Below are positions 1 through 64,000 of a DNA stretch of 64,000 bases, piece by piece; the stretch's first letter is position 1, and the number at the start of each line of letters is the position of its first letter. The DNA comes from a virus. Its lineage: Duplodnaviria; Caudoviricetes. The notes under the pieces are model-generated. The model did not search any database. It was not told the origin of the DNA and was given only the letters and a program-made list of their open reading frames with translations. The DNA is taken from the IMG/VR virus record IMGVR_UViG_2844225640_000006, positions 8,495 to 72,494 of that record; one strand, written 5' to 3'. The position numbers and the translations under genes were made by a program.

Positions 1-147
1 GCCGAGGTTCTTGGCCCCGGCAACACCGTTCTTCCCAAGCTTGGCAATCGAGGACTCGAGACCCTTGAGGGCTTCCGTGGATTTCTTGGATGGGCCGCTG
101 ACGGAATCGATCAGCTGAAGACGAAGAGTGGCTACCCGAGATGCCAT
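1..147 (-). CDS. Tail tape measure protein, N-terminus (runs off the window)
   Basis: Read manually: ATG at 147 gives MASRVATLRLQLIDSVSGPSKK...; lies directly after the tail chaperone genes. Confidence 0.7.
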   Translation of the reverse strand, partial: MASRVATLRLQLIDSVSGPSKKSTEALKGLESSIAKLGKNGVAGAKNLG

Positions 148-157
148 GACTATCCAC

Positions 158-349
158 CTACATTATCTGGATAGCCTCTTCCCAAAGCCCGACAAGCTGA
201 GGAAACGTCATTTCCAGAATGGATTCAAACGTTACCCCGCCGCTGGTTTCACGCATCACCTTGAAGGAGATAGCCAGCCAAGCGTCTATTCTTGCGGGGA
301 TGGGGTCTCCGTAGCCCCCTCTCGGGGCAACGTTGACTGTGCGAAAAAA
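158..349 (-). CDS. -1 frameshift extension of the tail assembly chaperone (P2 gpE'-like)
   Basis: Slippery T TTT TTC at about 343-349; the -1 frame ends ...ESILEMTFPQLVGLWEEAIQIM, resembling the gpE' C-terminus. Confidence 0.65.
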   Translation of the reverse strand, partial: FFRTVNVAPRGGYGDPIPARIDAWLAISFKVMRETSGGVTFESILEMTFPQLVGLWEEAIQIM

Positions 350-729
350 CCTTCTTGCGCCGCCTCCACGCGGGATGCGTCGACAAAGTCGAGGCTCTCG
401 AGGACAACGGCCGGCGCGCTCACCCACGGCATGTCGACCTTTTCGTCGGCCCCCTTGCCATGTTGCTTAACCGCCTCGGCGCATTCCTGAAGGTAGTCTC
501 GCCACTCCCGCATGATCGGGCGGCGGACGGTAATTTCGCTGTAGACGACGCCGTCGTACTCGACAGGGAAGTCGAGAGACACGACCATCTCCCGTCGTCC
601 GCCGTCGCCAACAAAACGAGGAGGTTGCTTTGCAACGGCCTCCTGCAACGTCTTGGCTTCTGCATTGCGAGCTTCCACCCTCGCGAGTTCCTCTCGGCTG
701 AGAGACTTCGTGACCTGGTTCATGACCAC
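286..729 (-). CDS. Tail assembly chaperone (gpE/gp41-like)
   Basis: LDFPVEYDGVVYSEITVRRP motif; between tube and tape measure. Confidence 0.75.
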   Translation of the reverse strand: MVMNQVTKSLSREELARVEARNAEAKTLQEAVAKQPPRFVGDGGRREMVVSLDFPVEYDGVVYSEITVRRPIMREWRDYLQECAEAVKQHGKGADEKVDMPWVSAPAVVLESLDFVDASRVEAAQEGFFAQSTLPREGATETPSPQE

Positions 730-753
730 TCTCCTGAAATGAAAACGCCCGGC

Positions 754-1263
754 TTAGTAGCCGAGCGCCTGATTGAGTTCGGCGAGCTGGTTCACGCCGT
801 TGATGATGCGTTTCGGAGGCCACGCCTGAAGCTCGTGGACGACGTCGATGCCGGTCTCGTAACGCATGTACTTGATGCTGTTCATCACGAACTCGACGCC
901 GCCCTTTTCGCCACGCTGCCAGCGATCACGGGAGCTGCCGTTGATCTGGCCTTCGACGATGCAGACGTGCGCGTCGATCCCGCCGTCCAGCTCACGGAGC
1001 ACACCGCCACGGAACGTGACGCGAGTGGTCAGACCCGGACGGAGCGCCATGCGCTTCATGATGTCGGGATTGTGGCCCGCCATCTTCACGGTGACTTCGA
1101 GTGCTTCGATGGCCGACATCGCCTGAGAGACGCCAAGATCCATACCGCCGCCGCGATAGTCCTGAGTCATCGGACGGGGAAGGGGCAGGTCCACCTCTTC
1201 CGTGTCGATACCGAAGTCGAGGCCATCCAGGAACATGGTGAAGCCTTGCAAAATATGCCGCAT
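754..1263 (-). CDS. Major tail tube protein (P2 FII-like)
   Basis: 169 aa, LP...YRGGGMD motif; follows the sheath. Confidence 0.9.
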   Translation of the reverse strand: MRHILQGFTMFLDGLDFGIDTEEVDLPLPRPMTQDYRGGGMDLGVSQAMSAIEALEVTVKMAGHNPDIMKRMALRPGLTTRVTFRGGVLRELDGGIDAHVCIVEGQINGSSRDRWQRGEKGGVEFVMNSIKYMRYETGIDVVHELQAWPPKRIINGVNQLAELNQALGY

Positions 1264-1295
1264 TGGAATTTCTCCTTATCGCGCGGGAGGTTGTG

Positions 1296-2765
1296 TTACG
1301 CCGTCTGAAGGGCAGTGCCAGCCAGACGGGCGATTTCACGAGCGGCATTCTCGGCAAGGACCGTGTAGTAGCCGGTGTTGCGCGAGAACATGAACGTGAT
1401 GTGCTCGATCGGAGCAGGGGCTTCAGCGTCGTAGCTGATGTAGAGGTGACCGGAGGCCCAGGTTTCCTTGGTGTTCAGGCTGGAATCCAACCACACACGA
1501 CCGCCGAGCGTTGCGCCCATAGCTGCCCAACGACGCAGTGCCGAGTTCACGGTCTCCGCAATGTCGGTCAGGTTCTGGAGGCTGAACGGCTTGTCGATAA
1601 AGGCTTCCGAAGCGATCTCGACCGAGTCGATGATCGTGTCGTGTGCACGGCGCACCGACCAGAAGTTCTTCAACGAGTCCGACGATGGCACCCGGCTGCC
1701 CCACAGCTTGAAGCCACCGCTCGGTGCACGCACGATTGCGGCAATGGCGTTCTTATTGAGGAGCTGCGATTCAGCCGCAGGGTCCGTGATCGAATGGTCG
1801 ATCGGGCGGGAGATGCCGACGATGCCTTCCACAACGTGGTTCGACGGGGAAACCCAGAAGCCTTCGCTGTAGTCAACGCGGGCTTGCAGGCCAGCCACAC
1901 GGGCCGAAGCAGGCTCGTTTACAGCTGCAGCATCTTTGAACACCTTGACCATCGGTTCGACGATCAGAAGGCGGTCGGTGTCGTAATCCAGGCGATCCTG
2001 AATGGCGGCCGAGGTATTGGTCGCCGTGGAGTCCTTGATAACGCCAGCGCGGAAGCGGTTCGCCAGAGTCAGCAGCTCGACCGTTACAGGGTTTGCCACC
2101 GTGCCAACCGTAGCCGTTGCAGTTGCGGCTTCCGTTGCTCCGCCACCGGTCAGGGTGATGGTAGGTGCGGCCGTGTAACCGAAGCCCGGCTTGGTGATGA
2201 CGATCTCGTCGACAACGCCCGTCGTCGAATTGATGGTTGCGACGGCCTCAGCGCCAGAGCCAGCGCCACCGGTGATCGTCACAGTCGGGGCCGAGGTATA
2301 GCCCGTGCCTCCTTCCGTAACCGAGATGGTCGCGATACCATCGGTCGGACGGGACGAGGTGAAGCCCGGTGCAATCAGCAGCTTCGGTTTCAGGCCGTGC
2401 TCACTCTGCGCAGTGCGCAGTGCGTGCATGCCCTTGTAAGTCGTCGAGTTGCCGATGATGTTCGACATGGTCTCGTTGATGTTCGCGCCGGGTTCAACGC
2501 GGACAACAAGGATCGTCTGCGAAACACGAGACGCCTGATCGAAGATGCCGTCGATGGCATCCTTCAGCGTACCGGCAGCGCCGAGGCCCTCGACTTCGCC
2601 ATTTGCGCCGTAGATCGGGACGACTGTGTCAAGCGGCCAGAGATCATCGGAGGCGTCAGGCGCCGTGCCAATCAGGCCGATGATACCGGTGTCGATGGTT
2701 TCAACCGGGCGAGGGCCGTTGTTCTGCTCGACCGTTTCGACGCCGTGAAGATAGATGTCTGCCAT
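1296..2765 (-). CDS. Contractile tail sheath protein
   Basis: YLHGVE N-terminus, LIAPGF, GFWVSPSN, WGSR, SVRR motifs; insert with two GxGYTxAPT repeats. Confidence 0.95.
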   Translation of the reverse strand: MADIYLHGVETVEQNNGPRPVETIDTGIIGLIGTAPDASDDLWPLDTVVPIYGANGEVEGLGAAGTLKDAIDGIFDQASRVSQTILVVRVEPGANINETMSNIIGNSTTYKGMHALRTAQSEHGLKPKLLIAPGFTSSRPTDGIATISVTEGGTGYTSAPTVTITGGAGSGAEAVATINSTTGVVDEIVITKPGFGYTAAPTITLTGGGATEAATATATVGTVANPVTVELLTLANRFRAGVIKDSTATNTSAAIQDRLDYDTDRLLIVEPMVKVFKDAAAVNEPASARVAGLQARVDYSEGFWVSPSNHVVEGIVGISRPIDHSITDPAAESQLLNKNAIAAIVRAPSGGFKLWGSRVPSSDSLKNFWSVRRAHDTIIDSVEIASEAFIDKPFSLQNLTDIAETVNSALRRWAAMGATLGGRVWLDSSLNTKETWASGHLYISYDAEAPAPIEHITFMFSRNTGYYTVLAENAAREIARLAGTALQTA

Positions 2766-2787
2766 TGGATCAGCTCCGTGGAAATGA

Positions 2788-2846
2788 CAAAGCCCGGCGC
2801 GATGGCCGGGCTAGATGAGACAAAGAAAAACCCGCACGAGGCGGGC
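2788..2846 (-). terminator. Two tandem intrinsic terminator-like hairpins between fibre and sheath genes
   Basis: AGCCCGGC..GCCGGGCT and CCCGC..GCGGG stems, each followed by T runs on the minus strand. Confidence 0.55.
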
Positions 2847-2920
2847 AATGATGTGGTTATCGATGCAGGGGTCGCGATATCTCGAAGCGATGTATGCCTC
2901 GTCGATCTGAATTTGTTAGA

Positions 2921-3919
2921 CTAAAGCTCCGCGTCTAATCCATACACCCTGCCAATTATAAAGGCGTCCCCTGCCGCTGCTGACGTGATTGTTATGCGAC
3001 CACCATAAGGACTGGGGTTATCAAGGACGTTATTATTTATGTTTGACGTACTGCCTGCACTAATCAAGGTAGCGGTCGGAGTTGCCTGCATCTCGGGCCA
3101 GTTCAACGAATTATGGGCAAACTGTCCTGATGCTGTCGAAATGAAGCGGACGTTTGCTTGTACCCTTTGATAATACCGCTGACACAATGCCAACTCCTGC
3201 TGGATGTGGCGCGGCGAAAATGGGTCATCTTCGGCAGTGACGTCCCCTTCGACAAGAGACACCCGGGCAATCTCGATTGTGCCAGATTGCACCCCGACCC
3301 CTTCGGTCAAAGCGTCATAAGATGAACCACCCGAGAAGATGAAATTAAGCTGTAGGCTGTTATCGTAATTGGTGCCGAGGATCAGATCATCGATTGCCGG
3401 CACGTCGACCACATGGGTGAACTTCTGCCATGTCCTGGCCATCGTGTGTTTTTTGCCTGCGAAAGATGCCGAGGGGGACGGAGTTCCGCCCGTCCCAGGA
3501 ACTCGATAAAATGCTGAAGCCATCTTCAGCCCGGACAACGAGGCACGAGCCCAAAACGAAAGCGTAAAGCGCCGACCCGCATAAGCCCGAAGCCCCTCCA
3601 CCCTCTGATATGCGGTGACAACATCGCCAGACACGGCACCGCCTGCAAAGGTCACCGAAACATAGCCAAGCCCGCCGAGAGGCTTCCCCTCGTGAGGATC
3701 GCTGCCGCCGGGTAGGAACTTCCCCTGCAAAACCGTCATGGTGCTGCCGGATATTATAAACCCCCACCGATCAACCGAGTGGTAGCCGTCCAAGGTCTGC
3801 GATGATCCGCGCTGCCATATATCAAAGTCGCCATTGATGATCTTGTTGCGATACGCTCCAAGGTCCGCCGTTATCCCACGCCCTCGGCCCGCCTGCGAAA
3901 GATCGAAAGCTTTACTCAT
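2921..3919 (-). CDS. Short tail fibre / receptor-binding paralog
   Basis: RNKIINGDFDIWQRG, ELALCQRYY and terminal DAEL shared with 4477-6642. Confidence 0.8.
   Translation of the reverse strand: MSKAFDLSQAGRGRGITADLGAYRNKIINGDFDIWQRGSSQTLDGYHSVDRWGFIISGSTMTVLQGKFLPGGSDPHEGKPLGGLGYVSVTFAGGAVSGDVVTAYQRVEGLRAYAGRRFTLSFWARASLSGLKMASAFYRVPGTGGTPSPSASFAGKKHTMARTWQKFTHVVDVPAIDDLILGTNYDNSLQLNFIFSGGSSYDALTEGVGVQSGTIEIARVSLVEGDVTAEDDPFSPRHIQQELALCQRYYQRVQANVRFISTASGQFAHNSLNWPEMQATPTATLISAGSTSNINNNVLDNPSPYGGRITITSAAAGDAFIIGRVYGLDAEL
3198..3266. repeat. 69-bp exact direct repeat, copy 1 (copy 2 at 4826-4894)
   Basis: Identical DNA encoding RVSLVEGDVTAEDDPFSPRHIQQ in both fibre genes. Confidence 0.9.
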
Positions 3920-3944
3920 TTGAAAGTCTCTCCTCTCGCGCAGG

Positions 3945-4475
3945 CTATGCGGTGACCGCAGGCCAATACTGGTTGTCGGTATAATCGACAGGGATTTCAG
4001 GCATGTCTTTCAAGACGCGAGCCGCAAAGATATGGGCCTGCTTATGGGCCAAGGCAGCCTGACCGAATGCGATCATCATTTGGGCGTCCATTGGTGCAGT
4101 CGAGTTGTCTGCTGCAATCCAAAGGAAATCGCTGTCGCCTCCGTCCCATCGGTAGTCGCCAGCCTGCGCCCCATTGATGACGGCCGTGAGCGCAGCGGAG
4201 TAAGCGCCGAGGATGTTTTCGCGGTCCTCCGGTCGCGTCTGGTACATGGCGCCGCCAAAAGAAAAACCGCCGTCAATGCGACGATCTCTTTCCCGGTCAA
4301 CGTCCGCCGAAGATGGCGGCGGCGCTTCATACGGCTCAATCGAATTCCCGTCCGCTTCCCATTCCGCAAGCATGACGCGGTGTCGGTTTCCCATGTCGTC
4401 AGGGACGGACATTTCCACGCCGTCGATGACTGTGACGATGGAGCCATGTTCGGTGTATTTTGCATGTGTGATCAT
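3945..4475 (-). CDS. Tail fibre assembly/chaperone protein (DUF4376-like)
   Basis: ERDRRIDGGF, WIAADN and terminal YWP motifs; sits between the fibre genes. Confidence 0.7.
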   Translation of the reverse strand: MITHAKYTEHGSIVTVIDGVEMSVPDDMGNRHRVMLAEWEADGNSIEPYEAPPPSSADVDRERDRRIDGGFSFGGAMYQTRPEDRENILGAYSAALTAVINGAQAGDYRWDGGDSDFLWIAADNSTAPMDAQMMIAFGQAALAHKQAHIFAARVLKDMPEIPVDYTDNQYWPAVTA

Positions 4476-4476
4476 G

Positions 4477-6642
4477 TTAAAGCTCCGCATCAAACGTAAT
4501 TCTAGCGTTACCGTACTCGTTAGCTGTCAAAAGCGCCCCGCTAGTATCTCCCATGTCCGAGCCAATTGCTGCGCGTAGTGTCGGGCGGGTTGTGCTACCT
4601 ACGACATTATAAATTGCTGTAAGTGTCGTATTCCCGTTGCTTTTACCTGTGATGAGGCAGAAACCCGACAACGGATTTATGTTGAAGGAAGGCTGAACGC
4701 GCATTGGTTGTGGAAGATTTACCACAATGTCTACTTCTCTGAGTGATCGCCACGCTCCGACCCCTATAGCCGAATAAACGCCTTCACCCAAAGAAACAAA
4801 GTACCGCTGACACAACGCTAATTCTTGCTGGATGTGGCGCGGCGAAAATGGGTCATCTTCGGCAGTGACGTCCCCTTCGACAAGAGACACCCGGCCCAAT
4901 GCGTAGTTGCCCGCATCACGAGGCATCACGGTAATGAACAATTCGAGGTAATCAGCATTTAGTGTGTCTGTCTTCGTGATGTTCGGAATATCTAGAAGAA
5001 CTTGCTTCCGAACAATGCCGCCACCAGATGTGAACGTGGGGATGGTTACTTCATCGATGATACCATCATCCACTGATGATGATAGTCTTCGGGATACCCC
5101 GATCCTAACGTTTGCATTAAATGGTGCGATGAGATCCGCAGTGCAGGTTGCTATTCTCCCCGCAAGCGTTTTGGCACCTTCAATGCGCTGAATGAACGCA
5201 ACCTCTCCTGACGTTGGCGCGACGCCGAAGTTGACTATCAGCATGGAGTTGCCCGGCTCATTATTTGGCAGAACGAACCGACTGACTGTGCACGGCTGGT
5301 TTGTAGTGTTGTAGACGATCCATCTGTCGGACGTGTAGGCTGATGACCCGGCTGGTACCGTGAAGCTTCCCCCGCGCTGCCATATATCAAAACTGCCATT
5401 GATGATCTTGTTGCGGAAGCCTGCGAGAATACCGGCGTCGATGTTGGCGCGGGCTTGACCCCGCTCGGCTGGAGTGTGCGCTTGCGCAACATCAACACAC
5501 ACAGCTTTTTCAGTCAGCGCCTCATCGATCTTGTCGTTGACCTGTTCCTTCGTGTCGTAATCGGTCGAGTCAATCGCCTGATATGCCCACACGTAATAAA
5601 GGTCAGTGTCGGCATAGTCGCCATTGAGAACGACGTCGGGGCTGGTCGCTGTGTAATCGGTGCCTGCAACCTGCAGCACACCGTTAACAAACAGCATGAG
5701 CGAACTGAACCCACCGCCAACCGTAAAGGTTGCGTCGATGAGATCCCCGACAACGCCGGACTCAAAGCGCAAGCCGCCGATAGAAGCCGTAACCGTCGGC
5801 ACGAAAGCCACACCGTCAAAGACGCGGACAACCGAACCGTCCCACCATAGCTGACCTTCAACCGGGGCAGCCGGGGGGACAAGAGGTTCGGCAATCATCA
5901 TGCGGGCCTCGGCCAGCACACCCTGCGTTGCAGTGAGCGCGGACTCCGAACCTGCTTTTGCCGTGACAGACTGATCGCGAGCTTCTTCCGATTTAACTCG
6001 GGACGCCTGTGATGCCGCGGCGCTACTTGCCGAAGCACTCGCCGACCCTTCAGCCGCCGTCTTGGCGAGAAGGGTCTGCTCCAGATATGCCTTCTGGATC
6101 AATGTCGCGGCTGGCAGCGAAGTGATCACCCAATCCGTGTACGGACCACCGGCACCAGTCACTTGTTCGAGCGTGATCGACAGAGCGCCAGTCGAACGGT
6201 TGAACGAGTTGACCTTGGCGAGCGCCCAATTGGCCGTCGTCGATGCACGGGAAAGAGCCAGGTATGGCGTCGGTGCGAAGAACTCACGATCTTCCACCAC
6301 AAGGGTCAGGTTGATCGTAGCTCCATTCGACAGGCTCGCCGAGGACGTGGACATCGCGATGACAGTCCCGCCGGTTACCTTCTGCTCGAACCGTTCGAGC
6401 TTGGCAGTGATTTCCGCCGTGCTCTCGCTGAGAATTTCATCGGCCTGCGCCACGATAGGCGCAAGCTCCTGCTCGATCACGGTGAGGCCGCGAGCGATAA
6501 TTGCGTCGGTGACTTCCCGCTGAATGCCGAGATTTTCTTCGAGGGGCGCCAGTCTAGCCCCGATCGCCTCGATGAGGCCGTCCCAAAGTTGCGTGCTCCA
6601 CGCTTTATTCTGGGTTGAGAGGAAGCTAGACAGGTCAGACAT
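4477..6642 (-). CDS. Long tail fibre protein
   Basis: 721 aa with Ala/Ser-rich stalk, QARANI, RNKIINGSFDIWQRG, ELALCQRYF, DAEL. Confidence 0.85.
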   Translation of the reverse strand: MSDLSSFLSTQNKAWSTQLWDGLIEAIGARLAPLEENLGIQREVTDAIIARGLTVIEQELAPIVAQADEILSESTAEITAKLERFEQKVTGGTVIAMSTSSASLSNGATINLTLVVEDREFFAPTPYLALSRASTTANWALAKVNSFNRSTGALSITLEQVTGAGGPYTDWVITSLPAATLIQKAYLEQTLLAKTAAEGSASASASSAAASQASRVKSEEARDQSVTAKAGSESALTATQGVLAEARMMIAEPLVPPAAPVEGQLWWDGSVVRVFDGVAFVPTVTASIGGLRFESGVVGDLIDATFTVGGGFSSLMLFVNGVLQVAGTDYTATSPDVVLNGDYADTDLYYVWAYQAIDSTDYDTKEQVNDKIDEALTEKAVCVDVAQAHTPAERGQARANIDAGILAGFRNKIINGSFDIWQRGGSFTVPAGSSAYTSDRWIVYNTTNQPCTVSRFVLPNNEPGNSMLIVNFGVAPTSGEVAFIQRIEGAKTLAGRIATCTADLIAPFNANVRIGVSRRLSSSVDDGIIDEVTIPTFTSGGGIVRKQVLLDIPNITKTDTLNADYLELFITVMPRDAGNYALGRVSLVEGDVTAEDDPFSPRHIQQELALCQRYFVSLGEGVYSAIGVGAWRSLREVDIVVNLPQPMRVQPSFNINPLSGFCLITGKSNGNTTLTAIYNVVGSTTRPTLRAAIGSDMGDTSGALLTANEYGNARITFDAEL
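4826..4894. repeat. 69-bp exact direct repeat, copy 2
   Basis: Identical to 3198-3266. Confidence 0.9.
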
Positions 6643-6643
6643 A

Positions 6644-6817
6644 TTAAACCGCCTCGTAATTCTTTACTGCGTCTTTGTCCTGCTCGAGCAGGACGGCAAG
6701 TGCGTCACCGCGGATGCGCGTACTGTTCGACGGGTTGATGATCAAACGGCCAATCTTCACGCTTTTCGCAAGGCTGACCTTGTAGAGCGTAGACGGATCG
6801 ATCTGCGCTTTTGCCAT
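6644..6817 (-). CDS. Small hypothetical virion-operon protein (57 aa)
   Basis: Read manually: MAKAQIDPSTLYKV...; AGGAG SD upstream; fills the gap exactly. Confidence 0.6.
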   Translation of the reverse strand: MAKAQIDPSTLYKVSLAKSVKIGRLIINPSNSTRIRGDALAVLLEQDKDAVKNYEAV

Positions 6818-6835
6818 GTGGCTTTCTCCTAATTG

Positions 6836-6862
6836 AAAAGCCCGGCGCTAAGGCCGGGCTTG
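6836..6862 (-). terminator. Intrinsic terminator-like hairpin
   Basis: AAGCCCGGC..GCCGGGCTTTT; nearly the same stem as at 2790. Confidence 0.55.
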
Positions 6863-6884
6863 GTGAGGTTCGGTCAGTTAACGA

Positions 6885-9170
6885 TTACGGATACGACACA
6901 CTCGTCGCCGCAGAGACGAGGAAGATCGCCAGCGGTGACGTGGTGCTGTAAGTCGTCTTGCGCTTCCACGACGTTACTGCCGTACCGAGCGTCCAGGTGA
7001 AGACTCGACGGATCGAGCCATCGGCCTGCACTTCGTCGGTGACAGCCGTGGCGGCGGTTTCAGTACCGTAGCCGGACCCGGTCAGGATCGAACAGGACAG
7101 GTCATGGTTGACCTCGTCGTAATGCTCGAGCACGAGGATCTCGATGATCTCCGTCACCGGCCCCGGCGCCACCCGTTCCTTCGTGATGTGCACGCCATTC
7201 GTCCGAGGACGAGATACCGTGACATTCGACTGTCCGAGGTTGATGCCCGGCATAAGCTCGGTGGTGCCAAGGAGGACCATGCGAGCGTTGATGTTGGCAG
7301 GAAGATTGAACAGAGGCGAGGCACCGCTCGCAACCGCTTCAATAGTATGCCAGACCGAACCAACCTGAACTTCGTACGAGATCTCGCAGCCATCCGGCAC
7401 GACCTGCTTGGTGAGAAGGTCGATACCGCAGATGCCACCCGAGAGATTCCACGCCGTCAGGTTGACAGTCACACGAGGAGCGCTGAACTGTGCGACGAGG
7501 ATCTCGAAGCAAGCGTCCAGAGAAATGCTACCCTGCGACCAGAGGCCGTCCGTCGATACGAAGAACGATCCCTGCGCGTACTTGTTGTTTTCCGCCACCG
7601 CCAGCCAGTGGTTGCCGGAGGTGATGACGAACCAGCCGTAACGCTTGCCGCCTTCAAGGAAGACCGGTTCGATTGCGAACTTGGTTGCAATCGGGTGTAT
7701 CTTCAGGTCAGCCGCAGCGACTGTTGTAACAGCGAGACAGCTTGCGTAGTTCGGTGCGCCGTTCTCAAACAGCTCGCAGAGAGCCATGCGCACGTCACCG
7801 CCGCCAGCGTCAACGCGGCTGAAGTAAAGGTTCACACCCGTCACCCAACCGGAGCGAGGCATCATGAAGGTGTTGCCTGCCACCTGTCCGGTGTAGGACG
7901 CCTGCACGATTGTTGCCGCCCAATACGGCTCTTCGTAGGTGTCGTAGAAGATCTGGCGAGCGCGCATGATGTAATGCGCAGGGCCACCGGCATCCTGAGT
8001 GAACTCGACGTTATAGGCCGTGCCGTCATTCTGATAGAAGATGCCCTTCGTCTGGTCGTACCGCCCGGTGCCCCACCAAGCTGCGTTGGTGCAGACGAGA
8101 AACGGGTCGCCATAGCGGATGCGAGTCTTCGAGATCGTCTTCAGCGTGTACTCGATGGTCTGAGAACCACCGTTTGCAAGGGCGTGTTCCGTCGACTTCG
8201 ACGTGATCGTGATCAGGTTATTCTCGGTATAGCGTGGCAGAACCATGCCGCCCGTCGATACCTGAATGCTGGTGTCGGACGGTGTGAGAAGGCCGAGGGT
8301 GATCTGCGCCGAGTTATCGTCAGCAAAGCGGATACCTTCTTCCACCTTCGTCACTGACTGCAGGTGTTCGAGATCGCTATCCGTTTCGTCGAGGAAGTAA
8401 TCCGACTTCGAGTAGGACTTACCTTCCGGCATCCCGGTCATTTCCACCACGCGAGCGAGCTGCTCGAGGAGGTAGATCTGCATCTGGCGTGACAGCTTAT
8501 CAGAGTTGGATGCGACCAGCTTGGACACGTCGGTCTTGAGACCTTCGACGACCGGCTGCGTTTCATCCATCCAGCCTTCTAGCACCTGCACGCGGGAGTC
8601 CAGCGACCGCATCGTGGTGATGCGATTGTCCGTGCTCTGCTCGACCAGTACGATTTCCGTCGAGGAGAGTGTCACCCAGGCGATGACCGTATTGGCACTA
8701 TCGACCACCGGCTTCGACGGGGAGGGTGCCTGATCGCCGAGCTGGATTGCCACGTTGACCTTGCGCCATTCAACGGTCGCTGTCGGCTGCGGGTCCACTT
8801 GAGGCGGGTAGACCGAACCATTGACCACGAAATCGCGAGGCTCGGTCCCGTCATTCGCCGTCTGTGCCTGAAGCAGGATCGCAACAATGCGGCGGTTGCC
8901 GGAGGTCGGCATGTGCGCCAGGAGATTGAGAACCGTCGCGTTGTCGCCGCCCGTGAAGAGCTTCCCGTCCTTGAAAAGGATGACAGGTGTTTCAACCGTG
9001 ACCTGCGTCGTTGCCGTCTTGGCGACCGTTGCGCCTGAGTAGCAAGCATCGAGTGCGCCGCTGACTGCTGCCGAGATCAAGGTATCCATGGCATCGCGAG
9101 GGAACTCAGCGAGGTTCTCAAAATCGCTGAGGGTCGCGTTCTGGTTGGCGGTAAAGCGGGCAATCTTCAT
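6885..9170 (-). CDS. Baseplate/tail structural protein
   Basis: 761-aa beta-rich ORF between gpI and the fibre; call by position. Confidence 0.6.
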   Translation of the reverse strand: MKIARFTANQNATLSDFENLAEFPRDAMDTLISAAVSGALDACYSGATVAKTATTQVTVETPVILFKDGKLFTGGDNATVLNLLAHMPTSGNRRIVAILLQAQTANDGTEPRDFVVNGSVYPPQVDPQPTATVEWRKVNVAIQLGDQAPSPSKPVVDSANTVIAWVTLSSTEIVLVEQSTDNRITTMRSLDSRVQVLEGWMDETQPVVEGLKTDVSKLVASNSDKLSRQMQIYLLEQLARVVEMTGMPEGKSYSKSDYFLDETDSDLEHLQSVTKVEEGIRFADDNSAQITLGLLTPSDTSIQVSTGGMVLPRYTENNLITITSKSTEHALANGGSQTIEYTLKTISKTRIRYGDPFLVCTNAAWWGTGRYDQTKGIFYQNDGTAYNVEFTQDAGGPAHYIMRARQIFYDTYEEPYWAATIVQASYTGQVAGNTFMMPRSGWVTGVNLYFSRVDAGGGDVRMALCELFENGAPNYASCLAVTTVAAADLKIHPIATKFAIEPVFLEGGKRYGWFVITSGNHWLAVAENNKYAQGSFFVSTDGLWSQGSISLDACFEILVAQFSAPRVTVNLTAWNLSGGICGIDLLTKQVVPDGCEISYEVQVGSVWHTIEAVASGASPLFNLPANINARMVLLGTTELMPGINLGQSNVTVSRPRTNGVHITKERVAPGPVTEIIEILVLEHYDEVNHDLSCSILTGSGYGTETAATAVTDEVQADGSIRRVFTWTLGTAVTSWKRKTTYSTTSPLAIFLVSAATSVSYP

Positions 9171-10450
9171 AGTGAAGTCCTCTCAATGGGAACCATGCCG
9201 TCCCATTTCTGGTCGGCTGTGAAACTTAGATCGGCTATGCGCATGGGGCGGTAGGTCGCCGTGGTGAACCAGATCTGGTCACGCAGAGAACGCGACTTGT
9301 AGATCGCTTCCCCGACGTCCTTGACGCGCTCGGTCGCTAGACCGATATGGCAATTGCCGACGAAAGCGTGACCGACGTAGCTCCACATTCCCTCTCTGCG
9401 GTAGGTAGCCTTGACCCTGAGCAGAGCGGTGTATGAAGTGAGGCCGATGTAGCTGTAGTTGATGAACGGCGAGAACAGGCCAGCCGCCTGTCCGATCCGC
9501 GCCTTGGTATCATCCAGCAACCGCCAGCGGTCGTAGATGTGGAGCGCAGACGCATCCGAATAGACATGCGTGTAGTTGACGCCGGTCTTGCTTCCCGTCG
9601 CCAGAAAGGCTTCGAGGTAGCGCGCGCTATGCCGTTCGTAGACTCGCTCTGGCGCGATACTCAGCGGAGTCACGCTCTCGACGCCGTGCGGGATCTGCCC
9701 AGAGCCGAAGGTTCCGTCCTGACCGATGGTGATCAGCCGGCCACGGTTCTTGTCGGCGACGTAGGAAAGCCCCACGTAGCAATTGTCCACGACGGTATCG
9801 ATCGGGTTGTAGTCTGCTGGTATGGCAAACGTTGTGACGTCGACCGCCGCATCGCTGCCCCATGTGCCGATCTGGTCGAATGACCGGATCTCGGTCTCCA
9901 CCTCATCCTCGACGATAGTGGCCCGACGCCCGTAGTACCGTGCAGCCTCGTTCTCCATAACGAAGAATCCGCCAACGTAACCCGGCACTGTGCGCAGTCC
10001 ATCTCCGACAGCGAAGGCCGGGCGCTCACCCGGTATGCTGTAAGGATAGAGCCGAAGCTCGGCGAACTGTTCTCGCCATTTGTCGAGCGCCTCAGCCGAA
10101 TAGTCCGTCAGGTACATGCCGACAGGCGGGATGACCGCGTCGTAAATGCTAGCGTCCATATAGGACAGATATTTATTGATCCCCGGCAGCGTGCCCTTCA
10201 GGCCCTTCATGCCGTAGATCTCAGCCGTTATCCGGCGTTTCTTCCACTCCGGCCAGTTGTCTCTCCAGAGATCAACGCCGCGTCCCCATGCAAGGAATGG
10301 AAGGTGCGAGACCGAAGTGAGATACGGGTCGCGCATTCTCTTGACGAGATCGACATCCACCCGATTGACGGAGAAGGCAGCGAGTCCTTCAAGCGCCTTC
10401 TCAAAATCAGTCGCGTTCAGTGGGAGCAAAGACTCTCCGCTATCCATCAC
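9167..10450 (-). CDS. Phage tail protein I (P2 gpI-like), extended
   Basis: SLLPLNAT, LPFLAWGRGVDLW, KGTLPG. Confidence 0.85.
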   Translation of the reverse strand: MMDSGESLLPLNATDFEKALEGLAAFSVNRVDVDLVKRMRDPYLTSVSHLPFLAWGRGVDLWRDNWPEWKKRRITAEIYGMKGLKGTLPGINKYLSYMDASIYDAVIPPVGMYLTDYSAEALDKWREQFAELRLYPYSIPGERPAFAVGDGLRTVPGYVGGFFVMENEAARYYGRRATIVEDEVETEIRSFDQIGTWGSDAAVDVTTFAIPADYNPIDTVVDNCYVGLSYVADKNRGRLITIGQDGTFGSGQIPHGVESVTPLSIAPERVYERHSARYLEAFLATGSKTGVNYTHVYSDASALHIYDRWRLLDDTKARIGQAAGLFSPFINYSYIGLTSYTALLRVKATYRREGMWSYVGHAFVGNCHIGLATERVKDVGEAIYKSRSLRDQIWFTTATYRPMRIADLSFTADQKWDGMVPIERTSL

Positions 10451-11340
10451 GCCACCTCGACGATTACCTCTGGTACATAGACCGTTCCGTACTTGCCCGG
10501 ATCGACATCAGTTGCTGGCTCGATGACCACCACGCTCTCCAGCGCATTGCCGTTATGAGCGGCGGCAATAATCCCGTCTGCGCGCAGCACCGTGCCGATT
10601 GCAGACCGCGAGCTGGCATAATCCTGAATCGAAGCCTTTGCCTTGGCGACGGTCGTGGATACGTCTGGCCCCGTCTGCGCCGTGACCTTCACCCGGATAA
10701 CCTGGCTCACAATCGTGGCCGAGCGCACATAGACATTGTCGGTCAGCGGTCGCCGGGCCTTCGGAGACAGCGCGTCGTAGACCTTCGTGACCACGTCCTG
10801 GCTGACAGTGCCGTCGCCTTCACGCCCGAGGAGGATGACGTCGCACCGATTGTTTTCGCCCTTTATAGCCTCGACCTGCTTGATGCTGCCGTCAGCTGAC
10901 CATGCGAAAAATCGGTATGCATCTTCCGGCCCGGCTGCAGCGTATCCGTCCGGCGCGAGGTTGCGGCGCTGCCGGAACTCCTCATCACTTTCGTAGACGG
11001 GGTTACCTTCATCGTCGTAACGAATGATCCGGCGCGTCATGCCGAAGTCAGCTGCGAAGTTATCGAGATCCGTCCCGGTCGCCGTCGCCAGCATCACAGC
11101 GCGAGCCACCTGATTAGCACGTGCGCGCCAGAGGAGTTCTCGGTATGCGAATGCTTCGATGACGATCTTGACCGGGTCCGTCTCGAGCATCTCGACGTTG
11201 TACGCCGGGAGCTCTGGTTTGGTTTCCCGCACCTTGGCCCACCGCTCTTTGAAGTCGGCGACCATCTCATTCAGGATGGTTTCGTAATCGAGAGTTTCGA
11301 TAACGTCCGGCAGCGGGACAAGTGTCAGGTCGATAGCCAC
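10447..11340 (-). CDS. Baseplate J/gp47 protein
   Basis: LDYETIL, AYRELL, ATGTDLD, ESDEEFR, AGPEDAY. Confidence 0.92.
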   Translation of the reverse strand: MAIDLTLVPLPDVIETLDYETILNEMVADFKERWAKVRETKPELPAYNVEMLETDPVKIVIEAFAYRELLWRARANQVARAVMLATATGTDLDNFAADFGMTRRIIRYDDEGNPVYESDEEFRQRRNLAPDGYAAAGPEDAYRFFAWSADGSIKQVEAIKGENNRCDVILLGREGDGTVSQDVVTKVYDALSPKARRPLTDNVYVRSATIVSQVIRVKVTAQTGPDVSTTVAKAKASIQDYASSRSAIGTVLRADGIIAAAHNGNALESVVVIEPATDVDPGKYGTVYVPEVIVEVA

Positions 11341-11367
11341 GTTCTAATCCTCTCGAAGGGGAAGGCG

Positions 11368-11790
11368 TCAGACCGTACCGACCAGAAGCTTCCCTTCGGA
11401 TTCCGTAAGGGAGAGATAGGCCGCACGTTCGACAGGGTTGGAATAGTCACCGAGATGGCCGTTCTCGAAGAACACGCCGCTCACCTGGAGCCTAACAATG
11501 CCGGGGGTTTCAACATCGAGATTGGCGCGCAGAAGAACGAAGCCAGGTTCCCCGAGCTGCCTGCCTTCCTCGACACGGGCTTCAAGCGCCTGTGCCGTTG
11601 CGACATACAGATCGACGATAGTGTCGACGTTCTGCGGCCTGTCAATGATGCTCGGGAGATCCGAGCCAAACCCGCGCAGCTGAACTCGTTCGCCGAGTTC
11701 CGTTGTCAGAATGGTGACTATGCTCTGCAGGCAGTGGTCCCATCCGAAGAGGCATCGACCGGTTTTAGCGTCAATGCCGACCCGAGCCAT
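11368..11790 (-). CDS. Baseplate wedge gpW/gp25-like protein
   Basis: QSIVTILTT.LGERV.LRGFGS motif. Confidence 0.88.
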   Translation of the reverse strand: MARVGIDAKTGRCLFGWDHCLQSIVTILTTELGERVQLRGFGSDLPSIIDRPQNVDTIVDLYVATAQALEARVEEGRQLGEPGFVLLRANLDVETPGIVRLQVSGVFFENGHLGDYSNPVERAAYLSLTESEGKLLVGTV

Positions 11791-11990
11791 TAGCGCGTCT
11801 TCTTATCCAGAACGACCGGGGATGGCTCAGTCTTCGGAGATTCAGCCTTGACGCTGGCCTCGCCAACCAAGCCCGAGAGGACAAGGTACTTCGCTTCCCG
11901 GTCGGTCAGCTGGATGCGTGCGCCCTTGGCGCGGTGTGCACCTGCGATGAATCCTTCGGCATTCACGACGTAGGTTTTCTTGCTGCTCAT
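11790..11990 (-). CDS. Hypothetical protein
   Basis: Translationally coupled 66-aa ORF in the baseplate cluster. Confidence 0.6.
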   Translation of the reverse strand: MSSKKTYVVNAEGFIAGAHRAKGARIQLTDREAKYLVLSGLVGEASVKAESPKTEPSPVVLDKKTR

Positions 11991-12001
11991 TGATCTGCTC
12001 C

Positions 12002-12568
12002 TTAATTGGACGGAACGTCGGTATTGGCGCCGCCTGGAACGACCCCGCCATGGATGTGTGAGCTGCCGACATTCTTGCCGTCATGCTCCTGCTTCCCACC
12101 GGTCTGGGTGAATCCCTTGCCAGTGAACTGATAGGACGTGCCGTCGACCTCGATGAAGAGACCTTCGGCTGTATGGGTGATGGTGGCCCCGCCGATCACG
12201 ACGCGCTTCTCTGCGCCCTTGTTGTGCGGCTGTGGCGTGTCGTCGGTGAAGCCGCCCTTGATGATGAAGGACTTGCTTAGCTCACCGTCCGGCGAGACCA
12301 GCATGACGCGCTGACCAACCGATGGCGGTGTCCATTCATTGATGTCGCCCGCCTGTTCCGACCATGACGTTGGCGGGGAGTCGATGCCGTGAGCCGTCAC
12401 GATGACCGTGCCATTCTCGTAGTCGACTTCCTTCACGACGCCTTCACGGAACATATTGTTCTGTCGGACAGACATGCGCCGGACGACGTTCTCCATGGAC
12501 TCGAGACGCTCGATCAGCTTGTCGAAGAAAGTGAAAGGGGTCATGTCGGAATCCCTTGATGCTGCCAA
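12002..12568 (-). CDS. Baseplate spike protein (P2 gpV-like); true start probably downstream
   Basis: PPSVGQRV motif and C-terminal HIH metal-binding tip. Confidence 0.85.
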   Translation of the reverse strand: MAASRDSDMTPFTFFDKLIERLESMENVVRRMSVRQNNMFREGVVKEVDYENGTVIVTAHGIDSPPTSWSEQAGDINEWTPPSVGQRVMLVSPDGELSKSFIIKGGFTDDTPQPHNKGAEKRVVIGGATITHTAEGLFIEVDGTSYQFTGKGFTQTGGKQEHDGKNVGSSHIHGGVVPGGANTDVPSN

Positions 12569-13308
12569 ACGATAGGCGTCGTCAGGAGAGGTTGCGTGCC
12601 CGTCGGAGAGCCGATTTTCTCTGCAAGGTCGCGGGTATATCCGAGCATCTTCATCGCCCGGTCATTCGGCGAGTCCGCTGCATTGGCCGTGAGCATGGCG
12701 ACGATGTCGTCAACCCGGTCGCTGTAATCAGGGAAGGCCTGAAGCCTATCGAGAAAACGCTGGATGTCACCGGGAACAACGCCTGCGGCATTCTCCCGGA
12801 TCGCCTTCATTTCCACCGTGACCTGTCGTGCTGCGAGACGCAGACCGCCTTCAACGGATGCGCCACGGCGGCTCACCACAGTCTGATAAGACGGGCAGAG
12901 GTAGTTGAAAACGTCGCTGGCGACAGTGCCCTTGGTCAGCGCGCGGAACATCTGAAGCTCGAGAGCATCCAGCGTCGTTTCAATCTCGCTATCCGTGGAC
13001 GGGCATTCGAGGCTGTATGGCTCAGTGGCGCCGTCCTCGTCCTTCTTCACTGTCTGCACCACCAGCATTTCAAAGGTGAGCGACATGAGACGGTCCTCGT
13101 GGACGCGCCCGGCCTTCGGCCATGGGTCTTTATCGTAGTCGGTGTAAACGACGACACAGGGGAAAACCCTGTCGATCTTCATGTCTTCAACCGGCTCGAT
13201 CTTGGAATCGAAAATGTAAGGGCCAGCCAACGTAGGCCACGGCTCTTCCAGATAATTGTTGAGCGCGCATACAGCGGCCATGCGGGCGAGGCTGCGATAA
13301 ACACTCAT
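12541..13308 (-). CDS. Tail terminator/completion-like protein
   Basis: Position; FPCVVVYTD motif. Confidence 0.5.
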   Translation of the reverse strand: MSVYRSLARMAAVCALNNYLEEPWPTLAGPYIFDSKIEPVEDMKIDRVFPCVVVYTDYDKDPWPKAGRVHEDRLMSLTFEMLVVQTVKKDEDGATEPYSLECPSTDSEIETTLDALELQMFRALTKGTVASDVFNYLCPSYQTVVSRRGASVEGGLRLAARQVTVEMKAIRENAAGVVPGDIQRFLDRLQAFPDYSDRVDDIVAMLTANAADSPNDRAMKMLGYTRDLAEKIGSPTGTQPLLTTPIVWQHQGIPT

Positions 13309-13727
13309 GCCTGACCTCCGAGTTGCACAAGCATCAGGACAACGCGGGATAGACCGTCACGCTGCGAGGAGATGACTTGGAAGTCCGGCAGCTCTGGCCG
13401 GGTAGGGAACGACACTAGGTCGCCCTGTTTCGGCTCCTCGGCGCCAGCCGGGAAATATCGCCGGTCAATCGACAGCTGCGGATCTCTGCCCGATTGGAGC
13501 GAACGCAGATCGTTCGCCTCACGGTAGGATCGACGCACGCCGAGCTGCACGCCGTATTCGACTGAGATGTAGTCGAAGATGCCTTTGCCGTTGACGACCT
13601 TGCGGGCCGTGTCAGGGCCAGGCCTCCCGTTCGGAGTCGACGCTTGCGGCGTAAACACGAACGGGATCGCATTGACCCGGTCGACCGTCTTGCTGATCAC
13701 TCTGTCCATACGGTCGAACGCTGCCAT
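13305..13727 (-). CDS. Head-tail joining protein (lambda FII-like)
   Basis: Position, size, PKQGD...DG motif. Confidence 0.55.
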   Translation of the reverse strand: MAAFDRMDRVISKTVDRVNAIPFVFTPQASTPNGRPGPDTARKVVNGKGIFDYISVEYGVQLGVRRSYREANDLRSLQSGRDPQLSIDRRYFPAGAEEPKQGDLVSFPTRPELPDFQVISSQRDGLSRVVLMLVQLGGQA

Positions 13728-13739
13728 GGCGGGGAATCC

Positions 13740-13940
13740 TTATTTGTCAGCCTTCTTGGCTGGAGCCTTGGGTTCAGCCTTTTCTTCGGCTTTGGCGTCA
13801 TCGGCTTCATTCTTGACTTCCGCGATCAATCCGGCCGCCTTGTAGCCCTTGGCATCTTCATCGGAGAGGGAGATGATGTCCTTCTCGAAAACCGGGCGAC
13901 CTTGAATGATAGTGTCAAGCTTGACGTGGTACTGCTTCAT
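13740..13940 (-). CDS. Small hypothetical head-region protein
   Basis: ATG with GGAG SD; Lys/Ala-rich tail. Confidence 0.55.
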   Translation of the reverse strand: MKQYHVKLDTIIQGRPVFEKDIISLSDEDAKGYKAAGLIAEVKNEADDAKAEEKAEPKAPAKKADK

Positions 13941-13993
13941 TGGTCTCTCCATGCGGAGAGCGGCGGCCTGTTACCAAGCCACCGCGCGCCGGA

Positions 13994-14320
13994 TTAGAAG
14001 TTGTCGTTCAGACGAACGCGGCCAACACCGGAAGGATTGGCAGCATCTTCGATAGCAACGCCGATCTTCGTGTTGCCGGTGGAGACAGTCGTGGCGATGC
14101 CGTCAGTGTCAGCGTAAATCTCTGCGCCGACGGTCCAAGCCTGAGCCGAGGTTTTCGGCAGTTCGTACACACCGCCGAGGGCGAGTTCGAACTCTTCACC
14201 GATTGCTGCTGAGGTGGCTGCGATGCCGAAGATCTTGCCGGCGACGACAAGCGAACCGGAGGAGACGGCGGCTGCCGCGACAATGGTGATAACCTTGCCG
14301 GGCTGAATGAAATTGCGCAT
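13994..14320 (-). CDS. DUF2190-family capsid-associated protein
   Basis: MRNFIQPG...GVYELPK...VRLN pattern following the capsid gene. Confidence 0.8.
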   Translation of the reverse strand: MRNFIQPGKVITIVAAAAVSSGSLVVAGKIFGIAATSAAIGEEFELALGGVYELPKTSAQAWTVGAEIYADTDGIATTVSTGNTKIGVAIEDAANPSGVGRVRLNDNF

Positions 14321-14401
14321 GGGGATACTCCCTTGTTTCGCACAAAAAGAAAAAGGCGCTGAGGGTTAGTCAGCGCCCTTTGGTGAGGTGACCGGAGCCA
14401 A

Positions 14402-16588
14402 TTACTTGGCGGTGCCTGCGTTCTTGTACGCGAAGCGATAATCGGTCAGGCCAACACCGAAGTCGTGAGCCAGCGTGTACTCGACGCCTTCAACGTCGAA
14501 GCCGAGACGCTCGTTCGTACGCGGGGTTTCCGAACCGAGCAGGTGCAGGTAGTGGATACCGCGCCCCATGGTCGACGCCGCATCAGCAAACAGGAACCAC
14601 GCCTTGGTGTTCAGAGCATCAATGCGATGCTCATAGACCGGCTGGATCGAGCGGATTGCCTGCGGGACAACTTCCGCCGTGGTGGTCGGAACGGTAATAC
14701 CGGTGATCAGCTTCTGAGCAACGGTTTCGTTGTCAGCGCCGACGAAGAGGTACTTCGGCGTAACATTGATGGATTCGCCGTCGATGTTCTTCTGCTTGCG
14801 GAATTCCAGGCGAGCCGCTTCAAGGGAAGCCTGATCGATCGCGCTGCCGGTAGAGGCAAGGTTCTTATGGTCCGTGTGGAACAATGCCTTGCCGTCCTTC
14901 AGCTTCAGGACGTTATCGAGGATCGCGCCCCATACAATATCGCCTTCGAGCTTGGCTGCCTTCATGCCCCAATTGGCGACGAGCTGCATGAATGCGTTCA
15001 GCTGGTCGTTGATCAGCATTTCACGGGTGAACCCGATCTTGCGACCGTACGACTGGAGCTTCATGCCTTCTTCGGATTCTTTCACCGTGCCGGACTTGAA
15101 CTCGCCGTGCTCGTTCTTCGGCAGCAGGTCAGGAGCGGAGCCGATGTCGAGCACCTTCGTTTCACGGAAGTCGGAGAGGACCGTCCGGGTTGCGAAGAGC
15201 TGGAAGGTGTTTTCATACAGGCCGTACGCATTGAGAAGCGTCTGCGTCGTGATGTCCTGCAGAATGATCGGGAAGTCCGACGTGCTGTGCAGAGCGCGCT
15301 GAGCGACGTCGTGCATCGAACCACGGGTGGACTCACCGCGAGCACGCAGCAGTTCCTTGGCGATGTCCATAGTCGACATGGCACGCCATTCACGAGCGCC
15401 GTCTTCGAGTTTCGTGACGACGTTGTTGCGATGCAAGATCGCGTTTGCCACCATGCGGCGCATGGTTTCCTGAGCATCCTGCATTCCGCGGGTCTCCACG
15501 ACAGGGAAGGTTGGAGCCTGGTTCTGGCGCTCGACCATCTTGTCGAACAGCGCGTTGCGGAAAGCTTCCACATCCGTGCCGCCGTCAACAGCCGTGCGAA
15601 CCATCTCGTCATTGACTTCGAAGCCTGCCGTGCGGGCAAGGTCATTGATGTCCTTGACGCGCTTGCGCTCAGCGGCAACGGCAGCGCGGGACTGCTCGGC
15701 TACTTCACTCTGACTGACACCGGCCGGCTGCGTTACCGGAGCTGGCTGCTGTGCAGTGCGGGTCTGGACGGCCTCGGCTGCAGCGCGGGCGGCCGCATCG
15801 TCAGCTTCCTTGCGCTGCTTGTCTTCCTCGTCGTATGCGGCGATGAGGCGAGCGCGCAGTGCGTCGTCGGTTTCGCCTTCGTTGCGGGAAAGACCAGCGC
15901 CGAGGGCCAGAGCGTCGAGCTTATCGCCGTTAAAGGACTTAGCTGCATCGCGCTTATTCATGGGTGTTTTCTCCGTGAGAGGTGCGGCCTCGGCCGCGTC
16001 ATGATTTTCCTGGCGAACCAGAACTTTTTCGACGTCCTTGCCAGTCGGCTCGGATCGAGAGATGGCCTCGGCATCCGCCGGTACGGGGACGATGGACAGC
16101 TCCATCGGTTCCCAATCGATGGCCCGGAGGATAGGCAACTGCCCGTCCGAACCTTCGGTCTTTTCGTAGCGGTGGATCTTGTAGCCCACCGAGATCGAGA
16201 GCGGATGTCCGTCCCGCAGATCCTGGAGGATCGCCTCGGCCTTTGCATTGCGTGAGAGCTTGATCAGGGCGTAGCCGCGACCATTCTCGATCCTCACGCT
16301 GCTCGGAATGACCGTGCCGAGACGTGAGTCCATGGACCACTGTTCGTGGGTATCGAGCAGGGACATGGCGTTGAAGCGGTCCATACGGATCGCCTTCTTG
16401 TCCACGGCCAGCTCTTCCATGTAGTAGCCTTCATCCCAGGAATACCGCTTGACCTTGGCGCCGGTTGTCCAGCAAACCTCGACCGTGCGGTCTTCCTCGT
16501 TGAAGGAATCCGAGCGCACCTCACACGCCGCGAAGGGCTTGGGGATGCGGATCTCTTTCTCAAGAGCATCTCTAAGGGCTTTTGGCAT
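14402..16588 (-). CDS. Prohead protease / major capsid protein fusion
   Basis: LLDTH, ISVGY, WEPMELSIVPVPAD protease motifs, linker, then HSTSDFP capsid; GGAGG SD before ATG at 16588. Confidence 0.9.
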   Translation of the reverse strand: MPKALRDALEKEIRIPKPFAACEVRSDSFNEEDRTVEVCWTTGAKVKRYSWDEGYYMEELAVDKKAIRMDRFNAMSLLDTHEQWSMDSRLGTVIPSSVRIENGRGYALIKLSRNAKAEAILQDLRDGHPLSISVGYKIHRYEKTEGSDGQLPILRAIDWEPMELSIVPVPADAEAISRSEPTGKDVEKVLVRQENHDAAEAAPLTEKTPMNKRDAAKSFNGDKLDALALGAGLSRNEGETDDALRARLIAAYDEEDKQRKEADDAAARAAAEAVQTRTAQQPAPVTQPAGVSQSEVAEQSRAAVAAERKRVKDINDLARTAGFEVNDEMVRTAVDGGTDVEAFRNALFDKMVERQNQAPTFPVVETRGMQDAQETMRRMVANAILHRNNVVTKLEDGAREWRAMSTMDIAKELLRARGESTRGSMHDVAQRALHSTSDFPIILQDITTQTLLNAYGLYENTFQLFATRTVLSDFRETKVLDIGSAPDLLPKNEHGEFKSGTVKESEEGMKLQSYGRKIGFTREMLINDQLNAFMQLVANWGMKAAKLEGDIVWGAILDNVLKLKDGKALFHTDHKNLASTGSAIDQASLEAARLEFRKQKNIDGESINVTPKYLFVGADNETVAQKLITGITVPTTTAEVVPQAIRSIQPVYEHRIDALNTKAWFLFADAASTMGRGIHYLHLLGSETPRTNERLGFDVEGVEYTLAHDFGVGLTDYRFAYKNAGTAK

Positions 16589-18134
16589 TGCTGCCTCCGG
16601 TGTTGGAATCGCCTTCCTGGACCCACTGAGACTGGCCTTGCGACGTGACCTTGCGCGGGTCACTGTCGAGCACGACCTTACTCTTCGTCTTATCGACGCT
16701 CTGGTTCCATTGATCGATTTCATTAAGGACTTGCTGCGGATCGCGACCGGTTGCAGCGATGACATCCTGCATGGAACGCTTGCCCATACGGACCTCGGCT
16801 AGATCAGCGCGGGCATCATCAAGGCGAGTGATGCTCGCCACTTCTGGCGGAACCCACTCGACCTCTTCATTCCACGTTTTCGGGATGGACCCGTCCAGAA
16901 TTGCAGCCTGGATAAACCAGTTCCAGATCTTCTGAAGCACCATCGGAATGATGAAGTGCCACTGAACGATCTCCACGAAATTCTGGTATGCCAGTAGGCC
17001 AAGCTTGCCAGAGGCGAAGTTGGCCTGACTGAAATCGCCGGTCATGATTTCGTACGGCATGCGAACGCCAGCTGCGATACTGCGCTGACGTGTGCGGATA
17101 TAAGCTTCAACGCCTGCCGAGATGGCCGGGCTATTGAACTTGATGTCCTTGCCGCCACGCAGCACACCGAACATTCCCGGCTCCATTCTTTCAAATGGGA
17201 AGCCGTAGATGTCCGTGACGCCGACGGGGTCCGCCTTACCCGCTGTCTCGTCGAGGCCGATATTCGGATCGCTTTCGTCGACATCCTCGTCGCCGGGGAT
17301 CACCATGCCGACCATGCAGGACTCGACCTTCTTGCGGATGTTCTCTGCAAGCTCGTAATCCTTCAGGTCGCGGATCTCATTCATCACCGAGTGCAGCCAA
17401 GGCACACCGTGCACCTGATTGTTCTGCGGCTCGTACAGGTGAGCGATCTCGTTTTCTGGAATGAACTTGCTCACCACGCTGTCGAGCCCGCCGGCCAAAT
17501 ATGACAGGCCCGATTTCGGGTGATCGTTGAACATCCAGTAGCCGCGGCGGTTGCCGACAGCATCGAACTCGACGCCCTGAATAATCCGGTTGCCGGGGTT
17601 GCCCGGCGGGACGCCCTGTTTGGTCCAGTCGCAATACTCAGATTCCAGGATCTGGAGCTGAAGAGGGACGGGGAACCCGTCTCCACGACTGCGGACACGA
17701 CGGCGAACGTAGACCTCGCCGTCCTGAACCATCATCCGGGCCATCAGGTAAACGCCGCCGTCGAAGTCCAGACCGGTGCCGGAGAAGCAAACCTTCTTCC
17801 ACTTATTGAACAGCGACATCACCTTCTCGTCTTTGACGCGAGGGGTAATGCCGAAGCCAACGAAGTTGTCGGCGTGCTTTCCTACGATCGTTGTCGCGAG
17901 CGGATTATTGCGGACAAGCTCTCTCGATCGATCCCGGAGGGTCTGACCTGCTTTTCGGATTTCAGCATCCGCTGTGCCCGATACAACGTTGATGCCTTTA
18001 GCAAGGCGTCCGGTTGACGCCCCCTCGTATGAACGAGCACCATCCAGGATCTCCATCCGTCGTCTGTGAGCAGCGCGCGCCGCTCCAGCCCTCGGGTTGA
18101 AATACCCGATGGCCTTATCCAGAAGGTTCGCCAT
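16572..18134 (-). CDS. Portal protein, lambda family
   Basis: LRDRSRELVRNNP, GVEFD, TGDFSQANFAS. Confidence 0.93.
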   Translation of the reverse strand: MANLLDKAIGYFNPRAGAARAAHRRRMEILDGARSYEGASTGRLAKGINVVSGTADAEIRKAGQTLRDRSRELVRNNPLATTIVGKHADNFVGFGITPRVKDEKVMSLFNKWKKVCFSGTGLDFDGGVYLMARMMVQDGEVYVRRRVRSRGDGFPVPLQLQILESEYCDWTKQGVPPGNPGNRIIQGVEFDAVGNRRGYWMFNDHPKSGLSYLAGGLDSVVSKFIPENEIAHLYEPQNNQVHGVPWLHSVMNEIRDLKDYELAENIRKKVESCMVGMVIPGDEDVDESDPNIGLDETAGKADPVGVTDIYGFPFERMEPGMFGVLRGGKDIKFNSPAISAGVEAYIRTRQRSIAAGVRMPYEIMTGDFSQANFASGKLGLLAYQNFVEIVQWHFIIPMVLQKIWNWFIQAAILDGSIPKTWNEEVEWVPPEVASITRLDDARADLAEVRMGKRSMQDVIAATGRDPQQVLNEIDQWNQSVDKTKSKVVLDSDPRKVTSQGQSQWVQEGDSNTGGSNAKSP

Positions 18135-18377
18135 TTAGTACCCCCTGCTGAACGTTGTCAGGATCGTGTGCTTCCTGCGCCGCTGCGGGGTTGCTTCGGC
18201 TTCGAGCTCATCGATGATGGCCTTCATGTCCGCACGACTGCGGTAGGAAACGTCACGTTCCCGGAACTTCACACGGGTGGCGCCGAGGTAATACGCTTCC
18301 TTTAGATCCCGGAGAAAAGCGAGCTTCTCTTCCGGCGTAAACGACAGGGCGTCGTTTTCAGGTTCTTCGGCCATCAC
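18135..18377 (-). CDS. Head-tail joining protein (lambda gpW-like)
   Basis: GATRVKF..RDVSYRS; between TerL and portal. Confidence 0.8.
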   Translation of the reverse strand: MMAEEPENDALSFTPEEKLAFLRDLKEAYYLGATRVKFRERDVSYRSRADMKAIIDELEAEATPQRRRKHTILTTFSRGY

Positions 18378-20443
18378 CAGATGCTCCCTCTGCTACCCCA
18401 AACGCTCGATGGCCGCGCAGGCCGGTTAGGGGCTGGACGGGTCGGTGTTTCTGGCGGCTCGGTAGGTTGAACTTCACGAACGACACGCCTCGAAGGGTTC
18501 ACGTCGTCTCGCAGTTTGGACAGGTTCAGGATCATTGCGCAGGCGCCCTGCATGGATTCACAGTCGAGGAAGTGGTTTTCCTTTGACCGTTGAACCCACT
18601 TCACCTTGCCGCCGGGAGCGCGCATGCGGCTCTCGGAAACGATCTGGCGGGCATAGTCCTCGCTGATGTCCTCGGGCAGATACCACGCCCCTGGCGCATC
18701 ATCGGCCCAACGGATCTTCTGCTGCACCCACGACTTGAAGTAGTCGGTGTCCAGCCGGAGCAGATCCAACCCCTTTTTGATTTCCTTGCCGCCGATCTGG
18801 ATGTCGATCTTGTTAGCCAAGAGCGGCTTGCGCATCGGGTTAGACGATCCCTTCGTCGCCCGCACAAGATGTGGGAATCGACGAGCGAAGGCGTAAACCC
18901 GGTGCTCGGGAACAAGGAACTTCTTGCCGGGCCGATAGCCGGAGTCGACCAGAGCGAGCCTGATAGGCAGACCGTCATAGGTATCCGTTAGCACATTGGC
19001 GAACGTGTCCCAGACCTCCTCGCCTTCAGTCATGCCGTACAGCTCTCGGGCTTCGACCAGCCATGACGTGCCGCCAGCGCCCCACCCACGGATGACGTAG
19101 ATAAGGCGGTCCAGCTGCACGTCGCAGGTTAGCGTCAGAACCTTGACGGCCCCAGGTACTTCCCCCATGACGTAGTCGTCGGTGCATTCCATGACCTCGC
19201 TCCACTCGGGAGCTGCGCCACCACCCGGCGAATAAAGCTCGCCGAAGCCTTGGTTCTTAACCGACTGAACCGCCCGAGGATTACCGGAGCGCACAGCTTC
19301 GACATACGCTGCAGCACGTTCTCCCCACGATTTGAATGGAGAACAGAGGCCGGACACCCAATAGCTAAGCGTCCATGCATCCGGCGGCATTCCGATAACG
19401 TTGCCTTCTAAGTCAACAGACTGACCGGGCGCGACGTAGACGCCGCGATCATTCATCCACTCTTTCGTGGTGATGTCCGCATTGTCCGGTGCCGGGTCGT
19501 TATCAAAGATGAGGCAGCCATTCTTCGGGCACATAAGATGCGCCGTCCGCTGCGCCAATGCAGGAGTCGACGGCAGTTCTCGACCAGCCTCAGACATCGG
19601 CTTGTCCCACGCAAGGCAGGCAAACCGGGGAATGAAATACTCGCCACAGTGAGGGCAGGGCCATGCCCAATGGTATCGAGTCCCCGTCAGCCACAAGCGC
19701 CAGACCGTGGACTTGATCTCATCCGGGTCAACCTCAGACCAGAACTCAAGGCCGCTTTCAGGGTCGGTTTCCACTTCGGCCACCCCCTCGCTTGGCGTTG
19801 ACGTGATGGCGTGAACGAAGGCCGGATAGGTATCACCGCGCGCATCGATCAGGCCGACCGGGTCGCCTTGACCGTTGAGGTTACCCGCCAGCTCGTCCAC
19901 TTCGTCCGTGAGCGCCAGACCAAACGGGTCCGACTTCATCGCCGTGGATGACCCACCATGCGCCAGTCTCAGCGGAACACCGTTGATCAGCTTCTTGGTT
20001 TTCTTCTGCTTGGACTTGGCCGCGACGACATCCTTGAGGCAGGTGCTGCGCATAAGTTCATCAATGCGCGGTTCCCACTGGTTGATGATGAAGTCCTTCG
20101 ACGGGCCGACATACAAGGTCGGAACCGGATGAGTGTCGAGGCGCTCCCCGATCAGATCGAGAAACGTCTCCGACTTGCCAGACTGAGCAGACACCACCAT
20201 GACCACGCGCTTGTGCGTCCGGCCGTGAACAGCCATCGCGAAAGGGATCATGTACGGAGTCTTGTGCGGATTGCGTGGGCCCGGATGACCCGCCGTGTCG
20301 GGATATTCGCGGTTGTCTTTCGCCCATTGGACAGGGTCAGTCCTCGGCCTCGGCGTCAGAAGTTTCCTCACCCGACCGTAGATCCGCGATTTTTTTGGCA
20401 AGACGATCTGCCAATCGGAGCCTTCCCTTGTCGATGATGTCAT
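18374..20443 (-). CDS. Terminase large subunit, lambda gpA family
   Basis: SAQSGKS Walker A, DEVD, TSTP, CPHCG, DVQ, DSGY, NHFLDC. Confidence 0.95.
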   Translation of the reverse strand: MTSSTREGSDWQIVLPKKSRIYGRVRKLLTPRPRTDPVQWAKDNREYPDTAGHPGPRNPHKTPYMIPFAMAVHGRTHKRVVMVVSAQSGKSETFLDLIGERLDTHPVPTLYVGPSKDFIINQWEPRIDELMRSTCLKDVVAAKSKQKKTKKLINGVPLRLAHGGSSTAMKSDPFGLALTDEVDELAGNLNGQGDPVGLIDARGDTYPAFVHAITSTPSEGVAEVETDPESGLEFWSEVDPDEIKSTVWRLWLTGTRYHWAWPCPHCGEYFIPRFACLAWDKPMSEAGRELPSTPALAQRTAHLMCPKNGCLIFDNDPAPDNADITTKEWMNDRGVYVAPGQSVDLEGNVIGMPPDAWTLSYWVSGLCSPFKSWGERAAAYVEAVRSGNPRAVQSVKNQGFGELYSPGGGAAPEWSEVMECTDDYVMGEVPGAVKVLTLTCDVQLDRLIYVIRGWGAGGTSWLVEARELYGMTEGEEVWDTFANVLTDTYDGLPIRLALVDSGYRPGKKFLVPEHRVYAFARRFPHLVRATKGSSNPMRKPLLANKIDIQIGGKEIKKGLDLLRLDTDYFKSWVQQKIRWADDAPGAWYLPEDISEDYARQIVSESRMRAPGGKVKWVQRSKENHFLDCESMQGACAMILNLSKLRDDVNPSRRVVREVQPTEPPETPTRPAPNRPARPSSVWGSRGSIW

Positions 20444-20906
20444 TCAATCTCTGCCGCTCTCGCGGCGCTCCCGTGATCTCGGCTGGCAGGCCGTTGAGGT
20501 AGGAAAGGAATAGACCAGCCAGCTCGTCCGCTACGGACAAGGCTTCATCGAGCGTGATCAGCTCGCGGTCTTTCCTCATACGGTTCATGCGGAGGTCGAG
20601 CGCCTTTTCTTCCCGGACCTTGTCCAGGCTTTCGCTCCCGGTCTTCTTGACCGCGCCATCCTTGAGATGATCGGCATATGCCCGGACGGTATCGCCTATG
20701 GCGTAGCCAACACCCGTCTTCGACAGCACACCATCCGTCGTCATGATGCGAAGGAACCGGTCGCTCACCCGAAGAATCCGGGACATCTCCTGCTGGTTCA
20801 CCACCTGATCGGCGATGTACGACTTCGGAGTTGGTGCCACCGCAACCTTCTTCGGCGCTGCCGCTTTCTTTGCCGCAGGTTTCTTTTTTGCTGCCGTCGC
20901 CATCAT
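20337..20906 (-). CDS. Terminase small subunit (Nu1-like wHTH)
   Basis: VNQQEMSRILRVSDR HTH plus coiled coil; overlaps TerL. Confidence 0.8.
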   Translation of the reverse strand: MMATAAKKKPAAKKAAAPKKVAVAPTPKSYIADQVVNQQEMSRILRVSDRFLRIMTTDGVLSKTGVGYAIGDTVRAYADHLKDGAVKKTGSESLDKVREEKALDLRMNRMRKDRELITLDEALSVADELAGLFLSYLNGLPAEITGAPRERQRLNDIIDKGRLRLADRLAKKIADLRSGEETSDAEAED

Positions 20907-21052
20907 CTCACCCTTGCAAGTTTCTTATCTCGCCGCCGTGCTCGGCGGTTTCCCTGTTCCATCCATGGGGCAGGGGCCGTCGGTACATCGGGAGATATGC
21001 GTTGCTCGCCAGACACGACGAGCAACATCAATGCGGCGACCGCGATCAGCAT
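20903..21052 (-). CDS. Possible 49-aa protein with hydrophobic N-terminus
   Basis: Read manually: MLIAVAALMLLVVSG...; overlaps both neighbours. Confidence 0.35.
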   Translation of the reverse strand: MLIAVAALMLLVVSGEQRISPDVPTAPAPWMEQGNRRARRRDKKLARVR

Positions 21053-21738
21053 TAGAACCTCATGAGTTTTTCGATGCGCTTGCCTACGTGCAGCTCAAGC
21101 TGCTGCGGGCCGACCACCAAGAACGTGTTCAAGGACTCGTCCTCTGGGATTTCCTTCATCAGTGCGGGGCCGAACAGCCGGCGGATCTTGCCGTACTTCA
21201 CCCCCGAGGAGGCGAACTTGCCGCCTGCGCCTCGTGGCTGATTAGGCTTCCGGCCAAAGGTCCAAAGCGCTTTCGGTGCGCGACTTGACGTCCCGGCGCT
21301 CGGTGGCAGCATCGCGTAGAAATTTCCGTCCGCAACAAACGAGCGTTTGAAGATGCGCGGATTGTTCCACACTCCAGACCGGACGGTTCCCCGATCCAGT
21401 CCCTTGCGGCCAACATTCAATCGGCTGGATGATTTCACCGATCGAAGTCCCCGATACTTCTCAATGTCCGTGCCGCCCTTCACACCGAAGATGTCGAAGG
21501 CGAGAATTGCTTTGCGAGAGACGCCCCTCGTACCGGCCACGACGTAGCCCTGATAGTTGCCGGGCTTCAGGTTCATCTGTTTGGTGACTGCCTTCTGCAC
21601 CTTCACTTTGGTGCGACGGCCAGCGTCAACAACGCCACGATGAAGCTCATCTTTGAAGGTGCCTTTAGCCAGGCGCTCCGACAATCGAGTGAAGCTCTTC
21701 AGCGAATTGATGTTTGAAGTGCCGAGCTTGATCTGCAT
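21052..21738 (-). CDS. Minor tail protein Z-like basic protein
   Basis: Basic; resembles lambda gpZ family; GGAGG SD before ATG at 21738. Confidence 0.5.
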   Translation of the reverse strand: MQIKLGTSNINSLKSFTRLSERLAKGTFKDELHRGVVDAGRRTKVKVQKAVTKQMNLKPGNYQGYVVAGTRGVSRKAILAFDIFGVKGGTDIEKYRGLRSVKSSSRLNVGRKGLDRGTVRSGVWNNPRIFKRSFVADGNFYAMLPPSAGTSSRAPKALWTFGRKPNQPRGAGGKFASSGVKYGKIRRLFGPALMKEIPEDESLNTFLVVGPQQLELHVGKRIEKLMRF

Positions 21739-21929
21739 TTCAGCCTCCAAACGATAGCTTTGTTCTAACGATGCCCCGGTGTTTCCGTGGTCGTACGCAA
21801 AATTATTTCTATCGGAGCTAGTCACCCCGTAGAATTTTTTTCTCGAAACTGAGTGCCAAGATCACCCGGACCAAGAGGCCGACCGTCACGGAATCGGAAC
21901 GGTAGAAACAAAATCTTCAAAACCGCTCG

Positions 21930-21985
21930 AATACTGCGCTGCGCCCGACCCGCGGTGCCCCGCCCCCTGCCAGAAGAACCTAACC
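21930..21985 (-). other. Candidate cos (cosQ/cosN-like) packaging site
   Basis: Minus strand AGGTTCTTC..GGGGCGGGGCACCGCGGGT upstream of TerS; resembles lambda GGGTCCT..GGGCGGCGACCTCGCGGGT. Confidence 0.4.
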
Positions 21986-22473
21986 GGCCACGGGGTCTAA
22001 CCCATTGATATGTAATGACATTTGGCGGCGTCTCACGTGGGCGCGCATGAGGCGGGCACGTGGGCGCATGGGTAGGCGCGTGGGTGGCGTGCACGTGGGT
22101 GCGGGCATAGCGCGCCATGAGCGGGCAGGCATGGGCAGGCGCTGGCATGGCGTAGGGTAGGGCAGACGCCTTCCGGCTTCGCCTTCGCTTCGCTCTGCTA
22201 GTCCTGTTAGCGTATGTGGAATGTGGCTATGTGCACCATGCGCGGCGTCCGGCGTCTGGGCCGTACCTTATCGCCGCTGGCAATAATGGCTTATGGGCAT
22301 TTGTTTGACTCGCCGATTTGAGTCCACGCAAGGGGAAAAGTGAAAAGCCTATCCGCTTTGCACCATAGCCAGCGCCCGCCACCTATCGGCCGCATGTGCG
22401 GTTGACAGCCTATGACGCGGCCTTCCTGCCACCATGGCCCGGCCTGTTTTTTGGGAGATTTGGCGGAAATGTA

Positions 22474-22577
22474 ATTCGTTTCGTATAAAATTGTTTTGTT
22501 TGTTTTCAATACGTTAGATACAAAACGTATAATTTATTAAAAATAGCGCTTGCGTTTAATACGATCTGAATTATTCT
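22474..22577 (+). promoter_or_regulatory. AT-rich promoter with three operator-like sites
   Basis: TTGCGT (22550)-16 nt-TATTCT (22572); ATWCR-N3-YGWAT sites at 22474, 22518 and 22559. Confidence 0.55.
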
Positions 22578-22584
22578 ATGTGTA

Positions 22585-23063
22585 TCGAAGCAACGGCAAC
22601 GGGGCAACGATACGCCGAACCGGCAACGGTCTAGCGGGATCTTTGAAAATAAGTCGACGGCTTTTTGCCTTTGCCCTGTTAGGTGGACGTAATGCGAGAC
22701 TGATTCGTCGGTGCGGCATAGCGGGATTGACCAGAGATAAAGGACTCACGAAAAGCGCGGTCGCGAATCGGTGATTGATACGTGTGAAGCCTTACAAGCT
22801 TTGCCAGTCAATCGGGGCCTATGTTCCGGCCTGACTTAACAATAGGACATTTGCAAATATGCGCCGCTGGAAACAGGACGGGCGATAAAGCAAAGCACAA
22901 TAGGCAATATGCGGTTCGGTTGGGATAGTCCGATGTGAAGCTCTGAAAAAGCGCCGCTCTATAAGGCTAGTCCCCGGCAAGCGCCGGATGTTTCGAGATA
23001 AACCATTCAAAGAATTTTCAATGTGAAAAGGCCGGAATTGCTGAAAAAGCTTTCCGGCTTTTT
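22585..23063 (+). ncRNA. Candidate structured RNA or leader of about 480 nt
   Basis: No credible ORF; several nested stems and GNRA loops; bounded by a promoter and a terminator. Confidence 0.35.
23026..23063 (+). terminator. Intrinsic terminator, possibly bidirectional
   Basis: AAAAGGCCGGAA..TTCCGGCTTTTT. Confidence 0.65.
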
Positions 23064-23118
23064 CCGTTGCAATGGCTTGGCAGATAAGGCCGGGCTTTTT
23101 CAACGGAAAGGCAAGGCA

Positions 23119-23310
23119 ATGGATTTTGAAACTGCTATGGAAAGTAACGTCTCAATCAATGCAGCAATAGCCGAATTGGCACGGCACGGACACAAGGCAA
23201 TCGACTTTGACGATTGCGAGCTATTCGATTGTGTATCGGGCGAAACAATCGCCGTTATCAACGGCGGATGCATTGCAGGCAATGCCGTTCTGGCATGGCT
23301 TGGCTACTGA
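23119..23310 (+). CDS. Hypothetical early protein
   Basis: AAGG SD; MDFETAMES... within the ORF track entry. Confidence 0.5.
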   Translation: MDFETAMESNVSINAAIAELARHGHKAIDFDDCELFDCVSGETIAVINGGCIAGNAVLAWLGY

Positions 23311-23404
23311 ATTGCAGCATAAAGGGCAGGGAAAGCCTGCCTTTTGTGAAGCTATTCGGCTTCGATCCCCGCAATTATGCGACAAATGGAAAAGGAAATT
23401 CATC

Positions 23405-23971
23405 ATGGCAAATTTCAAGGTTCTCAAAGGTAACGCGCTCGGTAAAGCTATCGAAGGCCGTGGCGAAGCCATTGCCACGTTCACGGAAAAAGAGCACCAG
23501 CTTGCCTATTCGGCTATCGCTCATTTGGAAGAACACAACGATGCAAAGTATGTGAACGCGCTTTATGCCGTCACGCCGGTTAACTACCGTGCCGGATTGC
23601 GTGCATGGGTAGGCGCTTTTGCAAAGGCGAAGTTTGAAAAGGAATCGCAGACGTTCGTCTATGCGAAGGGCAAGGAATCGAACCTTGAAAAGGCGCTGGA
23701 AATTGCTCCGGCGAACTATGCCAAGGAATCCAACGCCGGCGCGGGCAAGGCGGCTAAGTCGCTTATGGAACGTGTGGAGTCCGCGGCGAAAAAGGTCATC
23801 GAAAATGAAGCTGCAAGCCGTGACGACAAGGCTTTCGCTCGCGCCTTGAATAACTTCCTTGCCATGCACAAGCGTGCCCTGACGCAGCCAAAGGCGGAAA
23901 AGCCTGCGAAGCCTGCCCCACGCCTTATCAAGGCGAAGCCGGAAGCAACGGCGGAAGCGAAGGCCGCTTAA
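23405..23971 (+). CDS. Hypothetical early phage protein
   Basis: AAGGA SD, preceded by an ANYA hairpin; MANFKVLKG... Confidence 0.75.
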   Translation: MANFKVLKGNALGKAIEGRGEAIATFTEKEHQLAYSAIAHLEEHNDAKYVNALYAVTPVNYRAGLRAWVGAFAKAKFEKESQTFVYAKGKESNLEKALEIAPANYAKESNAGAGKAAKSLMERVESAAKKVIENEAASRDDKAFARALNNFLAMHKRALTQPKAEKPAKPAPRLIKAKPEATAEAKAA

Positions 23972-24285
23972 TCTGAAAAATCGACAGGGCCGGGTCCGAA
24001 TAGGGCCCGGCTTTTCCGTGAACCCCTGCAAGGGCGCTTTCGCGCGCCTTTTCACGGCTTCACGCCGAATGCAGACGCCTAGCAGTCTATGTGCCGCCCG
24101 TCATTCGCCGGAAAGGTTCGACCTCCGATATGGTGCAATCCTCTTTTGCACGGGTATGTCACGGAATGCATAGGCGCGATGATATGAGCGGAAAACAGAT
24201 AGGCCATAGAGCCGATGGCACCGCAAAAAGATCTAGCCGCTAGGCGTCTGCGCCCACGCAATCATGCGCTCATGGAGAAATTGTC

Positions 24286-24471
24286 ATGCTTTCACGCCCG
24301 GAATCCGTCCGGCGGCAGGCTGATTATGCGCCTTTCCGCCACCCACATTTTGAGACTGCCAAGGCCGCACAACGTGCCGCTTTCCTGCGCGAGCTCGAAG
24401 AGTCGGTCAAGCGGTCTGACGCCATGCGCGCACGCCTTTCAACCGCTCGCGTCTTGGAGTCACTGCAATGA
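24286..24471 (+). CDS. Hypothetical protein
   Basis: GGAG SD, ANYA hairpin. Confidence 0.55.
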   Translation: MLSRPESVRRQADYAPFRHPHFETAKAAQRAAFLRELEESVKRSDAMRARLSTARVLESLQ

Positions 24472-24830
24472 AAACCATTCTCGCCGCACTCGCCTTCCTG
24501 CCTGTTTCGCTCCCGCATGATACGGCGCCTATTCCGCGCCCCGACATGCCTGCGCAATATGTCGTGGTCGCGTTCGACAAGGGCTTCACAAAGGCAACTG
24601 TCATCGAAGAATTTCGCGACATTGACGACCTCGAAGCATGTGTCGACGTCGCGCAGTCGTCCGGTGAAGGCCAGTGGACTTCATGCGTTCCCGTAACAGG
24701 TGAGGCTGAAGCGTATGCGCTCGCCGAACCAACGGACTCCATCGCCTGCCTTTTGGCCGCAATCCAGCCCACTGACGCGAACCTTGAAGCGTGCACGGGC
24801 ATTCCGGTAGCGGAGTCGATCCATGAATAG
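24468..24830 (+). CDS. Hypothetical exported acidic protein
   Basis: ATGA coupling; MKTILAALAFL signal-like start; four Cys. Confidence 0.55.
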   Translation: MKTILAALAFLPVSLPHDTAPIPRPDMPAQYVVVAFDKGFTKATVIEEFRDIDDLEACVDVAQSSGEGQWTSCVPVTGEAEAYALAEPTDSIACLLAAIQPTDANLEACTGIPVAESIHE

Positions 24831-25020
24831 CGTTTCGACCTGTCATCTCCCACTCGCCGCGCCGGGACTTATCAGCTTCCGGTGCCGCTCGCCTTTTGGC
24901 TGGATCATGATCGGCGCGCACGATCCCGACGACGCCATGTCTCAAGCCCGACGTTCCAGCGAGTCCGCAAGCCGTGACACGCTGCAAATATGGAACGGCT
25001 CGCGCTATGTGCCGGTGTAA
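24823..25020 (+). CDS. Hypothetical protein
   Basis: GGAG SD; coupled to upstream gene. Confidence 0.55.
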   Translation: MNSVSTCHLPLAAPGLISFRCRSPFGWIMIGAHDPDDAMSQARRSSESASRDTLQIWNGSRYVPV

Positions 25021-25024
25021 CGCC

Positions 25025-25216
25025 ATGCCGCGCCATTGGGAAACACACCTATACACCTACGCCGTCGCCTACCAGCAAGGCGACAAGATCAAGCCTGAAA
25101 ACCTTGCCGGTATGCGCCGCAAGGCGCTTTTGCACGGCCATACAGAAGGCCAATGCCTGCGAGTCGAGCAAGATCCCGGCCTTTACATTCGCACCGGACG
25201 CCTAAGCCCGGTCTAA
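25025..25216 (+). CDS. Hypothetical protein
   Basis: MPRHWETH...; fits operon packing. Confidence 0.5.
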   Translation: MPRHWETHLYTYAVAYQQGDKIKPENLAGMRRKALLHGHTEGQCLRVEQDPGLYIRTGRLSPV

Positions 25217-25260
25217 CCCGCACCCCGCACCCTGCAACTATGCACGAAAGGAAACGCGCC

Positions 25261-25515
25261 ATGAGCAACCCCGCTCAAGCCGCCCTGTCACGCGCCGTCA
25301 ACCGCGCAATCGCCAATGGCTCGCCTGTTGTCGTGAACGTCCCGCCGCGTATTGCGCCTGGATACCGCGCCTTTACCGGCCATGTTTTCACGGCAACGCA
25401 AGCGGCGGCTTACAACGCCGCGCTTGACCGATTCGAGCGGTCGCCGAATGAGGCGAACCAGAATGGCGCGCACAATCTTTTCTATTCCATCGCCTTGACC
25501 GGAAAGGAAGCATGA
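25261..25515 (+). CDS. Hypothetical protein
   Basis: AAGGA SD, ANYA hairpin. Confidence 0.6.
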   Translation: MSNPAQAALSRAVNRAIANGSPVVVNVPPRIAPGYRAFTGHVFTATQAAAYNAALDRFERSPNEANQNGAHNLFYSIALTGKEA

Positions 25516-25685
25516 CCGTGCGCAAACTGAAAGCATTTCTGCTTGGGATGCGGGAGTTCCGCCTGTCCATTACATGGGCTGACCCCGCTCGCACCGACGA
25601 CTGCGACTATACCGGGCTTGACGAATCCTACGACAGAGGCCGGGAATTTGCGCACCGTCTGACCCTGCGCGCCTTCGACGGCTGA
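25512..25685 (+). CDS. Hypothetical protein (57 aa)
   Basis: Read manually: MTVRKLKAFLLGMREF...; ATGA coupling. Confidence 0.5.
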   Translation: MTVRKLKAFLLGMREFRLSITWADPARTDDCDYTGLDESYDRGREFAHRLTLRAFDG

Positions 25686-25733
25686 CTACACCTTTCACCA
25701 CCCGCAAACATGCGAAAAGAGGAGATCCGCGCC

Positions 25734-25925
25734 ATGAAAGCGCCCGTTGCATACACATACGTCATATTGAACGAACGTCGCCGCTCGACGGCCCGCTGGT
25801 CGCTGGCAATCCAGTTCCCGAACGGAATCCTTGAGCGCCTCACGACATACAAAAGTCGTTACCGCGCCGTGTCCGCCGCAAAGACTCTCGCCGTCGGCTC
25901 CTGCCGCATAGAGGTGCGCGCGTGA
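25734..25925 (+). CDS. Hypothetical protein
   Basis: GAGGAG SD, ANYA hairpin. Confidence 0.55.
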   Translation: MKAPVAYTYVILNERRRSTARWSLAIQFPNGILERLTTYKSRYRAVSAAKTLAVGSCRIEVRA

Positions 25926-26204
25926 AAGATGCACTCCGCGAACTGGCTGACTTCCTTTGTTACGACGTCATGCCTGCCGTGGTCGTTACGGCCTTCATGC
26001 TTGTTTTCTGGGCTGTCGCGATAGCGATCCTGCCACAATAGTTTGGCCTCTGCCCCCGAGGCTGACTTCCGATCCCTCAAAACCGGAGGTGTCCCATGCG
26101 CCGGGCTTTTAAAGCCGGCTGACCCAACTCGGCGGGAAATCCGCGTGACCGCCCGCCCTCGTAACCGGCGCGCACCCCCTCGCAATCATGCAACAGAGAA
26201 AATT

Positions 26205-26294
26205 ATGTCTTTTGAGACCGTCTTTATCGCCATCGGCTTAATTCATATCGCCGCTTCGCTCGTCGCCTACCGCCTTTTGTTGCGGAGCAGGTAA
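26205..26294 (+). CDS. Small single-TM peptide (29 aa)
   Basis: MSFETVFIAIGLIHIAASLVAYRLLLRSR, preceded by an ANYA hairpin. Confidence 0.4.
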   Translation: MSFETVFIAIGLIHIAASLVAYRLLLRSR

Positions 26295-26331
26295 CGCTTT
26301 CACCCGCAACCATGCATATGAGGAGATCAAC

Positions 26332-27117
26332 ATGAATGCCGCCCTGCCGCTCATTGTGAGCCTGAATTGCGGGTGTTTCTTCCGTGGTCGGTTCCTGATC
26401 GAGACGCCCGAATGCGAAGAGCATCGCAAGCTCGACAGCCTCGACGACGAACCGACCGAGTTCAAGTTCGACCAGCTGTCCGACCGAGCGAAAGAACGCG
26501 CTCGCGAGAAATTCCGCGACGGCTATCTCAACTATGATTGGTGGGATTCTGTCTATGACGCCGCCGTTACCATCGCCGAAATGATGGGCATAGAGATAGA
26601 TGGCACCGCGCGGCAACCATCAATACAGTTCTCCGGCTTCTGGTCGCAAGGTGACGGCGCGTCGTTTTCAGGGCGCTGGACCCCATTGGCCGATCCGCTC
26701 GCCTCGCTCAACAAGGTGATGGAATACGCGCCACTGGACAAGGAACTGCATTCACTCGCCTTCGATCTGGCGTTGCTTTCCGAAGGATGCCGCGATCTCA
26801 TTCCCAATGCCTATGTCCGCGTCACCAACTCTGGATATTATTCACACTCCGGCAGCACGCATTTCGACATTGACCTGCCGCTCCCCGACAACATCGACGA
26901 GGACAACGAACTGCAAGTCATGGTCTATGAAGCCTTGCTCAAGGCTCGCGATCTGGACTTCGACTCATTCGAGGACCGCATCAAGGCAAGCCTGCGCGGC
27001 TTCATGGACTGGATATATGACCAGCTTGAGACCGAGCATGACTGGCTCATGTCCGATGAAAACATTGACGAGGCGCTCGCCGATTACAACTTCGATGAAG
27101 AAGGAGAGTTGCTTTGA
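26332..27117 (+). CDS. Acidic mobile-element protein (family often labelled antitoxin-like; function uncertain)
   Basis: FDQLSDRAKERAR, DWWD, FSGFWSQGDGASF motifs. Confidence 0.6.
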   Translation: MNAALPLIVSLNCGCFFRGRFLIETPECEEHRKLDSLDDEPTEFKFDQLSDRAKERAREKFRDGYLNYDWWDSVYDAAVTIAEMMGIEIDGTARQPSIQFSGFWSQGDGASFSGRWTPLADPLASLNKVMEYAPLDKELHSLAFDLALLSEGCRDLIPNAYVRVTNSGYYSHSGSTHFDIDLPLPDNIDEDNELQVMVYEALLKARDLDFDSFEDRIKASLRGFMDWIYDQLETEHDWLMSDENIDEALADYNFDEEGELL

Positions 27118-27326
27118 TAGCCGAGTTCTCAACCTATCTGCGCATCTTTGACGTGACCACGTTTGTCTCCGCCGCACAAGAACGAGCCAGAAACGAAGGC
27201 GTCGACGAGAATGACGTCAAAGAAATGTACAACGAGTCCAACTTGGACAATTGCCTCATCATGTTGCTCGATCCATCCACGCTTCCCGGTTGCGAAATCC
27301 TCGAAAGTAACGCCGAGATTGCCTGA
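27114..27326 (+). CDS. Hypothetical protein
   Basis: AGGAG SD, coupled TTG start. Confidence 0.55.
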   Translation: MIAEFSTYLRIFDVTTFVSAAQERARNEGVDENDVKEMYNESNLDNCLIMLLDPSTLPGCEILESNAEIA

Positions 27327-27362
27327 CACCCCGCCAACTATGGCACCACAACGGAGACTCCC

Positions 27363-28268
27363 GTGAATATCATGACCAATCCTCAATCCGTTTCCTCGGT
27401 CCTCGCCAGCCGCGCGATGATTGTTTCCCTGTCCATCTCGCAATGGTCAGGCCGTCGCCTTGACCGGCAGATCACCGACGAGGTCAACCAGAACCACGGC
27501 GCTGCCGCCGACGCTGGCCGCTACAACAAATTGCTCCTCCCGAAGGAAGCATTGGCGGAAATCGTATCCATCGTCGGCGAAACCCGCTCGGACTTCCTCA
27601 AACGCACCTTGCCTTGGATGGACAACGGTAGCCGCATCATGGCAAGCGATGCATATTTGCAGCATATGTCATGGGTGCGCGGTCAGGTCGCCAAGTTCGA
27701 CCGGGCTGTCGACAAATTCCTCGCTGACTACCCGCAATATGTGGCCGATGCCCGTGTCCGCCTGAACGGCATGTTCAAGGACGACGACTACCCCGACGCT
27801 CAAATCTTGCGCAGCAAGTTCGGCGTTGCCTGCAAGGTTCTTCCGGTCCCCACCTCGGAAGACTTCCGCGTGGACATGAGCCAGGCACAAGCTGACCGCA
27901 TCCGCGAGGAGATCGAACAGCAAGTCTCCGACGCCACCACGGAAGCGGTGCGTGATGTTTACCGCCGCGTGGCAGACGTCACAGGACGAATGGTCGAAAG
28001 GCTCAACGCCTACAAGCCAGCCGGTCGTCCGGGTGACAAGACGGAAGGCGTGTTTCGCGACAGCCTTGTCGAGAATGTGCGCGATCTGATTAGCGTCTTG
28101 CCCGCGCTCAACATCATTGGCGACCGCGAGCTTTCCGCCATGGTCGAACGGCTCAAGCCATTGGCCGAGCACAATGCGTCGACCCTGCGCGATAGGCCGG
28201 AGATCCGCCGCGACGTAGCCGATGAGGCTCAGAAAATCCTCGACAGCGTCTCCGGCTTCTTGGCCTGA
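27363..28268 (+). CDS. Helical protein, DUF3150-like
   Basis: LSISQWSG, KLLLPKEAL, TLPW, YPD motifs; same operon as MoxR/vWA genes. Confidence 0.55.
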   Translation: MNIMTNPQSVSSVLASRAMIVSLSISQWSGRRLDRQITDEVNQNHGAAADAGRYNKLLLPKEALAEIVSIVGETRSDFLKRTLPWMDNGSRIMASDAYLQHMSWVRGQVAKFDRAVDKFLADYPQYVADARVRLNGMFKDDDYPDAQILRSKFGVACKVLPVPTSEDFRVDMSQAQADRIREEIEQQVSDATTEAVRDVYRRVADVTGRMVERLNAYKPAGRPGDKTEGVFRDSLVENVRDLISVLPALNIIGDRELSAMVERLKPLAEHNASTLRDRPEIRRDVADEAQKILDSVSGFLA

Positions 28269-28280
28269 GACAAATAGAAT

Positions 28281-28494
28281 TGCAGGAGCGAGGCGCCCGC
28301 TCCTGCATTTGGCGTGGCATGGCTTGGTAGGGCGCGGCGGGGCAGCGCATGGCAGGCATGGCATGGCGCGGCGTGGTATGGCTCGGCTTGGCGCGGCAGG
28401 CTAGGCGCGGCTAGGCGAGGCGCGGCGAGGCAAGGCGCGGCGAGGCCGGGCAGGCTCCCACCCAAAAGCCGCCGCTCTCTGAAAAGGGAGCGGC
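28281..28494 (+). ncRNA. GGY-NN pentamer array 1 (three units: 8, 8, 10 pentamers) with flanking hairpins; candidate guide RNA
   Basis: 5-nt periodic GGC/GGT+NN from 28311 to 28457; GGCA delimiters at 28351, 28395, 28449; 10-bp 5' stem 28281-28307; GAAA-loop stem 28471-28494. Confidence 0.75.
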
Positions 28495-28581
28495 ACCTCA
28501 AAGTTCTCCTCTTCACCGGGGAGCCTTTTGAGGTGTCAGAACGGCACTACGAACCCAATGCAATCATGCATCCAAGGAAAC

Positions 28582-29265
28582 ATGTTCATGGCAAAAGCAG
28601 CAACCAAAGTCGAAACCGGAATCACTCTTCCGAAGCTCAACATCCAGCTCATGGAAGTGGTGGTCATCGGCGACTCCCCGCTCATCGTCCACGCTTGGTC
28701 TGAAAAGGCCAAGAAGGAAATGCTGGACAAGCAGTTGAAGGTAGCGAAGGGCGCTCGTGAAGCGAAAGACCCTGTCGCAGACTTCCAGAACACTATGTAT
28801 CGCTTCGAAGACGGCGGTCACGGCTTCCCGTCCATCGCCTTCAAGGCGGCAGCTGTCACCGCTGGCACATCCGTTGCGGGACTCACCAAGATCGCAGCGA
28901 GACAGGCGTTTCATATGCTCGGCGAGAACGCCGACATTGCCGGTGCTTTTGATGGGGCGCAGTCCCGCACGAACCTCGTGCGAATCCTCGGCTCCGAACC
29001 CCAGATGCGTGAAGACATGGTCAGGGTCGGAATGGGCACGGCAGACATCCGCTACCGTGCGGAATACCCGGATTGGCACGCAAAACTGCTCGTTCGCTAC
29101 AATGCAAACGTGCTGTCCGAAGCACAGATTCTCAACCTCATCAACGTGGCAGGCTTTGCTGTCGGCGTCGGCGAATGGCGCCCCGAAAAGGACGGCAATT
29201 ACGGCATGTACCATGTCGCCACCGAGAAGGAACTGAAGGCGCTTGGTGTGCAATCACCGGGCTGA
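28582..29265 (+). CDS. Stand-alone Cas7/RAMP-like protein
   Basis: VVVIGDSPLIVH, FPSIAFKAA, and C-terminal Gly-rich loop GVGEWRPEKDGNYG in RAMP order; AAGGA SD. Confidence 0.7.
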   Translation: MFMAKAATKVETGITLPKLNIQLMEVVVIGDSPLIVHAWSEKAKKEMLDKQLKVAKGAREAKDPVADFQNTMYRFEDGGHGFPSIAFKAAAVTAGTSVAGLTKIAARQAFHMLGENADIAGAFDGAQSRTNLVRILGSEPQMREDMVRVGMGTADIRYRAEYPDWHAKLLVRYNANVLSEAQILNLINVAGFAVGVGEWRPEKDGNYGMYHVATEKELKALGVQSPG

Positions 29266-29271
29266 AACAAT

Positions 29272-29422
29272 ACAGGGTCGCGTTGCCATCGTGGCCCTGT
29301 TTAGGCGAGGTATGGCAGGCAAGGCAGGGCTTGGCTGTGCGAGGCAGGGCGCGGCGGGGCAAGGCCGGGCAGGCTCACCCACCAGCGGCCAAGGGGCAGC
29401 ATTCAACCGCCCCATTTCTTTT
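29272..29422 (+). ncRNA. GGY-NN pentamer array 2 (one 10-pentamer unit); candidate guide RNA
   Basis: Periodic 29304-29376; GGCA at 29314 and 29368; 5' stem 29272-29300; 3' GGGGC/GCCCC stem plus T run. Confidence 0.75.
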
Positions 29423-29448
29423 CAACAACCAACAGAGGAGTAGCTGCA

Positions 29449-29994
29449 ATGGTAAAGATTGCATCTTACGGCTTCGCAGAGGGTTCCCGTTTCCAGAAAG
29501 GCGCGAATACTTCCGCCCCCGAACTGGTCGGTGAACACCTTGAGACTATCCGCAAGGCGAAAGACGGTAAGCTCACACCCGACGACGTGGTGGCCGACGC
29601 TCGTAATCCCAACTCTCCGCTGCATTCGTTCTTTGAGTGGGACGATTCAGCAGCAGCTCATGAGCACCGGCTTCGGCAGGCTCGCCAGCTGATCCGCACG
29701 ATCGTTGTGCGCTATCAGGAAGTCGAGTCCAAGGAACCGATACGGGCCTATGTTAATGTCCGCTCACCCAACAGTGACAATGGGAATGAACCGGACAGCG
29801 ATGAACCACGTCAGTATTACACCGACACGATCGAAGCGCTCTCTGCCCCTGACATGCGAAGGGCCGTGCTTCTCCGGGCAAAGTCCGAGCTTGACGCTTG
29901 GCGCAAGCGATATGCCGACCTCGAAGAATTGTCCATCGTCGTGCGGACCATCACCAAGATGTCCGAAAAAGTCGGCGAACTGGCTGATGCTTGA
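29449..29994 (+). CDS. Partner protein of the RAMP-like locus (phage hypothetical)
   Basis: LTPDDVVADARNPNSPLHSFFEWDD..A..HRL.QARQLI motif; GAGGAG SD; flanked by arrays 2 and 3. Confidence 0.75.
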   Translation: MVKIASYGFAEGSRFQKGANTSAPELVGEHLETIRKAKDGKLTPDDVVADARNPNSPLHSFFEWDDSAAAHEHRLRQARQLIRTIVVRYQEVESKEPIRAYVNVRSPNSDNGNEPDSDEPRQYYTDTIEALSAPDMRRAVLLRAKSELDAWRKRYADLEELSIVVRTITKMSEKVGELADA

Positions 29995-30010
29995 ACCCAA
30001 ACAAATAATT

Positions 30011-30118
30011 GGCGTGGTGGGGCAGGCAGGGCTTGGCATGGCAGGGCTTGGCTTGGCCCGGTGCGTCTCGTTTCGGCAGGCAAACACGGGGATTCGTTCG
30101 CGGCTCCCCTTTTCTTTT
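30011..30118 (+). ncRNA. GGY-NN pentamer array 3 (one 10-pentamer unit) plus terminator; candidate guide RNA
   Basis: Periodic 30011-30083; GGCA at 30021 and 30075; GGGGA..TCCCC-TTTTCTTTT terminator 30088-30118. Confidence 0.75.
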
Positions 30119-30147
30119 CAGCAATCATGCAAACTAAGGAGACGAGC

Positions 30148-30561
30148 ATGAGTGTGCGCAATCTTCCATCGCCTGTTCGATTCCTCCTCATCCCGGTACT
30201 CGGCGACATCAAAGAGGAACGGTTTACGGTTGCGCCCGCCACGGTGGTTCCCCGTGCCAAACTATTGGAGCATGTGCGGACGTTCTTCGACGAACCAATC
30301 GAGCGCGTGAACGTGCTCTATCGGGGCGAGTACCGCGATATGTTCGTCGGCGAGACGTCGGCCATCAACGGTCGCCACATCCGCAATATCCGGGCGACCG
30401 AAGTCTACCGGGCAAATGCGCTGGAAAATCACTGGCGTCTCAATTCACCCGACCCGACAAAGGCGAAGCCTATCGATTTGTCGTGGACACTCGACCCTGA
30501 AATTCTACCGGCCATCTCTGGTCCGGCGGTTCTGTTCCCAGATTATCAAGTGTGGGAATAA
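30148..30561 (+). CDS. Hypothetical protein
   Basis: AAGGAG SD, ANYA hairpin. Confidence 0.65.
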   Translation: MSVRNLPSPVRFLLIPVLGDIKEERFTVAPATVVPRAKLLEHVRTFFDEPIERVNVLYRGEYRDMFVGETSAINGRHIRNIRATEVYRANALENHWRLNSPDPTKAKPIDLSWTLDPEILPAISGPAVLFPDYQVWE

Positions 30562-30578
30562 CCCCGAAAGGAAACCCC

Positions 30579-30758
30579 ATGTTCATCGTAGCGTGGTCCG
30601 TCAATCACGGCGGCAACAACATCGAAGATCATTGGATCGTCGCTGAGACACAGAAACAGGCAGACGCCGAAGCTGCAAAGCTGCAAAAGATCGACAACCT
30701 GCACTGTTGGGCCGTCTCTGAAATCAAAGCAGGCTCCGAGCCTCACTGGCTCTCGTAA
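30579..30758 (+). CDS. Hypothetical protein
   Basis: AAGGA SD. Confidence 0.55.
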   Translation: MFIVAWSVNHGGNNIEDHWIVAETQKQADAEAAKLQKIDNLHCWAVSEIKAGSEPHWLS

Positions 30759-30800
30759 CTCTCAACATCCCGCCAAGCATGGCAAACACGGAGAACTTCT

Positions 30801-31802
30801 ATGAACCTCAAGTCCGCAACGACTCTGCTCAACCACTTCATTGACGCCGACATTCCGGCATTCATGTGGGGCCCTCCCGGCGTCGGCAAGTCCGCTTCGC
30901 TGCATCAGATTGTGACCGAGCGTAAATGGGGAATGGTGGACTTCCGCGCTTCGACCCGTGACTCGGTGGCGTTGATGGGCCTGCCTGATATTTCCGGCGA
31001 GACCACCCGCTGGAAAGTGCCGGACGAATTTCCGCAGGCCGAACGTGACGGCGAGGAAGGCATCCTGTTTCTCGACGAACTGAACGCCGCGCCACCTTCG
31101 ATGATGGCGGCAATGTTTGGCCTGGTCCTTGACCGCAAGGTCGGCGACTACGTGCTGCCCAAGGGCTGGCGCGTAGTTGCGGCTGGCAATCGTCAGGCTG
31201 ACCGTGCTGCGGCACAGCGTATGCCTACCGCTCTCGCTAACCGCTTCGCTCACATCGACGTCGATGCAGATACGAGCGCCGGACATGACAATGTCCACGT
31301 CGAATACTTCAATCAGATCGGCGTTGATCCGCAGCTCATTGCCTTCCTTCGGTTCCGTCCGGCACTGATCCATTCGATGCCGAAGAATGATGAGCGTGCG
31401 TTCCCAACGCCCCGTTCGTGGGAACAGGCGGCGAAGATCCTGAATCTTCCGACGGCACTCCGCCTGCAGGGTGTATCCGCTATCGTCGGTGAAGGCGCTG
31501 CGGCTGAACTGGAAGGATTCCTTCGTGTTTACCAGAACTTGCCTTCGCTAGATCTGGTACTCGCCAATCCGAACAGCGCGCCTATCCCGGAAGACCCGGC
31601 GGCTCGCTTTGCAATCTCCGCTGGCCTTGCCCGTAAGGTTGATGAGCGGTCTTTCGACAACGGCATGGCTTACATGCAGCGCTTGCCTCGTGAGTTCGAG
31701 ATTATGATGTGCGTCGATGCGGTGCGTCGTGAACCGAAGCTCAGCCATACGCAGACGTTCACTTCGTGGGCCATGAGAAACCAAGACGTCACTCTAGGCT
31801 GA
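30801..31802 (+). CDS. MoxR-like AAA+ ATPase
   Basis: GPPGVGKS, LFLDE, AAGN, ALANRF, PTPRSW. Confidence 0.9.
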   Translation: MNLKSATTLLNHFIDADIPAFMWGPPGVGKSASLHQIVTERKWGMVDFRASTRDSVALMGLPDISGETTRWKVPDEFPQAERDGEEGILFLDELNAAPPSMMAAMFGLVLDRKVGDYVLPKGWRVVAAGNRQADRAAAQRMPTALANRFAHIDVDADTSAGHDNVHVEYFNQIGVDPQLIAFLRFRPALIHSMPKNDERAFPTPRSWEQAAKILNLPTALRLQGVSAIVGEGAAAELEGFLRVYQNLPSLDLVLANPNSAPIPEDPAARFAISAGLARKVDERSFDNGMAYMQRLPREFEIMMCVDAVRREPKLSHTQTFTSWAMRNQDVTLG

Positions 31803-31806
31803 TGCC

Positions 31807-32139
31807 ATGGCAGAAATCCGCGCCATCTTCGGCCCTTACAAGACGGAAGAACAGACCTCGCGCATCACTTGGTTCTTCTCCGGCGTCCGAGCGGACGGGG
31901 AGTTCACGGCGTGGTCTCTCCGTTTTCAATTCGATACGCGGCGCTATACGTGCCGCGTCATCAAGAACAAGCAGGCAGCAAAGTATGCCGCGTCCATAAG
32001 TCATAAAGACTTGTTCAGCCTCCCCGAAGCAGCGCGGTCGGAAGTCAGTTGTGGCCGCGTGACGGACATGCTCAAGGCCAAGCTTTCACCAGAGCAAATC
32101 GCTCGGGCTACGGCGCTGGCTATACAATACAGGAGGTGA
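31807..32139 (+). CDS. Hypothetical protein, paralog A
   Basis: Shares IR..FGP and LK.KLSPE.IARATAL with the next gene. Confidence 0.65.
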   Translation: MAEIRAIFGPYKTEEQTSRITWFFSGVRADGEFTAWSLRFQFDTRRYTCRVIKNKQAAKYAASISHKDLFSLPEAARSEVSCGRVTDMLKAKLSPEQIARATALAIQYRR

Positions 32140-32519
32140 TGATGGCCATCATTCGCAGGGTCTTCGGTCCCTTCCACCCTGAACACATCCATCCGGGCAC
32201 GCAGGCTGAGGAGCTGCGATGGCATTTCATCGGCATCAAGGACGACAAGACGACAGCACACTGGACATTGGTCTTTGACCCTCGCAAGCGAACTTATCGG
32301 GTCAACAACAATACCAGCAGCGGCGGCTTGATTGGCCGCAGCCGAAAGGCATTGATCGCCCAAAAGATAGATCCGGGTGTCAATTGTGAGACTGCTCACC
32401 CCGACGCCTGGCTCGACGACTCTCCAGTCATGGAGGGCACCATCACCAGCATCCTGAAATCGAAACTCTCACCAGAGGATATTGCCAGGGCGACCGCGCT
32501 GGTAATCGCAAGGAGATGA
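32139..32519 (+). CDS. Hypothetical protein, paralog B
   Basis: AGGAGG SD; motifs shared with paralog A. Confidence 0.65.
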   Translation: MMAIIRRVFGPFHPEHIHPGTQAEELRWHFIGIKDDKTTAHWTLVFDPRKRTYRVNNNTSSGGLIGRSRKALIAQKIDPGVNCETAHPDAWLDDSPVMEGTITSILKSKLSPEDIARATALVIARR

Positions 32520-32522
32520 ATC

Positions 32523-32816
32523 GTGCTGACTACCGACGTCATCATGAACAACTTCAGGAAGAGCGACCACGCTGACAATCGCTGGAGCTTTGCTCCGCTT
32601 CCCGAAACCGTTCTCAACACGCACCTTTACTACCTTTCGTTCATCAAGCAGGAGCGGCGGTTCATGCTGTCTCGAAAGCAGATCGTGCCCTTCATCCCGA
32701 TCGAAGATGACGAACTCCTGCAGGCGTTCAAGGCGACACTGCATGCAGACGAAGTGGCTGCGTGCATGAGATCCACTCTCGATCAGGGCGTCGACCCGGA
32801 TGACATTCCATTCTGA
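32523..32816 (+). CDS. Hypothetical protein ending DDIPF
   Basis: AGGAG SD; SSB-like C-terminal DDIPF. Confidence 0.55.
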   Translation: MLTTDVIMNNFRKSDHADNRWSFAPLPETVLNTHLYYLSFIKQERRFMLSRKQIVPFIPIEDDELLQAFKATLHADEVAACMRSTLDQGVDPDDIPF

Positions 32817-32831
32817 TACACGGAGGCCAAC

Positions 32832-33989
32832 ATGAAAACCGAAGACAAGATCCTCGCCGCACAGACGTCGCTACTTTGGGACCAGCCATTCTTTGGCGTC
32901 CTCATGCTCCAGCTTAAAAAGGTGCGGGTGGATGACCCGAAGAAGGTCGATACGATGGCGACAGACGGCCGTCATCTCTTCTACCACCCGCCCTTCGTCG
33001 ATGAGCTGAAGAAGGACGAGCTGGTTTTCGTGCTGGCCCATGAGGTCATGCACAACGCCCTGGAGCATCACATCCGACGCCAGTCCCGTAAGCCCGGCCG
33101 CTGGAACGATGCCTGCGACTACGCCATTAACGGCGAGCTGGTCGAATGCAAGGTCGGCAAGATGCCAGAGCGCGGCCTGCTCGAGGCGCGCTTCACCGGT
33201 CTTTCAGCCGAGGAGATCTACCGTATCCTCGACGACGAGAACAACGGCGACGACTCCGCTGAAGGGCAGGGCGATACCGGTGGTTGCGGTGGAACGATGG
33301 ATGGCTGCGCACAGCACGACGAGGCAGCCAAGGCCGAGCTGCGTGCCGAGATGCAAACGCAGATCAGGCAGGCTGCCATGACCGCCAAGGCTGCGCAGGC
33401 TGGTAAACTTCCGGCTGGCGTGCAGCGTATCATCGACGAGCTGCTCATGCCGAAGGTCGACTGGCGGGCTGTTCTCCGCCGCTTCATCGACGAGTCCAGC
33501 ACCCGTGATTTCTCATGGTCGAGGCCGAACCGTCGCCTGCTTCCGCTTGGTCTGGTTACTCCGGGCACAGTTTCGGATGGCGTCAGCCATATCGTGATCG
33601 CGGTTGACACATCTGGCTCGATCGACGAGCCCACGCTCAATGCCTTTGCTGCCGAGGTGCGGGGAGCATTCGAGGAAGGCTCTGTCGACAAGATCGACGT
33701 GGTCTACTGCGATGCAGCCATCAACCACACAGAGCAATTCGAAATGGGCGACGAGCTGTTCATCCGTGCGGTAGGCGGGGGCGGCACTCGCTTCTCGCCT
33801 GTCTTCGAATGGGTGACCGAGAAAGCAGCCGACACCAAGCTGGTGATCTACCTAACAGACTTGCTCTGCAATGACTTCGGCGACGAGCCGCACTGCCCGG
33901 TTATCTGGGCGCACTATGGAACGAAGAGCCAATTTCAGCAGCTCAGCCCCAACGTTCCGTGGGGTGAGTGCGTACACATCGAGCCTTAG
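32832..33989 (+). CDS. DUF2201-type metallopeptidase-vWA protein
   Basis: TMATDG, HEVMH, N.ACD.AIN, MIDAS DTSGS, GGGGTRF, YLTD. Confidence 0.9.
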   Translation: MKTEDKILAAQTSLLWDQPFFGVLMLQLKKVRVDDPKKVDTMATDGRHLFYHPPFVDELKKDELVFVLAHEVMHNALEHHIRRQSRKPGRWNDACDYAINGELVECKVGKMPERGLLEARFTGLSAEEIYRILDDENNGDDSAEGQGDTGGCGGTMDGCAQHDEAAKAELRAEMQTQIRQAAMTAKAAQAGKLPAGVQRIIDELLMPKVDWRAVLRRFIDESSTRDFSWSRPNRRLLPLGLVTPGTVSDGVSHIVIAVDTSGSIDEPTLNAFAAEVRGAFEEGSVDKIDVVYCDAAINHTEQFEMGDELFIRAVGGGGTRFSPVFEWVTEKAADTKLVIYLTDLLCNDFGDEPHCPVIWAHYGTKSQFQQLSPNVPWGECVHIEP

Positions 33990-33998
33990 GAGGAATAA

Positions 33999-34634
33999 TT
34001 GCCCATCTTACTCGACCTGACTGGCCAGCAGTTTGGCCGGTTGATTGCTATAGCCAGAGATCCAACCGCACGCCCTACACGCTGGTCATGCAGATGTGAG
34101 TGCGGCAACACGAAAGTCGCTGCCACGAACGACCTCAGGCAGGGGAAAACGAAATCCTGCGGCTGCTTGAGAGTTGAAGTGACCGGGGGAAAGAACCGCA
34201 CCCACGGTCTGCGACAGCACCCCCTCTACGATGTATGGCAAAGCATTAAAGACAGGTGCCTAAATCCTAACAATCCTCAGTTCAAAGATTATGGCGGGAG
34301 AGGAATAAAAATCTGCGATGAATGGGCGCACGATGGCGCTGCGTTCATCGCATGGGCAGAAGCCAACGGCTACCGCGCCGGCCTCATCATCGATCGCGAG
34401 AATAACAATTGGGGATACAGCCCCGAGAATTGCCGGTTCGTTACGCGGAAGACCAGCAACCGCAACAAGCGGAACACCAACTACATCGACACTCACCTCG
34501 GTCGCATGATGCTGGCTGAAGCGGTCGAGATCTCCGGCTTGGGCAGGGACACCATCCGACGCCGCTTAAAGTTGGGATGGCCCGCATCAAAGATCCTTCA
34601 GCCCGCCCGAGCGATGAAGAAGAGCAGCAAATAA
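33999..34634 (+). CDS. HNH-type homing endonuclease-like protein
   Basis: DLTGQQFGRL, C.CECG, SCGC, YGGRGI.IC.EW, IDR.NN..GYSPENCR. Confidence 0.8.
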   Translation: MPILLDLTGQQFGRLIAIARDPTARPTRWSCRCECGNTKVAATNDLRQGKTKSCGCLRVEVTGGKNRTHGLRQHPLYDVWQSIKDRCLNPNNPQFKDYGGRGIKICDEWAHDGAAFIAWAEANGYRAGLIIDRENNNWGYSPENCRFVTRKTSNRNKRNTNYIDTHLGRMMLAEAVEISGLGRDTIRRRLKLGWPASKILQPARAMKKSSK

Positions 34635-34663
34635 CCCACCACCCGGCATGAAAGGATAATTCC

Positions 34664-34975
34664 GTGCCCCACACACAAGGACCGTGGGCGGTCGACGACT
34701 GCCCGCTCGACATCGAACATGCCTGCACCATGCTCAAGGTCGATGCCAATACGCCACGAGAATGGGTGGGTATCTGCACCCCTCGCGATGCGGACGGCAA
34801 CTACGAGCACGTTGCTTACTGCCACATATCGAATGCTCCGGTGATCGCAGCCTCCACAGTGATGCTGGATCTCCTGCGCCGCAATCTCAATGCGTGGGAA
34901 GACGAAGAGGATTCCGTGCAGGAAGAGCACGAGGAACTGATCGTCGATCTGCGCCAGTTTCTGAAGGACAAGTGA
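34664..34975 (+). CDS. Hypothetical phage protein (HT.GPW family)
   Basis: HTQGPW...NA..IAA motif. Confidence 0.65.
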   Translation: MPHTQGPWAVDDCPLDIEHACTMLKVDANTPREWVGICTPRDADGNYEHVAYCHISNAPVIAASTVMLDLLRRNLNAWEDEEDSVQEEHEELIVDLRQFLKDK

Positions 34976-34976
34976 C

Positions 34977-35189
34977 ATGCCTAGCTATCTCGTCACATGG
35001 GAGATCGACATCGATGCCGAGACCGCACATGACGCGGCTCGGCAGGCACATGAGATCGTCCGCCGGCCGGATACATCGGCCAATGTCTACAAGGTCATCG
35101 AACATGACAGTAGCAGCGAGACGGTAACGGTTGATCTTGAAGAGGACGCGCCTCCACCGCCTCCAGATTGGAACGTGCGTCATGGTTAG
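34977..35189 (+). CDS. Hypothetical protein
   Basis: ORF packing in the operon. Confidence 0.55.
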   Translation: MPSYLVTWEIDIDAETAHDAARQAHEIVRRPDTSANVYKVIEHDSSSETVTVDLEEDAPPPPPDWNVRHG

Positions 35190-35236
35190 CCAGCACCTTC
35201 GAAACACCACTCGCAATCATGCGAAAGGAAGAGAAC

Positions 35237-35821
35237 ATGACGACCAAGTTCCGCGATCAACAAAGCTTCAACCACCTCCAGATGGAGGCAGCTCTCTGTG
35301 CCTGGGAATGGATGCTGGAGAACAACACGCACGAGATATTCAACGGTATGTTCGATAGCCATGGCTACGGCGCGATGCGCCATTGCGCCATGCAGGCCGG
35401 CGACATTGCCAACCTGGTTTACAAGCATATGGAAGTGCGGGGTTACGAGTTCGTCGACGCCTACGATTGGGAGTTCGTGCCGGGCGTGCTGCTCCGACTG
35501 GATTGGGAGAAGCTCTTCATGGACAACCAGTACAACGAAGAGCCTTACCAGCCTGACATTCACGCCATCTTCTGCGCCATGGTCTCCGCCGACTTGGCAG
35601 CTCACACCGACCCGCAGCGCCGCAGCTTCCAGAAGAAAGAAGACACTGCAATCTGGATCACCAAGGCCCGTGCTGAAGCCGAGAAGCAATGGGGCTACAG
35701 CGATCTCGTCTCCGATCACCCGGAGAAGGTGACGGCTGCCATGGAGCGCGACGAAGATCCGGCCGAGTTCATCAAGTGGCTCGGCGAGAAATACAATCTC
35801 ACTCCGGCGCCGGGGTTGTGA
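35237..35821 (+). CDS. Hypothetical protein
   Basis: AAGGA SD, ANYA hairpin. Confidence 0.65.
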   Translation: MTTKFRDQQSFNHLQMEAALCAWEWMLENNTHEIFNGMFDSHGYGAMRHCAMQAGDIANLVYKHMEVRGYEFVDAYDWEFVPGVLLRLDWEKLFMDNQYNEEPYQPDIHAIFCAMVSADLAAHTDPQRRSFQKKEDTAIWITKARAEAEKQWGYSDLVSDHPEKVTAAMERDEDPAEFIKWLGEKYNLTPAPGL

Positions 35822-35824
35822 CGC

Positions 35825-36010
35825 ATGCAAGACTTCGTCGTCACAATGACCCTCGAACTCGTCGTTGAAGCCGACAACCCCGGCTCGGCTGTGTCCGATA
35901 CGGTCATCCGCCTGCAGAAATTGCTTGAAACTCACGACCCGCTGCTGTTGAGTTCTATGCTACGGGAGGCGGTTGCTTATACAGCTGCCAAATCTCCCTG
36001 TAGGATTTAG
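35825..36010 (+). CDS. Hypothetical protein
   Basis: ORF packing in the operon. Confidence 0.45.
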   Translation: MQDFVVTMTLELVVEADNPGSAVSDTVIRLQKLLETHDPLLLSSMLREAVAYTAAKSPCRI

Positions 36011-36028
36011 CGGGCAAGGGAGGCTCAA

Positions 36029-36235
36029 ATGGAAGAAGGCTTTTTCCATTCACCATTCAACATCATCGCTATTGGAATCATTCTCTTCTTCTATTTCATG
36101 CCGACGATCTTTGCATTTCGCCACGGACGACCCGACTCGTGGGCTATATTGATTATCAATACAGCTTTCGGGTGGACGCTTATCGGTTGGATTGGCTCGA
36201 TGTTCTGGTCGATGGCTCCTGTCCAACGGCAGTAA
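36029..36235 (+). CDS. Superinfection immunity protein (T4 Imm-like)
   Basis: YFMPT.FA..H...AI.IIN...GWTLIGW...WS pattern; GGAGG SD. Confidence 0.85.
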   Translation: MEEGFFHSPFNIIAIGIILFFYFMPTIFAFRHGRPDSWAILIINTAFGWTLIGWIGSMFWSMAPVQRQ

Positions 36236-36256
36236 TGCACTCCTCATAAACACACC

Positions 36257-36289
36257 AAAGGCCGGGTCATTCGCCCGGCCTTTTCTTTT
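36257..36289 (+). terminator. Intrinsic terminator
   Basis: AAAGGCCGGG..CCCGGCCTTTTCTTTT. Confidence 0.7.
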
Positions 36290-36330
36290 CTACCCCCTCG
36301 CAATCATGCGACCCCACGGAGATCTATACC

Positions 36331-37491
36331 ATGAGCAATATCGACAACGTCACCGCCACTGTTTCGACTGCTTCTCTCAACTACTCGGTTTTCAGGAAGG
36401 CTATTGAGAACGCCTGCAAGATCGTCGAACGTCGCAACATCATCCCCGTTCTCGATACCGTCCTCATCAAGGCGACGACGAATGGCGTCTATGTTCTCGG
36501 CACTGACCTCGACATCTGCACCACGACCTTTGTGCCGGGCAATGTATCCAAGGACTTCACCGCTCTGGTCGATGCTCACAAGCTCAAGGCCACAATGGAT
36601 AAGGTGAAGGATGCTCCGGCCATCAACTTCGCCATGTCGCAGAAGAAGCTCACTGCCAACATCGGGAAGCTGAACCTGACATTGAAGCAGGATATTCCAG
36701 CCGAAGATTTCCCTGAAAGCCACGCCTTCCGGGACCGGTTGAGTGAGTCAAACCATACGTTCACGCTGCCGTCAGCCACGCTGCTCAAAATCCTCAACAA
36801 GGTCCAGTTCGCTATCTCCACGGAAGAGACGCGGTACTATCTCAACGGCGTGTATATGCACGTCATCGAGAACTCGCACCACATCACCTTCGTCGCCACG
36901 GACGGCCACCGGCTGGCTCGATATGAGATGCCTGCGCCAGAAGGCGCAAACGGTATCCCCGCTGTCATCATCCCTCGCAAGACAATTGTTGAACTGATGC
37001 GGCTCCTCAAGCGCAAGGGCTGCCCGGAAGAAACGATGATCACGGTTTGCAAGACCGGCGTTCGGTTCACTGTCGGCGAGGACGAGACCGTGGACAGCAA
37101 GGTCATCGACGGACAATTCCCGGATTACACCCGCGTCATCCCTATGAACAACGATCACCACGCCACGATCTATCCGGCTTCCTTCATTGACGGCGTCAAG
37201 CAGGCCAGCGCGGTTCTCCCTTCAAAGGGCGGCTCGGTCTCGGTCAACTTCCTGCGGGGGATAGCCTCTCTCACGTGTCGTGATGTCGACTTCGGTGAAG
37301 CATCCGTCGATGTCTCGATTGAGAACGAGCGGTCGCTGGAGATCGGATTCAACGCCCAATACCTGATCGACATCCTTTCGCACGTCGATGGTGAAGCGAA
37401 GTTCATGCTCATGGGCGCTGGAGATCCGGTCGTCATCCGCAACTCGGACGATGATTACCTGACCTTCGTTCAGATGCCGACGCGCATCTAA
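36331..37491 (+). CDS. dnaN: Phage-encoded DNA polymerase III beta clamp
   Basis: RNIIPVL, TDLD, EETRYYLNG, ATDGHRL, IIPRK, IDGQFPDY.RVIP, GFNAQYL, MP.R. Confidence 0.93.
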   Translation: MSNIDNVTATVSTASLNYSVFRKAIENACKIVERRNIIPVLDTVLIKATTNGVYVLGTDLDICTTTFVPGNVSKDFTALVDAHKLKATMDKVKDAPAINFAMSQKKLTANIGKLNLTLKQDIPAEDFPESHAFRDRLSESNHTFTLPSATLLKILNKVQFAISTEETRYYLNGVYMHVIENSHHITFVATDGHRLARYEMPAPEGANGIPAVIIPRKTIVELMRLLKRKGCPEETMITVCKTGVRFTVGEDETVDSKVIDGQFPDYTRVIPMNNDHHATIYPASFIDGVKQASAVLPSKGGSVSVNFLRGIASLTCRDVDFGEASVDVSIENERSLEIGFNAQYLIDILSHVDGEAKFMLMGAGDPVVIRNSDDDYLTFVQMPTRI

Positions 37492-37583
37492 CCACCCTCC
37501 GTCACACCTCAACACCCACTGCGATGGCGCTCCTCTCGGGGCGCCATATCGGGGCGTGTTGCCCTTTTTCAACGGAGAACAAT

Positions 37584-38549
37584 ATGAAAAAGTTTAGCAT
37601 CATCTTCATCGCATCCCTCGCTCTTTCGACCTCGTCTGCCCTTGCTTCCGATGGCTGCACCGGCAGTGCCACGCTTATGAAGTGGCTTCAGGGTTGCCGC
37701 GATCTTCCGAGCAGCGTGCGGGTTATCGACCACTCCGGTGGCGACCGCACCCCAGGCGCTAAGAGCTCCTCGGGTGGTAACGGTGCAGCCAGTGGCGGAG
37801 AGTCCAGCGCCAATGCTGGCGGCAATTCCGGCGGAACCAGCGGCACTACCAACAACGGCAACTCCGGCGGCTCCAGCAATGCTGGCAACTCTGGCGGCGG
37901 CAGCAACGGCGGTTCGAACTCCGGCAGCACTGGCGGCGGCAGCAACGGCGGTTCGAACTCCGGCAGCACTGGCGGCTCCACGGGTGGAAACACTGGCGGC
38001 TCCGGCAATTCCGGTGGCGATACTGGTGGTAACTCCGGCGGTGATACCGGTGGGAACAACGGTGGAAACACTGGCGGGGATACCGGCGGTAACACCGGAG
38101 GCGGCAGCGACAACGGCGGCGGCGACACCGGTGGCAATACCGGCGGAGGTGACAACGGCGGTGGCGGTGACACTGGCGGGAACAACGGCGGTGATAATGG
38201 CGGTGGCGACACTGGCGGCGGTGACACTGGCGGGAACAACGGTGGCGACAACGGAGGGGATAATGGTGGCGACACCGGCTCCGGCGGTAACAACGGCGGC
38301 CACAATGGCGGAGACCACACCGGCAACGGCCCAGGTAATGGCAATGGCAACGGCGGCAACCACGGCAATGGTGGCGGAAACAACAACGGCTCCGGTCCAG
38401 GTTCGGGTAACGGCGGCCACAACAACGGCAATGGCAACGGTAACGGTAACGGCCATGGCAACAGTGGTGGCAATGGTCACGGCAATGGCGGTGGCGGCAA
38501 TGGAAACGGAGGCGGTAATGGCGGTGGCGGAAAGGGTGGCCGCCACTAA
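37584..38549 (+). CDS. Secreted Gly/Asn/Asp/Thr-rich low-complexity protein
   Basis: Signal peptide MKKFSIIFIASLALSTSSALA, two Cys, then GG(D/N)(T/N) repeats; GGAG SD. Confidence 0.7.
   Translation: MKKFSIIFIASLALSTSSALASDGCTGSATLMKWLQGCRDLPSSVRVIDHSGGDRTPGAKSSSGGNGAASGGESSANAGGNSGGTSGTTNNGNSGGSSNAGNSGGGSNGGSNSGSTGGGSNGGSNSGSTGGSTGGNTGGSGNSGGDTGGNSGGDTGGNNGGNTGGDTGGNTGGGSDNGGGDTGGNTGGGDNGGGGDTGGNNGGDNGGGDTGGGDTGGNNGGDNGGDNGGDTGSGGNNGGHNGGDHTGNGPGNGNGNGGNHGNGGGNNNGSGPGSGNGGHNNGNGNGNGNGHGNSGGNGHGNGGGGNGNGGGNGGGGKGGRH
37891..37968. repeat. 39-bp tandem duplication (2 copies)
   Basis: CTGGCGGCGGCAGCAACGGCGGTTCGAACTCCGGCAGCA twice. Confidence 0.85.
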
Positions 38550-38630
38550 CCCATAATCCACACACAACAAGCGGGGCACTTCGGTGCCCCGTCCATCATC
38601 CCGCCAAACATGGCAACCACGGAGATTGAA

Positions 38631-40208
38631 GTGAGCACACTCGTACCCACTGCAACGATCGAACAACTCTGCGCTTATCGCGATGAAGCAATTCGTTTGT
38701 ACGAAGAAGCATTTGAGAAAATAGCCGAAGCATCGACCGCCGTCACGAAGGCAGGCTTGATGTGGGAGGCCGCTTCTCCCGGTAAGCCGAGCCGCCATTA
38801 CGACGGCGCCGAGGAAGTCAAGGAGTTCTTCCGGGCCGTCAACCTGCCTGACCGTGACCGCTATCTGCGCACCGCGCGCCGTCTCATCGACGTTACCGTA
38901 TGGACCCACGTCATCGACATCGCTGGCATCGAACAGCTCATGGACATGCAGGCCAAGAACGAGCTGCGCGACCAGATGAAGTATGTCCCGGAGCGCACCG
39001 GCCGCAATGGTGAGATCATCAATCAGGATGAGATCGACCGCATGCTGCCGCCCGTCACCCCGGAGAACATCTACGCCACGCTCGAGCGATTCCAAGGTGA
39101 TGCCGAGATGATCTTTCGGCGCGGCATCGTCAATGTCTTCACGAAGTTGGACCGTCGCTTCCGTTCGCACGACGGATTCAAGGTCGGCTCGCGCATGATC
39201 ATCGATTACCTGCTGCGCAGCAGCACGCATCTGTATGGTGATCGCGCAGATATGCTGACCGATGTAGAGCGAACGTTCCTCGTGCTCGACGGCAAGTCAG
39301 CGAAGGCCAGCTATGCGGGCATCGTCGAAAAGATCAACCGCGAGAACCCAGGGAAATGGAATCAAGCAGTGCAGTTTGAGGTGGTTTCCGAATACTTCAA
39401 GGTCCGTATCTTCAAGAACGGCAACGCCCATCTCTGGTTCAGCCGCAAGGATCTGGTGAAGAAGGTCAATGAGATCCTGGCCGACCACTACGGCGAGGTG
39501 ATCGGCGACGGGATGACGAAGGAGGAAGATCCTCTCAAGAACATCAAGACCACACCGGCTCGCTACTTCGGATTCTACCCCACGTCAGACGCGACTGCCG
39601 AAAAGGTTATCAGCCATGTACGCCTGCTCCAGCGAAAGGACGAGCCCCAGATACGCATCCTTGAGCCGTCGGCCGGGACCGGCAACCTTGCCCGACGCTG
39701 CCTTAGCACCCCGGCTGCCCTCGATAAATGGTCCGGCGGCCGCGACCGCTACATAGATCAGTACCGCATGGACAATGTGGTCGACTGTGTAGAGGTGCAG
39801 CCGCACCTAGCTCACCAACTCGAGGCACAGGGCGTCTACGGCCGCGTAGTCTGCGCCGATTTCCTGTCGCTCCGGCCGGATTCGTCTCGCCTCTATGACA
39901 GAGTAGTCATGAACCCGCCCTTCGACCGGGAACGGGACATCGACCACGTCGTGCATGCCATCCAGTTCCTCAAGCCGGACGGGCAGCTCGTCGCCATCAT
40001 GTCGGCCGGGACTGAGTTCCGGCAGACCGCCAAGTCCATAGCCTTCCGCAAGATGATGGAAGACATGGGCGCAGAATGGACTGATCTACCGCCCAATTCC
40101 TTCTCGGACGTGGGCACAAACGTGAACACCGGGTTCATCTCGGTCTGGAAGAACGGACGTAAGAAAACCGGCCGCTACGACAGACCGACTTGGCCGAAGG
40201 TGGGATAA
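38631..40208 (+). CDS. DUF4942-like domain fused to an adenine DNA methyltransferase
   Basis: FKNGNAH, FYPT, LEPSAGTG, MNPPF; GGAG SD favours GTG at 38631. Confidence 0.85.
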   Translation: MSTLVPTATIEQLCAYRDEAIRLYEEAFEKIAEASTAVTKAGLMWEAASPGKPSRHYDGAEEVKEFFRAVNLPDRDRYLRTARRLIDVTVWTHVIDIAGIEQLMDMQAKNELRDQMKYVPERTGRNGEIINQDEIDRMLPPVTPENIYATLERFQGDAEMIFRRGIVNVFTKLDRRFRSHDGFKVGSRMIIDYLLRSSTHLYGDRADMLTDVERTFLVLDGKSAKASYAGIVEKINRENPGKWNQAVQFEVVSEYFKVRIFKNGNAHLWFSRKDLVKKVNEILADHYGEVIGDGMTKEEDPLKNIKTTPARYFGFYPTSDATAEKVISHVRLLQRKDEPQIRILEPSAGTGNLARRCLSTPAALDKWSGGRDRYIDQYRMDNVVDCVEVQPHLAHQLEAQGVYGRVVCADFLSLRPDSSRLYDRVVMNPPFDRERDIDHVVHAIQFLKPDGQLVAIMSAGTEFRQTAKSIAFRKMMEDMGAEWTDLPPNSFSDVGTNVNTGFISVWKNGRKKTGRYDRPTWPKVG

Positions 40209-40245
40209 GAGGGTAAGTGTGAGTCAGTAACAACGAGGGATTCCC

Positions 40246-40698
40246 ATGTCGCAGAAACCATCATCGAAGCTTATCGCCAAGGCGCTACCCAAGGGTGACC
40301 GCTTCACCGGACAATTTTCATTACCCGGACTGATCCCCGATCTCGTGCGGGGTAGGGATGGCAACATCCAATTCTTCGACACGGAACAGCAAGCGTACGT
40401 TGCAGCAATGGAAGCGGTGATCCGTCTCTATGACAGCCGGACCATCGATACCCGCAAGGCTGGCGGCTACCGTCGCCTTACTGGAGCCGAGCTTGCTGTA
40501 TTGCTCGATGAGGTTGACATCACGCCTACCTACTTCGCTGAGATCGTTGGCGTTCCTCAGCACCGGGTCATGAAATGGCTGGACGGAGAGCAGGACATCC
40601 CGCACTCCGCCCATGTACTGGTCAAGCTTATGAAATTGAACGACGACAACTTCCGTGTCGCAGAAGAAATCACAGAAGAATATCGAGAGAGCTCATGA
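40246..40698 (+). CDS. HTH-containing protein
   Basis: FAEIVGV...V.KW..GE..IP. Confidence 0.65.
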   Translation: MSQKPSSKLIAKALPKGDRFTGQFSLPGLIPDLVRGRDGNIQFFDTEQQAYVAAMEAVIRLYDSRTIDTRKAGGYRRLTGAELAVLLDEVDITPTYFAEIVGVPQHRVMKWLDGEQDIPHSAHVLVKLMKLNDDNFRVAEEITEEYRESS

Positions 40699-40955
40699 AA
40701 ACGGCAATCAATCACTTCCGAGTCTGGGTCATTCGTATGGGCTTCAATCAGAAGCAGATAACCGCAGCAGCCAACACGATTGGCATCCAGAACTCGGTCA
40801 CGGCGAGCCTTACTTTCAATGGTAAGCGCGAGCTCACCTTGACCGAGCGCCTTGCGATGTCAGCAAGGCGAGCTGGTTTGCAGCCCTGGACTCCCGACTA
40901 CGACGCCGAACTGACGGAGGCATCTCCGGTACGTCACGATGCCAGCGCTGTTTGA
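40695..40955 (+). CDS. Small HTH-like protein
   Basis: ATGA coupling; MGFNQKQ...AA..IGI. Confidence 0.5.
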   Translation: MKTAINHFRVWVIRMGFNQKQITAAANTIGIQNSVTASLTFNGKRELTLTERLAMSARRAGLQPWTPDYDAELTEASPVRHDASAV

Positions 40956-41646
40956 AAGCAGCGTTGTTCATATAGCCGAGCTGCTTCCCTACCTTATCCA
41001 GACCGTAATGCAGGGCGAGAATCGTCTTCAGTCTCTGCTTCCGCTTGGTCCCTCGCTTGTCTGCCTTCCGGCTTTCCGGCCATAGATCAAGCCATTCATC
41101 CATAACGACAACCGCCTCGAGCATCTGGTAAACCCACTCGTCACCGATGGCACTCTTCAGTCGTTGCAGGATCTTGCGACAGTCCACCTGATAACTGACG
41201 ATGTCCGTCGGGCCGAAGCCTCCGCCGCCTGTTCCTTCAAGGTTGGCTGACTTCAGCACCTTGACCTGCGCTCCCTGAACGAGATCCCTAAAGCGAATGG
41301 CGGTGTGAAACCGCACACCGCCCATTCCATCTTCGTCCGGTCCCAATTCCATTTCCCCATTCGATACCAGAAATTCGATGGGGCTGGCCTGCGCATTAAG
41401 AATCGTAACGGCGTCTCTTACATCGAGGAATGACCGGCGCTCCGGCATAGTGGCGACGACGTCATCTCCTAGCGTGTCGGATGCCATCACCCTGCCAATC
41501 ATTTCATACATCCGCGAGCGCTGCTCATCGAGCTCCTCGCCTCGACCATAGAAGGCGACCAGTGGAAGGACACCTGGCTTGAGCGTTTCGCTCGCTTGTT
41601 CCTTCGCTGCCTTCAGCCGGCCCATCAGTCTCTTGCTGGCAGTCAT
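40834..41646 (-). CDS. Hypothetical protein, last gene of the replication operon (possible late regulator)
   Basis: AAGGAG SD, coupled start; function inferred from position only. Confidence 0.55.
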   Translation of the reverse strand: MTASKRLMGRLKAAKEQASETLKPGVLPLVAFYGRGEELDEQRSRMYEMIGRVMASDTLGDDVVATMPERRSFLDVRDAVTILNAQASPIEFLVSNGEMELGPDEDGMGGVRFHTAIRFRDLVQGAQVKVLKSANLEGTGGGGFGPTDIVSYQVDCRKILQRLKSAIGDEWVYQMLEAVVVMDEWLDLWPESRKADKRGTKRKQRLKTILALHYGLDKVGKQLGYMNNAAFKQRWHRDVPEMPPSVRRRSRESRAANQLALLTSQGARSR

Positions 41647-41975
41647 GTCCGACTCCTTGCGCCCTTCCTCTGCGAACCACGCAGCGGGATAATCTTCATT
41701 GGTATCCGGTCGAGAAGCCCGCCATCGGTAAGCGTTCCGTCGTCTTGCTCCCGGATCTCCAGCAACTCGCTCAGTGCTTTGCTTCGCTCTGAATCTGTCA
41801 TGGCTGAGCGGTTGGCGTAAGGGGAGCGGGTGACCAATCCAGATATTTGTTTCGGCCTTTTCATCAGGACGGTGGCTATGCTCCGCTCCGACATTCCGAT
41901 GACCCACAGCACCCACGCCACATAAACATCGCGATCGGAGTGCTTGATAATCTTCAAGGTTTCTTCTTTGCGCAT
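41643..41975 (-). CDS. Hypothetical HTH-like protein
   Basis: GMSERSIATVL. Confidence 0.55.
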   Translation of the reverse strand: MRKEETLKIIKHSDRDVYVAWVLWVIGMSERSIATVLMKRPKQISGLVTRSPYANRSAMTDSERSKALSELLEIREQDDGTLTDGGLLDRIPMKIIPLRGSQRKGARSRT

Positions 41976-42286
41976 CGCTTTGCCCGTCCTTTGTAGGTTA
42001 CTGAAATCGTGCGGGTCTTGCCCTTCTGCCTCACCGATTCCTTGAACGCGCCTTCCGCTTTAGCCATCTCGGCTCCGGCTATTTCACCGAACCGGTGGAG
42101 ATGGCCGTTGACGTAGCGGACAAGGTGCTTGTTCAATGCTTCGAGTGCGCTCTCCCTTGTCGGGAAGATCTGCGGCTTGCCTCCGACCCCGAGAATGGGC
42201 TTGGCTTCGCCGTCCATTGATGTCCGCAGGAAGGCTTTGAACCCGCCGCTGAACTGCTTCTGCGTGTACGTTTCAAACTGGTTCAT
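41954..42286 (-). CDS. Hypothetical protein
   Basis: GAGG SD before MNQFETY. Confidence 0.55.
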   Translation of the reverse strand: MNQFETYTQKQFSGGFKAFLRTSMDGEAKPILGVGGKPQIFPTRESALEALNKHLVRYVNGHLHRFGEIAGAEMAKAEGAFKESVRQKGKTRTISVTYKGRAKRCAKKKP

Positions 42287-42294
42287 GACTGACC

Positions 42295-43689
42295 TCACAT
42301 CCCTGCCGTGTCTTCCCACAAGGTGGTCTGTGTGACCTGATCCTTGAACAGGGTAAGCTTCCCATCCCAATCGAAGATGTGCCTGTCGCGCGGCGTCCCA
42401 AAGCGGTCCTTCAGTTTGTAGATTTCAATCTTCCCTCTCGAAACCTCGAGGTCTGAGTCCCACTTCTCCCGGCCTTTTCCGTTGGAAGAGGGTGGGTTTT
42501 TCTTCAGCCAGTCGTATCGGTTGAAGTTGGCGAGCATGATGTCCGCGTGTTCTTCGAGCGACCCACCGTAGAAGTCTTCCATCTCAGGCTCCGGGTGCTC
42601 CTTCTGACGAGCTGCCTTGGTGAACTGGCAGAGGCCGATCACAACGCAGTTAAGATCCTTCGCCAATGCCTTGAGATCACGAGCGTTTTCATATGCGCGT
42701 TCGACCGGGTCCATGCGGTTCTTCGTTACACGATCGACCAGCTTCAAGTGATCGACGCAGAGAAGATCAAGGCCGAACTTACGCTTGTGAGCGAAGGCTC
42801 GGCTGCGGATCTGCTGGATGGTCATCTTCGACGGCGACACAATGGTCAGCTTGCGGTCTTGGAAAAACTTCTCCGCCTGCATGAGAGATTCCATCTGCTT
42901 CTCGTCGATGCCGCGCAGGATGTCGCGCATGGAGACGCCGGTCTGCCCGGCCACCGAGCGCGCGACCAGCGCCATGTTGTCCATCTCCAGCTCGAAGAGA
43001 GACGTTGGGTGGGAGACGGAAGAGAACAGCATTTGCTGCATCGCCGCTGCCGTCTTGCCCGAGCCGGGGTTACCGCCCCACAAAACCAGCGATCCCTGTG
43101 GGAAGAGCCCGACCATCTGTTCCAGCCCCTTGAGGCAAGGGCGCAATGCCATGCCGCTTCCGTGCTGTGTCGCAGATGTATAGATCTGTCGGATCGTGCT
43201 CGACACGCTGGCTTCATGCTCAATGGCGGCGTTGCGCGACATATCCGCAAGGCGTTCGGATGCGCGGTCGATGATCTGATCAGGGTCGAGGTTGATGTCG
43301 TTGGCCGACTTCAGGATTCCTTCGGCCAGTGCCTTGATCTTGCGGCGGCTGGCTGTCTTGCGCAGCTCATAGGCATAGTCTGAAAGAGGCAGCTCTTCTT
43401 CACGGCTGGCAACGTGCAGGAGCATGGACAGATAGGCGTCCGGGTCTTGATCGTTGCTCAGCGAGCCGAGACGGCCTGCCACGATGGGAACGCGCACGGC
43501 TCGACCATCACTTGCCAGCTCATAGATCACAGCGAAGATCTTCTGATGATCGTTCGATGCGAACATCTCCATGTTCATCAGCTCCTGGATGTTCCAGTAG
43601 TTGGCTTCGTCCAGGAGGATGGCGCCGAGGATAAGCTGCTCGATCTTGATGTTGCTATAGGTATTGGACGTTACGGATTCGTTGCTCAT
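42295..43689 (-). CDS. dnaB: DnaB-like replicative helicase
   Basis: EQ.ILG, GNPGSGKT, FELEM, VDHL, LKALAKDL, LEEHAD, K.R.G. Confidence 0.9.
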   Translation of the reverse strand: MSNESVTSNTYSNIKIEQLILGAILLDEANYWNIQELMNMEMFASNDHQKIFAVIYELASDGRAVRVPIVAGRLGSLSNDQDPDAYLSMLLHVASREEELPLSDYAYELRKTASRRKIKALAEGILKSANDINLDPDQIIDRASERLADMSRNAAIEHEASVSSTIRQIYTSATQHGSGMALRPCLKGLEQMVGLFPQGSLVLWGGNPGSGKTAAAMQQMLFSSVSHPTSLFELEMDNMALVARSVAGQTGVSMRDILRGIDEKQMESLMQAEKFFQDRKLTIVSPSKMTIQQIRSRAFAHKRKFGLDLLCVDHLKLVDRVTKNRMDPVERAYENARDLKALAKDLNCVVIGLCQFTKAARQKEHPEPEMEDFYGGSLEEHADIMLANFNRYDWLKKNPPSSNGKGREKWDSDLEVSRGKIEIYKLKDRFGTPRDRHIFDWDGKLTLFKDQVTQTTLWEDTAGM

Positions 43690-44776
43690 CGTTCTTCCTC
43701 AAGGTCCACACGTCGAGCCAGTCATCAGGCTCCGGGGACGCATAAATCACTGCTTCGAGGCCAGCCTCTCTGGCCCTCTTCTGAAGTTTCTTGGCCGCGG
43801 CTATGCCGGGTGGATCCACGATCTCTCCGGTCCTCTGGTGCAGGCGATGCCTGTCTCCATCCGCGTAGATCTCAAGGCGCTTGACGCCTTCTGGGATCTC
43901 CAACCCCATCATTCCCGAGGTGGACAACGCGGCCCACACAGAAGCTGGCTTGCTGGACAGGAGCGCTACCCCGAGACCTGTCTCGATGCCTTCCGTCAGC
44001 CGCAGCGTCTCCGTTACCGGCCCCAACCGCACGGCCCCGCCATTTGCAGGACCGAGACCGAGCTTCACCTTCCGGCCGTCCTCATTCACGAGGGCCTTGC
44101 CATTCGGCTGAAGGAAGATTCGCCAGATGGCGATCAGCTTGCGGTCCTTGTTCTGCACGCCGCCAATCAGGGCAGGGTGCTTTGCTCCTTGAAGCGAAAG
44201 CCCCGGATGAAACCGGAGGCTTGGCATCCACTCTGTCCCTTCCGGGAAGTCTGCCAGCTCGATCGAACGAGACCGGAGGTATTCCTCAGCCAGTGTGCCG
44301 ACTATCGGCTTTGCTTCTGCCCAGATGGAGCGAACCGTTTCCGTCTTCCTCTCCATGTCTTTCTGATCTTGTCGGGCGCGCTGCTCGTCGCGCCTTTTGC
44401 GGTCTTGTTCACGCTGGAATCGCTCGCGGCGTTCCTTCTCGGTCTCTTCCCTGCCGGGGAGATTAACCCCGGCGAGAGAGGCCACCATTTCCACCGCCCG
44501 AGGGAATGAAACGCCGTCCAATTCCATGAGGAACTTGAAATGGTTGCCGGTAACGCCGCAGCCGAAGCAATGGTAGCGGCCCTTGCGATCCTCACAGTGG
44601 AACGATGGGCGGTTTTCACCGTGGAAGGGGCAGCAGAACCAATAATCTCCACGGTTCGGCTTGCTCTTCTTGTTGTCGACGCTGGCGCGGGTCCGAATGA
44701 CTTCCGATATTGGGATGCGTTCTCGCAGATCTTCGAGGAAGCTGTCGGTAAACCGGCCGCTACCTCTCTCACGCAT
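43655..44776 (-). CDS. Primase (CHC2 zinc finger + Toprim)
   Basis: CPFHGE..PSF, YHCFGCG, EGIETG, YADGD, DDWLD. Confidence 0.9.
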   Translation of the reverse strand: MRERGSGRFTDSFLEDLRERIPISEVIRTRASVDNKKSKPNRGDYWFCCPFHGENRPSFHCEDRKGRYHCFGCGVTGNHFKFLMELDGVSFPRAVEMVASLAGVNLPGREETEKERRERFQREQDRKRRDEQRARQDQKDMERKTETVRSIWAEAKPIVGTLAEEYLRSRSIELADFPEGTEWMPSLRFHPGLSLQGAKHPALIGGVQNKDRKLIAIWRIFLQPNGKALVNEDGRKVKLGLGPANGGAVRLGPVTETLRLTEGIETGLGVALLSSKPASVWAALSTSGMMGLEIPEGVKRLEIYADGDRHRLHQRTGEIVDPPGIAAAKKLQKRAREAGLEAVIYASPEPDDWLDVWTLRKNDEQRIRNVQYL

Positions 44777-45113
44777 TACCCTGTGCCCCCGCCATATACA
44801 GATCGAGATTGGCAAATATCGCTGCCACCGCAGTGGAACGACGAGCATCGGCTTCCGAGCGCACGTCCTTGCTGAGCGTGTCGTCGTACATATCGGCGAG
44901 AGCGCGGAAGTAATCCACCGCAGCAGTCGCATTAACTTCGGACAGCTCCTCGAGGAACGTGCTGACGCCGACCAGAACGAAAACCATCCCAGAGATGCCG
45001 GTCTCCGCGCAGGCGCGGTTCGTGGCGTGGACCAGATGTCGGTGAACCGCATCGCGGATCGCCTGTTCCTGCTCTGGAGTGACGCGCACCACCGGCTTGA
45101 TTGGATTGCTCAT
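44769..45113 (-). CDS. Hypothetical protein
   Basis: AGGAG SD, coupled. Confidence 0.6.
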   Translation of the reverse strand: MSNPIKPVVRVTPEQEQAIRDAVHRHLVHATNRACAETGISGMVFVLVGVSTFLEELSEVNATAAVDYFRALADMYDDTLSKDVRSEADARRSTAVAAIFANLDLYMAGAQGNA

Positions 45114-45700
45114 AGGAAATTCTCCTGCTGGAAAGACCGTCCGCGATCAAAGGCGTGGTCCGGTTCATTCATGATGCGGAGGGCGTCGAGCATGCACAGC
45201 GCTTCCGCCTCATCCTCAGTCGAGTAAGACCAGCCGTTCTTGTCGCAGTACGTTTTCGCCTGCAGCTTGAACCACTTGGATCTTTCGGCCTGCTTGGCCT
45301 TCTTCATGGCGTCAGGCACACGGAGCTTGCCGTGTGTCTTCGAGCGCCATGTCGAGATCGCTATGAACTGCGGATCCCGCAGCCCCATCGTGTGACACAG
45401 AGTCTGTGCATGGGTAGGCCAGCCCGACGAGAAGATGACCTGCTGCGCATCGATGGCTGACTTGCCACCGGGGGTGCCGTGATCGACGATGGTCATCAGC
45501 TCTATGCCAACGAGCGGGTCGGGCAGGGCGCTCAGCGTGCGCTTCAGGTACTGAACGAAGGTGGCATATGCCTCTCCCGCGCTCTTCTGATTGAACTTCC
45601 AGGTGCCGTGGCGGATGTTCTCTCCACCGGCCAGACAATAAGCAAAGCCCATTGACCGGCCCGGATCGATAACAAGGTAGCTTCCGGGTGAATCGCTCAT
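45110..45700 (-). CDS. RuvC-like Holliday junction resolvase
   Basis: VIDPG, IE, TWR, DEAEAL. Confidence 0.75.
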   Translation of the reverse strand: MSDSPGSYLVIDPGRSMGFAYCLAGGENIRHGTWKFNQKSAGEAYATFVQYLKRTLSALPDPLVGIELMTIVDHGTPGGKSAIDAQQVIFSSGWPTHAQTLCHTMGLRDPQFIAISTWRSKTHGKLRVPDAMKKAKQAERSKWFKLQAKTYCDKNGWSYSTEDEAEALCMLDALRIMNEPDHAFDRGRSFQQENFL

Positions 45701-46263
45701 GCCGGTCGCTCCGCATAGAGAAGACGGGCCGGGGCAGGGAACAGAGGTTTCGGCCCCCAGACGTACCAAGCATGGTCTTCGGTCCCTGTCTGGCCGTTGC
45801 CTTCCCAGCTAATGCGATCGACGAGAACGATCTTTGCGAGGAAGCGTGGGTTGTCAGCGAACAAATGTTTGCGGGTCTTGCCGCTGTCGAACTTCGCTGT
45901 CAGGAGCAGCGCCACATTGCCAGCGCAACGCGCCAGCGCCTTCTCTGCAAACTTGACCGCAGTACGGTTCTGCTTGCCGTAAGGTGGGTTGGTGACGATG
46001 GAGTCGTAGACCTCGTAATCATCCCGGTCAGACAGGAAGTCGAAGATCTCGTCGTGTTCGCGGTAGTAAGTCTCGATGTCAGAGGTGTAGACCTCCGCCC
46101 CGTTGGCCCTCAGCACGTCAGCCATCTTGTGATTTCCGGCCGCTGATTCCCAAACGTTGTATCCGCGCACGGGAAAGTATTTGAGCAGGGCTTCTGTCGC
46201 CCACGCCTCTGTTTCGTAAAGCTCGTTCTTCTTCAGGTCATATCCAGATGCGGTGACGGTCAT
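45697..46263 (-). CDS. Small amino-DNA methyltransferase (NPPY type)
   Basis: YET..W, WESAAG.H, SDI, VTNPPY. Confidence 0.8.
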   Translation of the reverse strand: MTVTASGYDLKKNELYETEAWATEALLKYFPVRGYNVWESAAGNHKMADVLRANGAEVYTSDIETYYREHDEIFDFLSDRDDYEVYDSIVTNPPYGKQNRTAVKFAEKALARCAGNVALLLTAKFDSGKTRKHLFADNPRFLAKIVLVDRISWEGNGQTGTEDHAWYVWGPKPLFPAPARLLYAERPA

Positions 46264-46643
46264 TCTTTCCTCCCGACGGCGCGCATCACGCGCTTTTCCA
46301 TCAGTGCTATTCGTTTGTTGAGCTGTCTGGAGAACCAGACGAGGCGGTACTTGATGGGTTCGCCGGACCTCGGCTCGCTGATGAGCCGCATGAATTTTCC
46401 GTATGGCGTTGAACCCTTGAGGCGGTTGCAGGGAGCACACGCTGCCGCGATGTTGTCCTTGCTATCGAGACCTCCGGCCGACCGCGGCTTGATGTGCTCG
46501 CGGGTTACCTGTTTGACTGTCAGCGGATCGAGACAGTAGATGCACTTGCCGCCCTGCTTCTTCAGCGCCGACTCCCTGTCGGCTCGGGCAAATGCTGCGT
46601 CCAGTTTGGACTGCTGGAACTTCGAAAGACGCCCCTTAGCCAT
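46260..46643 (-). CDS. HNH endonuclease
   Basis: CIYC, EHIKPRSAGG, N...ACAPCNRLKG. Confidence 0.85.
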   Translation of the reverse strand: MAKGRLSKFQQSKLDAAFARADRESALKKQGGKCIYCLDPLTVKQVTREHIKPRSAGGLDSKDNIAAACAPCNRLKGSTPYGKFMRLISEPRSGEPIKYRLVWFSRQLNKRIALMEKRVMRAVGRKE

Positions 46644-46801
46644 GGTCTCACCATGGAATCCGAGGTCGTCCGCGTGGTGACGAAACCATCGCGAGAACCT
46701 TTCAGTATGATTGGGTGAGGTATCCGGTCTTACCGGTGAGCCGCGGCGCCGTAGCGCCGGGCTTATCTCTCAGATGGCATAAGTGCCGGGTTACACTGGC
46801 C

Positions 46802-47062
46802 TTAACGGACAGGCGCGGGGATGTCGCATCCAGGCGTCGAGCCGTTATCGATAACGATCTGAGCCGCCTCAGTGACATGATCGAGGCGCTGATCGTCAAA
46901 CCAGCAGCCCTCGGGCTTTTTCGTGGTGTCTTCGCTAACTGGCTGAAGAAGGGTTTGAGCGCACCCGGTGATGTATTCGCAATGGCCGGTAGCCACACCT
47001 TTGAAGCCAGTGATCTTGTCTGTGTAAGTATTTCCAAGGATGATGTTCATCTCAATCTCCAT
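46802..47062 (-). CDS. Hypothetical phage protein
   Basis: DKITGFKG...Y.TGC...WFDD.RL. Confidence 0.65.
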   Translation of the reverse strand: MEIEMNIILGNTYTDKITGFKGVATGHCEYITGCAQTLLQPVSEDTTKKPEGCWFDDQRLDHVTEAAQIVIDNGSTPGCDIPAPVR

Positions 47063-47104
47063 ATGTCTGGCATTATTGCCGGGGTGAATGCTGTAGGCTT
47101 TAGG

Positions 47105-47665
47105 TCAGATGGTCTTTTGGAAGTATTCTGCGCAGTCTTCGGCGTATGCCTGTCCAGTGTTGCGCCCGTTGAGTGCTGCTCGCCCCTTCGCCAAGATAGT
47201 CTGTATGTCTTCGTTGCGTTTGATGGCGGCGGCCGTCTTACCTGCCTTTAAATTGCCTACCGACGCCCATTCCATATCCGTAGCGCCGACCTTCGCTACA
47301 TAAACGCACATCCTCTTTTTCCTAGCGACGGTGATGAGAGTCCCGAAGGTTCTCCAGAGGGATTCGATGTCATTGGCGCCGTGAACCGCTGCCTCCTGTG
47401 CCATCTGGCCGAGCTGGCTTGAGGCGTAGCGCCGCTTCCCCTTCGGGGTGTGCAGTTCAACCATTTTCCGATCAAGGGTTCGACCCGCGCCATCGAACGC
47501 AGCTATCATGGCGTCTATAATCTCAACGCCCACATCAATATTCATTTGGCGGCTGCCAACGCCGAGAATGTGGCGGTTCTTTTTCTGTGAGAAATCGCAG
47601 ACAGTTTCAGCGTGCCTGCGGAAGTCGTCGCGAAATTCCTTCTCGCTCACAATGCGATTAGTCAT
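47105..47665 (-). CDS. Hypothetical protein
   Basis: AAGGA SD, coupled. Confidence 0.55.
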   Translation of the reverse strand: MTNRIVSEKEFRDDFRRHAETVCDFSQKKNRHILGVGSRQMNIDVGVEIIDAMIAAFDGAGRTLDRKMVELHTPKGKRRYASSQLGQMAQEAAVHGANDIESLWRTFGTLITVARKKRMCVYVAKVGATDMEWASVGNLKAGKTAAAIKRNEDIQTILAKGRAALNGRNTGQAYAEDCAEYFQKTI

Positions 47666-48617
47666 GGTGATAATCCTTTATGGTTGTCAGGAGCGCGAGT
47701 GAATAGTCGACCATGGACATATACTCGTCGACGGTCACTCGCGAATGGGAAGCGATGTGCTGGTAGACTGCCACGGGAGAGGCTTTCACCGTGGCGATGT
47801 TGCGGATCGCACCGAATACAGAGATAGCGCGGTCCTTATCGGACGCGGTTTCGATAAAATCCGCGTCCTGATATTCATCATGCTCGGCATCGATCTCTGC
47901 TTTCTCTTCGTCAGTAAGATCGCGAGCGAAAGGAACTATTTCGGCCGTGTGGCCTTCGACAATGGCGACAGGCTTAGGCTTGCGAAGCTCCGCGTTCTCC
48001 AGCTGGAGGCGGCGGATCTCATCTTTAAACCCGGCTTCGATCTTTTGAGCCGCCTCGGTGACCGCAATGGAAACCCGCTCGTCCATCTCCTTTTCGACGG
48101 CGGAAGCCTTGCTCTCTGCCTCCTCAGCATCCTTCACCGCGAGATCTTTACCCCTTTCGAGCGCATTAGATTGCTTCTCGAGGTCTGATATGCGGGTCCG
48201 AAGCTCCTTTACTTGAGCAGCCGTAAAGACTTCACCGGCAGAAACACGTTCTGCGATAATGGCCTGAATGTCAGGTCCGGCTTTGGCTACTTCAGAGAGG
48301 GTAGATGTTTTCATGTTTATCAATTTGATAAACATTTCAGGCTGTATTCCATTCGCGATCTCTATCATGCGATAGGCGCTTGCTTGCGGGATATGCGGGA
48401 GGCGACGCGCCAACCACTTAACAAACCCCTCATCGCCACCTTTATACCTGTGTAGTTCTTGCGATTTTGCCAGCTCGCGTCCGATGTCTATTATGGCATC
48501 ACGCTGAATACGATCGACGTTCTGTGCATGCTGCTCGATCCGCTGATTAACATCATTAGCGTCAATTGCCGTGCCCGTGAATTCCTCAAGGTCTGTTTGA
48601 TGTGGCATGGCGTTCAT
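47658..48617 (-). CDS. DUF3102-like domain plus coiled coil
   Basis: IIDIGREL...F.KW......SAYRM..IA. Confidence 0.55.
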   Translation of the reverse strand: MNAMPHQTDLEEFTGTAIDANDVNQRIEQHAQNVDRIQRDAIIDIGRELAKSQELHRYKGGDEGFVKWLARRLPHIPQASAYRMIEIANGIQPEMFIKLINMKTSTLSEVAKAGPDIQAIIAERVSAGEVFTAAQVKELRTRISDLEKQSNALERGKDLAVKDAEEAESKASAVEKEMDERVSIAVTEAAQKIEAGFKDEIRRLQLENAELRKPKPVAIVEGHTAEIVPFARDLTDEEKAEIDAEHDEYQDADFIETASDKDRAISVFGAIRNIATVKASPVAVYQHIASHSRVTVDEYMSMVDYSLALLTTIKDYHHD

Positions 48618-49102
48618 TCCGGCGCCTCCTCGCTCATTGATGCAGAGAGATCCTTGTTGGCAAGCTCGGTGCCGTCATTGAAACCCTTCTGCCAGTTCTG
48701 GAACTCCTGCGAGCCCGGCTGGTACGGGTTGGTCGCGCTCTTGCGACGGCGCCCGGCTGCGAAGCCTTCGTCGTAGGCCCGGTCTTCCTGCGGTGTCCGA
48801 TCCTTGTCGAGGATGTCGAGCTGGCGGCCGAGCTGGTGACCGAACATGCGGGCGATACGGAGCTTGCGTTCGAAGTCGGCAATAACCTGACCGACGTCCT
48901 TGTCCTCGAGGGACTTGGCAAAATCGTAGTCCTTCTTGGACCAGCCGAGATCCTTCAGCCGCTTGTATTCGGCGTTCATGTCGCCCTTGGTGCCGGCCAT
49001 ATCCGACTCCATGCTCTTCAGGTTTGCGAAGCCTTCGAGGAACTTCTGCTCTTCGTAGAGCTCCTGTTCAGTCTTGGTGTTGTGGTCTCTGGTCATCATC
49101 AT
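48614..49102 (-). CDS. GapR/DUF2312-like N-terminus with RMF-like C-terminal motif
   Basis: E....KGD....Y...K..GW..K; AYDEGF.AG....NPY......W.KG. Confidence 0.5.
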   Translation of the reverse strand: MMMTRDHNTKTEQELYEEQKFLEGFANLKSMESDMAGTKGDMNAEYKRLKDLGWSKKDYDFAKSLEDKDVGQVIADFERKLRIARMFGHQLGRQLDILDKDRTPQEDRAYDEGFAAGRRRKSATNPYQPGSQEFQNWQKGFNDGTELANKDLSASMSEEAPE

Positions 49103-49108
49103 GCACCT

Positions 49109-49441
49109 CTATTTAGGTTGCTTCTTAATTCTGAGACGCTTTCGCGCCTCGTCTATCGAGACCCCTGATTTCAGGAGGTCGTAGTAAGCCGCCTCCTGAT
49201 GAGGAGGTACGTAAAATCCCCTGCGGGATGTCTTGTAACTCTGGATATGAGGAGGAGCCTCGAATACTTTTTCGCCTGCATTATCAGCAGTTAGCTCAAG
49301 CTTCTTGATGCGTCGGATCACCTGTATCCGGTGCACACCAAGGAGGTTGGCGATAGTACGAGTAGGAGTATTTTTGCGTACGAGGGACCGCAGTTCTCGA
49401 TCGAGTTCAGCGGTCCAAATCAGGTTGCCTGTGCCAACCAT
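49109..49441 (-). CDS. GcrA-like HTH protein
   Basis: WT.E....L..L......IA..LGV.R..VI.R...L.L. Confidence 0.5.
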   Translation of the reverse strand: MVGTGNLIWTAELDRELRSLVRKNTPTRTIANLLGVHRIQVIRRIKKLELTADNAGEKVFEAPPHIQSYKTSRRGFYVPPHQEAAYYDLLKSGVSIDEARKRLRIKKQPK

Positions 49442-49447
49442 CGGGGC

Positions 49448-49747
49448 TCACTCCCCAACAGGATCACGCAAAGTCTCATCACTCGGAATGTCGAACCCGA
49501 GCTCCTCCGCTGCCGCAAGGCATGTGAGGACAATGAGACCCGTGCAAAGTTTTTCCTTTTTCTCTTCAGCTCTGAAGACGGAAACCTGCGTGCTTCCAAT
49601 ACGCTCGGCAAATGCCATCTGGCTTTCGCCGAGTTCATTGCGGACGAACTTTATCTGACGACCAGTCAGGGTAAGCTGCTCAACTTCCGCCATAACTTGT
49701 TTGTATCGGGTCAGGATGTCGTGGAATTTGGTGGTGTTATCTCGCAT
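49448..49747 (-). CDS. Cro-like XRE regulator
   Basis: IKFVRNELGESQ.AFAERIG..Q.SV.R.E; divergent from cI. Confidence 0.8.
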   Translation of the reverse strand: MRDNTTKFHDILTRYKQVMAEVEQLTLTGRQIKFVRNELGESQMAFAERIGSTQVSVFRAEEKKEKLCTGLIVLTCLAAAEELGFDIPSDETLRDPVGE

Positions 49748-49773
49748 TGTTATTCACTCCGTGTTGAATATGT

Positions 49774-49815
49774 AATACAATGCGAATTGGCTATGGTAAA
49801 TACGAAACGTATTTA
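49774..49815. promoter_or_regulatory. Operators of the cro/cI switch
   Basis: Perfect palindrome TAAATACG-AAA-CGTATTTA (49797-49815) and a degenerate copy at 49774-49788. Confidence 0.7.
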
Positions 49816-49835
49816 ATTTGTCAGGAGACTTCGTT

Positions 49836-50498
49836 ATGCATCAAGAAGAGCCGTTCCATCGCCTCAAGGTGGCGCGAGTAAACGCTGGCTATAAGTCGGC
49901 AACGGATGCCGCCCGTAGTATGGGCGTGAAGGTTGTCACATACACAGCGCATGAAAATGGCACACGCGGATTTGATAAGGACGCCCTCTTATACGCAAAG
50001 CATTACGGCGTTGACCCTGCGTGGCTGCTATTCGGGACCGTCCCATTGGCCGATCCAGCCGATGACGAAGGGCAGGCCGCTCGTTTGAAGGCGAAATCCA
50101 ACGCGGCAGAACTTATCAGATCCACAAACCTCGATGAGTTTTGGGATATGCCGAAGGACTTCCTTGAAGTCGGTCTTGATATTCACAATGACTGCGCGCG
50201 CGTCATGGAGATCGTCGGCGACTATATGTACGATCCGTATAATCCGACTGCTCCTGGCTCACTCTTTCCGGGTGATAGCGTCATCATTGACATGAATGAC
50301 ACACGCCCCACTCCTCCCGGAGCATTCGCTGTGTATGATGGTGATGCCGTTTCGGTGAAGATGGTCGAAGTCCTTCCGTCTGAAGGCCCGCCGCTCGTTC
50401 GGATCACCGGCAGGAATCCTCGATATGAAGGCTACGAACGGAGTGCCTCGGACGTGCCGATTGTCGGTCGAGTTAAGGCGAAGGTGACGATGCTGTGA
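49836..50498 (+). CDS. CI-like repressor (HTH + S24-like domain)
   Basis: RLK.AR...G, HENG.R, WLLFG, PGD.VIID, VK, NPRY, IVGRV; AGGAG SD. Confidence 0.88.
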   Translation: MHQEEPFHRLKVARVNAGYKSATDAARSMGVKVVTYTAHENGTRGFDKDALLYAKHYGVDPAWLLFGTVPLADPADDEGQAARLKAKSNAAELIRSTNLDEFWDMPKDFLEVGLDIHNDCARVMEIVGDYMYDPYNPTAPGSLFPGDSVIIDMNDTRPTPPGAFAVYDGDAVSVKMVEVLPSEGPPLVRITGRNPRYEGYERSASDVPIVGRVKAKVTML

Positions 50499-51042
50499 CG
50501 TGCCAACTTTCGTTTTTCTTCGTTTCGCCGCGCATTTTTTTGGAATGAGATTTTAGCAATAATATTAAAGGCTTGAGCACTCCATAGGCTCATACCCAGA
50601 AACCAATCTACTTTACGATTCTATATGGGTTCACCGTCTATGCTCGATTGAGAGATCGTCGTGACTCCCACAGACCAAGAACCCCGCCATGAATAACATG
50701 GAAGGGCTCCTGGAGTAGGAGGGGTAGTCCATGCCCGACCGAGCCGACCGCCGCTTATCCCACAGGTAACGGCGGGGTTGCTCGCCTTACCATCTTGGCC
50801 TCTTTTTCGTGAGCACTCACGCCGATCAGGGCAGACCACCAGCTTTCGCCGCCAGAAACCCTTTGAGCCAGATCGAATCCCGTTCCTTGCTCAATCATCT
50901 ACTGCACGGCCGAACCGGTTTCCGTCATACCTTGCAGCAGACTGGACGGCTCATTCATTTTGTCTTGAGGAAATACGTGACGTATGATATTCAATCGTCA
51001 CTGGATTTCCTCGTCGGCTAAACGAACAATCTCTCCAGTCGC

Positions 51043-51083
51043 GGCCCCGTGCATTTGCTAGATGCAGCGGGGCCTTTTCTTTT
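51043..51083 (+). terminator. Intrinsic terminator
   Basis: GGCCCCG-TGCAT..ATGCA-G-CGGGGCC-TTTTCTTTT. Confidence 0.7.
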
Positions 51084-51108
51084 ATGCTCCTTTTTTTTGC
51101 GCTTCGTC

Positions 51109-51158
51109 AATACGTTTCGTATTTTATTTGTTGACACATACGATGCGAATAGTATTAT
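51109..51158 (+). promoter_or_regulatory. Sigma70-type promoter with two operators
   Basis: TTGACA (51131)-16 nt-TATTAT (51153); AATACG-TTT-CGTATT at 51109; ATACG-ATG-CGAAT in the spacer. Confidence 0.7.
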
Positions 51159-51190
51159 GCAATTCATAGCGTAGATTTCGAGCCGACGAA

Positions 51191-51364
51191 ATGAACACCA
51201 ACATTCTGAATGCAGCACAACGTGCGTCTGACCGACGCGCGCAGATGGAAGTCGCTATTCGCGCCTGGCATCAGGGCCTCCCGCTCACGACAGAGCAGAA
51301 GGATCTGATCCACGAGGCAGGAGTGGTTTCTCTCGCCCACGACATGCGGCTTCCCGATGAATGA
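51191..51364 (+). CDS. Small hypothetical protein (57 aa)
   Basis: Read manually: MNTNILNAAQRASDRR...; first ORF after the promoter. Confidence 0.45.
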   Translation: MNTNILNAAQRASDRRAQMEVAIRAWHQGLPLTTEQKDLIHEAGVVSLAHDMRLPDE

Positions 51365-51563
51365 CGAGTGGGAAATTCAGGCTGGCTTCGAGCTCTACAA
51401 GCAGTTCATCCGCGGCGGTTACGGCTCCTGCATGGAGGTCACCGTCAAGGGGAAGAAGGTCCGGGAAACCCCGGAACAGGCGTGCGTCCGAAGATGGCGC
51501 CGACTCAGAGACACCGTCCGCGAAGGGTTCATCGCGGAAGGCCGGAAGCAGCAAGAAACTTGA
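51357..51563 (+). CDS. Hypothetical protein
   Basis: Overlaps the previous stop. Confidence 0.45.
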   Translation: MNDEWEIQAGFELYKQFIRGGYGSCMEVTVKGKKVRETPEQACVRRWRRLRDTVREGFIAEGRKQQET

Positions 51564-51573
51564 GGTTCATATA

Positions 51574-52851
51574 ATGAAAGTCATCTCTTTTCAGGCCGAG
51601 AACATAAAGAAGCTCGTTGCCGTTGAGATTAAGCCAGAGGGCAACCTCGTTGAAATCACCGGGAAGAACGGGCAGGGCAAGACTTCTATCCTTGATGCGA
51701 TCTGGTGGGCCTTGGATGGCAACAAGGTCATCCAGTCCAAGCCAGTGCGTGATGGAGCTGAGGCTGGCTTCATTCGCCTCGACCTTGGCGACTATGTCGT
51801 CACCAAAAAGTTCAAGGTGAAGGCCGACGGCGATATAACGATCTCGCTCACCGTCGAAAACCGGGACGGAGCGAAGTTTGGCAGCCCGCAGGAACTGCTC
51901 AACCGCTTCCTCGGCGACCTTACCTTCGACCCGCTCTCTTTTTCCCGTATGCGAGCGCAGGATCAGGTCAAGGCGCTCCGGTCTCTGGTCAAGGACTACG
52001 ACTTCGATGCCGCTGACAAGGAATCCAAGGAGCTTTTCACCGAGCGCACGGACGTCAACCGTTCGATCCGCGACCTGAAGGCTCGTATCGAGTCCATCGT
52101 CATCCCTGAGTGCGGTGTCTCTGAAAAGGTCAGCGTTGAAGACCTCGTGCAGGATCTTCAGAAGGCCATGGATCACAACTCCGCCGTGACAGCCGCCGAA
52201 AGCAAGGCGCAGGCCATCAACGCTGACATCGAGCGCACCCGCAATTCGATCTCCACCAAGAAGCAAGCAATTAACGATCTCCAGCATGCGCTTAATCAAG
52301 AAGAGCTGCGGATCGAGGAGCTTAACGACGAGCTTGACGGCATCGAGATCGCAGACCGCATCGATACCAACCCGATCCGCGAGAAGATTTCGGAAGCGGA
52401 TGAGATCAATGGCGCTCTGACCCAAATCAAGGCCCGCGAAGAGCTCGTCGACCAGATGAAGGCTCTCCAGCAGAAGAGCGACGAGCTCACCAAGGGCATC
52501 GATGTCATCAACCAGGCATCCGCGAACGCCGTCGTCGCAGCGAACCTGCCCATTGCCGGCCTTCAGCTCACGGACGAGGCTGTCATCCTTAACGGCCAGC
52601 CGTTTGATCAGGCAAGCGACGCCGAGCAGCTCCGCGCATCTATCGCGGTGGCGGCTGCGATGAATCCGACGCTCCGGGTTATCCGTGTACGTGACGGCTC
52701 ACTGCTCGACGCGGACTCGATGGCCTTGCTGACCGAGTTTGCACAGGAAAACGACACGCAGGTGTGGATCGAGACGGTTTCGTCCGGCCGCGAGACGGCT
52801 GTGGTGATCGAAGACGGGCACGTCGCCTCTGGTTTGGAGGCAGCAGAATGA
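51574..52851 (+). CDS. SMC/Rad50-like coiled-coil ATPase
   Basis: ENIK, GKNGQGKT, long coiled coil, ASDAEQ signature-like, VRDG.LLD. Confidence 0.85.
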   Translation: MKVISFQAENIKKLVAVEIKPEGNLVEITGKNGQGKTSILDAIWWALDGNKVIQSKPVRDGAEAGFIRLDLGDYVVTKKFKVKADGDITISLTVENRDGAKFGSPQELLNRFLGDLTFDPLSFSRMRAQDQVKALRSLVKDYDFDAADKESKELFTERTDVNRSIRDLKARIESIVIPECGVSEKVSVEDLVQDLQKAMDHNSAVTAAESKAQAINADIERTRNSISTKKQAINDLQHALNQEELRIEELNDELDGIEIADRIDTNPIREKISEADEINGALTQIKAREELVDQMKALQQKSDELTKGIDVINQASANAVVAANLPIAGLQLTDEAVILNGQPFDQASDAEQLRASIAVAAAMNPTLRVIRVRDGSLLDADSMALLTEFAQENDTQVWIETVSSGRETAVVIEDGHVASGLEAAE

Positions 52852-53078
52852 AAATCAAGATCATCGCTGGCGCAGAGCCTCACCGTGAAGGCGAGTATCC
52901 TTGGTCCTATATGGTCGGATGCGACGGGGTTACCGAGATCGTCGAGGAGGACCAAAACCTCGGCACGTACGGAATCACTTGGTTCGTCGTGAAGAGTGGC
53001 GATGCCGTTATCGCAAAGATGAACGCGCTCTACGTCGCTAATATCACGCTCTTTCCTGTGGAAGGCGGTGCGAAATGA
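52848..53078 (+). CDS. Hypothetical protein
   Basis: GGAGG SD, ATGA coupling. Confidence 0.55.
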   Translation: MKIKIIAGAEPHREGEYPWSYMVGCDGVTEIVEEDQNLGTYGITWFVVKSGDAVIAKMNALYVANITLFPVEGGAK

Positions 53079-54205
53079 CCGACCTCAACTTCATCCCGAA
53101 CGCGGACGGAACTTACACGCTACCGCCCGGCATTTACTTTGATCTGCCAGAGGCGGTTTACCATGCTGACACTTCGCTCGGCTCGACGTCCATCAAGGAT
53201 CTGGCGTCCAAGCCATGCAAGTGGCAGTACGACCGGCTCCGTCCTCGTCGCGAAGTCGAGCAGGAATACCTGATCTGGGGCAGCGCATGGCACTGCCGCG
53301 TTCTGGAAGGCAAGGAAGAGTTCGATAAGCGGTATGCGAAGCCGCCGCGACCGCATGACTACCCGGAAGCGTTGAACACGACCGACCAGATCAAGGACTT
53401 CCTTCGCATGCACGGCCAGAAGCTCACCGGCACCAAGCCTGAGCTGACTGCAAGGGCGCGCGAGCTTGATGAATGCCCGCCATTCTTCGACGAGATCCTT
53501 GCACGCTGGCAGGCCGAGCATCCGAACCATGTCGAGCTGACTGACCGGCAGGTGGTCGAGATCGAGGACGCCGTTGCGAACATGGAGCGTGATCCGATCC
53601 TCACTTCCGTCATGACGGCTGGCTCTCTGGTCGATGGTGCCGCTGAAATGTCCATCTTCTGGGTGGATGAGCGTGGAATCCGCCGCAAGTGCCGCCTCGA
53701 CTACTCGCTTGCCCCCGCCGGTGAGCGCGTCAAATCTCTGATCGTCGACCTGAAATCGTTCAACTCGTTCAAGGGCGGCTCGGACGAAGAGGCGGCAGTG
53801 CTCAAGGTTCATGAGATGGCCTACGACGTGCAGGTCGCCGCGTATCTGGAAGGATATGTGGCCGCACGCAAGCTTCTCGAGCAGGGAATGATCTTCGGAA
53901 CGCCTCCGCGAGGGGAATACCTGCATTCGTTCCTGCACTCGCAGGGGATCGATTGGGTATGGGTGATGATGCGCCGCGACAACGGCATGGTGCCGGTCAC
54001 GCTGTCCGTCGACACCGAGGACAAGATGTTTGTCCACGCGAAGAACATCGTCGGGGACGCTCTCGATACCTACCGCTTCTATCTCGACCGCTACGGGCCG
54101 GACCAGCTGTGGACTCCGCCGCCGAAGGTTCCGCTGCGCCTGAACCACTCCGTCATGCCTACCTACAACCGAGGAATACAATATGAGCAACCTAATCACC
54201 GTTGA
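53075..54205 (+). CDS. RecE/ExoVIII-like PD-(D/E)xK exonuclease
   Basis: YHAD, GSAWH...LE, KCRLD, IVDLKS, Y..Q.A.Y. Confidence 0.85.
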   Translation: MTDLNFIPNADGTYTLPPGIYFDLPEAVYHADTSLGSTSIKDLASKPCKWQYDRLRPRREVEQEYLIWGSAWHCRVLEGKEEFDKRYAKPPRPHDYPEALNTTDQIKDFLRMHGQKLTGTKPELTARARELDECPPFFDEILARWQAEHPNHVELTDRQVVEIEDAVANMERDPILTSVMTAGSLVDGAAEMSIFWVDERGIRRKCRLDYSLAPAGERVKSLIVDLKSFNSFKGGSDEEAAVLKVHEMAYDVQVAAYLEGYVAARKLLEQGMIFGTPPRGEYLHSFLHSQGIDWVWVMMRRDNGMVPVTLSVDTEDKMFVHAKNIVGDALDTYRFYLDRYGPDQLWTPPPKVPLRLNHSVMPTYNRGIQYEQPNHR

Positions 54206-55430
54206 TTCAGTCGGCGGATTTCTTGACCAGATCCGGGGGGACATCGAGCCCCTCGTTATCGACAGCGGCAAGAGCTTCGACCGCCTCAAGTCGGTGTTTC
54301 TGATTGCCGTGCAGCAGAACCAGGACATCCTGAAGTGTTCGACGACGAGCATTAAGCGGGAGATCCTGAAGTGCGCTGCAGACGGTCTTGTCCCGGACAA
54401 CAAGGAAGCCGCGATGATCCCCTACAAGGGGGAGCTTCAGTACCAGCCCATGGTGATGGGCATCATCAAGCGGGTGAAAGAGCTCGGCGGCGTCTTCTCC
54501 ATCGTCTGTAAGCTGGTCCACGAGAATGACGAGTTCGTGCTCAACGAGGCCGACCCTGACTCCTTGCTCCACAAGTCAAACCCATTCGCCACGGCTAAGG
54601 ACCGCGGCGCTGTAACTGGCGGCTATGCCGTTTTTCGCGATGACCAGAAGCGGGTGATGCACCTTGAAACGATGTCCATCGAAGACTTCGTGAAAGTGCG
54701 CAACGCGTCGAAGGCTCCAGACTCTCCAGCGTGGAAGAACTGGACGAACGAGATGTACCGCAAGGCAGTGCTTCGTCGCGGCTCCAAGTACGTCCCGATC
54801 AACAACGACAAGATCCGTGCGCTGCTCGAACGTCAGGACGAAATGTTCGACCAGTTCAATACTGCGCGTCAGACCGAGCGGGTGAATCCATTCACTGGCG
54901 AAGTCATCGAGCACGACCAGACCAAGATCGTCACCGACCAAAGCCAGACCGGCGTCAAGATGGACGCAGGAGCGTCTCAGGAGCGCGAGAAGGAACCAGC
55001 CAAGCAATCGCAGCCAAAGTCGGAGCAACGCTCTGAGCAGGCCAGCCAGACCGGACAGGGCAGCAAGCCGAAGCAGGAAGCCAAAAAGGAGGAACCGTCT
55101 GGCCCTCCGTCCGCACCGGACGACATCATGATCCAGCGTGAGGACCACGACATCATCCTCGAAGGTTGCGAAAAGCTGCTCGGTATCGCGCTCGACATGG
55201 GTATCGACGCACCAGACCGCCGAGGTGTGCTGAAGCAGGCGGCTCAACATTGGGCATCTGCAACGCCGGAGTACGCGAAGCCACTCATGAAGGCATGCAT
55301 CGACATGACCGATTGGGCAATCAAGCGAGACGCCGACAAGCTGGCATGGTCAGCCGAGCACGCGATGTTCGTCCACAAGGTGAAGAGCCTTCTCGGCGTC
55401 GAGAAGCTGAACGTCGGGAAATACCCGTGA
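54183..55430 (+). CDS. recT: RecT-family single-strand annealing protein
   Basis: ILKCS..S, GL.PD..EA..IPY, W.....EMYRK.VLRR..K..P. Confidence 0.88.
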   Translation: MSNLITVDSVGGFLDQIRGDIEPLVIDSGKSFDRLKSVFLIAVQQNQDILKCSTTSIKREILKCAADGLVPDNKEAAMIPYKGELQYQPMVMGIIKRVKELGGVFSIVCKLVHENDEFVLNEADPDSLLHKSNPFATAKDRGAVTGGYAVFRDDQKRVMHLETMSIEDFVKVRNASKAPDSPAWKNWTNEMYRKAVLRRGSKYVPINNDKIRALLERQDEMFDQFNTARQTERVNPFTGEVIEHDQTKIVTDQSQTGVKMDAGASQEREKEPAKQSQPKSEQRSEQASQTGQGSKPKQEAKKEEPSGPPSAPDDIMIQREDHDIILEGCEKLLGIALDMGIDAPDRRGVLKQAAQHWASATPEYAKPLMKACIDMTDWAIKRDADKLAWSAEHAMFVHKVKSLLGVEKLNVGKYP

Positions 55431-55510
55431 CCGCATAGATCGTGGCGCCGACCTCTCGGCGTCACCCACCCTTCAAGCATGAAGTACGTAGTGAAATTGA
55501 GGAACACACC

Positions 55511-55816
55511 ATGAAGACTTTCGGTGCTGAGGCCCGTGACCTCTCATATGAAATCTCCGAACGGGAGCTTGAGCTCCAACTGCTGACCGAGTTCCAGGAG
55601 AAGGGAGGGCAGTTTCGCCTTTCCATTACCTGCGACCACCCTGACGACTACGTCAAGAACCTCATCCAGCGAAAGGCGCGCGACGAGTTCATGCTCAGGA
55701 CGGTCATGAATTACATGGTCAAGCAGGCCAAGCTGGACTTGAACGAGGCCGTGCTGAAGCTTCGCGTTCATGCCTCGTCACACAACAAGGCGAACGAAAG
55801 CGAGGCTCAGCCATGA
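55511..55816 (+). CDS. Hypothetical protein
   Basis: GAGGA SD. Confidence 0.55.
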   Translation: MKTFGAEARDLSYEISERELELQLLTEFQEKGGQFRLSITCDHPDDYVKNLIQRKARDEFMLRTVMNYMVKQAKLDLNEAVLKLRVHASSHNKANESEAQP

Positions 55817-56547
55817 AGATCCGCTGCATCGATTTCGAAACCACAGGGAAGATTGAAGAGCGGGAGAAGGGGAAGCCAGTTGGCATCTGCGAGTTCGGGT
55901 TCGCCGACGTCGACGGCAGCACCGGCGCTGTAAGCAAGCCAGTGTCTTCGCTCATCAACTGCGGAATCGCCATGCCGCCCGAAGCGCGCGCCATCCACCA
56001 TATTTCAGACGAGGATGTTTCTGAATCACCAACGCCGGACTTCGCGTTCAAGTCTTTGATGGACGGCATGGAACCGGGCGACGTCTTCTGCGCACACAAC
56101 GCAGCGTTTGAGCAGGCGATCTTCACCGGCAGCACGTTCCCCTGGATCTGCACCATGCAGTCAGCAAAGCATCTGTGGGAAGACGCACCGGGCTACAGCA
56201 ACCAGACGCTGCGCTACTGGCTTGGAGTGGATGCCGATTTCGAGTGGCCTCCTCTGGCGATGCCGCCACACCGCGCCGGGCCCGACGCCTACGTTACGGC
56301 TCACATCCTGTCACGGATGGTCAAGGACAAGCATCCATCGGTCCTCATTCAGCTGACCAATACACCGGTTCTCCTGAAAACCGTGGGCTTCACAAAGGAT
56401 CATTACGGCAAGCTCTGGTCCGACATGGACCGAGGTTTCCTCGAGTGGTGCGTCGACCCTCGCAGGGACAACCTCAGCCCCGAGATACGGCACACCGCAC
56501 GTCACTGGCTCAACAAATTGACGATGTCCGGCACTCCATTCGCATAG
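55813..56547 (+). CDS. DEDDh 3'-5' exonuclease (ExoX-like)
   Basis: IDFETTG, AIHHI, AHNAAFE, HRA.PDAY. Confidence 0.88.
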   Translation: MKIRCIDFETTGKIEEREKGKPVGICEFGFADVDGSTGAVSKPVSSLINCGIAMPPEARAIHHISDEDVSESPTPDFAFKSLMDGMEPGDVFCAHNAAFEQAIFTGSTFPWICTMQSAKHLWEDAPGYSNQTLRYWLGVDADFEWPPLAMPPHRAGPDAYVTAHILSRMVKDKHPSVLIQLTNTPVLLKTVGFTKDHYGKLWSDMDRGFLEWCVDPRRDNLSPEIRHTARHWLNKLTMSGTPFA

Positions 56548-56557
56548 GCACATTCCG

Positions 56558-56758
56558 ATGACTTACCAAGTTCTCGCCGTCTACCTGCACGGCACACATG
56601 CTGAAACCCAATATTACGTGGCAAAGGATTCCGTCACGGTGCAACAGATCCTGCGGGGCGACGATAGTGGTGTCGTCTGCCTCGTCCTTCAGCCCGAGAA
56701 GGCAGGGTTGATTGCTCACTTGCTGAACACTTCCGATGAGCAGCCCAAAGGTTCGTAA
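56558..56758 (+). CDS. Hypothetical protein
   Basis: Operon packing. Confidence 0.45.
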   Translation: MTYQVLAVYLHGTHAETQYYVAKDSVTVQQILRGDDSGVVCLVLQPEKAGLIAHLLNTSDEQPKGS

Positions 56759-57161
56759 GCGGATTCCAGACCGGGTGAAGCTCGAGGCCGCGCTGCGAAG
56801 GTTCGGCCTCACGATCAAAGAAGTCGAGTTCGATCACAGCCCGGCTCTGGCGCTCAGACCAATCAATCCTCTGACCGGCGACACGATCCCGCCGGCCAAC
56901 GACCCGGACCACATCGACATGCTTCTCACCCAGGAACACCGGGTCAAGACATTCGGGCGAGGGGGAGAGAAGCGGATTACCACCGCCGATGGAGACATCG
57001 GAAAGATCGCGAAGGTCCGCAGGCTCACCAAGCAGCAAGAGGCGTACCGCCAGCGCCTTATCGCAAAGGCCACCGGACAGGAACAGCCGCCACGCAAGAG
57101 CAAATGGCAAAGCCGTCCACTTGGGAAACGCAAAACAATTCAGAGGGATACATCCGAATGA
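56736..57161 (+). CDS. Degenerate HNH-like protein
   Basis: EFDH...L, H..KT, D...IAK..R; no Cys pairs. Confidence 0.5.
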   Translation: MSSPKVRKRIPDRVKLEAALRRFGLTIKEVEFDHSPALALRPINPLTGDTIPPANDPDHIDMLLTQEHRVKTFGRGGEKRITTADGDIGKIAKVRRLTKQQEAYRQRLIAKATGQEQPPRKSKWQSRPLGKRKTIQRDTSE

Positions 57162-57295
57162 CGATGTTTCGCATTCACACCCGGTCATCTGGAACGTTCG
57201 ACGTCGAAGCCAAAGACCCGAACCACGCCCGGAAGATCTTCCTGGCTGAGAACGAGAAGATGATCATCACCAAGATCAAAGTCGTGAAGGGATAA
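57158..57295 (+). CDS. Small hypothetical protein
   Basis: GAGG SD, ATGA coupling. Confidence 0.45.
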   Translation: MTMFRIHTRSSGTFDVEAKDPNHARKIFLAENEKMIITKIKVVKG

Positions 57296-57299
57296 TGAA

Positions 57300-57635
57300 A
57301 TGAGACTGCCCGACTTTCTGCGCCGCTCCGACGATGCTTCCTTCGCAGAGGCAGAGCGCACTATAGCCAGCACACTCCTGACCGACCTCGACGTGCGGAC
57401 ACGCTTAGAACGAGAGCGTGACAATGCTGCGACCCGCCTGGACACGCTTCAGGCGGAGCGTCTGAGGATAGCCGAGCGGATTTCGTCCGCGACCACGGAC
57501 CTCCGCGAGCTGGATCGCATCATCGCTGGCATGGAAGCGCACCTGCGCACCTTAGATGTACCTTCCATCGTTGAGTACGACCCTGATCAGATGGTCGCCG
57601 CGACCGCAATCTGTGCCGAGGAGGTGCGACAGTGA
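57300..57635 (+). CDS. Hypothetical coiled-coil protein
   Basis: Heptad-like composition. Confidence 0.55.
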   Translation: MRLPDFLRRSDDASFAEAERTIASTLLTDLDVRTRLERERDNAATRLDTLQAERLRIAERISSATTDLRELDRIIAGMEAHLRTLDVPSIVEYDPDQMVAATAICAEEVRQ

Positions 57636-57841
57636 TGTACGTTCTCGTCATTTGCGCTGGCATTTCAGCGATGGGCTGCGGGGTTTACGAGCGATCGGAA
57701 CCGATGACTCAGACCGATTGTTACGGCGCTCTCGAAGCTCTGCGCTTTGATGTCGACGCCTCCGGGGATACCCGCCGCTCGGCTTACGCCCTTTGCAAGC
57801 CTGTCAATCCATCACCGGCACCGAAGGGAGAGGGCGAATGA
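57632..57841 (+). CDS. Small Cys-containing hypothetical protein
   Basis: AGGAGG SD, coupled. Confidence 0.5.
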   Translation: MMYVLVICAGISAMGCGVYERSEPMTQTDCYGALEALRFDVDASGDTRRSAYALCKPVNPSPAPKGEGE

Positions 57842-58077
57842 GATCATTCACGACCTACGGCGTCACCCGCACTTTCGGCGGCACAACTTACCGCGTGGAG
57901 GGACTCTCGTCCCATGAGGAGGCCCTGATGCGCGTTCACAAGCGCGCTTTCGAGGATGGCAATTGGTCGCCTCCAAAGCTCCGGGAGAAGTGGTGGCAGT
58001 TCTGGCGACCGCGTGAGCACGACATAATCGAAGCGCACTTCGCTGCGCTGGAGGCATTGAACGGGGAGGGCGAATGA
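57838..58077 (+). CDS. Hypothetical protein
   Basis: GAGG SD, coupled. Confidence 0.5.
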   Translation: MRSFTTYGVTRTFGGTTYRVEGLSSHEEALMRVHKRAFEDGNWSPPKLREKWWQFWRPREHDIIEAHFAALEALNGEGE

Positions 58078-58325
58078 TCATGAGAAGCCGTGTCCCACAT
58101 TACGTGGCTCGCCGACTCCGCCAGCTCGTCAGTATCATTGAGGATGGCACCAGCCACAAAGCGGACGACCTCGCGGTCATCCTCGATACGTCACCTCGCA
58201 CGATCTATCGGGACATTTCCCTTCTTCGTCGTCACGGCTGGAATATCCCCGGAGAAGCTGGCGTCGGTTACATCTTCAAAGGGAAGGGGTCTTTCGACGT
58301 CCTGTCCGCTGCGGGAGGCGTGTGA
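58074..58325 (+). CDS. Stand-alone winged HTH (YafY/WYL-regulator N-terminal type)
   Basis: ADDLA..L.TSPRTIYRDI..L...G..I.GEAGVGY. Confidence 0.75.
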   Translation: MIMRSRVPHYVARRLRQLVSIIEDGTSHKADDLAVILDTSPRTIYRDISLLRRHGWNIPGEAGVGYIFKGKGSFDVLSAAGGV

Positions 58326-58729
58326 CAATGGCCCAACTAGTCCCGTCCCCACACGATAAATCTAAAGGAATCCAAGACATGAGCTCAAACAACGATGCCA
58401 GCCATACGGCCCTCGAGGTCTACGTCGTCGGAGACCGCACGATGGAGAAAGTGTTCAGACCTGCCGGGTTAACGAACGTCTCCGATCTGCAGGCAGTATT
58501 CGATGCGGTTGAGAAAGCTTTGACAGAGCCGGATCTACCGTTTCGCCACGACGATATCAAGCGCGGGCTGATCCTCTTCCGCACAAGCAACAACGCACAC
58601 GGCTATACGAACTTCGTATCGTTGACGGCCAAGGTCGACGCTCTCCCGCAGATTGCAAAGGACGAACTGGCGGACCTGATGCGGAGTATTGCCAGTGGGT
58701 TGTCACCTGCGTCGGAGGGGGTGAAATGA
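58322..58729 (+). CDS. Hypothetical protein
   Basis: Operon packing; start uncertain. Confidence 0.5.
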   Translation: MTMAQLVPSPHDKSKGIQDMSSNNDASHTALEVYVVGDRTMEKVFRPAGLTNVSDLQAVFDAVEKALTEPDLPFRHDDIKRGLILFRTSNNAHGYTNFVSLTAKVDALPQIAKDELADLMRSIASGLSPASEGVK

Positions 58730-59082
58730 GCAAGCTATTCAAGGTAAAAGACCCCGGACATTTTGGTGATTGTGTCGTCGGCAAATTCAAGACCATTGAT
58801 GAAGCCATAAAGTGCGCCGAGGAAGTTCTCGCGGAGTACAGACAGGGTAGCCGCAACGATGGCGAATGGTCCACGGACACCGAAGAAATCAGAGTTGTTC
58901 TAGGCAAAACGGTCGTTGCTCGCGCTGTAGAATGCGATGTGATCGAGCGTCCAGACGATGTTGACGAAGACGGTTATTCGCCTTCCGAAGACCTATGGTT
59001 CAACAGCGTAGATCGGTACTGCGATTATAAGATCGAACGCGTTGCCACCCACCCATCAGGAGGCGACCGTCATGGCGAGTGA
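58726..59082 (+). CDS. Acidic hypothetical protein
   Basis: GGAGG SD, coupled. Confidence 0.55.
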   Translation: MSKLFKVKDPGHFGDCVVGKFKTIDEAIKCAEEVLAEYRQGSRNDGEWSTDTEEIRVVLGKTVVARAVECDVIERPDDVDEDGYSPSEDLWFNSVDRYCDYKIERVATHPSGGDRHGE

Positions 59083-59701
59083 ACTGACGCTGGAACAAAA
59101 AACATGGCATCAACTCGAATGCGCGGCCAACAGTGTAGGCGGTATTGAAGTTGCTATGGTCAGCCTTCCGATTGCACAAGTGAAAGCTCTAGTCGAAGGC
59201 AGAAACACCCGCCCCGCGCCTGCCGCTACAGATACGGAACTGGAGACGGTAGCGCATCAATACCGATGGGGCGGCGATCCTAAATGGAGGTATTTCGGGC
59301 CGATCTTTGCTGACGAGCCGAGAGAAACCCGCGCACTTTGTACCCGCTCGCAGGCTAAGGAGCTATTGGCGGCGGAACGGGCGGAGAAGGAGATTGCCGA
59401 GCGCAACCGTGATGCTGCCCGTGAAAACTTCCTGACCATGCAGAAGTCGGCTGCAAAGCTCTTGGAACGCGCCGAGAAGGCCGAAGCCGACAACGCGGCG
59501 CAGGCAGCGCGGATTAAGGAGTTGACTGGGGATCGTGATAGCTGGCGGCGAGTTGCGGAAAAATTAGCGGGTGAGAAACAAGCCCTCGAAGCCAAGCTCG
59601 CGGCTGCAACAGACCTTATTTCACGCGCTAAGGAAATCATTCCAGACAGTTATATCAATTGGCACGATTTCGCCCGCGCCGCGCTGGGAGGGAAGCCATG
59701 A
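59072..59701 (+). CDS. Hypothetical coiled-coil phage protein
   Basis: AGGAGG SD before MASELT. Confidence 0.55.
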   Translation: MASELTLEQKTWHQLECAANSVGGIEVAMVSLPIAQVKALVEGRNTRPAPAATDTELETVAHQYRWGGDPKWRYFGPIFADEPRETRALCTRSQAKELLAAERAEKEIAERNRDAARENFLTMQKSAAKLLERAEKAEADNAAQAARIKELTGDRDSWRRVAEKLAGEKQALEAKLAAATDLISRAKEIIPDSYINWHDFARAALGGKP

Positions 59702-60798
59702 CGGTCTGGTCACCTCAGCAGAATGAAGCACTGTCAACCGCCGGCGCTTGGCTGCGCATTCGGCATCAGCCAACGTTCTACCTTGCTGGTTTCGCCGGAG
59801 CCGGGAAGTCCACGCTCGCAATGCACCTCGCCAGTTATGCCAAGGGCGATGTTGCCTTTGCTGCTTTCACTGGCAAGGCGGCTCGGGTTATGCGCTCGAA
59901 AGGATGTCGTGGCGCCAAGACGATTCACGCATTGATCTATAACACAGAGGTCAACGAATCCACCGGCGAGGTTCGCGTCACCCTGAAAGATCCTGGCGCC
60001 CTCGATAAATACGGCCTCATCGTTATCGACGAGTGCTCGATGGTGAATGAGGAAATGGGCAAGGATCTTCTGTCGTTCGGCCGGCCGGTCCTCGTCCTCG
60101 GCGATCCTGCTCAGCTCCCGCCTGTCTCGGGCGGTGGTTACTTCACCGCACGCAAGCCGGACTACATGCTGACAGAGGTTCACCGACAGGCAGCTGAAAG
60201 CCCGATCCTCCGGCTTGCAACGGAAATCCGGGAAGGTCGGTACAAGGGAGACGAGATCAACGCCGACGGCTTGATTGTTACCAGCCGGAAGAACCTCGAT
60301 GGTCAGCTCGTCACTGAAGCCGACGTAGTCATCGTCGGGCGCAATGATACCCGGCAGCAATACAACCGACGCCTGCGCGAGATTGCCGGGAAGACAGATC
60401 CGTTCCCGCTTACCGGCGAACCCCTGATCTGCCTGCGCAATGATCGGTTCGCCAAAATATTCAACGGCGACATCCTGACCGTCGGCAAAAAGAAGGTCGG
60501 CAAGAAGTCCGTCCAGCTCTGGATGGATGACCCGGAAGGCGAACGCCCAACCACGAAGGTTAGCGTTCGGAAGGAGTTCTTCGAGGACGATGTGGCTGCT
60601 GCCAAGCTTCCGTTCAAAGAGGTTCGAGGCACGCAGCAGTTCACCTTCGGCTACGCCATCACTTGCCACAAGAGTCAGGGCAGCCAGTGGGACAAGGTTT
60701 GCGTCTTCGACCAAAGCCACGCCTTCCGCGAGGATAGAGATCGCTGGTTATATACAGCCGCCACAAGGGCGTCAGAGCACCTGACGCTCGTCGTATGA
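59698..60798 (+). CDS. RecD/Dda-like SF1B helicase
   Basis: GFAGAGKS, TGKAA, IDECSMV, GDPAQLPPV, HRQA, YAITCHKSQGS, YTA.TRA. Confidence 0.92.
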   Translation: MTVWSPQQNEALSTAGAWLRIRHQPTFYLAGFAGAGKSTLAMHLASYAKGDVAFAAFTGKAARVMRSKGCRGAKTIHALIYNTEVNESTGEVRVTLKDPGALDKYGLIVIDECSMVNEEMGKDLLSFGRPVLVLGDPAQLPPVSGGGYFTARKPDYMLTEVHRQAAESPILRLATEIREGRYKGDEINADGLIVTSRKNLDGQLVTEADVVIVGRNDTRQQYNRRLREIAGKTDPFPLTGEPLICLRNDRFAKIFNGDILTVGKKKVGKKSVQLWMDDPEGERPTTKVSVRKEFFEDDVAAAKLPFKEVRGTQQFTFGYAITCHKSQGSQWDKVCVFDQSHAFREDRDRWLYTAATRASEHLTLVV

Positions 60799-60810
60799 AA
60801 GGATTTGGAA

Positions 60811-61266
60811 ATGACGGTTTTATCAGCGCAATCAATTCGTAAGCGAAATATCTTCGAGCCGTTTCACGAGCGCACTGTGATGAACGGAATGACTTTCGGA
60901 CTCGGCCCGGCAGGGTATGACGTCAGGATCGCTGAGGAGATCGTGCTTTACAATGGCAGGTCAGTTCTCGCCAGCACTGTCGAGCACTTCACCATGCCAT
61001 TCGACTGCTTGGCTTACGTGAAGGACAAAAGCACATGGGCGCGGCGGTTCGTCCTCGTGCAGAACACAGTCATTGAGCCTGGCTGGCGTGGGTTTCTGAC
61101 TCTTGAGATCACCTGCGACGGGGATCAGATGGTCACAATACCCGCCGGGTCACCCATCGCGCAGGTCGTTTTCCATAAACTGGATGAACCAACAGAAAGC
61201 CCATACGCAGGGAAATATCAGGACCAAGCAGCAGGGCCACAGCCGGCAAGACTTGAAGGGCTCTGA
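60811..61266 (+). CDS. dcd: dCTP deaminase
   Basis: GYDVR, KSTWAR, IEPGWRG.LTLE, IAQ..F, Y.GKYQ.Q. Confidence 0.88.
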   Translation: MTVLSAQSIRKRNIFEPFHERTVMNGMTFGLGPAGYDVRIAEEIVLYNGRSVLASTVEHFTMPFDCLAYVKDKSTWARRFVLVQNTVIEPGWRGFLTLEITCDGDQMVTIPAGSPIAQVVFHKLDEPTESPYAGKYQDQAAGPQPARLEGL

Positions 61267-61300
61267 CCCTTCGCTCCCTCCAAGTATGGAACCCACGGAA

Positions 61301-61525
61301 ATGAAAACATCAAATTCAGCAACAGCGAATGAAAATCATGGCGGCTCTTCGGGCCGCCGCATCCGTCCGAGTGAGCACGCTCTTCGCATTGCCCTGCGCA
61401 CAGCCAAGGCTGAAGGCATGGTTGTGGATAAGCTGTGCGTGACGGGTGGGTATATCGAAATCCATTTCGGAGGCGTTGAGGTCGAGTCGTCCGATGGAAA
61501 TCATGGAGACCTCGATAAATGGTAG
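61301..61525 (+). CDS. Small protein upstream of the integrase (excisionase candidate)
   Basis: Overlaps the integrase start; function inferred from position. Confidence 0.4.
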   Translation: MKTSNSATANENHGGSSGRRIRPSEHALRIALRTAKAEGMVVDKLCVTGGYIEIHFGGVEVESSDGNHGDLDKW

Positions 61526-62601
61526 AGGCTGCTATGAAAGTAGAGTTCCCCGGTCTTCTGAAGGAAGCCATGGCGTCCGGGCATATCCGGTATCGCGTCC
61601 GCCCGAAAGGCGACAAGACAAAGCGCATACGAATATTCTGCGAGCCGGGTGACGACGACTTTCAACGGCAGTATCTGATCGCTCGCTCAGGGGACCAGCC
61701 CAAGCCACTGCAGAAAGCTTCCGAAGTCGCGAAGCCGAAGTCAATTGGATGGCTGGTCTCCAGCTATATGGAATATCTCGAAGCGAGGGTGGTCGCTGGA
61801 ACTTCCAGCGGCAAGACCCTGAAAAAGAAACGCAATCTTCTCAACCGTCTGCTGACGAATCCTGATCGCGTGATGCTAATTCCGCAGGAAAAGTTATTCG
61901 AGATGCAGGACAAGATGGGATCGACGCCAGCCCAGGCCGACGCTTTCATTGAAGCCGTCGGTGTCATGTATGATTGGGCGAAGAAGCGGAAGCTCGTAAG
62001 CAGCAACCCGGCAAGGGGCATCGATAAGGTGTACGTCAAGGGAGACGGGGCTACTCCGTGGAAGGCGGCAGATGTGAAGGCATTCTTCGCCAAGCACAAG
62101 CCGGGCAGCAAGGCGCACGTTGCCATGTCGGTCCTACTGTGGACCGGTTGTCGCGTCGAGGATCTCACCGTTCTCGGCCGGAAGAACGAATGCGTCATCG
62201 AGGGCGTGGAGGCCGTCCGTTGGCAGCCGAGCAAGAAGGGATCTTCCGAAGTGACCGTTCCGCTTCTGCCTGCCCTGAAGACGGCCACCCGCGCGCCTAC
62301 GGTTCAAGGCGGCACCTATGTTCTTGGTCGTGGCGGCAAGCCCTTTGCAAGCGGTGACAGTATGTCGGCGATGTTTAAGCGGTGGTGCAAGGATGCCGAC
62401 CTGCCGACGCTGTCAGCTCACGGCGTTCGCAAGGGACTCGCTGAACTGTTGGCCGAGCAGGGCTGCAGCCAATATGAGATCATGGCTATCCTCGGCCATT
62501 CCGAAGCAAAAACATCCGAGGTTTATACCCGGAGAGTCGAGCGTTGGAAGCTGGCTCTTGGCGCCATGGAACGAGTAGATGTGTCCCACGCATGGTCTTG
62601 A
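61519..62601 (+). CDS. int: Tyrosine integrase
   Basis: TGCR, K, HGVRK, LGH, Y catalytic set; adjacent to tRNA. Confidence 0.92.
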   Translation: MVEAAMKVEFPGLLKEAMASGHIRYRVRPKGDKTKRIRIFCEPGDDDFQRQYLIARSGDQPKPLQKASEVAKPKSIGWLVSSYMEYLEARVVAGTSSGKTLKKKRNLLNRLLTNPDRVMLIPQEKLFEMQDKMGSTPAQADAFIEAVGVMYDWAKKRKLVSSNPARGIDKVYVKGDGATPWKAADVKAFFAKHKPGSKAHVAMSVLLWTGCRVEDLTVLGRKNECVIEGVEAVRWQPSKKGSSEVTVPLLPALKTATRAPTVQGGTYVLGRGGKPFASGDSMSAMFKRWCKDADLPTLSAHGVRKGLAELLAEQGCSQYEIMAILGHSEAKTSEVYTRRVERWKLALGAMERVDVSHAWS

Positions 62602-62667
62602 TGTGGGACACCTCAAAAACTAAGGTGTTGATTTCTTGGGAGAAAACCACTGCATAAGAGTGGTAAA

Positions 62668-62752
62668 TGGTGCGGTCGAGAAGACTCGAACTTCCACGGG
62701 TTGCCCCACAGCGACCTCAACGCTGCGCGTCTACCAATTCCGCCACGACCGC
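62668..62752 (-). tRNA. tRNA-Leu (anticodon GAG), 85 nt, CCA encoded; probable att site
   Basis: GCGGTCGTGGCGGAATTGGTAGACGCG-CAGCG-TTGAGGT-CGCTG, long variable arm, GTTCGAG, CGACCGCACCA. Confidence 0.97.
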
Positions 62753-63055
62753 CCGTGGTAGAAGCCGAATTGCTCCGGCGAGTGGGCATTTAGCAAATCA
62801 CCTTGGGGTGCACAAGCCCCATCTGCATCATCAGCCAATCTTTTTCGAAAAGAATGTGAAAAACCGCGTCGCGTTCACCATCACCAATACTGGGAACCCT
62901 TATTTTGCGGGCTTTTTCAAAGGCTTCCCTCGGATGATATTTTTTCAGAAAATCTTCACAGAGCCCGTCTTGGGAGCGCAAAAACAGCTGACACGATCAG
63001 CAAGTCCGAAGAATCGCGAATCCTCGCTCCAGAAGATTCGTGAAAAACTGAAAAA

Positions 63056-64000
63056 TCAGCCCGCTATGCCCTGAAGACGCCGGATATCCTCCAGACGTTT
63101 GATCGTTTCGACATATCCGGCATCGATTGCCTCGGAAGCGCGGTGAAAATCTGCAAGGCCAATCTGGCCAACCACAGGCATCAGCGAAAGGTCTGGTGGA
63201 TCGCCCGCCATACGTGCACGGGAAATGCGGTCCTGGATGATGTTGAAGGCGTCCATCATCACGCCGGTGATTCCCAGACGCGCTTCCTTTTCGCCATGGA
63301 CAGCGCCGGGCAGACTTTCCTGACGCATCTGCGCGTGTTTGATGACCGCTGCGCGGCCATACTGATCGTAATGAAGGTTGACCGCCAGAACGAGCCGCTG
63401 CTCATAGGCGCGGCAAACGGAAACCGGCACAGGATTGACAAGCGCACCGTCGACAAGCACGCGCTCGTCCCAGCGCACGGGTTCAAACACGCCGGGCAGG
63501 GCATAGGAAGCCCGCATGGCATCCACAAGCGGCCCCGACGACAGCCATATCTCATGGCCGGTACGCAACTCCGTGCAGACCGCCACAAAGGGCCGTGTAA
63601 GCTCTTCTATCCGCAGGCCATCGAGATGTTCACGAAGGCGTCCATCGAGCTTCATGCCGCCGAAAAGACCGCTGCCGCGAAAGGTAATGTCGAGGAGATT
63701 GAACATGCGGCGTCGGGTCAGGCTGCGGGCGAATTCTTCCAGCTCGTCCAGCTTGCCCGCCAGATAACAGCCCCCGACAAGCGCGCCGATGGATGTGCCG
63801 GCAATCATTTCGATTTTGATATTGGCCTCGTCCAGCGCGCGCAGCACACCGATATGCGACCAGCCGCGTGCAGCACCGCCGCCAAGCGCCAGCGCAATCT
63901 TGCGCGGCTCACGCTTGATTTCAGGCTTCTCAATGACTTCCTGAGCAGGTGCTTCGACGTCTACACTGACAGTCCTGCGCCTTACCCCCCAGTTAAGCAT
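63056..64000 (-). CDS. Host patatin-like phospholipase (RssA-like)
   Basis: GGGAARG, GTSIG, DGA motifs. Confidence 0.9.
   Translation of the reverse strand: MLNWGVRRRTVSVDVEAPAQEVIEKPEIKREPRKIALALGGGAARGWSHIGVLRALDEANIKIEMIAGTSIGALVGGCYLAGKLDELEEFARSLTRRRMFNLLDITFRGSGLFGGMKLDGRLREHLDGLRIEELTRPFVAVCTELRTGHEIWLSSGPLVDAMRASYALPGVFEPVRWDERVLVDGALVNPVPVSVCRAYEQRLVLAVNLHYDQYGRAAVIKHAQMRQESLPGAVHGEKEARLGITGVMMDAFNIIQDRISRARMAGDPPDLSLMPVVGQIGLADFHRASEAIDAGYVETIKRLEDIRRLQGIAG

Follow-up and report, generated by a model that had tools for sequence, protein, structure and literature searches.

A module of ~30 nt, built around a small hairpin, stands ahead of the ribosome-binding sites of about 16 non-structural genes of this prophage. 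The module pairs, keeps a fixed spacing, occurs only in the sense orientation, is specific to one phage lineage and is absent from the late genes. From this pattern we infer its action as RNA, the existence of a trans-acting factor and the direction of control. The reading that we tentatively favour is an RNA operator, at which a phage factor would act on the next ribosome-binding site by controlling either translation or cleavage there.

Thirteen stem-loop-stem strings had been listed by the initial annotation on the plus strand of the window (the whole 64,000-nt stretch that was analysed), and all of them were recovered at their positions. Each has a Shine-Dalgarno (SD)-like word and a start codon just 3′ of it, and 12 lead to ORFs of 61-525 codons. 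The first, CGCA-ATTA-TGCG at 23370..23381 (module 23360-23397, 33.9 bits), precedes a phrog_1448-like first core gene with its ATG at 23405. It is followed by CGCA-ATCA-TGCG at 24257..24268 (25.3 bits; ATG 24286, 61 aa), TGCA-ACTA-TGCA at 25233..25244 (27.7 bits; ATG 25261, 84 aa) and CGCA-AACA-TGCG at 25703..25714 (32.5 bits; ATG 25734, 63 aa). The copy GCA-ATCA-TGC at 26182..26191 (27.8 bits) has a weak SD, GAGAA, and the ATG at 26205 opens an ORF of 29 codons with a conserved counterpart in the relative L009. Next come GCA-ACCA-TGC at 26306..26315 (24.8 bits; ATG 26332, 261 aa, phrog_5162), GCCA-ACTA-TGGC at 27333..27344 (26.3 bits; GTG 27363, 301 aa, weak DUF3150 match), ATGCA-ATCA-TGCAT at 28558..28571 (20.7 bits; ATG 28582, 227 aa, phrog_4652) and GCA-ATCA-TGC at 30121..30130 (21.6 bits; ATG 30148, 137 aa). 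The remaining four are GCCA-AGCA-TGGC at 30772..30783 (29.6 bits; ATG 30801), two copies of TCGCA-ATCA-TGCGA at 35211..35224 (30.4 bits; ATG 35237, 194 aa) and 36298..36311 (29.6 bits; ATG 36331), and GCCA-AACA-TGGC at 38603..38614 (29.7 bits; GTG 38631). The genes behind 30772, 36298 and 38603 were confirmed as a MoxR-type AAA_5 ATPase, dnaN and a DUF4942 protein with a methyltransferase, respectively, whereas the label RAMP was dropped, as searches of the operon proteins against Pfam, PHROGs, NCBIfam and PADLOC gave no RAMP match. Copies also occur beyond 23370-38614, the range that had been proposed. A further plus-strand copy, TCCA-AGTA-TGGA followed by ACCCACGGAAA, was located at 61279..61290 (27.6 bits), 3′ of a dCTP deaminase gene and 5′ of a small ORF that itself precedes the integrase. 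Another, CCCC-GGCA-ATAA-TGCC followed by GGAGA, lies on the minus strand at 47069..47080 (18.6 bits) and is sense to a minus-strand gene (ATG 47050, 82 aa).

All 13 hairpins share one architecture, consisting of a C-rich tract, a stem of 3-5 bp, an A/C-rich spacer poor in G and T, a GGAGA SD and a start codon. The C/A-rich tract described earlier proved to be a real C-rich tract, as G was found in 0/85 sites at four positions 5′ of the stem and C reached 96% and 85% at two of these. The apex CA-NNYA-TG (as RNA, C-A-[N-N-Y-A]-U-G) is invariant, with C, G and U each in 109 of 109 distinct sites and the last loop A in 108, and the outer pairs vary. An ANYA loop, which the initial annotation had given for every copy, is present in 13/13 hairpins of that list but in only 90/109 distinct sites of the family, whose general loop is NNYA (Y in 107/109, last A in 108/109). 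The distance from stem to SD was 7-8 nt in 65/108 sites (sd 1.4), and that from stem to start had an sd of 2.3. The SD was exactly GGAGA in 83/110 modules, followed by 5-6 nt and AUG. No family matching this hairpin module was found in Rfam.

The claim that the stems covary was borne out. Among the 109 distinct sites, pair 12-21 was GC in 69, CG in 37, UA in three and never unpaired, and pair 11-22 was GC in 40, CG in 30, UA in nine, UG in one and unpaired in 29; 29 stems had only three pairs. The covariation score was 0.422 against 0.105 in shuffles, and it fell to at most 0.033 when the partner was slid; none of the 500 shuffles reached 0.422, a count that is not a probability because related phages share ancestry. 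The A4 alignment had been fitted to the structure of the covariance model and is biased towards it, and pair 11-22 in the first alignment, an unbiased pair, gave the same covariation picture. At the site of the first gene, the orthologues of 23370 carried the stems CGCA/TGCG, GCCA/TGGC, GGCA/TGCC and GCCG/TGGC, both sides changing together. At the site of the MoxR-type ATPase, the stem was kept in the orthologous sites of 10 relatives, and the closing pair was G-U in two of these. Overall, the closing A-U was replaced by G-U in 4/109 sites and by A-C or another mismatch in none, which fits pairing in a plus-strand transcript. Judged from sequence, an invariant apex with varying outer pairs is what would be expected of an apex that is recognised, carried by a generic stem, and not of a hairpin that is merely stable.

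Folding with ViennaRNA gave a core pair probability of at least 0.8 in 10/14 window contexts and of 0.5 or less in 3/14, with the spacer and SD mostly unpaired. The free energy of the stems folded alone ranged from -0.2 to -4.5 kcal/mol. Since the hairpin is predicted in most contexts and leaves the spacer and SD largely open, we considered a cis element that needs no factor, in which the hairpin insulates the ribosome-binding site from upstream sequence or, once the C/A-rich tract has been cut, protects the new 5′ end as a stem-loop. Translation of the individual cistrons would then be more stable and more uniform with no dedicated binder. The G- and T-poor composition of the spacer suits it, as does a stop codon at most 12 nt upstream of the core in 29/99 sites, because ribosomes terminating there would open the hairpin and let it refold. 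It would also agree with the searches for a binder, in which no RNA-binding family was matched among the operon proteins (Pfam, NCBIfam and PHROGs) and neither a Levi_coat domain nor homologues of RegA (PF01818) or RegB (PF10715) were found in the provirus. However, it leaves unexplained the invariant C-A...U-G, the loop A and the Y at loop position 3, which were kept over 109 sites in at least 11 phages. Nor does it account for the choice of ANYA/NNYA over a stable GNRA or UNCG loop, or for the restriction to non-structural genes and one phage lineage. We regard this explanation as rather unlikely.

A motif scan of prophage and host had been named beforehand as a check for positional enrichment. 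ANYA-loop hairpins closed by CA/TG numbered 18 on the plus strand and two on the minus strand of the window. The pattern CNSCAANYATGS had 11 matches there (10 on the plus strand) against 1.43 ± 1.05 expected from 100 shuffles, of which 0/100 reached 11. The covariance model, trained on 85 sites, detected 16 copies in the window with E<0.01, each oriented with its downstream gene; 14 of these belong to the training set, the copies at 26182 and 47069..47080 being outside it. Across 11 related sources (262 kb), 121/121 matches were sense to the downstream gene. By our own ORF calls, the module precedes 13/16 genes with a gap of at least 30 nt in the plus-strand block of non-structural genes at 23119..40698, and 0/14 of those spaced more closely or overlapping. 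The same model found it in 0/5 gaps of 33-67 nt of the late structural operon, again by our ORF calls. The 13 copies share this block, but the term accessory operon needs correcting in that terminator-like hairpins lie inside it.

In five host genomes (27.7 Mb), 47/48 model matches fell on the prophage contig and clustered around the prophage. Among 150 further genomes from the same order, eight had one or two isolated matches each, and a cluster was found in none. Therefore, a general host system is unlikely to be the reader. The lineage for which the module is specific comprises temperate myovirus-like prophages of Hyphomicrobiales; the prophage studied here belongs to root- and soil-type bacteria.

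Many asymmetric sites in short intergenic spaces, in one orientation relative to transcription and absent from the host, would also be expected of DNA sites for a prophage repressor, and a CI-like repressor gene is present at 49818-50498. In cluster A mycobacteriophages, stoperators are oriented sites of this kind; those considered here would halt RNA polymerase in the accessory block during lysogeny. Stoperator-type sites, however, are recognised in double-stranded form, which would call for neither compensatory changes nor G-U tolerance, and it is left unexplained why the module keeps so closely to the SD and not to gene ends. This possibility appears to us very unlikely.

The initial annotation's regulon of RNA operators is partly supported, in that kept pairing with compensatory and G-U changes, an invariant apex and an SD spacing of 7-8 nt would match it. 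Under the RNA-operator reading, the hairpin would form in the mRNA as the structured core of the start-associated module, and one trans-acting factor supplied by the phage lineage would read the apex by sequence and structure. With 7-8 nt between hairpin and SD, the bound factor would come to lie on that side of the ribosome-binding site which faces the 30S platform. Like T4 RegA or MS2 coat protein, it might block or aid 30S binding; alternatively, like T4 RegB, it might direct a cut at the nearby GGAG. Either way, the factor would switch all module-bearing cistrons together, and the controlled genes would be the non-structural (early or accessory) ones. Short stems, some weakly predicted core pairs and the negative binder search were counted against this reading.

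At least three modules come after terminator-like hairpins, an arrangement that would suit a promoter as well. The 36298 hairpin lies directly 3′ of such a hairpin at 36257-36283 with a T tract. The 30121 hairpin lies directly 3′ of a GGGGA...CTCCCC stem and TTTTCTTTTC, and the 23370 module also directly follows a terminator-like hairpin with a T tract, the last two terminators having been identified by eye. The 38603 hairpin comes after a strong hairpin at 38572-38591 that has no T tract. These positions, together with a profile resembling a -10 hexamer (an invariant A, low-information N and Y, then an invariant A and T) and an A-rich stretch where the start would fall, speak for a DNA-level promoter of the -10-only kind, with each module-bearing gene having its own short-leader transcript. 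CAANYAT would then represent A-11 ... T-7, recognised by host RNA polymerase together with either a co-factor or a sigma from the phage, or else the hairpin would be extruded as a promoter. However, nothing is conserved from -45 to -7 (at most 0.23 bit per position), and sigma-70-type recognition has no role for compensatory or G-U changes across the supposed -15/-14 and -5/-4. Moreover, the SD begins 4-5 nt after the stem in 7/108 sites, where transcription starting 7 nt past the T would begin at or within the SD. Sigma70_r2 had no match in the provirus record, and the largest ORFs (886-926 aa in the record outside the window and, in our own ORF list, 787 aa within it) are far below an N4-type virion RNA polymerase. 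The single-subunit RNA polymerase profile PF00940 had no match even in the control genomes and counts for neither side. The hairpin-type promoter that the initial annotation had offered is weakened, and we consider a promoter unlikely.

The gene content between modules varies among close relatives, which would suit cassette joints. When the window was compared with L009, 3/8 homology-block starts fell within 2 nt of a hairpin 5′ edge (24257, 27331 and 30771), and another fell at 30146, the start codon behind a hairpin; with L029, a block started at 27330. The module might thus provide short homology for swapping genes or small groups by relaxed homologous recombination, its conservation reflecting spread with the cassettes. 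But homology needs no compensatory stem changes, fixed SD distance or invariant apex, and joints are expected at gene borders in any mosaic phage and alignments extend into any shared motif. Exchange as the selected function is very unlikely in our view; the joints are more likely a consequence of the module.

Compared with known systems, the module is closest to the start-associated sequences (SAS) of cluster K mycobacteriophages. Both are short repeats a few bases ahead of start codons that include or adjoin the SD, nearly always in one orientation, confined to the non-structural half of the genome and mostly linked to ATG. Both are also conserved before different gene families (SAS across subclusters) and essentially absent from the host genome. 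SAS, GGGATAGGAGCCC with 17-bp inverted repeats, occur in siphoviruses of Actinobacteria, and about half have an inverted repeat just upstream. From departures in the ESAS arms their authors see little support for an RNA hairpin, and the 2025 SAS paper still calls for experimental verification of function. In contrast, the pairing of the present module is supported by compensatory and G-U changes. Its sequence also differs, it has a 3-5 bp hairpin with a tetraloop, and its conserved part does not surround the SD but lies 5′ of it.

The module is not a member of the MS2, boxB or N4 families. The MS2 (Levivirus) coat-protein operator is a small hairpin that contains the start region and has an A-N-Y-A tetraloop and a bulged purine; protein binding to it blocks initiation, as may be the case here. 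The resemblance noted earlier is one of the loop, and both hairpins lie next to a translation start, but the present one has no bulged A, ends before the SD and AUG and occurs in 13-16 copies per dsDNA prophage genome, and the record has no Levi_coat gene. In lambda-type nut sites (boxA plus boxB), the loop of boxB is GNRA-like with five bases, an operon has one or two copies, and there is no tie to an SD; N4 promoters have three-base loops and require the giant virion RNA polymerase. Both resemble the module as small hairpins with a conserved loop, the phage-protein reader being putative here. BoxB-like antitermination, also suggested before, is a poor fit because each of the 13-16 copies per phage is tied to an SD. 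T4 RegA and RegB, the subject of PMC1702504 and PMC3014915, control a class of early phage mRNAs post-transcriptionally through their ribosome-binding regions, as is proposed for the present module. PMC1702504 describes the target of RegB/S1 as 11 nt long and single-stranded, GGA plus an A-rich 3′ stretch, with no hairpin required; unlike T4, the provirus has neither homologue. RegB cleaves within GGAG, the word that forms the SD of the present module.

All 13 stem-loop-stem strings of the initial annotation, which had described ANYA-tetraloop hairpins just 5′ of Shine-Dalgarno (SD) sequences on the plus strand between 23370 and 38614, were found where it had placed them. An unbiased scan of the window for ANYA hairpins with CA/TG closing returned 18 plus-strand and 2 minus-strand hits, and the pattern CNSCAANYATGS gave 11 matches versus 1.43 ± 1.05 expected (100 shuffles). 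We aligned 85 sites from the window and its relatives. The core was an invariant C-A-A..A-T-G, followed by an A/C-rich spacer and then the SD, and the consensus of the whole module was ..CCCC-GCAATCATGC-A....GGAGA. The C/A-rich tract reported ahead of the hairpins was borne out: G was absent at the four positions 5′ of the stem in all 85 sites, and C reached 96% and 85% at two of them. Conservation stopped at −7, with no position from −45 to −7 above 0.23 bit in these sites.

A covariance model built from the aligned sites detected 16 copies in the window at E < 0.01, 14 of which were training sites. The other two were located at 26171-26208 and at 47053-47090 on the minus strand, the latter ahead of a minus-strand gene. 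Over 11 sources (262 kb, both strands), the model gave 121 matches, every one of them sense to the downstream gene. Rfam cmscan of the whole window at E ≤ 1 yielded no family for the module, only a tRNA (62671-62752, minus strand) and a sub-threshold STnc310 match at 25077-25138. Two weak, atypical hairpins were not counted as copies: GGCA-CTTA-TGCC at 46776-46787 on the minus strand (14.7 bits), which has no clear SD or gene behind it, and CTTCA-AGCA-TGAAG at 55471-55484 on the plus strand (17.3 bits), a training-set member at the start of the ORF 55442-55816.

The module was tightly placed relative to the ribosome-binding site. The SD was an exact GGAGA in 83 of 110 sites and kept at least four of the five letters in 108. 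The distance from stem to SD ranged from 4 to 12 nt with a mode of 7-8 nt, the value found in 65 of 108 sites (sd 1.4), and the stem ended 13-24 nt ahead of the start codon, which was ATG in 93 of 106 sites. Of 99 sites, 29 had an upstream stop codon no more than 12 nt from the core, often in the arrangement TAA-CCC-hairpin. Within the accessory block of plus-strand non-structural genes, a module preceded 13 of the 16 genes with a gap of at least 30 nt and none of the 14 with a shorter gap or an overlap, counts that rest on gene starts called in the present analysis. In the late operon of minus-strand structural genes, the covariance model scan found no module in any of five gaps of 33-67 nt.

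Stem pairing was assessed in 109 distinct matched sites, in an alignment that was fitted to the covariance model. The two inner pairs were C-G in all 109 sites and A-U in 105 or G-U in 4. The pair next to the core was GC in 69 sites, CG in 37, and UA in 3, and it was never unpaired, while the next pair outward was GC in 40, CG in 30, UA in 9, UG in 1, and unpaired in 29. The covariation score was 0.422, compared with 0.105 for shuffles and at most 0.033 when the partners were slid, so that the compensatory changes uphold the earlier claim of covarying stems. An earlier motif-anchored alignment showed the same covariation for the pair not used to select sites. Stems were uninterrupted and 3-5 bp long, with a bulge in 0 of 109 sites in the model alignment. 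Orthologous sites varied on both sides of the stem, as seen ahead of the first core gene of the plus-strand block (23405-23971, hereafter the first gene; CGCA/TGCG, GCCA/TGGC, GGCA/TGCC, and GCCG/TGGC) and ahead of the ATPase gene (GCCA/TGGC, GCCG/TGGC, and CGCA/TGCG). The loops ahead of the ATPase orthologues were AGCA, GATA, CTCA, AATA, ATCA, and CGCA. The statement that every loop fits ANYA was correct for the 13 of 13 in the window but not for the family, in which 90 of 109 distinct sites had such a loop and most others had NNYA. Given this count and the loop variety at orthologous sites, ANYA is the majority loop and NNYA the general form.

The window covers 64 kb of the 72.5-kb IMG/VR provirus record, the completeness of which is estimated at 89%. 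Genes for tail, baseplate, head, and terminase occupy 1-21 kb on the minus strand, and the non-structural gene block lies at 23.1-40.7 kb on the plus strand. The accessory block contains a phrog_1448-like gene, phrog_5162, a weak DUF3150 match, phrog_4652, a MoxR-type AAA_5 ATPase, a DUF2201 metallopeptidase/VWA protein, an HNH-like nuclease, a superinfection-immunity protein, dnaN, and a DUF4942 methyltransferase. Helicase, primase, and methyltransferase genes follow at 41-49 kb on the minus strand, with a CI-like repressor gene at 49.8 kb and an integrase at 61.5 kb. Between the late operon and the plus-strand block, an AT-rich divergent region (22440-22620) with repeated ACGTATA/TATACGT-like words is probably the promoter and operator region for both operons.

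Relatives were found in IMG/VR records and in genomes titled Brucella (formerly Ochrobactrum) pecoris and tritici, Ensifer, Pseudochrobactrum, Rhizobium, Ancylobacter, and Peteryoungia. A near-identity DNA search of 26000-38700 against phage and plasmid collections gave no match. There were 10-16 modules per record in five related virus records and 6-15 in four further IMG/VR records. One record, with an ATPase only 38% identical, had zero modules and also lacked the first gene. Five host genomes totalling 27.7 Mb gave 48 matches, 47 of them on the prophage contig and clustered around the prophage. Among the candidates scored in 150 other genomes of the same order, at least eight genomes had one or two isolated matches and none had a cluster. 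The start-associated hairpin module is real, strongly non-random, and lineage-specific.

The module was compared with known systems. Its likeness to the MS2/Levivirus operator, proposed at first, is limited to the A-N-Y-A tetraloop. The MS2 operator has a bulged unpaired purine in the stem below the loop, and its hairpin takes in the start region of the gene it regulates, whereas the module stems carry no bulge and the hairpin ends before the SD, leaving the start region outside. No coat gene was found either: a search of the 72.5-kb provirus record (estimated 89% complete) gave no Levi_coat (PF01819) match at E ≤ 1. The boxB-like option is a poor fit. A lambda-type nut site has a boxB with a 5-bp stem and a five-base GNRA-like loop, and there is one site near the operon start, whereas the module has a four-base NNYA loop and recurs 13-16 times per phage, with an SD 7-8 nt away from each copy.

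Among described systems, the start-associated sequences (SAS/ESAS) of cluster K mycobacteriophages, recognised since 2011 and not known to have a tested function, come closest. SAS has a 13-bp asymmetric consensus, GGGATAGGAGCCC, with up to two deviations, and lies 3-7 bp from the start (PMC3203893). Like SAS/ESAS, the module is placed at starts in a single orientation, is confined to non-structural genes, is absent from the host, and is linked to ATG. The module differs in sequence, architecture, and host, and its stems show compensatory changes, whereas RNA pairing is reported to have little support in the inverted repeats of SAS/ESAS. A literal search of the main texts of papers for the 12-mer returned one unrelated paper only. 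The main text of an Ochrobactrum phage paper (PMC5492332) does not mention hairpin, stem-loop, intergenic, inverted repeat, or promoter.

A structure formed in a single strand and read in the sense of the gene is supported by the data, as are sequence-specific reading of the apex and a function linked to the ribosome-binding site. On these features together we favour an RNA operator read by a trans factor specific to the lineage, a mechanism that we infer from sequence and hold with somewhat less than even confidence. A more specific version, held more tentatively still, is a lineage-specific translational regulon. In it, one phage protein would read the CA-NNYA-UG apex of the hairpin, 7-8 nt ahead of the SD, and would act at the ribosome platform to turn as many as 16 non-structural cistrons on or off jointly; the portable module would double as a joint for gene-cassette exchange between related prophages. 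Alternatively, the hairpin might serve as an insulator or stabiliser that needs no factor, which we consider unlikely, and stoperator-like sites acting as DNA are very improbable.

A −10-only or hairpin promoter would account for an apex information profile that resembles a −10 and for the terminator-like hairpins just ahead of at least three modules. However, the upstream element is absent, the stems covary, the SD begins only 4-5 nt past the stem in seven sites, and the Sigma70_r2 domain was not found in the provirus record. No sigma-70-type −35 element was conserved 16-18 bp ahead of the −10 (≤0.23 bit from −45 to −7), and a consensus promoter scan of 21.5-41 kb gave 3 sites versus 8.0 expected, none at a module. 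The N4-type hairpin promoter has a 5-7 bp stem and a three-base loop and is read by a giant virion RNA polymerase, in contrast to the four-base loop and 3-5 bp stem of the module. The largest listed ORFs encode 787 aa in the window and 886-926 aa in the rest of the record. The PF00940 polymerase search carries no weight for or against a promoter, because the control genomes themselves gave no match. On balance, a promoter is distinctly unlikely.

Several other candidates were set aside. TGGCAC in GCCA-type stems lacks the TTGC at −12 of a sigma-54 site, the motif reads CAATC rather than the GANTC of CcrM, and integron attC is far longer. An upstream AUG used as start codon does not keep frame, and covarying flanks would not be compatible with the seed match of a single trans sRNA. 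An IHF site was also considered and dropped.

Mosaic joints with two close relatives of the prophage (L009 and L029) at 24257, 27331, and 30771 were within 2 nt of a module 5′ edge, and a further joint, 30146, falls at the start codon behind a module. This coincidence indicates that modules delimit the units that these prophages exchange. That joining cassettes is the main function is very improbable: homology blocks with L009 or L029 do begin at the hairpin 5′ edges 24257, 27331/27330, and 30771, but we read these starts as a consequence of the shared module and not as its purpose.

For the RNA operator, the apex reader may be encoded among the block's conserved core genes, most notably by the first gene, which always has its own module; these candidates were chosen by co-occurrence only. 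Three further module-bearing records have in common the first gene, the DUF3150-like gene, the ATPase, and the VWA/DUF2201 gene, and co-occurrence in them singles out no binder. The structure model of the first-gene product (pLDDT 70.3) had no Foldseek match in PDB at E ≤ 0.001, and a wide VIA search returned long-helix matches only (Z ≤ 7.5, residues 112-165). Its Atlas neighbours were unnamed viral clusters only, the nearest named ones, DUF3102 (0.80) and Phage_Repressor_c (0.79), falling below lead level. PADLOC gave nothing for the core genes, and searches of the provirus for homologues of T4 RegB (PF10715) and RegA (PF01818) had 0 matches at E ≤ 1.

The product of the first gene of the minus-strand early block (48614-49102, 162 aa) matches Pfam RMF (ribosome modulation factor) over its 40 C-terminal residues, at 28.8 bits against a cut-off of 27.9; the NCBIfam score was 20.5 against 40. 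Its N-terminal part resembles GapR DNA-binding proteins, with GapR_DNA-bd and RMF on 10-20% of the members among its Atlas neighbours. A six-homologue profile did not recover the RMF chains in PDB, and the structure model (pLDDT 52.7) was too poor for a structure search. The gene was 59-75% identical in five relatives, with a hairpin module directly behind it in three. It was present in one of four further module-bearing records, three of them incomplete, and absent from the module-free fifth. The RMF link was confirmed by neither NCBIfam, PDB profile, nor structure model, and the protein was dropped as a candidate module reader.

The module behaves like SAS/ESAS; in addition, its hairpin is compact and shows clear compensatory changes, its apex is invariant, and its distance to the SD is fixed, features that yield sharp predictions for loop, stem-breaking, and stem-restoring mutants. 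Should a phage factor read the hairpin, the result would be a new post-transcriptional co-regulation of accessory and early genes in temperate phages of Alphaproteobacteria, with a methyltransferase, the superinfection-immunity protein, and the sliding clamp among the genes concerned, and it would provide a small orthogonal RNA tag-and-reader pair. Were the regulon reading true, the module would become the first phage repeat at gene starts whose RNA structure has been demonstrated, and would serve as a model for the SAS/ESAS class. Even as a mere portable ribosome-binding cassette, it would mark the gene-exchange units of these prophages. As a cassette marker, it could aid the annotation of short ORFs and true start codons in the lineage.

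Some further features of the plus-strand block were recorded. Terminator-like hairpins with T-rich tails, several ending in TTTCTTTTC, lie at 23325-23348, 29395-29425, 30085-30120, and 36257-36290 on the plus strand; three of the four directly precede a hairpin module, and one comes after the superinfection-immunity gene at 36029-36235, apparently a self-contained moron. A 341-aa ORF at 37524-38549 (plus strand) is packed with 12-54-nt tandem repeats coding for Gly/Asn/Asp-rich units; it had no family match and, unlike its neighbours, has no module or SD ahead. Degenerate NNGGC pentamer arrays of about 28, 10, and 8 units were found on the plus strand at 28310-28451, 29314-29371, and 30021-30062, in the long gaps flanking the genes 28582-29265 (phrog_4652) and 29449-29994 (phrog_15946). 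The 1.9-kb stretch that holds them (28270-30145) is missing as a whole from L009 and L029, and no arrays of this type were found in 10 related loci scanned. Array length varied among metagenome contigs. Ring-shaped binders such as TRAP have RNA targets with regularly spaced triplets, and the NNGGC arrays, with a triplet per five bases, call such targets to mind by analogy.

Follow-up and report, generated by a model that had tools for sequence, protein, structure and literature searches.

A Prophage Locus with a Cas7-Like Gene, a Conserved Partner Gene, and Three GGY-NN Arrays Adds Another Example to the VIPR Class

Genes and Arrays of the Locus

The locus described here lies on the + strand of a 64,000-nucleotide stretch of viral DNA (the window), which covers positions 8,495 to 72,494 of IMG/VR record IMGVR_UViG_2844225640_000006. 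The source record is a provirus of 72 kb that carries tail, capsid, terminase, replication, and integrase genes. A tRNA-Leu adjoins the integrase gene. When the flank beyond this tRNA was compared with 301 genomes from the order to which Rhizobium leucaenae belongs, the best match had 74% identity. Parts of the stretch also occur in 14 public runs, each with a share of at most 0.25, and the four that were examined are metagenome contigs.

An earlier note on this DNA had described a hairpin, an array and a second hairpin, a 227-aa gene, a second array between hairpins, a 181-aa gene, and a third array with a terminator. This order was confirmed on the + strand, and both genes were found as described. 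The first gene (28582–29265, vipr) encodes a 227-aa single-domain RAMP (Cas7-like) protein, with an ATG at 28588 as a possible alternative start. The second (29449–29994) is a putative vap-like accessory gene whose 181-aa product has a weakly winged-helix-like N-terminal domain and a long C-terminal helix at residues 134–180. The locus is flanked upstream by a 301-aa gene with a weak DUF3150 assignment and downstream by a 137-aa gene. Homologs of these two neighbors were found in none of the 88 related loci described below, and the neighbors are therefore not counted as parts of the system.

Array 1 (28311–28453, +) consists of three tracts of 9, 9, and 11 GGYNN units, in which adjacent tracts have one nucleotide in common, at 28355 and at 28399. 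Array 2 (29304–29372, +) and array 3 (30011–30079, +) each consist of a 3-unit lead-in followed by an 11-unit tract. Read in this way, the three arrays are predicted to encode five guides (vrRNAs) of 9, 9, 11, 11, and 11 units, all on the + strand. In array 1, the putative guide vr1a (28311–28355) contains one degenerate unit (CGCAT) and ends in GGCAG; vr1b (28355–28399) has its first G in common with vr1a and ends likewise; and vr1c (28399–28453) ends in GGCCG GGCAG. The lead-in of array 2 (29304–29318; GGCGA GGTAT GGCAG) sets the first GGCA/GGC junction and is followed by vr2b (29318–29372), which contains one degenerate unit (TGCGA) and ends in GGCCG GGCAG. The lead-in of array 3 (30011–30025; GGCGT GGTGG GGCAG) precedes vr3b (30025–30079), whose ninth and tenth units are degenerate (GTCTC and GTTTC) and which ends in GGCAG. 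GTY units are common in the arrays of relatives, and similar lead-ins of one to three units occur in five related loci (L015, L022, L012, L088, and L001).

The arrays had been described as non-coding and 5-nt periodic. The periodicity held, but the tracts are not uniform runs, since 4-nt GGCA units shift the register by one base; it is through such a unit, equivalent to a 1-nt overlap, that tracts are joined. Open reading frames that cross the arrays, such as 28314–28703, are taken as artifacts, because a period of 5 is not a multiple of 3. The arrays are also confined to the locus within the window, as had been claimed: Tandem Repeats Finder reported periods of 5, 10, 15, or 20 at the three arrays only. 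Six tracts scored at least 5 on the two strands of the window, five of them in the locus, while each of 50 dinucleotide-preserving shuffles of the window yielded none. The sixth, of 5 units at 6852–6876, overlaps a terminator hairpin and is read as a chance occurrence. A 4-unit match is also present at 56263–56282 on the − strand.

Several predicted RNA structures delimit these elements on the + strand. A hairpin followed by UUU (28281–28307; −19.2 kcal/mol, z −3.4) lies directly 3′ of the stop codon of the 301-aa gene and 3 nt 5′ of array 1; read on the − strand, this stem is predicted to be terminator-like. The 3′ flank of array 1 (28454–28537) begins with GCTCCCACCC and continues with strong hairpins at 28474–28491 and 28492–28537. 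The fold of 28449–28545 (−47.8 kcal/mol, z −5.0) was equalled in 0 of 200 shuffles, and this flank may be a tail or may serve in RNA processing or stability. A second hairpin followed by UUU (29272–29300; −18.9 kcal/mol, z −4.6) separates vipr from array 2. The 3′ flank of array 2 (29373–29423) has GCTCACCCACC and, after it, a terminator-like hairpin at 29393–29413 with a U-run, AUUUCUUUUC. Its GCTCACCCACC resembles the flank of array 1; about 15 nt are common to both 3′ flanks, and this motif was found in none of 90 other loci compared. The locus ends with an intrinsic-terminator-like element (30088–30119) that consists of a hairpin at 30088–30109 followed by UUUUCUUUUC, and a hairpin with CTTTTCTTTT also closes the arrays of four related loci (L012, L088, L064, and L015). 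No sigma-70-like promoter was found in 27300–30900.

Homology of the 227-aa Protein to Vipr

VIPR (Viral Interference Programmable Repeat) is a phage relative of CRISPR that is already in print (bioRxiv 10.64898/2026.04.26.720920), and its structure (PDB 36pp) is described in a second preprint (10.64898/2026.04.26.720927). In these systems, a small protein resembling Cas7 forms a coat on RNA built from five-base GGY-NN repeats. The first preprint distinguishes types I–VII, gives the vrRNA a length of 9–16 units, and defines a VIPR array by at least four tandem YNNGG/GGYNN units beside vipr and on its strand (10.64898/2026.04.26.720920). The arrays of this locus, with tracts of 9, 9, 11, 11, and 11 units and two 3-unit lead-ins, are of this kind. 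The earlier note had named a match to VIPR (GGY/NN), and this match was borne out by the arrays and by homology of the 227-aa protein to the solved Vipr protein of Escherichia phage SUSP1.

A phmmer search of the PDB with the 227-aa sequence returned one match at E ≤ 10, chain 36pp_D ("SUSP1 Vipr protein"; E = 0.0014). This match spans 59 residues, in which the G-loop GVGEWRPE is aligned with GVGDWRPR. A profile built from 81 relatives reached the same chain at E = 1.2e-13, and the match was nearly full length (profile positions 22–201 of 206; chain residues 3–189 of 202). PADLOC matched neither the 227-aa nor the 181-aa protein.

The AlphaFold2 model of the 227-aa protein (pLDDT 94.5) had 52 Foldseek matches in the PDB at E ≤ 0.001, the best being 8do6_E (1.1e-5), and all 34 listed matches of these 52 are CRISPR effector complexes or their subunits (Csm, Cmr, Cas7-11, and type VII). 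The comparison with Cas7/Csm3 structures that the earlier note had in mind thus points to a RAMP fold like that of these proteins. The predicted structure shows the elements of a minimal RAMP fold in a single domain: an RRM core, a glycine-rich loop, and a thumb.

The residues that contact GGY in the solved SUSP1 Vipr are reported as H17, R138, D177, W178, and R179 (10.64898/2026.04.26.720927), and they align with H37, R159, E198, W199, and R200 of the protein studied here. Among the 81 relatives, the His is found in 69, each of the two Arg in all 81, and the acidic residue in all as either Glu (70) or Asp (11); the change from Asp to Glu at the E198 position is conservative. The Trp is found in 57 of 81, the W199 position being substituted in 24.

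Related Loci and the Partner Protein

The survey covered 88 related loci, made up of 5 genomes of five phyla, 3 named phages, and 80 IMG/VR contigs. GGY-NN tracts were present on the vipr strand in 72 of the 88 loci and on the opposite strand in none, with 220 tracts against 0. Arrays with differing NN do recur at homologous loci, as the earlier note had led one to expect. Across 1784 units from 197 distinct tracts, the three positions of GGY carry, in order, 1.88, 1.52, and 1.05 bits of information, values that are inflated because the scan itself selects for GGY. The two N positions carry 0.08 and 0.02 bits, and all 16 dinucleotides are in use there. The claim of a constant GGY and a variable NN is in agreement with these figures. 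GGCAG ends 91 of the 197 distinct tracts and GC directly follows 104 of them on the 3′ side; both features agree with what the legend of fig. S18 describes (10.64898/2026.04.26.720920). Eleven close locus pairs were compared for divergence, five of them non-identical; in four of these five, the arrays had diverged more than the genes (for example, 59.6% versus 92.6%), and in one pair the order was reversed.

A homolog of the 181-aa partner adjoins vipr in 83 of the 88 loci. The same Vipr clade, at 28–43% identity, includes proteins of phages that infect Mycobacterium and Gordonia, among them Brocalys (gp45–gp46) and Ecliptus (gp19–gp20), and of Cyanophage Cy-LDV1; the records of these three named phages all have the 181-aa homolog next door and GGY-NN arrays on the same strand. 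The arrays lie upstream in Brocalys, between the genes in Ecliptus, and between and downstream of the genes in Cy-LDV1. None of the 88 related loci combines arrays in all three places found in this provirus: 5′ of vipr, between the two genes, and 3′ of the partner. The hosts of these phages are Actinobacteria and Cyanobacteria, and the genes are annotated as hypothetical only. The family as a whole comprises 3535 clusters at 50% identity (E ≤ 0.001).

Searches with the partner yielded few leads to its function. Its sequence had no match in the PDB, NCBIfam, or PADLOC, and its predicted fold had no Foldseek match in the PDB at E ≤ 0.001. Three BFVD matches at E ≤ 0.001 carry no functional name, and the Atlas search returned unnamed viral clusters only. 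The SopD matches of the partner (E 0.08–0.2) were judged to be noise.

Comparison with Published VIPR and CRISPR Systems

Compared to published VIPR systems, the locus shares several features. First, it encodes a small single RAMP protein that is homologous to SUSP1 Vipr and retains the GGY contacts. Second, its predicted GGY/NN pentamer guides of 9–11 units fall inside the published range of 9–16. Third, it is a two-gene proviral locus with arrays upstream and downstream and is devoid of a CRISPR array and cas genes.

There are also clear differences. The characterized examples, from Escherichia phage SUSP1 and a Pseudomonas fulva prophage, are of type II (10.64898/2026.04.26.720920), in which a conserved structured 3′ tail is reported to come after every repeat tract and Vap1 is the accessory gene. 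In contrast, successive guides here overlap by 1 nt where they meet and do not each have a conserved structured tail of their own. The protein is distant from SUSP1 Vipr (pairwise E of 0.0014 over 59 residues), and a tblastn search of the phage collection with the 227-aa protein did not return SUSP1. The 181-aa accessory protein matches no named vap among the sequences compared. Membership in type II was rejected in view of the absence of a tail between tracts and the marginal pairwise similarity to SUSP1 Vipr. A closer likeness is to the "staggered vrRNA arrays" of the fig. S18 legend, in which vrRNAs are said to come from positions overlapping by 1 nt, the end of one being the start of the next (10.64898/2026.04.26.720920). 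The full tracts here end in GGCAG, the last G of which opens the next GGY; this likeness is to the description in the legend.

Compared to CRISPR class 1 systems, the locus differs in protein, period, and partners. Identity to Csm3 and Cmr4 (type III) and to the type VII Cas7 is 8–10%. The period is 5 nt versus 6 nt for the Cas7 backbones of class 1, and guide information would reside in the dinucleotides within the repeats rather than in a spacer. Cas10, Cas5, and Cas6 partners and adaptation genes are absent from the locus, and the published VIPR systems target dsDNA. The claim that there are no CRISPR repeats or cas1/2 held as far as it was tested: Rfam found one tRNA in the window and no CRISPR repeat or other RNA family, and Pfam scans of 53 window ORFs found no Cas family. 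Assignment to CRISPR-Cas type III was rejected, as there is no repeat–spacer array, no cas10, cas5, or cas6 with several RAMP genes, and no PADLOC match.

Proposed Mechanism, Searches for Targets, and Alternative Readings

Taken as a whole, the locus is very probably an alphaproteobacterial prophage VIPR system, in which vipr and an accessory gene are accompanied by three arrays that specify five guides. The earlier note had proposed that one subunit binds each GGY and presents NN. This arrangement is reported for SUSP1 by cryo-EM (10.64898/2026.04.26.720927) and is inferred here by homology. By analogy with the SUSP1 system, the arrays would be transcribed and processed into guides with one Vipr protomer per repeat, which would sequester GGY through H37, R159, and the G-loop residues E198, W199, and R200 and leave the NN dinucleotides exposed. 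The resulting filament would read double-stranded DNA as NNxNNx..., with one base skipped per unit, so that each target site would span 26 or 32 bp. Binding would silence transcription at the target, most likely a competing phage or another mobile element. The guides follow the published staggered layout, with GGCAG closing each tract and the final G of one tract serving as the first of the next.

Targets of the five guides were sought in several collections. On the 72-kb provirus, with skips of 0–3, no self-targets above permuted controls were found; the 3-skip control alone recovered the arrays, and the best skip-1 score (16 of 22) was no better than with permuted guides. The 132 distinct tracts of the 88 relatives, searched against this provirus, reached a skip-1 maximum of 0.875 versus 0.889 for permuted tracts. 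Exact patterns with a 1-nt skip in IMG/VR gave one match each for vr1a and vr1c and none for vr1b, vr2b, or vr3b. The vr1a match (9 units) lies on a contig with a GC content of 0.40 and has its skip at the wobble position; the vr1c match (10 units) falls within an ORF that resembles a reverse transcriptase, on a contig with a GC content of 0.48, with the skipped base off the wobble position. With 18–20 specified bases, about 0.1 to a few matches per scan are expected by chance, a rough figure for a collection whose size is not known. The two matches are compatible with chance, the base composition of their contigs differs from that of the provirus, and they were not accepted as real targets.

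Broader searches gave similar results. At up to 2 mismatches, vr1c had no match in the 301 genomes searched from one family (that of G166), and the backwards control gave one match. At up to 3 mismatches, complete records of related viruses gave 0 matches, both for vr1c (5 records) and for vr2b (20 records). Finally, 138 guides searched against 26 related proviruses (1.43 Mb, arrays masked) showed no skip-1 excess over permuted guides, as identity of at least 0.85 was reached by 16 of 138 guides and by 21 of 276 permuted ones.

These results bear on a different role for the same machinery, which would be to regulate the host chromosome or the life cycle of the provirus itself, as in lysogeny control or binding of decoy sites. 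A rival-phage target was absent from every search run, the self-scan covered the 72-kb provirus, and a preprint of October 2026 reports that vrRNAs direct VIPR to host decoy sites. However, such a role is improbable: the self-targets did not exceed permuted controls, the natural targets of the studied VIPR clades are described as mostly satellites and prophages (10.64898/2026.04.26.720920), and the collections searched may lack the rival elements of this host.

It is considerably less probable still that the arrays act as DNA, that is, as iteron-like sites for the 181-aa protein in a process such as replication or partition, with the RAMP protein unrelated to them. Weak structural neighbors of the partner do include RepE54, an iteron-binding initiator (Foldseek E 0.3–1, not significant), and RepA and replication-initiator clusters (TM 0.39–0.42, not significant). 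Against this reading, the 220-to-0 co-orientation of the arrays with vipr is something that double-stranded DNA sites would not need, and the residues by which the solved Vipr contacts GGY in RNA are conserved here. In addition, four related loci (L067, L068, L070, and L080) carry arrays with no partner homolog found, and published VIPR systems are reported to make and bind the RNAs (10.64898/2026.04.26.720920). A degenerate or orphan type III-like remnant, with a solo Cas7 gene beside chance GC-rich repeats, can be set aside as scarcely credible: although the nearest solved folds are Csm3, Cmr4, and Cas7-11, it is contradicted by the reach of the profile to the solved Vipr as against 8–10% identity to Csm3, by the related loci, by the lack of Rfam CRISPR repeats in the window and of cas families among the 53 ORFs scanned, and by the absence of such tracts from all 50 shuffles.

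Implications for the VIPR Family

The locus is a VIPR system, a class that is already published; the stretch adds another example and leaves the nature of VIPR unchanged, and the locus is no longer novel because VIPR was described in the 2026 preprints. Within the VIPR reading, some features may bear on how guides are organized. A structured tail may play no part in delimiting the guides, which may instead be bounded by the 4-nt GGCA that breaks the 5-nt register. The length of the filament (9–11 protomers) and perhaps the cutting of the RNA would then depend on a frameshift within the repeat code, and the lead-ins of one to three units would serve solely to make the first junction. Three arrays, each between its own hairpins, could be expressed at separate stages, such as lysogeny and lytic growth. 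A further possibility is that the conserved 181-aa protein, which has a winged-helix-like domain and a coiled coil, acts as an accessory factor in a role still to be described. As a joint account of a widespread clade, in which the register break delimits guides, the arrays are timed separately, and the partner has a role yet to be described, this proposal is speculative and more apt to fail than to hold in all its parts.

The family extends to named, cultivable phages of Mycobacterium and Gordonia, in which the genes are still annotated as hypothetical. With this locus, a well-delimited alphaproteobacterial prophage example joins a class whose first description, in 2026, drew on enterobacterial and Pseudomonas systems. 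It offers a compact test case for the delimitation and processing of staggered guides, and its five predicted natural guides are ready-made for reporter assays.

The Vipr Protein and Its Partner

The 227-aa protein encoded at 28582–29265 (+), here called vipr, is by sequence comparison a member of a very large family: 7544 proteins matched at E ≤ 0.001 among 8000 candidates scored, and in 50%-identity clusters 3535 representatives matched at that threshold, 430 of these at E ≤ 1e-30. Pfam, NCBIfam and PADLOC yielded no family for it, and PHROGs placed it in phrog_4652 (function not known; E = 6.2e-32). When the sequence was compared with all PDB chains, the sole match at E ≤ 10 was 36pp_D, the "SUSP1 Vipr protein" (E = 0.0014). 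A profile of 81 relatives matched the same chain at E = 1.2e-13 over almost the full chain length; the next row, clathrin light chain at E = 0.35, was noise.

A Cas7/RAMP-like fold, as proposed in the earlier note, was borne out by structure prediction. The AlphaFold2 model was confident (pLDDT 94.5, pTM 0.88) and gave 52 Foldseek matches in the PDB at E ≤ 0.001; among the matches listed at that threshold, 34 of 34 were CRISPR effector complexes or their subunits (Csm, Cmr, Cas7-11 and type VII). In the available text of a companion preprint (10.64898/2026.04.26.720927), the structure contains one Vipr protomer per repeat, and the GGY bases are contacted in SUSP1 Vipr by H17, R138, D177, W178 and R179. 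Single-sequence and profile alignments place these residues at H37, R159, E198, W199 and R200 of the 227-aa protein, and the corresponding columns of the 81 relatives hold H in 69, R in 81, E in 70 and D in 11, W in 57, and R in 81.

The adjacent 181-aa partner gene (29449–29994, +) belongs to phrog_15946. Of 365 candidates, 196 were relatives at E ≤ 0.001, and no Pfam family scored above threshold. Its model (pLDDT 89.6) shows an alpha/beta domain at the N terminus and a C-terminal helix 47 residues long; Foldseek found no PDB match for the model at E ≤ 0.001. Some accessory proteins (vaps) are described as predicted winged-helix-like DNA binders in the available text of the VIPR preprint (10.64898/2026.04.26.720920), and the model of the partner hints at agreement with this predicted class.

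Arrays and Guides

The pentamer arrays, two genes and hairpins described in the earlier note are all present on the + strand. A hairpin (28281–28307) precedes array 1 (28311–28453), whose 3′ flank holds two strong hairpins (28474–28537). After vipr come a further hairpin (29272–29300), array 2 (29304–29372) and a hairpin followed by a U-run (29393–29423); the partner gene is followed by array 3 (30011–30079) and a terminator-like hairpin with UUUUCUUUUC (30088–30119). Tandem Repeats Finder detected periods of 5, 10, 15 or 20 within the window in these arrays only. A register-aware scan of both strands found six GGYNN tracts with a score of at least 5, five of them inside the locus, and none of 50 dinucleotide-preserving shuffles of the window contained such a tract. 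The sixth, of five units (6852–6876, +), lies over the terminator hairpin stem of a − strand gene (6885–9170); it was attributed to chance rather than to a solo guide.

The observation of the earlier note is confirmed, with one refinement: 4-nt GGCA units break up the arrays, so that neighboring tracts have one G in common. On this reading, five full guides would be encoded, namely vr1a (28311–28355, 9 units), vr1b (28355–28399, 9 units) and vr1c (28399–28453, 11 units) in array 1, vr2b (29318–29372, 11 units) in array 2 and vr3b (30025–30079, 11 units, including 2 degenerate GTY units) in array 3, all on the + strand. Arrays 2 and 3 each begin with a 3-unit lead-in (29304–29318 and 30011–30025, +).

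Arrays 1 and 2 have 3′ flanks that start alike (28454–28470, GCTCCCACCC; 29373–29389, GCTCACCCACC), and in both arrays the final two units before the flank are GGCCG GGCAG. These shared features suggest that one array end is a duplicate of the other. The flank motif was found in none of 90 other loci.

Related Loci

Comparison was made with 88 related loci: five genome loci, one per species (Rhizobium, Chloracidobacterium, a Spartobacteria MAG, a Lachnospiraceae MAG and Aeromicrobium), three named phages drawn from 34 matching phage records, and the best 80 of 418 IMG/VR matches. GGYNN tracts (score of at least 5) occurred on the vipr strand in 72 of the 88 loci and on the opposite strand in none (220 tracts versus 0); four of the 16 loci lacking tracts stop within 250 nt of the genes. 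A partner homologue adjoins vipr in 83 of 88. For the two genes that flank the locus in the window, the 301-aa gene upstream and the 137-aa gene directly downstream (30148–30561), homologues were found in 0 of 88. The commonest order is vipr, partner, arrays; the window's layout, with arrays at all three positions, was found in 0 of 88.

Across 1784 units from 197 distinct tracts, mostly of 9–11 units, the information at G, G and Y was 1.88, 1.52 and 1.05 bits, values inflated by the scan's own tract selection. At the two N positions, which are unaffected by that selection, it was near zero (0.08 and 0.02 bits), and all 16 dinucleotides were used. GGCAG ended 91 of the 197 tracts, and GC came next in 104. 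Genes and array region were both identical in 6 of 11 close locus pairs compared. In four non-identical pairs the array region was less conserved than the genes (59.6% versus 92.6%, 58.7% versus 90.5%, 48.1% versus 87.1%, and 77% versus 89%), while one showed the reverse trend (97% versus 92%); in a further pair the array regions were 91.6% alike and the genes identical.

Two related IMG/VR viral contigs carry 20 and 16 abutting GGYNN tracts after vipr, over about 0.9–1.1 kb (L067:4236–5361 and L068:4236–5140), and neither contig yielded a homologue of the 181-aa partner. The gene pair with its arrays is also found in named, cultivable actinophages, Mycobacterium phage Brocalys (L008; NC_031262.1 32741–33957) and Gordonia phage Ecliptus (L007; genes 19–20), where the genes are annotated just as "hypothetical". 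The annotated start of Brocalys gp45 (locus position 2333) falls inside the last tract of the upstream array (2325–2344) and Vipr similarity begins only at 2501, so this start may be too early.

Target Searches

Targets were sought by the published scheme (NN?NN..., both strands, shuffled-guide null). The five guides matched nothing in the 72-kb provirus above permuted guides, whereas a control skipping three target bases per unit recovered the arrays themselves. The relatives' guides (132 tracts) had no match in this provirus. As exact patterns in IMG/VR, vr1c and vr1a matched once each, both in low-GC contigs and regarded as chance; vr1b, vr2b and vr3b matched 0 times. With up to two mismatches, vr1c matched none of 301 genomes of one family. 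In an all-against-all scan of 138 guides against 26 whole related proviruses (1.43 Mb, arrays masked), identity of at least 0.85 was reached at skip 1 by 16 of 138 guides versus 21 of 276 permuted guides, and by 6 of 138 at each of skips 0, 2 and 3. The slight excess at skip 1 is common to permuted guides and therefore reflects codon periodicity, not targeting.

Provirus Context

The IMG/VR provirus record that contains the window has 72,494 bases and is estimated to be 89% complete. It encodes baseplate and tail, capsid and large terminase proteins, together with a DnaB-like helicase, primase and beta sliding clamp. An integrase (61519–62601) lies beside tRNA-Leu(GAG) (62668–62752), the only Rfam match in the window. 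The patatin-like gene past the tRNA (63056–64000) is probably host DNA, and 61519–62752 with 63056–64000 probably represents the attachment site together with flanking host sequence. In a sample of 301 genomes from the order of Rhizobium leucaenae, identity to this flank was 74% at best.

Genes for a MoxR-like AAA ATPase (phrog_1297) and for a phrog_1314 protein of 385 aa (30801–33989) lie 0.7 kb downstream of the VIPR arrays and genes, followed by an HNH endonuclease (33999–34634). A 553-aa ORF (37569–39230, −) that has no Pfam family contains a dense block of GGCGGC/AAC-rich tandem repeats (37800–38530), whose periods range from 12 to 54 nt; its product resembles a repetitive, glycine-rich structural protein. 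Between packaging and early genes, a 20-nt repeat (consensus CACGTGGGCGCATGAGGCAGG) is present in about 2.4 copies (22034–22089).

Relationship to Published VIPR Systems

VIPR systems are the subject of an April 2026 preprint (bioRxiv 10.64898/2026.04.26.720920). The available text of that preprint describes Vipr as a minimal RAMP protein carried by phages, generally with one accessory gene, vap; a vrRNA of 9–16 YNNGG repeats whose NN pairs with dsDNA, every third target base being skipped; silencing of transcription in rival phages and satellites; and seven VIPR types, with "staggered arrays" giving vrRNAs from 1-nt overlapping positions. This work is extended by two later preprints (10.64898/2026.10.15.759431 and 10.64898/2026.10.21.760802), the second of which recovers 99 VIPR-like clusters of period 5.

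The window locus has the same layout as the staggered arrays. It is not of SUSP1 type II form, since one tract runs directly into the next with no conserved tail after each. Of the defining VIPR features open to a clear test, namely homology to Vipr, the RAMP fold, the GGY contact residues and arrays with variable NN, the locus shows every one, and the earlier note was right to interpret it as VIPR, as indicated by homology to 36pp_D, the contact residues and the arrays in related loci. By homology, the system would share its working mode with the SUSP1 system, with putative transcription, processing at the GGCA|GGC junctions and filament formation. The VIPR finding is real, and the system belongs to a kind already published in 2026.

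Follow-up and report, generated by a model that had tools for sequence, protein, structure and literature searches.

A provirus locus whose GGCA-punctuated GGYNN arrays are very probably guide-RNA genes of a VIPR system

What the tetranucleotide GGCA does within a run of pentamers, and what the run itself encodes, are the questions raised by array 1 (28311-28457), an intergenic GGYNN repeat in a virus-derived DNA of 64,000 nucleotides (IMGVR_UViG_2844225640_000006:8495-72494). This whole analysed stretch, referred to below as the window, lies within an IMG/VR provirus record of 72,494 bases. The original prediction, made from the sequence alone, took the GGCA-GGC break for a mark that separates guides and the two variable bases of each unit (NN) for the informative ones. 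Both ideas agree with the vrRNAs and the staggered arrays of the published VIPR systems, a vipr gene adjoining the arrays, and in this way the prediction had arrived at a guide-array concept that is already in print. The three GGYNN arrays of the window are very probably vrRNA genes of a provirus VIPR system, which also comprises a vipr gene and a candidate vap gene, and in which GGCA ends each guide.

VIPR (Viral Interference Programmable Repeat) is an RNA-guided DNA silencing system related to CRISPR, and according to the available text of its description it is composed of a RAMP-like Vipr protein of about 20 kDa, an accessory gene (vap) and vrRNAs of 9-16 YNNGG repeats (10.64898/2026.04.26.720920). 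The NN dinucleotides pair with double-stranded DNA, every third base being skipped; the systems silence competing phages and satellites, fall into seven types and are found mostly in viruses and proviruses (10.64898/2026.04.26.720920). Vipr is described as a small RAMP homologue with an RRM core, a thumb and a glycine-rich loop, and in the described systems vrRNAs are expressed and co-purify with it. In the SUSP1 complex each pentamer is bound by one Vipr protomer, each GGY is held by two neighbouring protomers together and the NN is exposed (10.64898/2026.04.26.720927). The 'staggered arrays with overlapping vrRNAs' are mentioned in one sentence and in the legend of Fig. S18, where individual vrRNAs arise from positions overlapping by 1 nt, the end of each thereby indicating where the next begins (10.64898/2026.04.26.720920). 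In the main text and legends of that preprint the GGCA motif is neither named nor given statistics. Three further VIPR preprints of 2026 are concerned with structure, with satellite competition and with a language-model survey that recovered 99 period-5 clusters; in their available text the word 'staggered' was not found, nor was 'GGCA' where it was searched for. VIPR and its staggered arrays are thus already described in 2026 preprints, and the system presented here adds a member, not the concept.

Array 1 is built of 8 + 8 + 10 GGYNN units on the plus strand, and behind each block stands a 4-nt GGCA, which moves the register by -1. The first guide, A1-1 (28311-28350), comprises the eight units GGCGT, GGCAT, GGCTT, GGTAG, GGCGC, GGCGG, GGCAG and CGCAT (NN = GT, AT, TT, AG, GC, GG, AG, AT), and its end mark, GGCA with the -1 register break, is read directly at 28351-28354. 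The second, A1-2 (28355-28394), has eight units with NN = AT, AT, GC, GT, AT, TC, TT, GC and is closed by GGCA at 28395-28398. The third, A1-3 (28399-28448), has ten units with NN = TA, GC, TA, GA, GC, GA, AA, GC, GA, CG; its GGCA, at 28449-28452, is followed by GGCTCCCACCC, and both of these marks are likewise direct sequence reads. The triplet of array 1 is GGC throughout, except for GGT at 28326 and 28375 and CGC at 28346. When the array was read directly, the coordinates and dinucleotides given for it in the original prediction proved right to the base.

Two more arrays of the same build occupy the next two intergenic regions (29304-29376 and 30011-30083), also on the plus strand. Array 2 opens with a leader stub of two units, GGCGA and GGTAT, with their own GGCA (29304-29317), and continues with guide A2-1 (29318-29367), whose ten units carry NN = AA, AG, TT, TG, GA, AG, GC, GG, AA, CG, the triplet of the fifth being TGC; GGCA follows at 29368-29371. 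Array 3 begins in the same manner with GGCGT, GGTGG and GGCA (30011-30024), and its guide A3-1 (30025-30074) has ten units with NN = AG, TT, AT, AG, TT, TT, CC, GC, TC, TC, ending in a degenerate pair (GTCTC, GTTTC), before the GGCA at 30075-30078. The window holds in total five full guides (8, 8, 10, 10 and 10 units) and two 2-unit leader stubs. In relation to the published range of 9-16 repeats, the two 8-unit guides reach 9 units only if the overlapping GGCAG is counted. One G is common to GGCAG and the next GGCNN at 28351-28359, 28395-28403, 29314-29322 and 30021-30029. In its layout the locus has, as far as the legend of Fig. S18 describes it, the staggered-array architecture, and the GGCA-GGC junction corresponds to the 1-nt overlap named there. 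Every guide-sized block, including the last one of each array, is followed by GGCA, and none precedes the first block of array 1; therefore GGCA is read as a 3' end mark rather than as a 5' mark.

The array feature is far beyond chance. The pattern (GGCNN)4GGC has 12 matches in the window compared to 0.00 in 100 dinucleotide-preserving shuffles, and a looser one (4 units, at most 1 mismatch) has 35 compared to a shuffle mean of 0.98 and a largest value of 4; 34 of these 35 matches are on the plus strand within three consecutive intergenic regions. A 5-nt period and G-richness are also what would be found in a pentanucleotide microsatellite made by slippage, or in a G-rich tract prone to quadruplexes or R-loops, in which the NN would be void of information. 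Two-layer quadruplexes could in principle arise from GG tracts spaced by 3 nt. The NN vary from unit to unit within an array and also from one array to another; their diversity was the argument of the original prediction against simple slippage. For most of the period-5 and period-15 rows of the arrays, Tandem Repeats Finder gives matches of only 67-73%, with one period-15 row at up to 90%. These features speak against a microsatellite or quadruplex tract, which is considered hardly credible. Among the 49 tandem-repeat rows of the window there is no long direct repeat of the CRISPR type (23-50 nt). Two other repeats were recorded elsewhere in the window. One, at 22034-22089, consists of 2.4 copies of a 20-nt direct repeat (consensus CACGTGGGCGCATGAGGCAGG) in which a 12-nt repeat is nested, and could serve as an operator or iteron. 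The other fills a 341-aa ORF at 37524-38549 with GGC-rich tandem repeats that overlap one another and measure 9 to 54 nt, giving about 20 rows in Tandem Repeats Finder; the ORF probably encodes a Gly/Asn/Thr-rich repeat protein.

The gene that follows array 1 (28588-29265, plus strand) encodes a 225-aa protein, assigned below as a homologue of SUSP1 Vipr with a RAMP fold and with the C-terminal G-loop AGFAVGVGEWRPEKDGNYG. Pfam gave no match for this protein or for the 181-aa product of the next gene, and PHROGs gave only families of unknown function. A profile of the 225-aa family (27 sequences) matches PDB 36pp_D, 'SUSP1 Vipr protein', with E = 8.8e-13, the next match having E = 0.93; the single window sequence, whose similarity to 36pp_D is low, matches it over the G-loop with E = 0.0014. 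The AlphaFold model of the protein (pLDDT 88.3, pTM 0.83) has 59 Foldseek matches in the PDB at E <= 0.001, with a best E of 1.2e-5 and TM of 0.34-0.51, in a fold library that is older than the Vipr PDB entry. All the matches listed are chains of type III Csm/Cmr, type VII or Cas7-11 CRISPR effector complexes. In SUSP1 Vipr, the GGY is reported to be held by H17, R138, D177, W178 and R179 (10.64898/2026.04.26.720927). In the window protein they align with H35, R157, E196 (a D to E change), W197 and R198. All 27 aligned sequences have R157 and R198, whereas W197 is lost in some, and the alignment contains the G-loop AGxxVGxGExRP. The profile match to SUSP1 Vipr, the matches to RAMP-complex folds and the aligned GGY residues together lead to the assignment that the 225-aa protein is, judged from alignment and predicted fold, a Vipr.

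The family to which this protein belongs is widespread. It has 121 matches in species-representative genomes and 64 viral relatives in IMG/VR, and 80 of the 121 genome matches carry titles from Alphaproteobacteria, Acidobacteria, Actinobacteria, Firmicutes, Bacteroidetes, Planctomycetes and others. The closest Vipr relatives by protein identity reach 80% among viral sequences (IMG/VR) and 78% among species-representative genomes, and the nearest genome relatives are found in Hyphomicrobiales, e.g. Rhizobium leucaenae, Phyllobacterium and Chelativorans, with 75-78% identity. At the DNA level, no near relatives of the locus were found in phage or plasmid collections.

After the second array, at 29449-29994 on the plus strand, lies the 181-aa gene, a candidate vap (Vipr accessory protein), the product of which has an N-terminal alpha/beta domain and a C-terminal helix of about 48 residues. 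In the 154 loci with both genes it is always on the vipr strand (154/154), and in 150 of them it is directly downstream of vipr. Foldseek found nothing for its fold at E <= 0.001, only faint, non-significant winged-helix-like matches (E >= 0.11), and a wide VIA search with the protein was filled by matches to the long C-terminal helix. In the window, one array precedes vipr, one lies between vipr and the candidate vap and one follows vap, each in an intergenic region of its own; in the closest relatives that were inspected the arrays form mostly one block after vap. Downstream of the VIPR locus (window 30801-37491) are genes for a MoxR-like AAA_5 ATPase (30801-31802), a DUF2201 VWA/metallopeptidase protein (32832-33989), an HNH endonuclease (33999-34634) and a phage-encoded DNA polymerase III beta clamp (36331-37491). 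The AAA_5 ATPase, the one downstream neighbour compared, had 0 matches next to vipr in relatives.

The linkage of protein and arrays, and the generality of the mark, were determined in sets of loci picked in two ways. Among at least 120 IMG/VR contigs picked by pattern (at least 8 exact GGCNN units), translated searches found a homologue of the 225-aa protein in 39 of the 120 listed contigs at E <= 1e-5 (47 at 1e-3), and a homologue of the 181-aa protein adjoins it in such contigs. Because this first set had been chosen for its repeats, the count of GGCA was redone on loci chosen by protein alone, 80 from species-representative genomes and 64 from IMG/VR. Runs of at least 5 exact GGYNN units are present on the vipr strand in 58 of the 80 genome loci and on the other strand in none (0/80), and in the viral loci the corresponding values are 45/64 and 6/64. 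GGCA makes up 81 of the 108 4-nt junctions in the genome loci and 73 of the 80 in the viral loci, while neither protein-picked set has 4-nt junctions on the other strand. The remaining 27 of the 108 junction units in the genome loci, which differ from GGCA, come from more distant relatives. This occurrence, tied to one protein family across phyla, already contradicts a microsatellite, in which an invariant phase mark at guide-sized intervals would also be out of place.

The strand bias bears also on the proposal that the arrays act as DNA, i.e. as iterons or operators for a replication, partition or regulatory protein of the phage, for which the 5-bp period would provide a phased surface. An intergenic position in an early or replication-type module, with a beta clamp, an HNH protein and an AAA ATPase downstream, would suit such sites, as would the faint and non-significant winged-helix-like matches of the candidate vap. 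Nevertheless, this role is very improbable. A duplex site needs no orientation, whereas the arrays are co-oriented with vipr (0/80 genome loci on the other strand), and the protein to which they are linked belongs to the RNA-binding RAMPs and has a homologue whose structure was solved with such RNA. Moreover, across relatives the GGY is fixed and the NN is hypervariable, which is the opposite of an operator co-evolving with one protein.

In the 39 pattern-picked loci with the 225-aa homologue and in the window, the register shifts by -1 at 131 of the 161 junctions between adjacent repeat runs. Strict 4-nt units in the same loci are GGCA in 73 of 76 cases and have A in the fourth place in 74 of 76; T never replaces C in the mark (0/76), in spite of the GGT found in other units, and the opposite strand has no such 4-nt units. 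The gap between successive marks of these 76 units is mostly 39-69 nt, i.e. 7-13 units. In the protein-picked sets, 89 of the 144 loci contain 256 guides bounded by GGCA, which are mostly 40-65 nt long (8-13 units), and 77% of their lengths are multiples of 5. On these counts the GGCA break is general and not a local accident of array 1. The invariance of both C and A in the mark argues for a sequence-specific recognition, and not for spacing alone; the agent that recognizes GGCA could be a terminal protomer, an accessory protein or a nuclease.

The same counts bear on the possibility that each array is one long guide, in which GGCA is an irregular unit tolerated as a bulge within a single filament, array 1 then yielding a single vrRNA of about 29 units. 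This has in its favor that staggered arrays are not among the architectures confirmed by small-RNA sequencing, which in the available text of the preprint are the ribozyme-interspersed and the single-vrRNA ones (10.64898/2026.04.26.720920). A single long guide is nonetheless improbable. The spacing of GGCA clusters at 8-13 units, the size range of characterized vrRNAs, and the mark is invariant in sequence, whereas a bulge need not be. The legend of Fig. S18 has individual processed vrRNAs (10.64898/2026.04.26.720920), and in the SUSP1 structure, as far as it is described, a pair of protomers holds the GGY with two bases between motifs, which a 4-nt unit presumably cannot provide (10.64898/2026.04.26.720927).

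Two relatives differ in the element that stands between guides. In one viral contig (L016, 1995-2348) GGCGTTCA and one further base, in total 9 nt, take the place of GGCA between the guides and again shift the register by -1; since this separator differs from GGCA, the delimiter can differ between clades while the register shift is kept. In another (L078, 3377-4420) the arrays are very long, with more than 20 guide blocks, and at three points a conserved element, about 35 nt in length and starting with GGGAGCAGCAGCATCCGGCG, interrupts them. This element, which matches no Rfam family, may be a processing element comparable to those of the ribozyme-interspersed arrays of the preprint.

The gain or loss of whole units in relatives had been named in the original prediction as a check on the role of GGCA. 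In the related viral contigs L246 and L257 the 4.2 kb that lead up to the array are 93% identical, and the two have in common an identical 25-nt leader and two guides (48/49 and 45/45 nt identical) at shifted positions. Their other guides are unrelated and differ in number, and each block of homology starts and ends at GGCA, which is not to be expected if the array were one long guide. In this pair whole guides have been swapped at GGCA; two near-identical pairs (L163/L165 and L252/L253) differ by point changes only. A stricter screen of 53 loci flagged no further turnover pair and is conservative, as L246/L257 was also left unflagged by it. With one informative pair, two pairs with point changes and no others from the screen, cassette turnover at the marks has been seen once, by comparison of sequences, and is not established as a rule.

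The flanks of the arrays were inspected for structures that could accompany the guides. A stable terminator-like hairpin with a 12-pair stem (28281-28307, plus strand) separates array 1 from the upstream gene, whose stop is at 28268, and the segment that contains it (28270-28312) folds at -19.2 kcal/mol (z -3.9). The 3' flank of array 1 (28453-28545, plus strand) starts with GGCTCCCACCCA, common to array 2, and contains two strong hairpins before the ribosome-binding site of vipr; from the last GGCA onward (28449-28545) the predicted energy is -47.8 kcal/mol (z -5.0), and 0 of 200 shuffles were as good. The 3' flank of array 2 (29372-29423, plus strand) consists of GGCTCACCCACC and a terminator-like hairpin (29393-29413) with a U-run (-17.1 kcal/mol, z -1.8). 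In that of array 3 (30079-30119, plus strand) a hairpin (30088-30109) is predicted together with UUUUCUUUUC, the whole being likewise terminator-like with a U-run, and the overall z is only -0.4. Fold predictions gave no structure common to the three flanks, which share only GGCAGGC and, in two of the three, TC.CACCCA. A conserved structured 3' tail such as the pseudoknot of type II is absent, and inside array 1 a guide is followed by GGCA only. A scan of 27300-30700 found 0 sigma-70-like promoters, and Rfam has no known RNA family at the arrays of the window or in the relatives L078, L016 and L246. Elsewhere in the window there are two sub-threshold Rfam matches, probably due to chance: STnc310 with 32.8 bits (gathering threshold 40) and BjrC1505 with 28.9 (50), at 25077-25138 and 36141-36288, respectively. 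Public sequencing runs contain this stretch only as assembled metagenome contigs, each run with a small share of it, labelled RNA but probably DNA; four of them consisted of fragments and of cross-matching arrays from other organisms. Metagenome contigs from wastewater runs pile up at window 28363-28469, with a summed depth of 84-310 compared to <20 nearby. These contigs join unrelated GGCNN sequence, i.e. they are cross-matching arrays of other organisms and have no bearing on this locus, and the pile-up suggests that GGCNN arrays are common in the wastewater habitat.

The DNA targets of the guides were searched for with strings of guide NN under the rule of one skipped nucleotide, the reversed pattern or a shuffled order serving as controls. 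For the five guides nothing rose above these controls in the window, the related loci, the genomes, IMG/VR or the metagenome collection. Within the window there is no self-target at up to 2 mismatches, and only the arrays matching themselves, at skip 3, exceed the shuffled-order controls. A1-3 had 4 matches compared to 4 for the control in five related genomes (at most 3 mismatches), and 12 compared to 9 in 401 genomes of Hyphomicrobiales, the likely order of the host (at most 2 mismatches); its single match with 1 mismatch lies in a 582-aa ORF, the only Pfam match of which is a sub-threshold PQQ_2/BamB repeat. In exact scans of IMG/VR, 9 units of A1-3 gave 2 matches compared to 1 for the reversed control; A2-1 (9 units), A3-1 (10 units) and A1-2 plus AG gave 0 each, and A1-1 plus AG gave 1, in a contig of 40% GC. 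An exact metagenome scan with 10 units of A1-3 gave 1 match. Two matches of A1-3 inside ORFs (L221, 5404-5432, and L288, 814-842), the only exact ones at 20/20, were judged to be due to chance because they lie in DNA of about 50% GC and their skipped base falls on codon position 2, not on the wobble position. The collection scans, in which only exact matches counted, would miss targets that match at 80-95%, and matches of 80% were accepted in the preprint. Since the large scans allow no mismatch, this null result is only weak negative evidence. When the NN were taken as codon positions 1-2, the log-likelihoods per unit (sense -2.82, antisense -2.84, background -2.79, uniform -2.77) were not separable.

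The mechanism that can be proposed for this locus relies on the described systems for most of its steps. The strand bias suggests that the arrays are transcribed on the plus strand. Each Vipr protomer would then bind one pentamer, holding the GGY and exposing the NN, as in the SUSP1 structure, a mode of binding that homology and the conserved contact residues make plausible here. By analogy with SUSP1 and Pseudomonas fulva, the exposed NN string may pair with double-stranded DNA, skipping every third base, and this pairing may silence the transcription of a competing mobile element. In the staggered clade each guide would end in GGCA and be joined head to tail to the next, no structured tail intervening. 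The mark leaves one base, not two, between GGY motifs, which should break the 5-nt register needed by a continuous filament, so that a filament presumably could not cross it. In this manner GGCA would delimit guides of 8-13 units, and it probably marks the site at which the transcript is cut. Cutting of the array transcript at GGCA is judged somewhat more likely than not. A further-reaching and more tentative proposal, to which slightly less than even credence is given, is that GGCA alone is the whole guide-delimiting signal: the -1 shift together with the specific A would stop the Vipr filament and direct the cutting of the transcript, replacing both the tail of type II and the crRNA handle, and the marks would be the points at which phages exchange guides as cassettes.

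If GGCA were the sole signal, it would be the shortest known punctuation of an RNA-guide array, and if it alone sets the boundaries, multiplexed synthetic vrRNA arrays with 4-nt separators would be feasible. For the staggered architecture, this locus and its relatives supply a concrete rule: a guide of 8-13 pentamers ends in GGCA, the mark is on the vipr strand only, and breaks of homology fall at marks. With the staggered-array VIPR systems the locus has in common a Vipr RAMP homologue and an adjoining candidate accessory gene in a provirus, as well as intergenic arrays of GGY/NN pentamers on the gene strand, the guides of which abut with a 1-nt overlap. With type II VIPR, as described for Escherichia phage SUSP1 and a Pseudomonas fulva prophage, it shares a homologous Vipr, the residues that contact GGY and a similar guide length. 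In these two characterized systems, however, the vrRNAs are separate and have a structured tail; those of SUSP1 are transcribed singly, measure about 100 nt and carry an invariable 3' tail folded into a pseudoknot, whereas in the window only GGCA is constant after a guide. CRISPR arrays, near which cas genes lie, and the Cas7-family RAMPs of Class 1 are similar in that a variable guide is bounded by a constant mark, that the protein has a RAMP fold and that guides appear to turn over as cassettes. They differ in having a repeat of 23-50 nt and contiguous spacers, while in the window the mark is of 4 nt and 2 of every 5 bases are informative.
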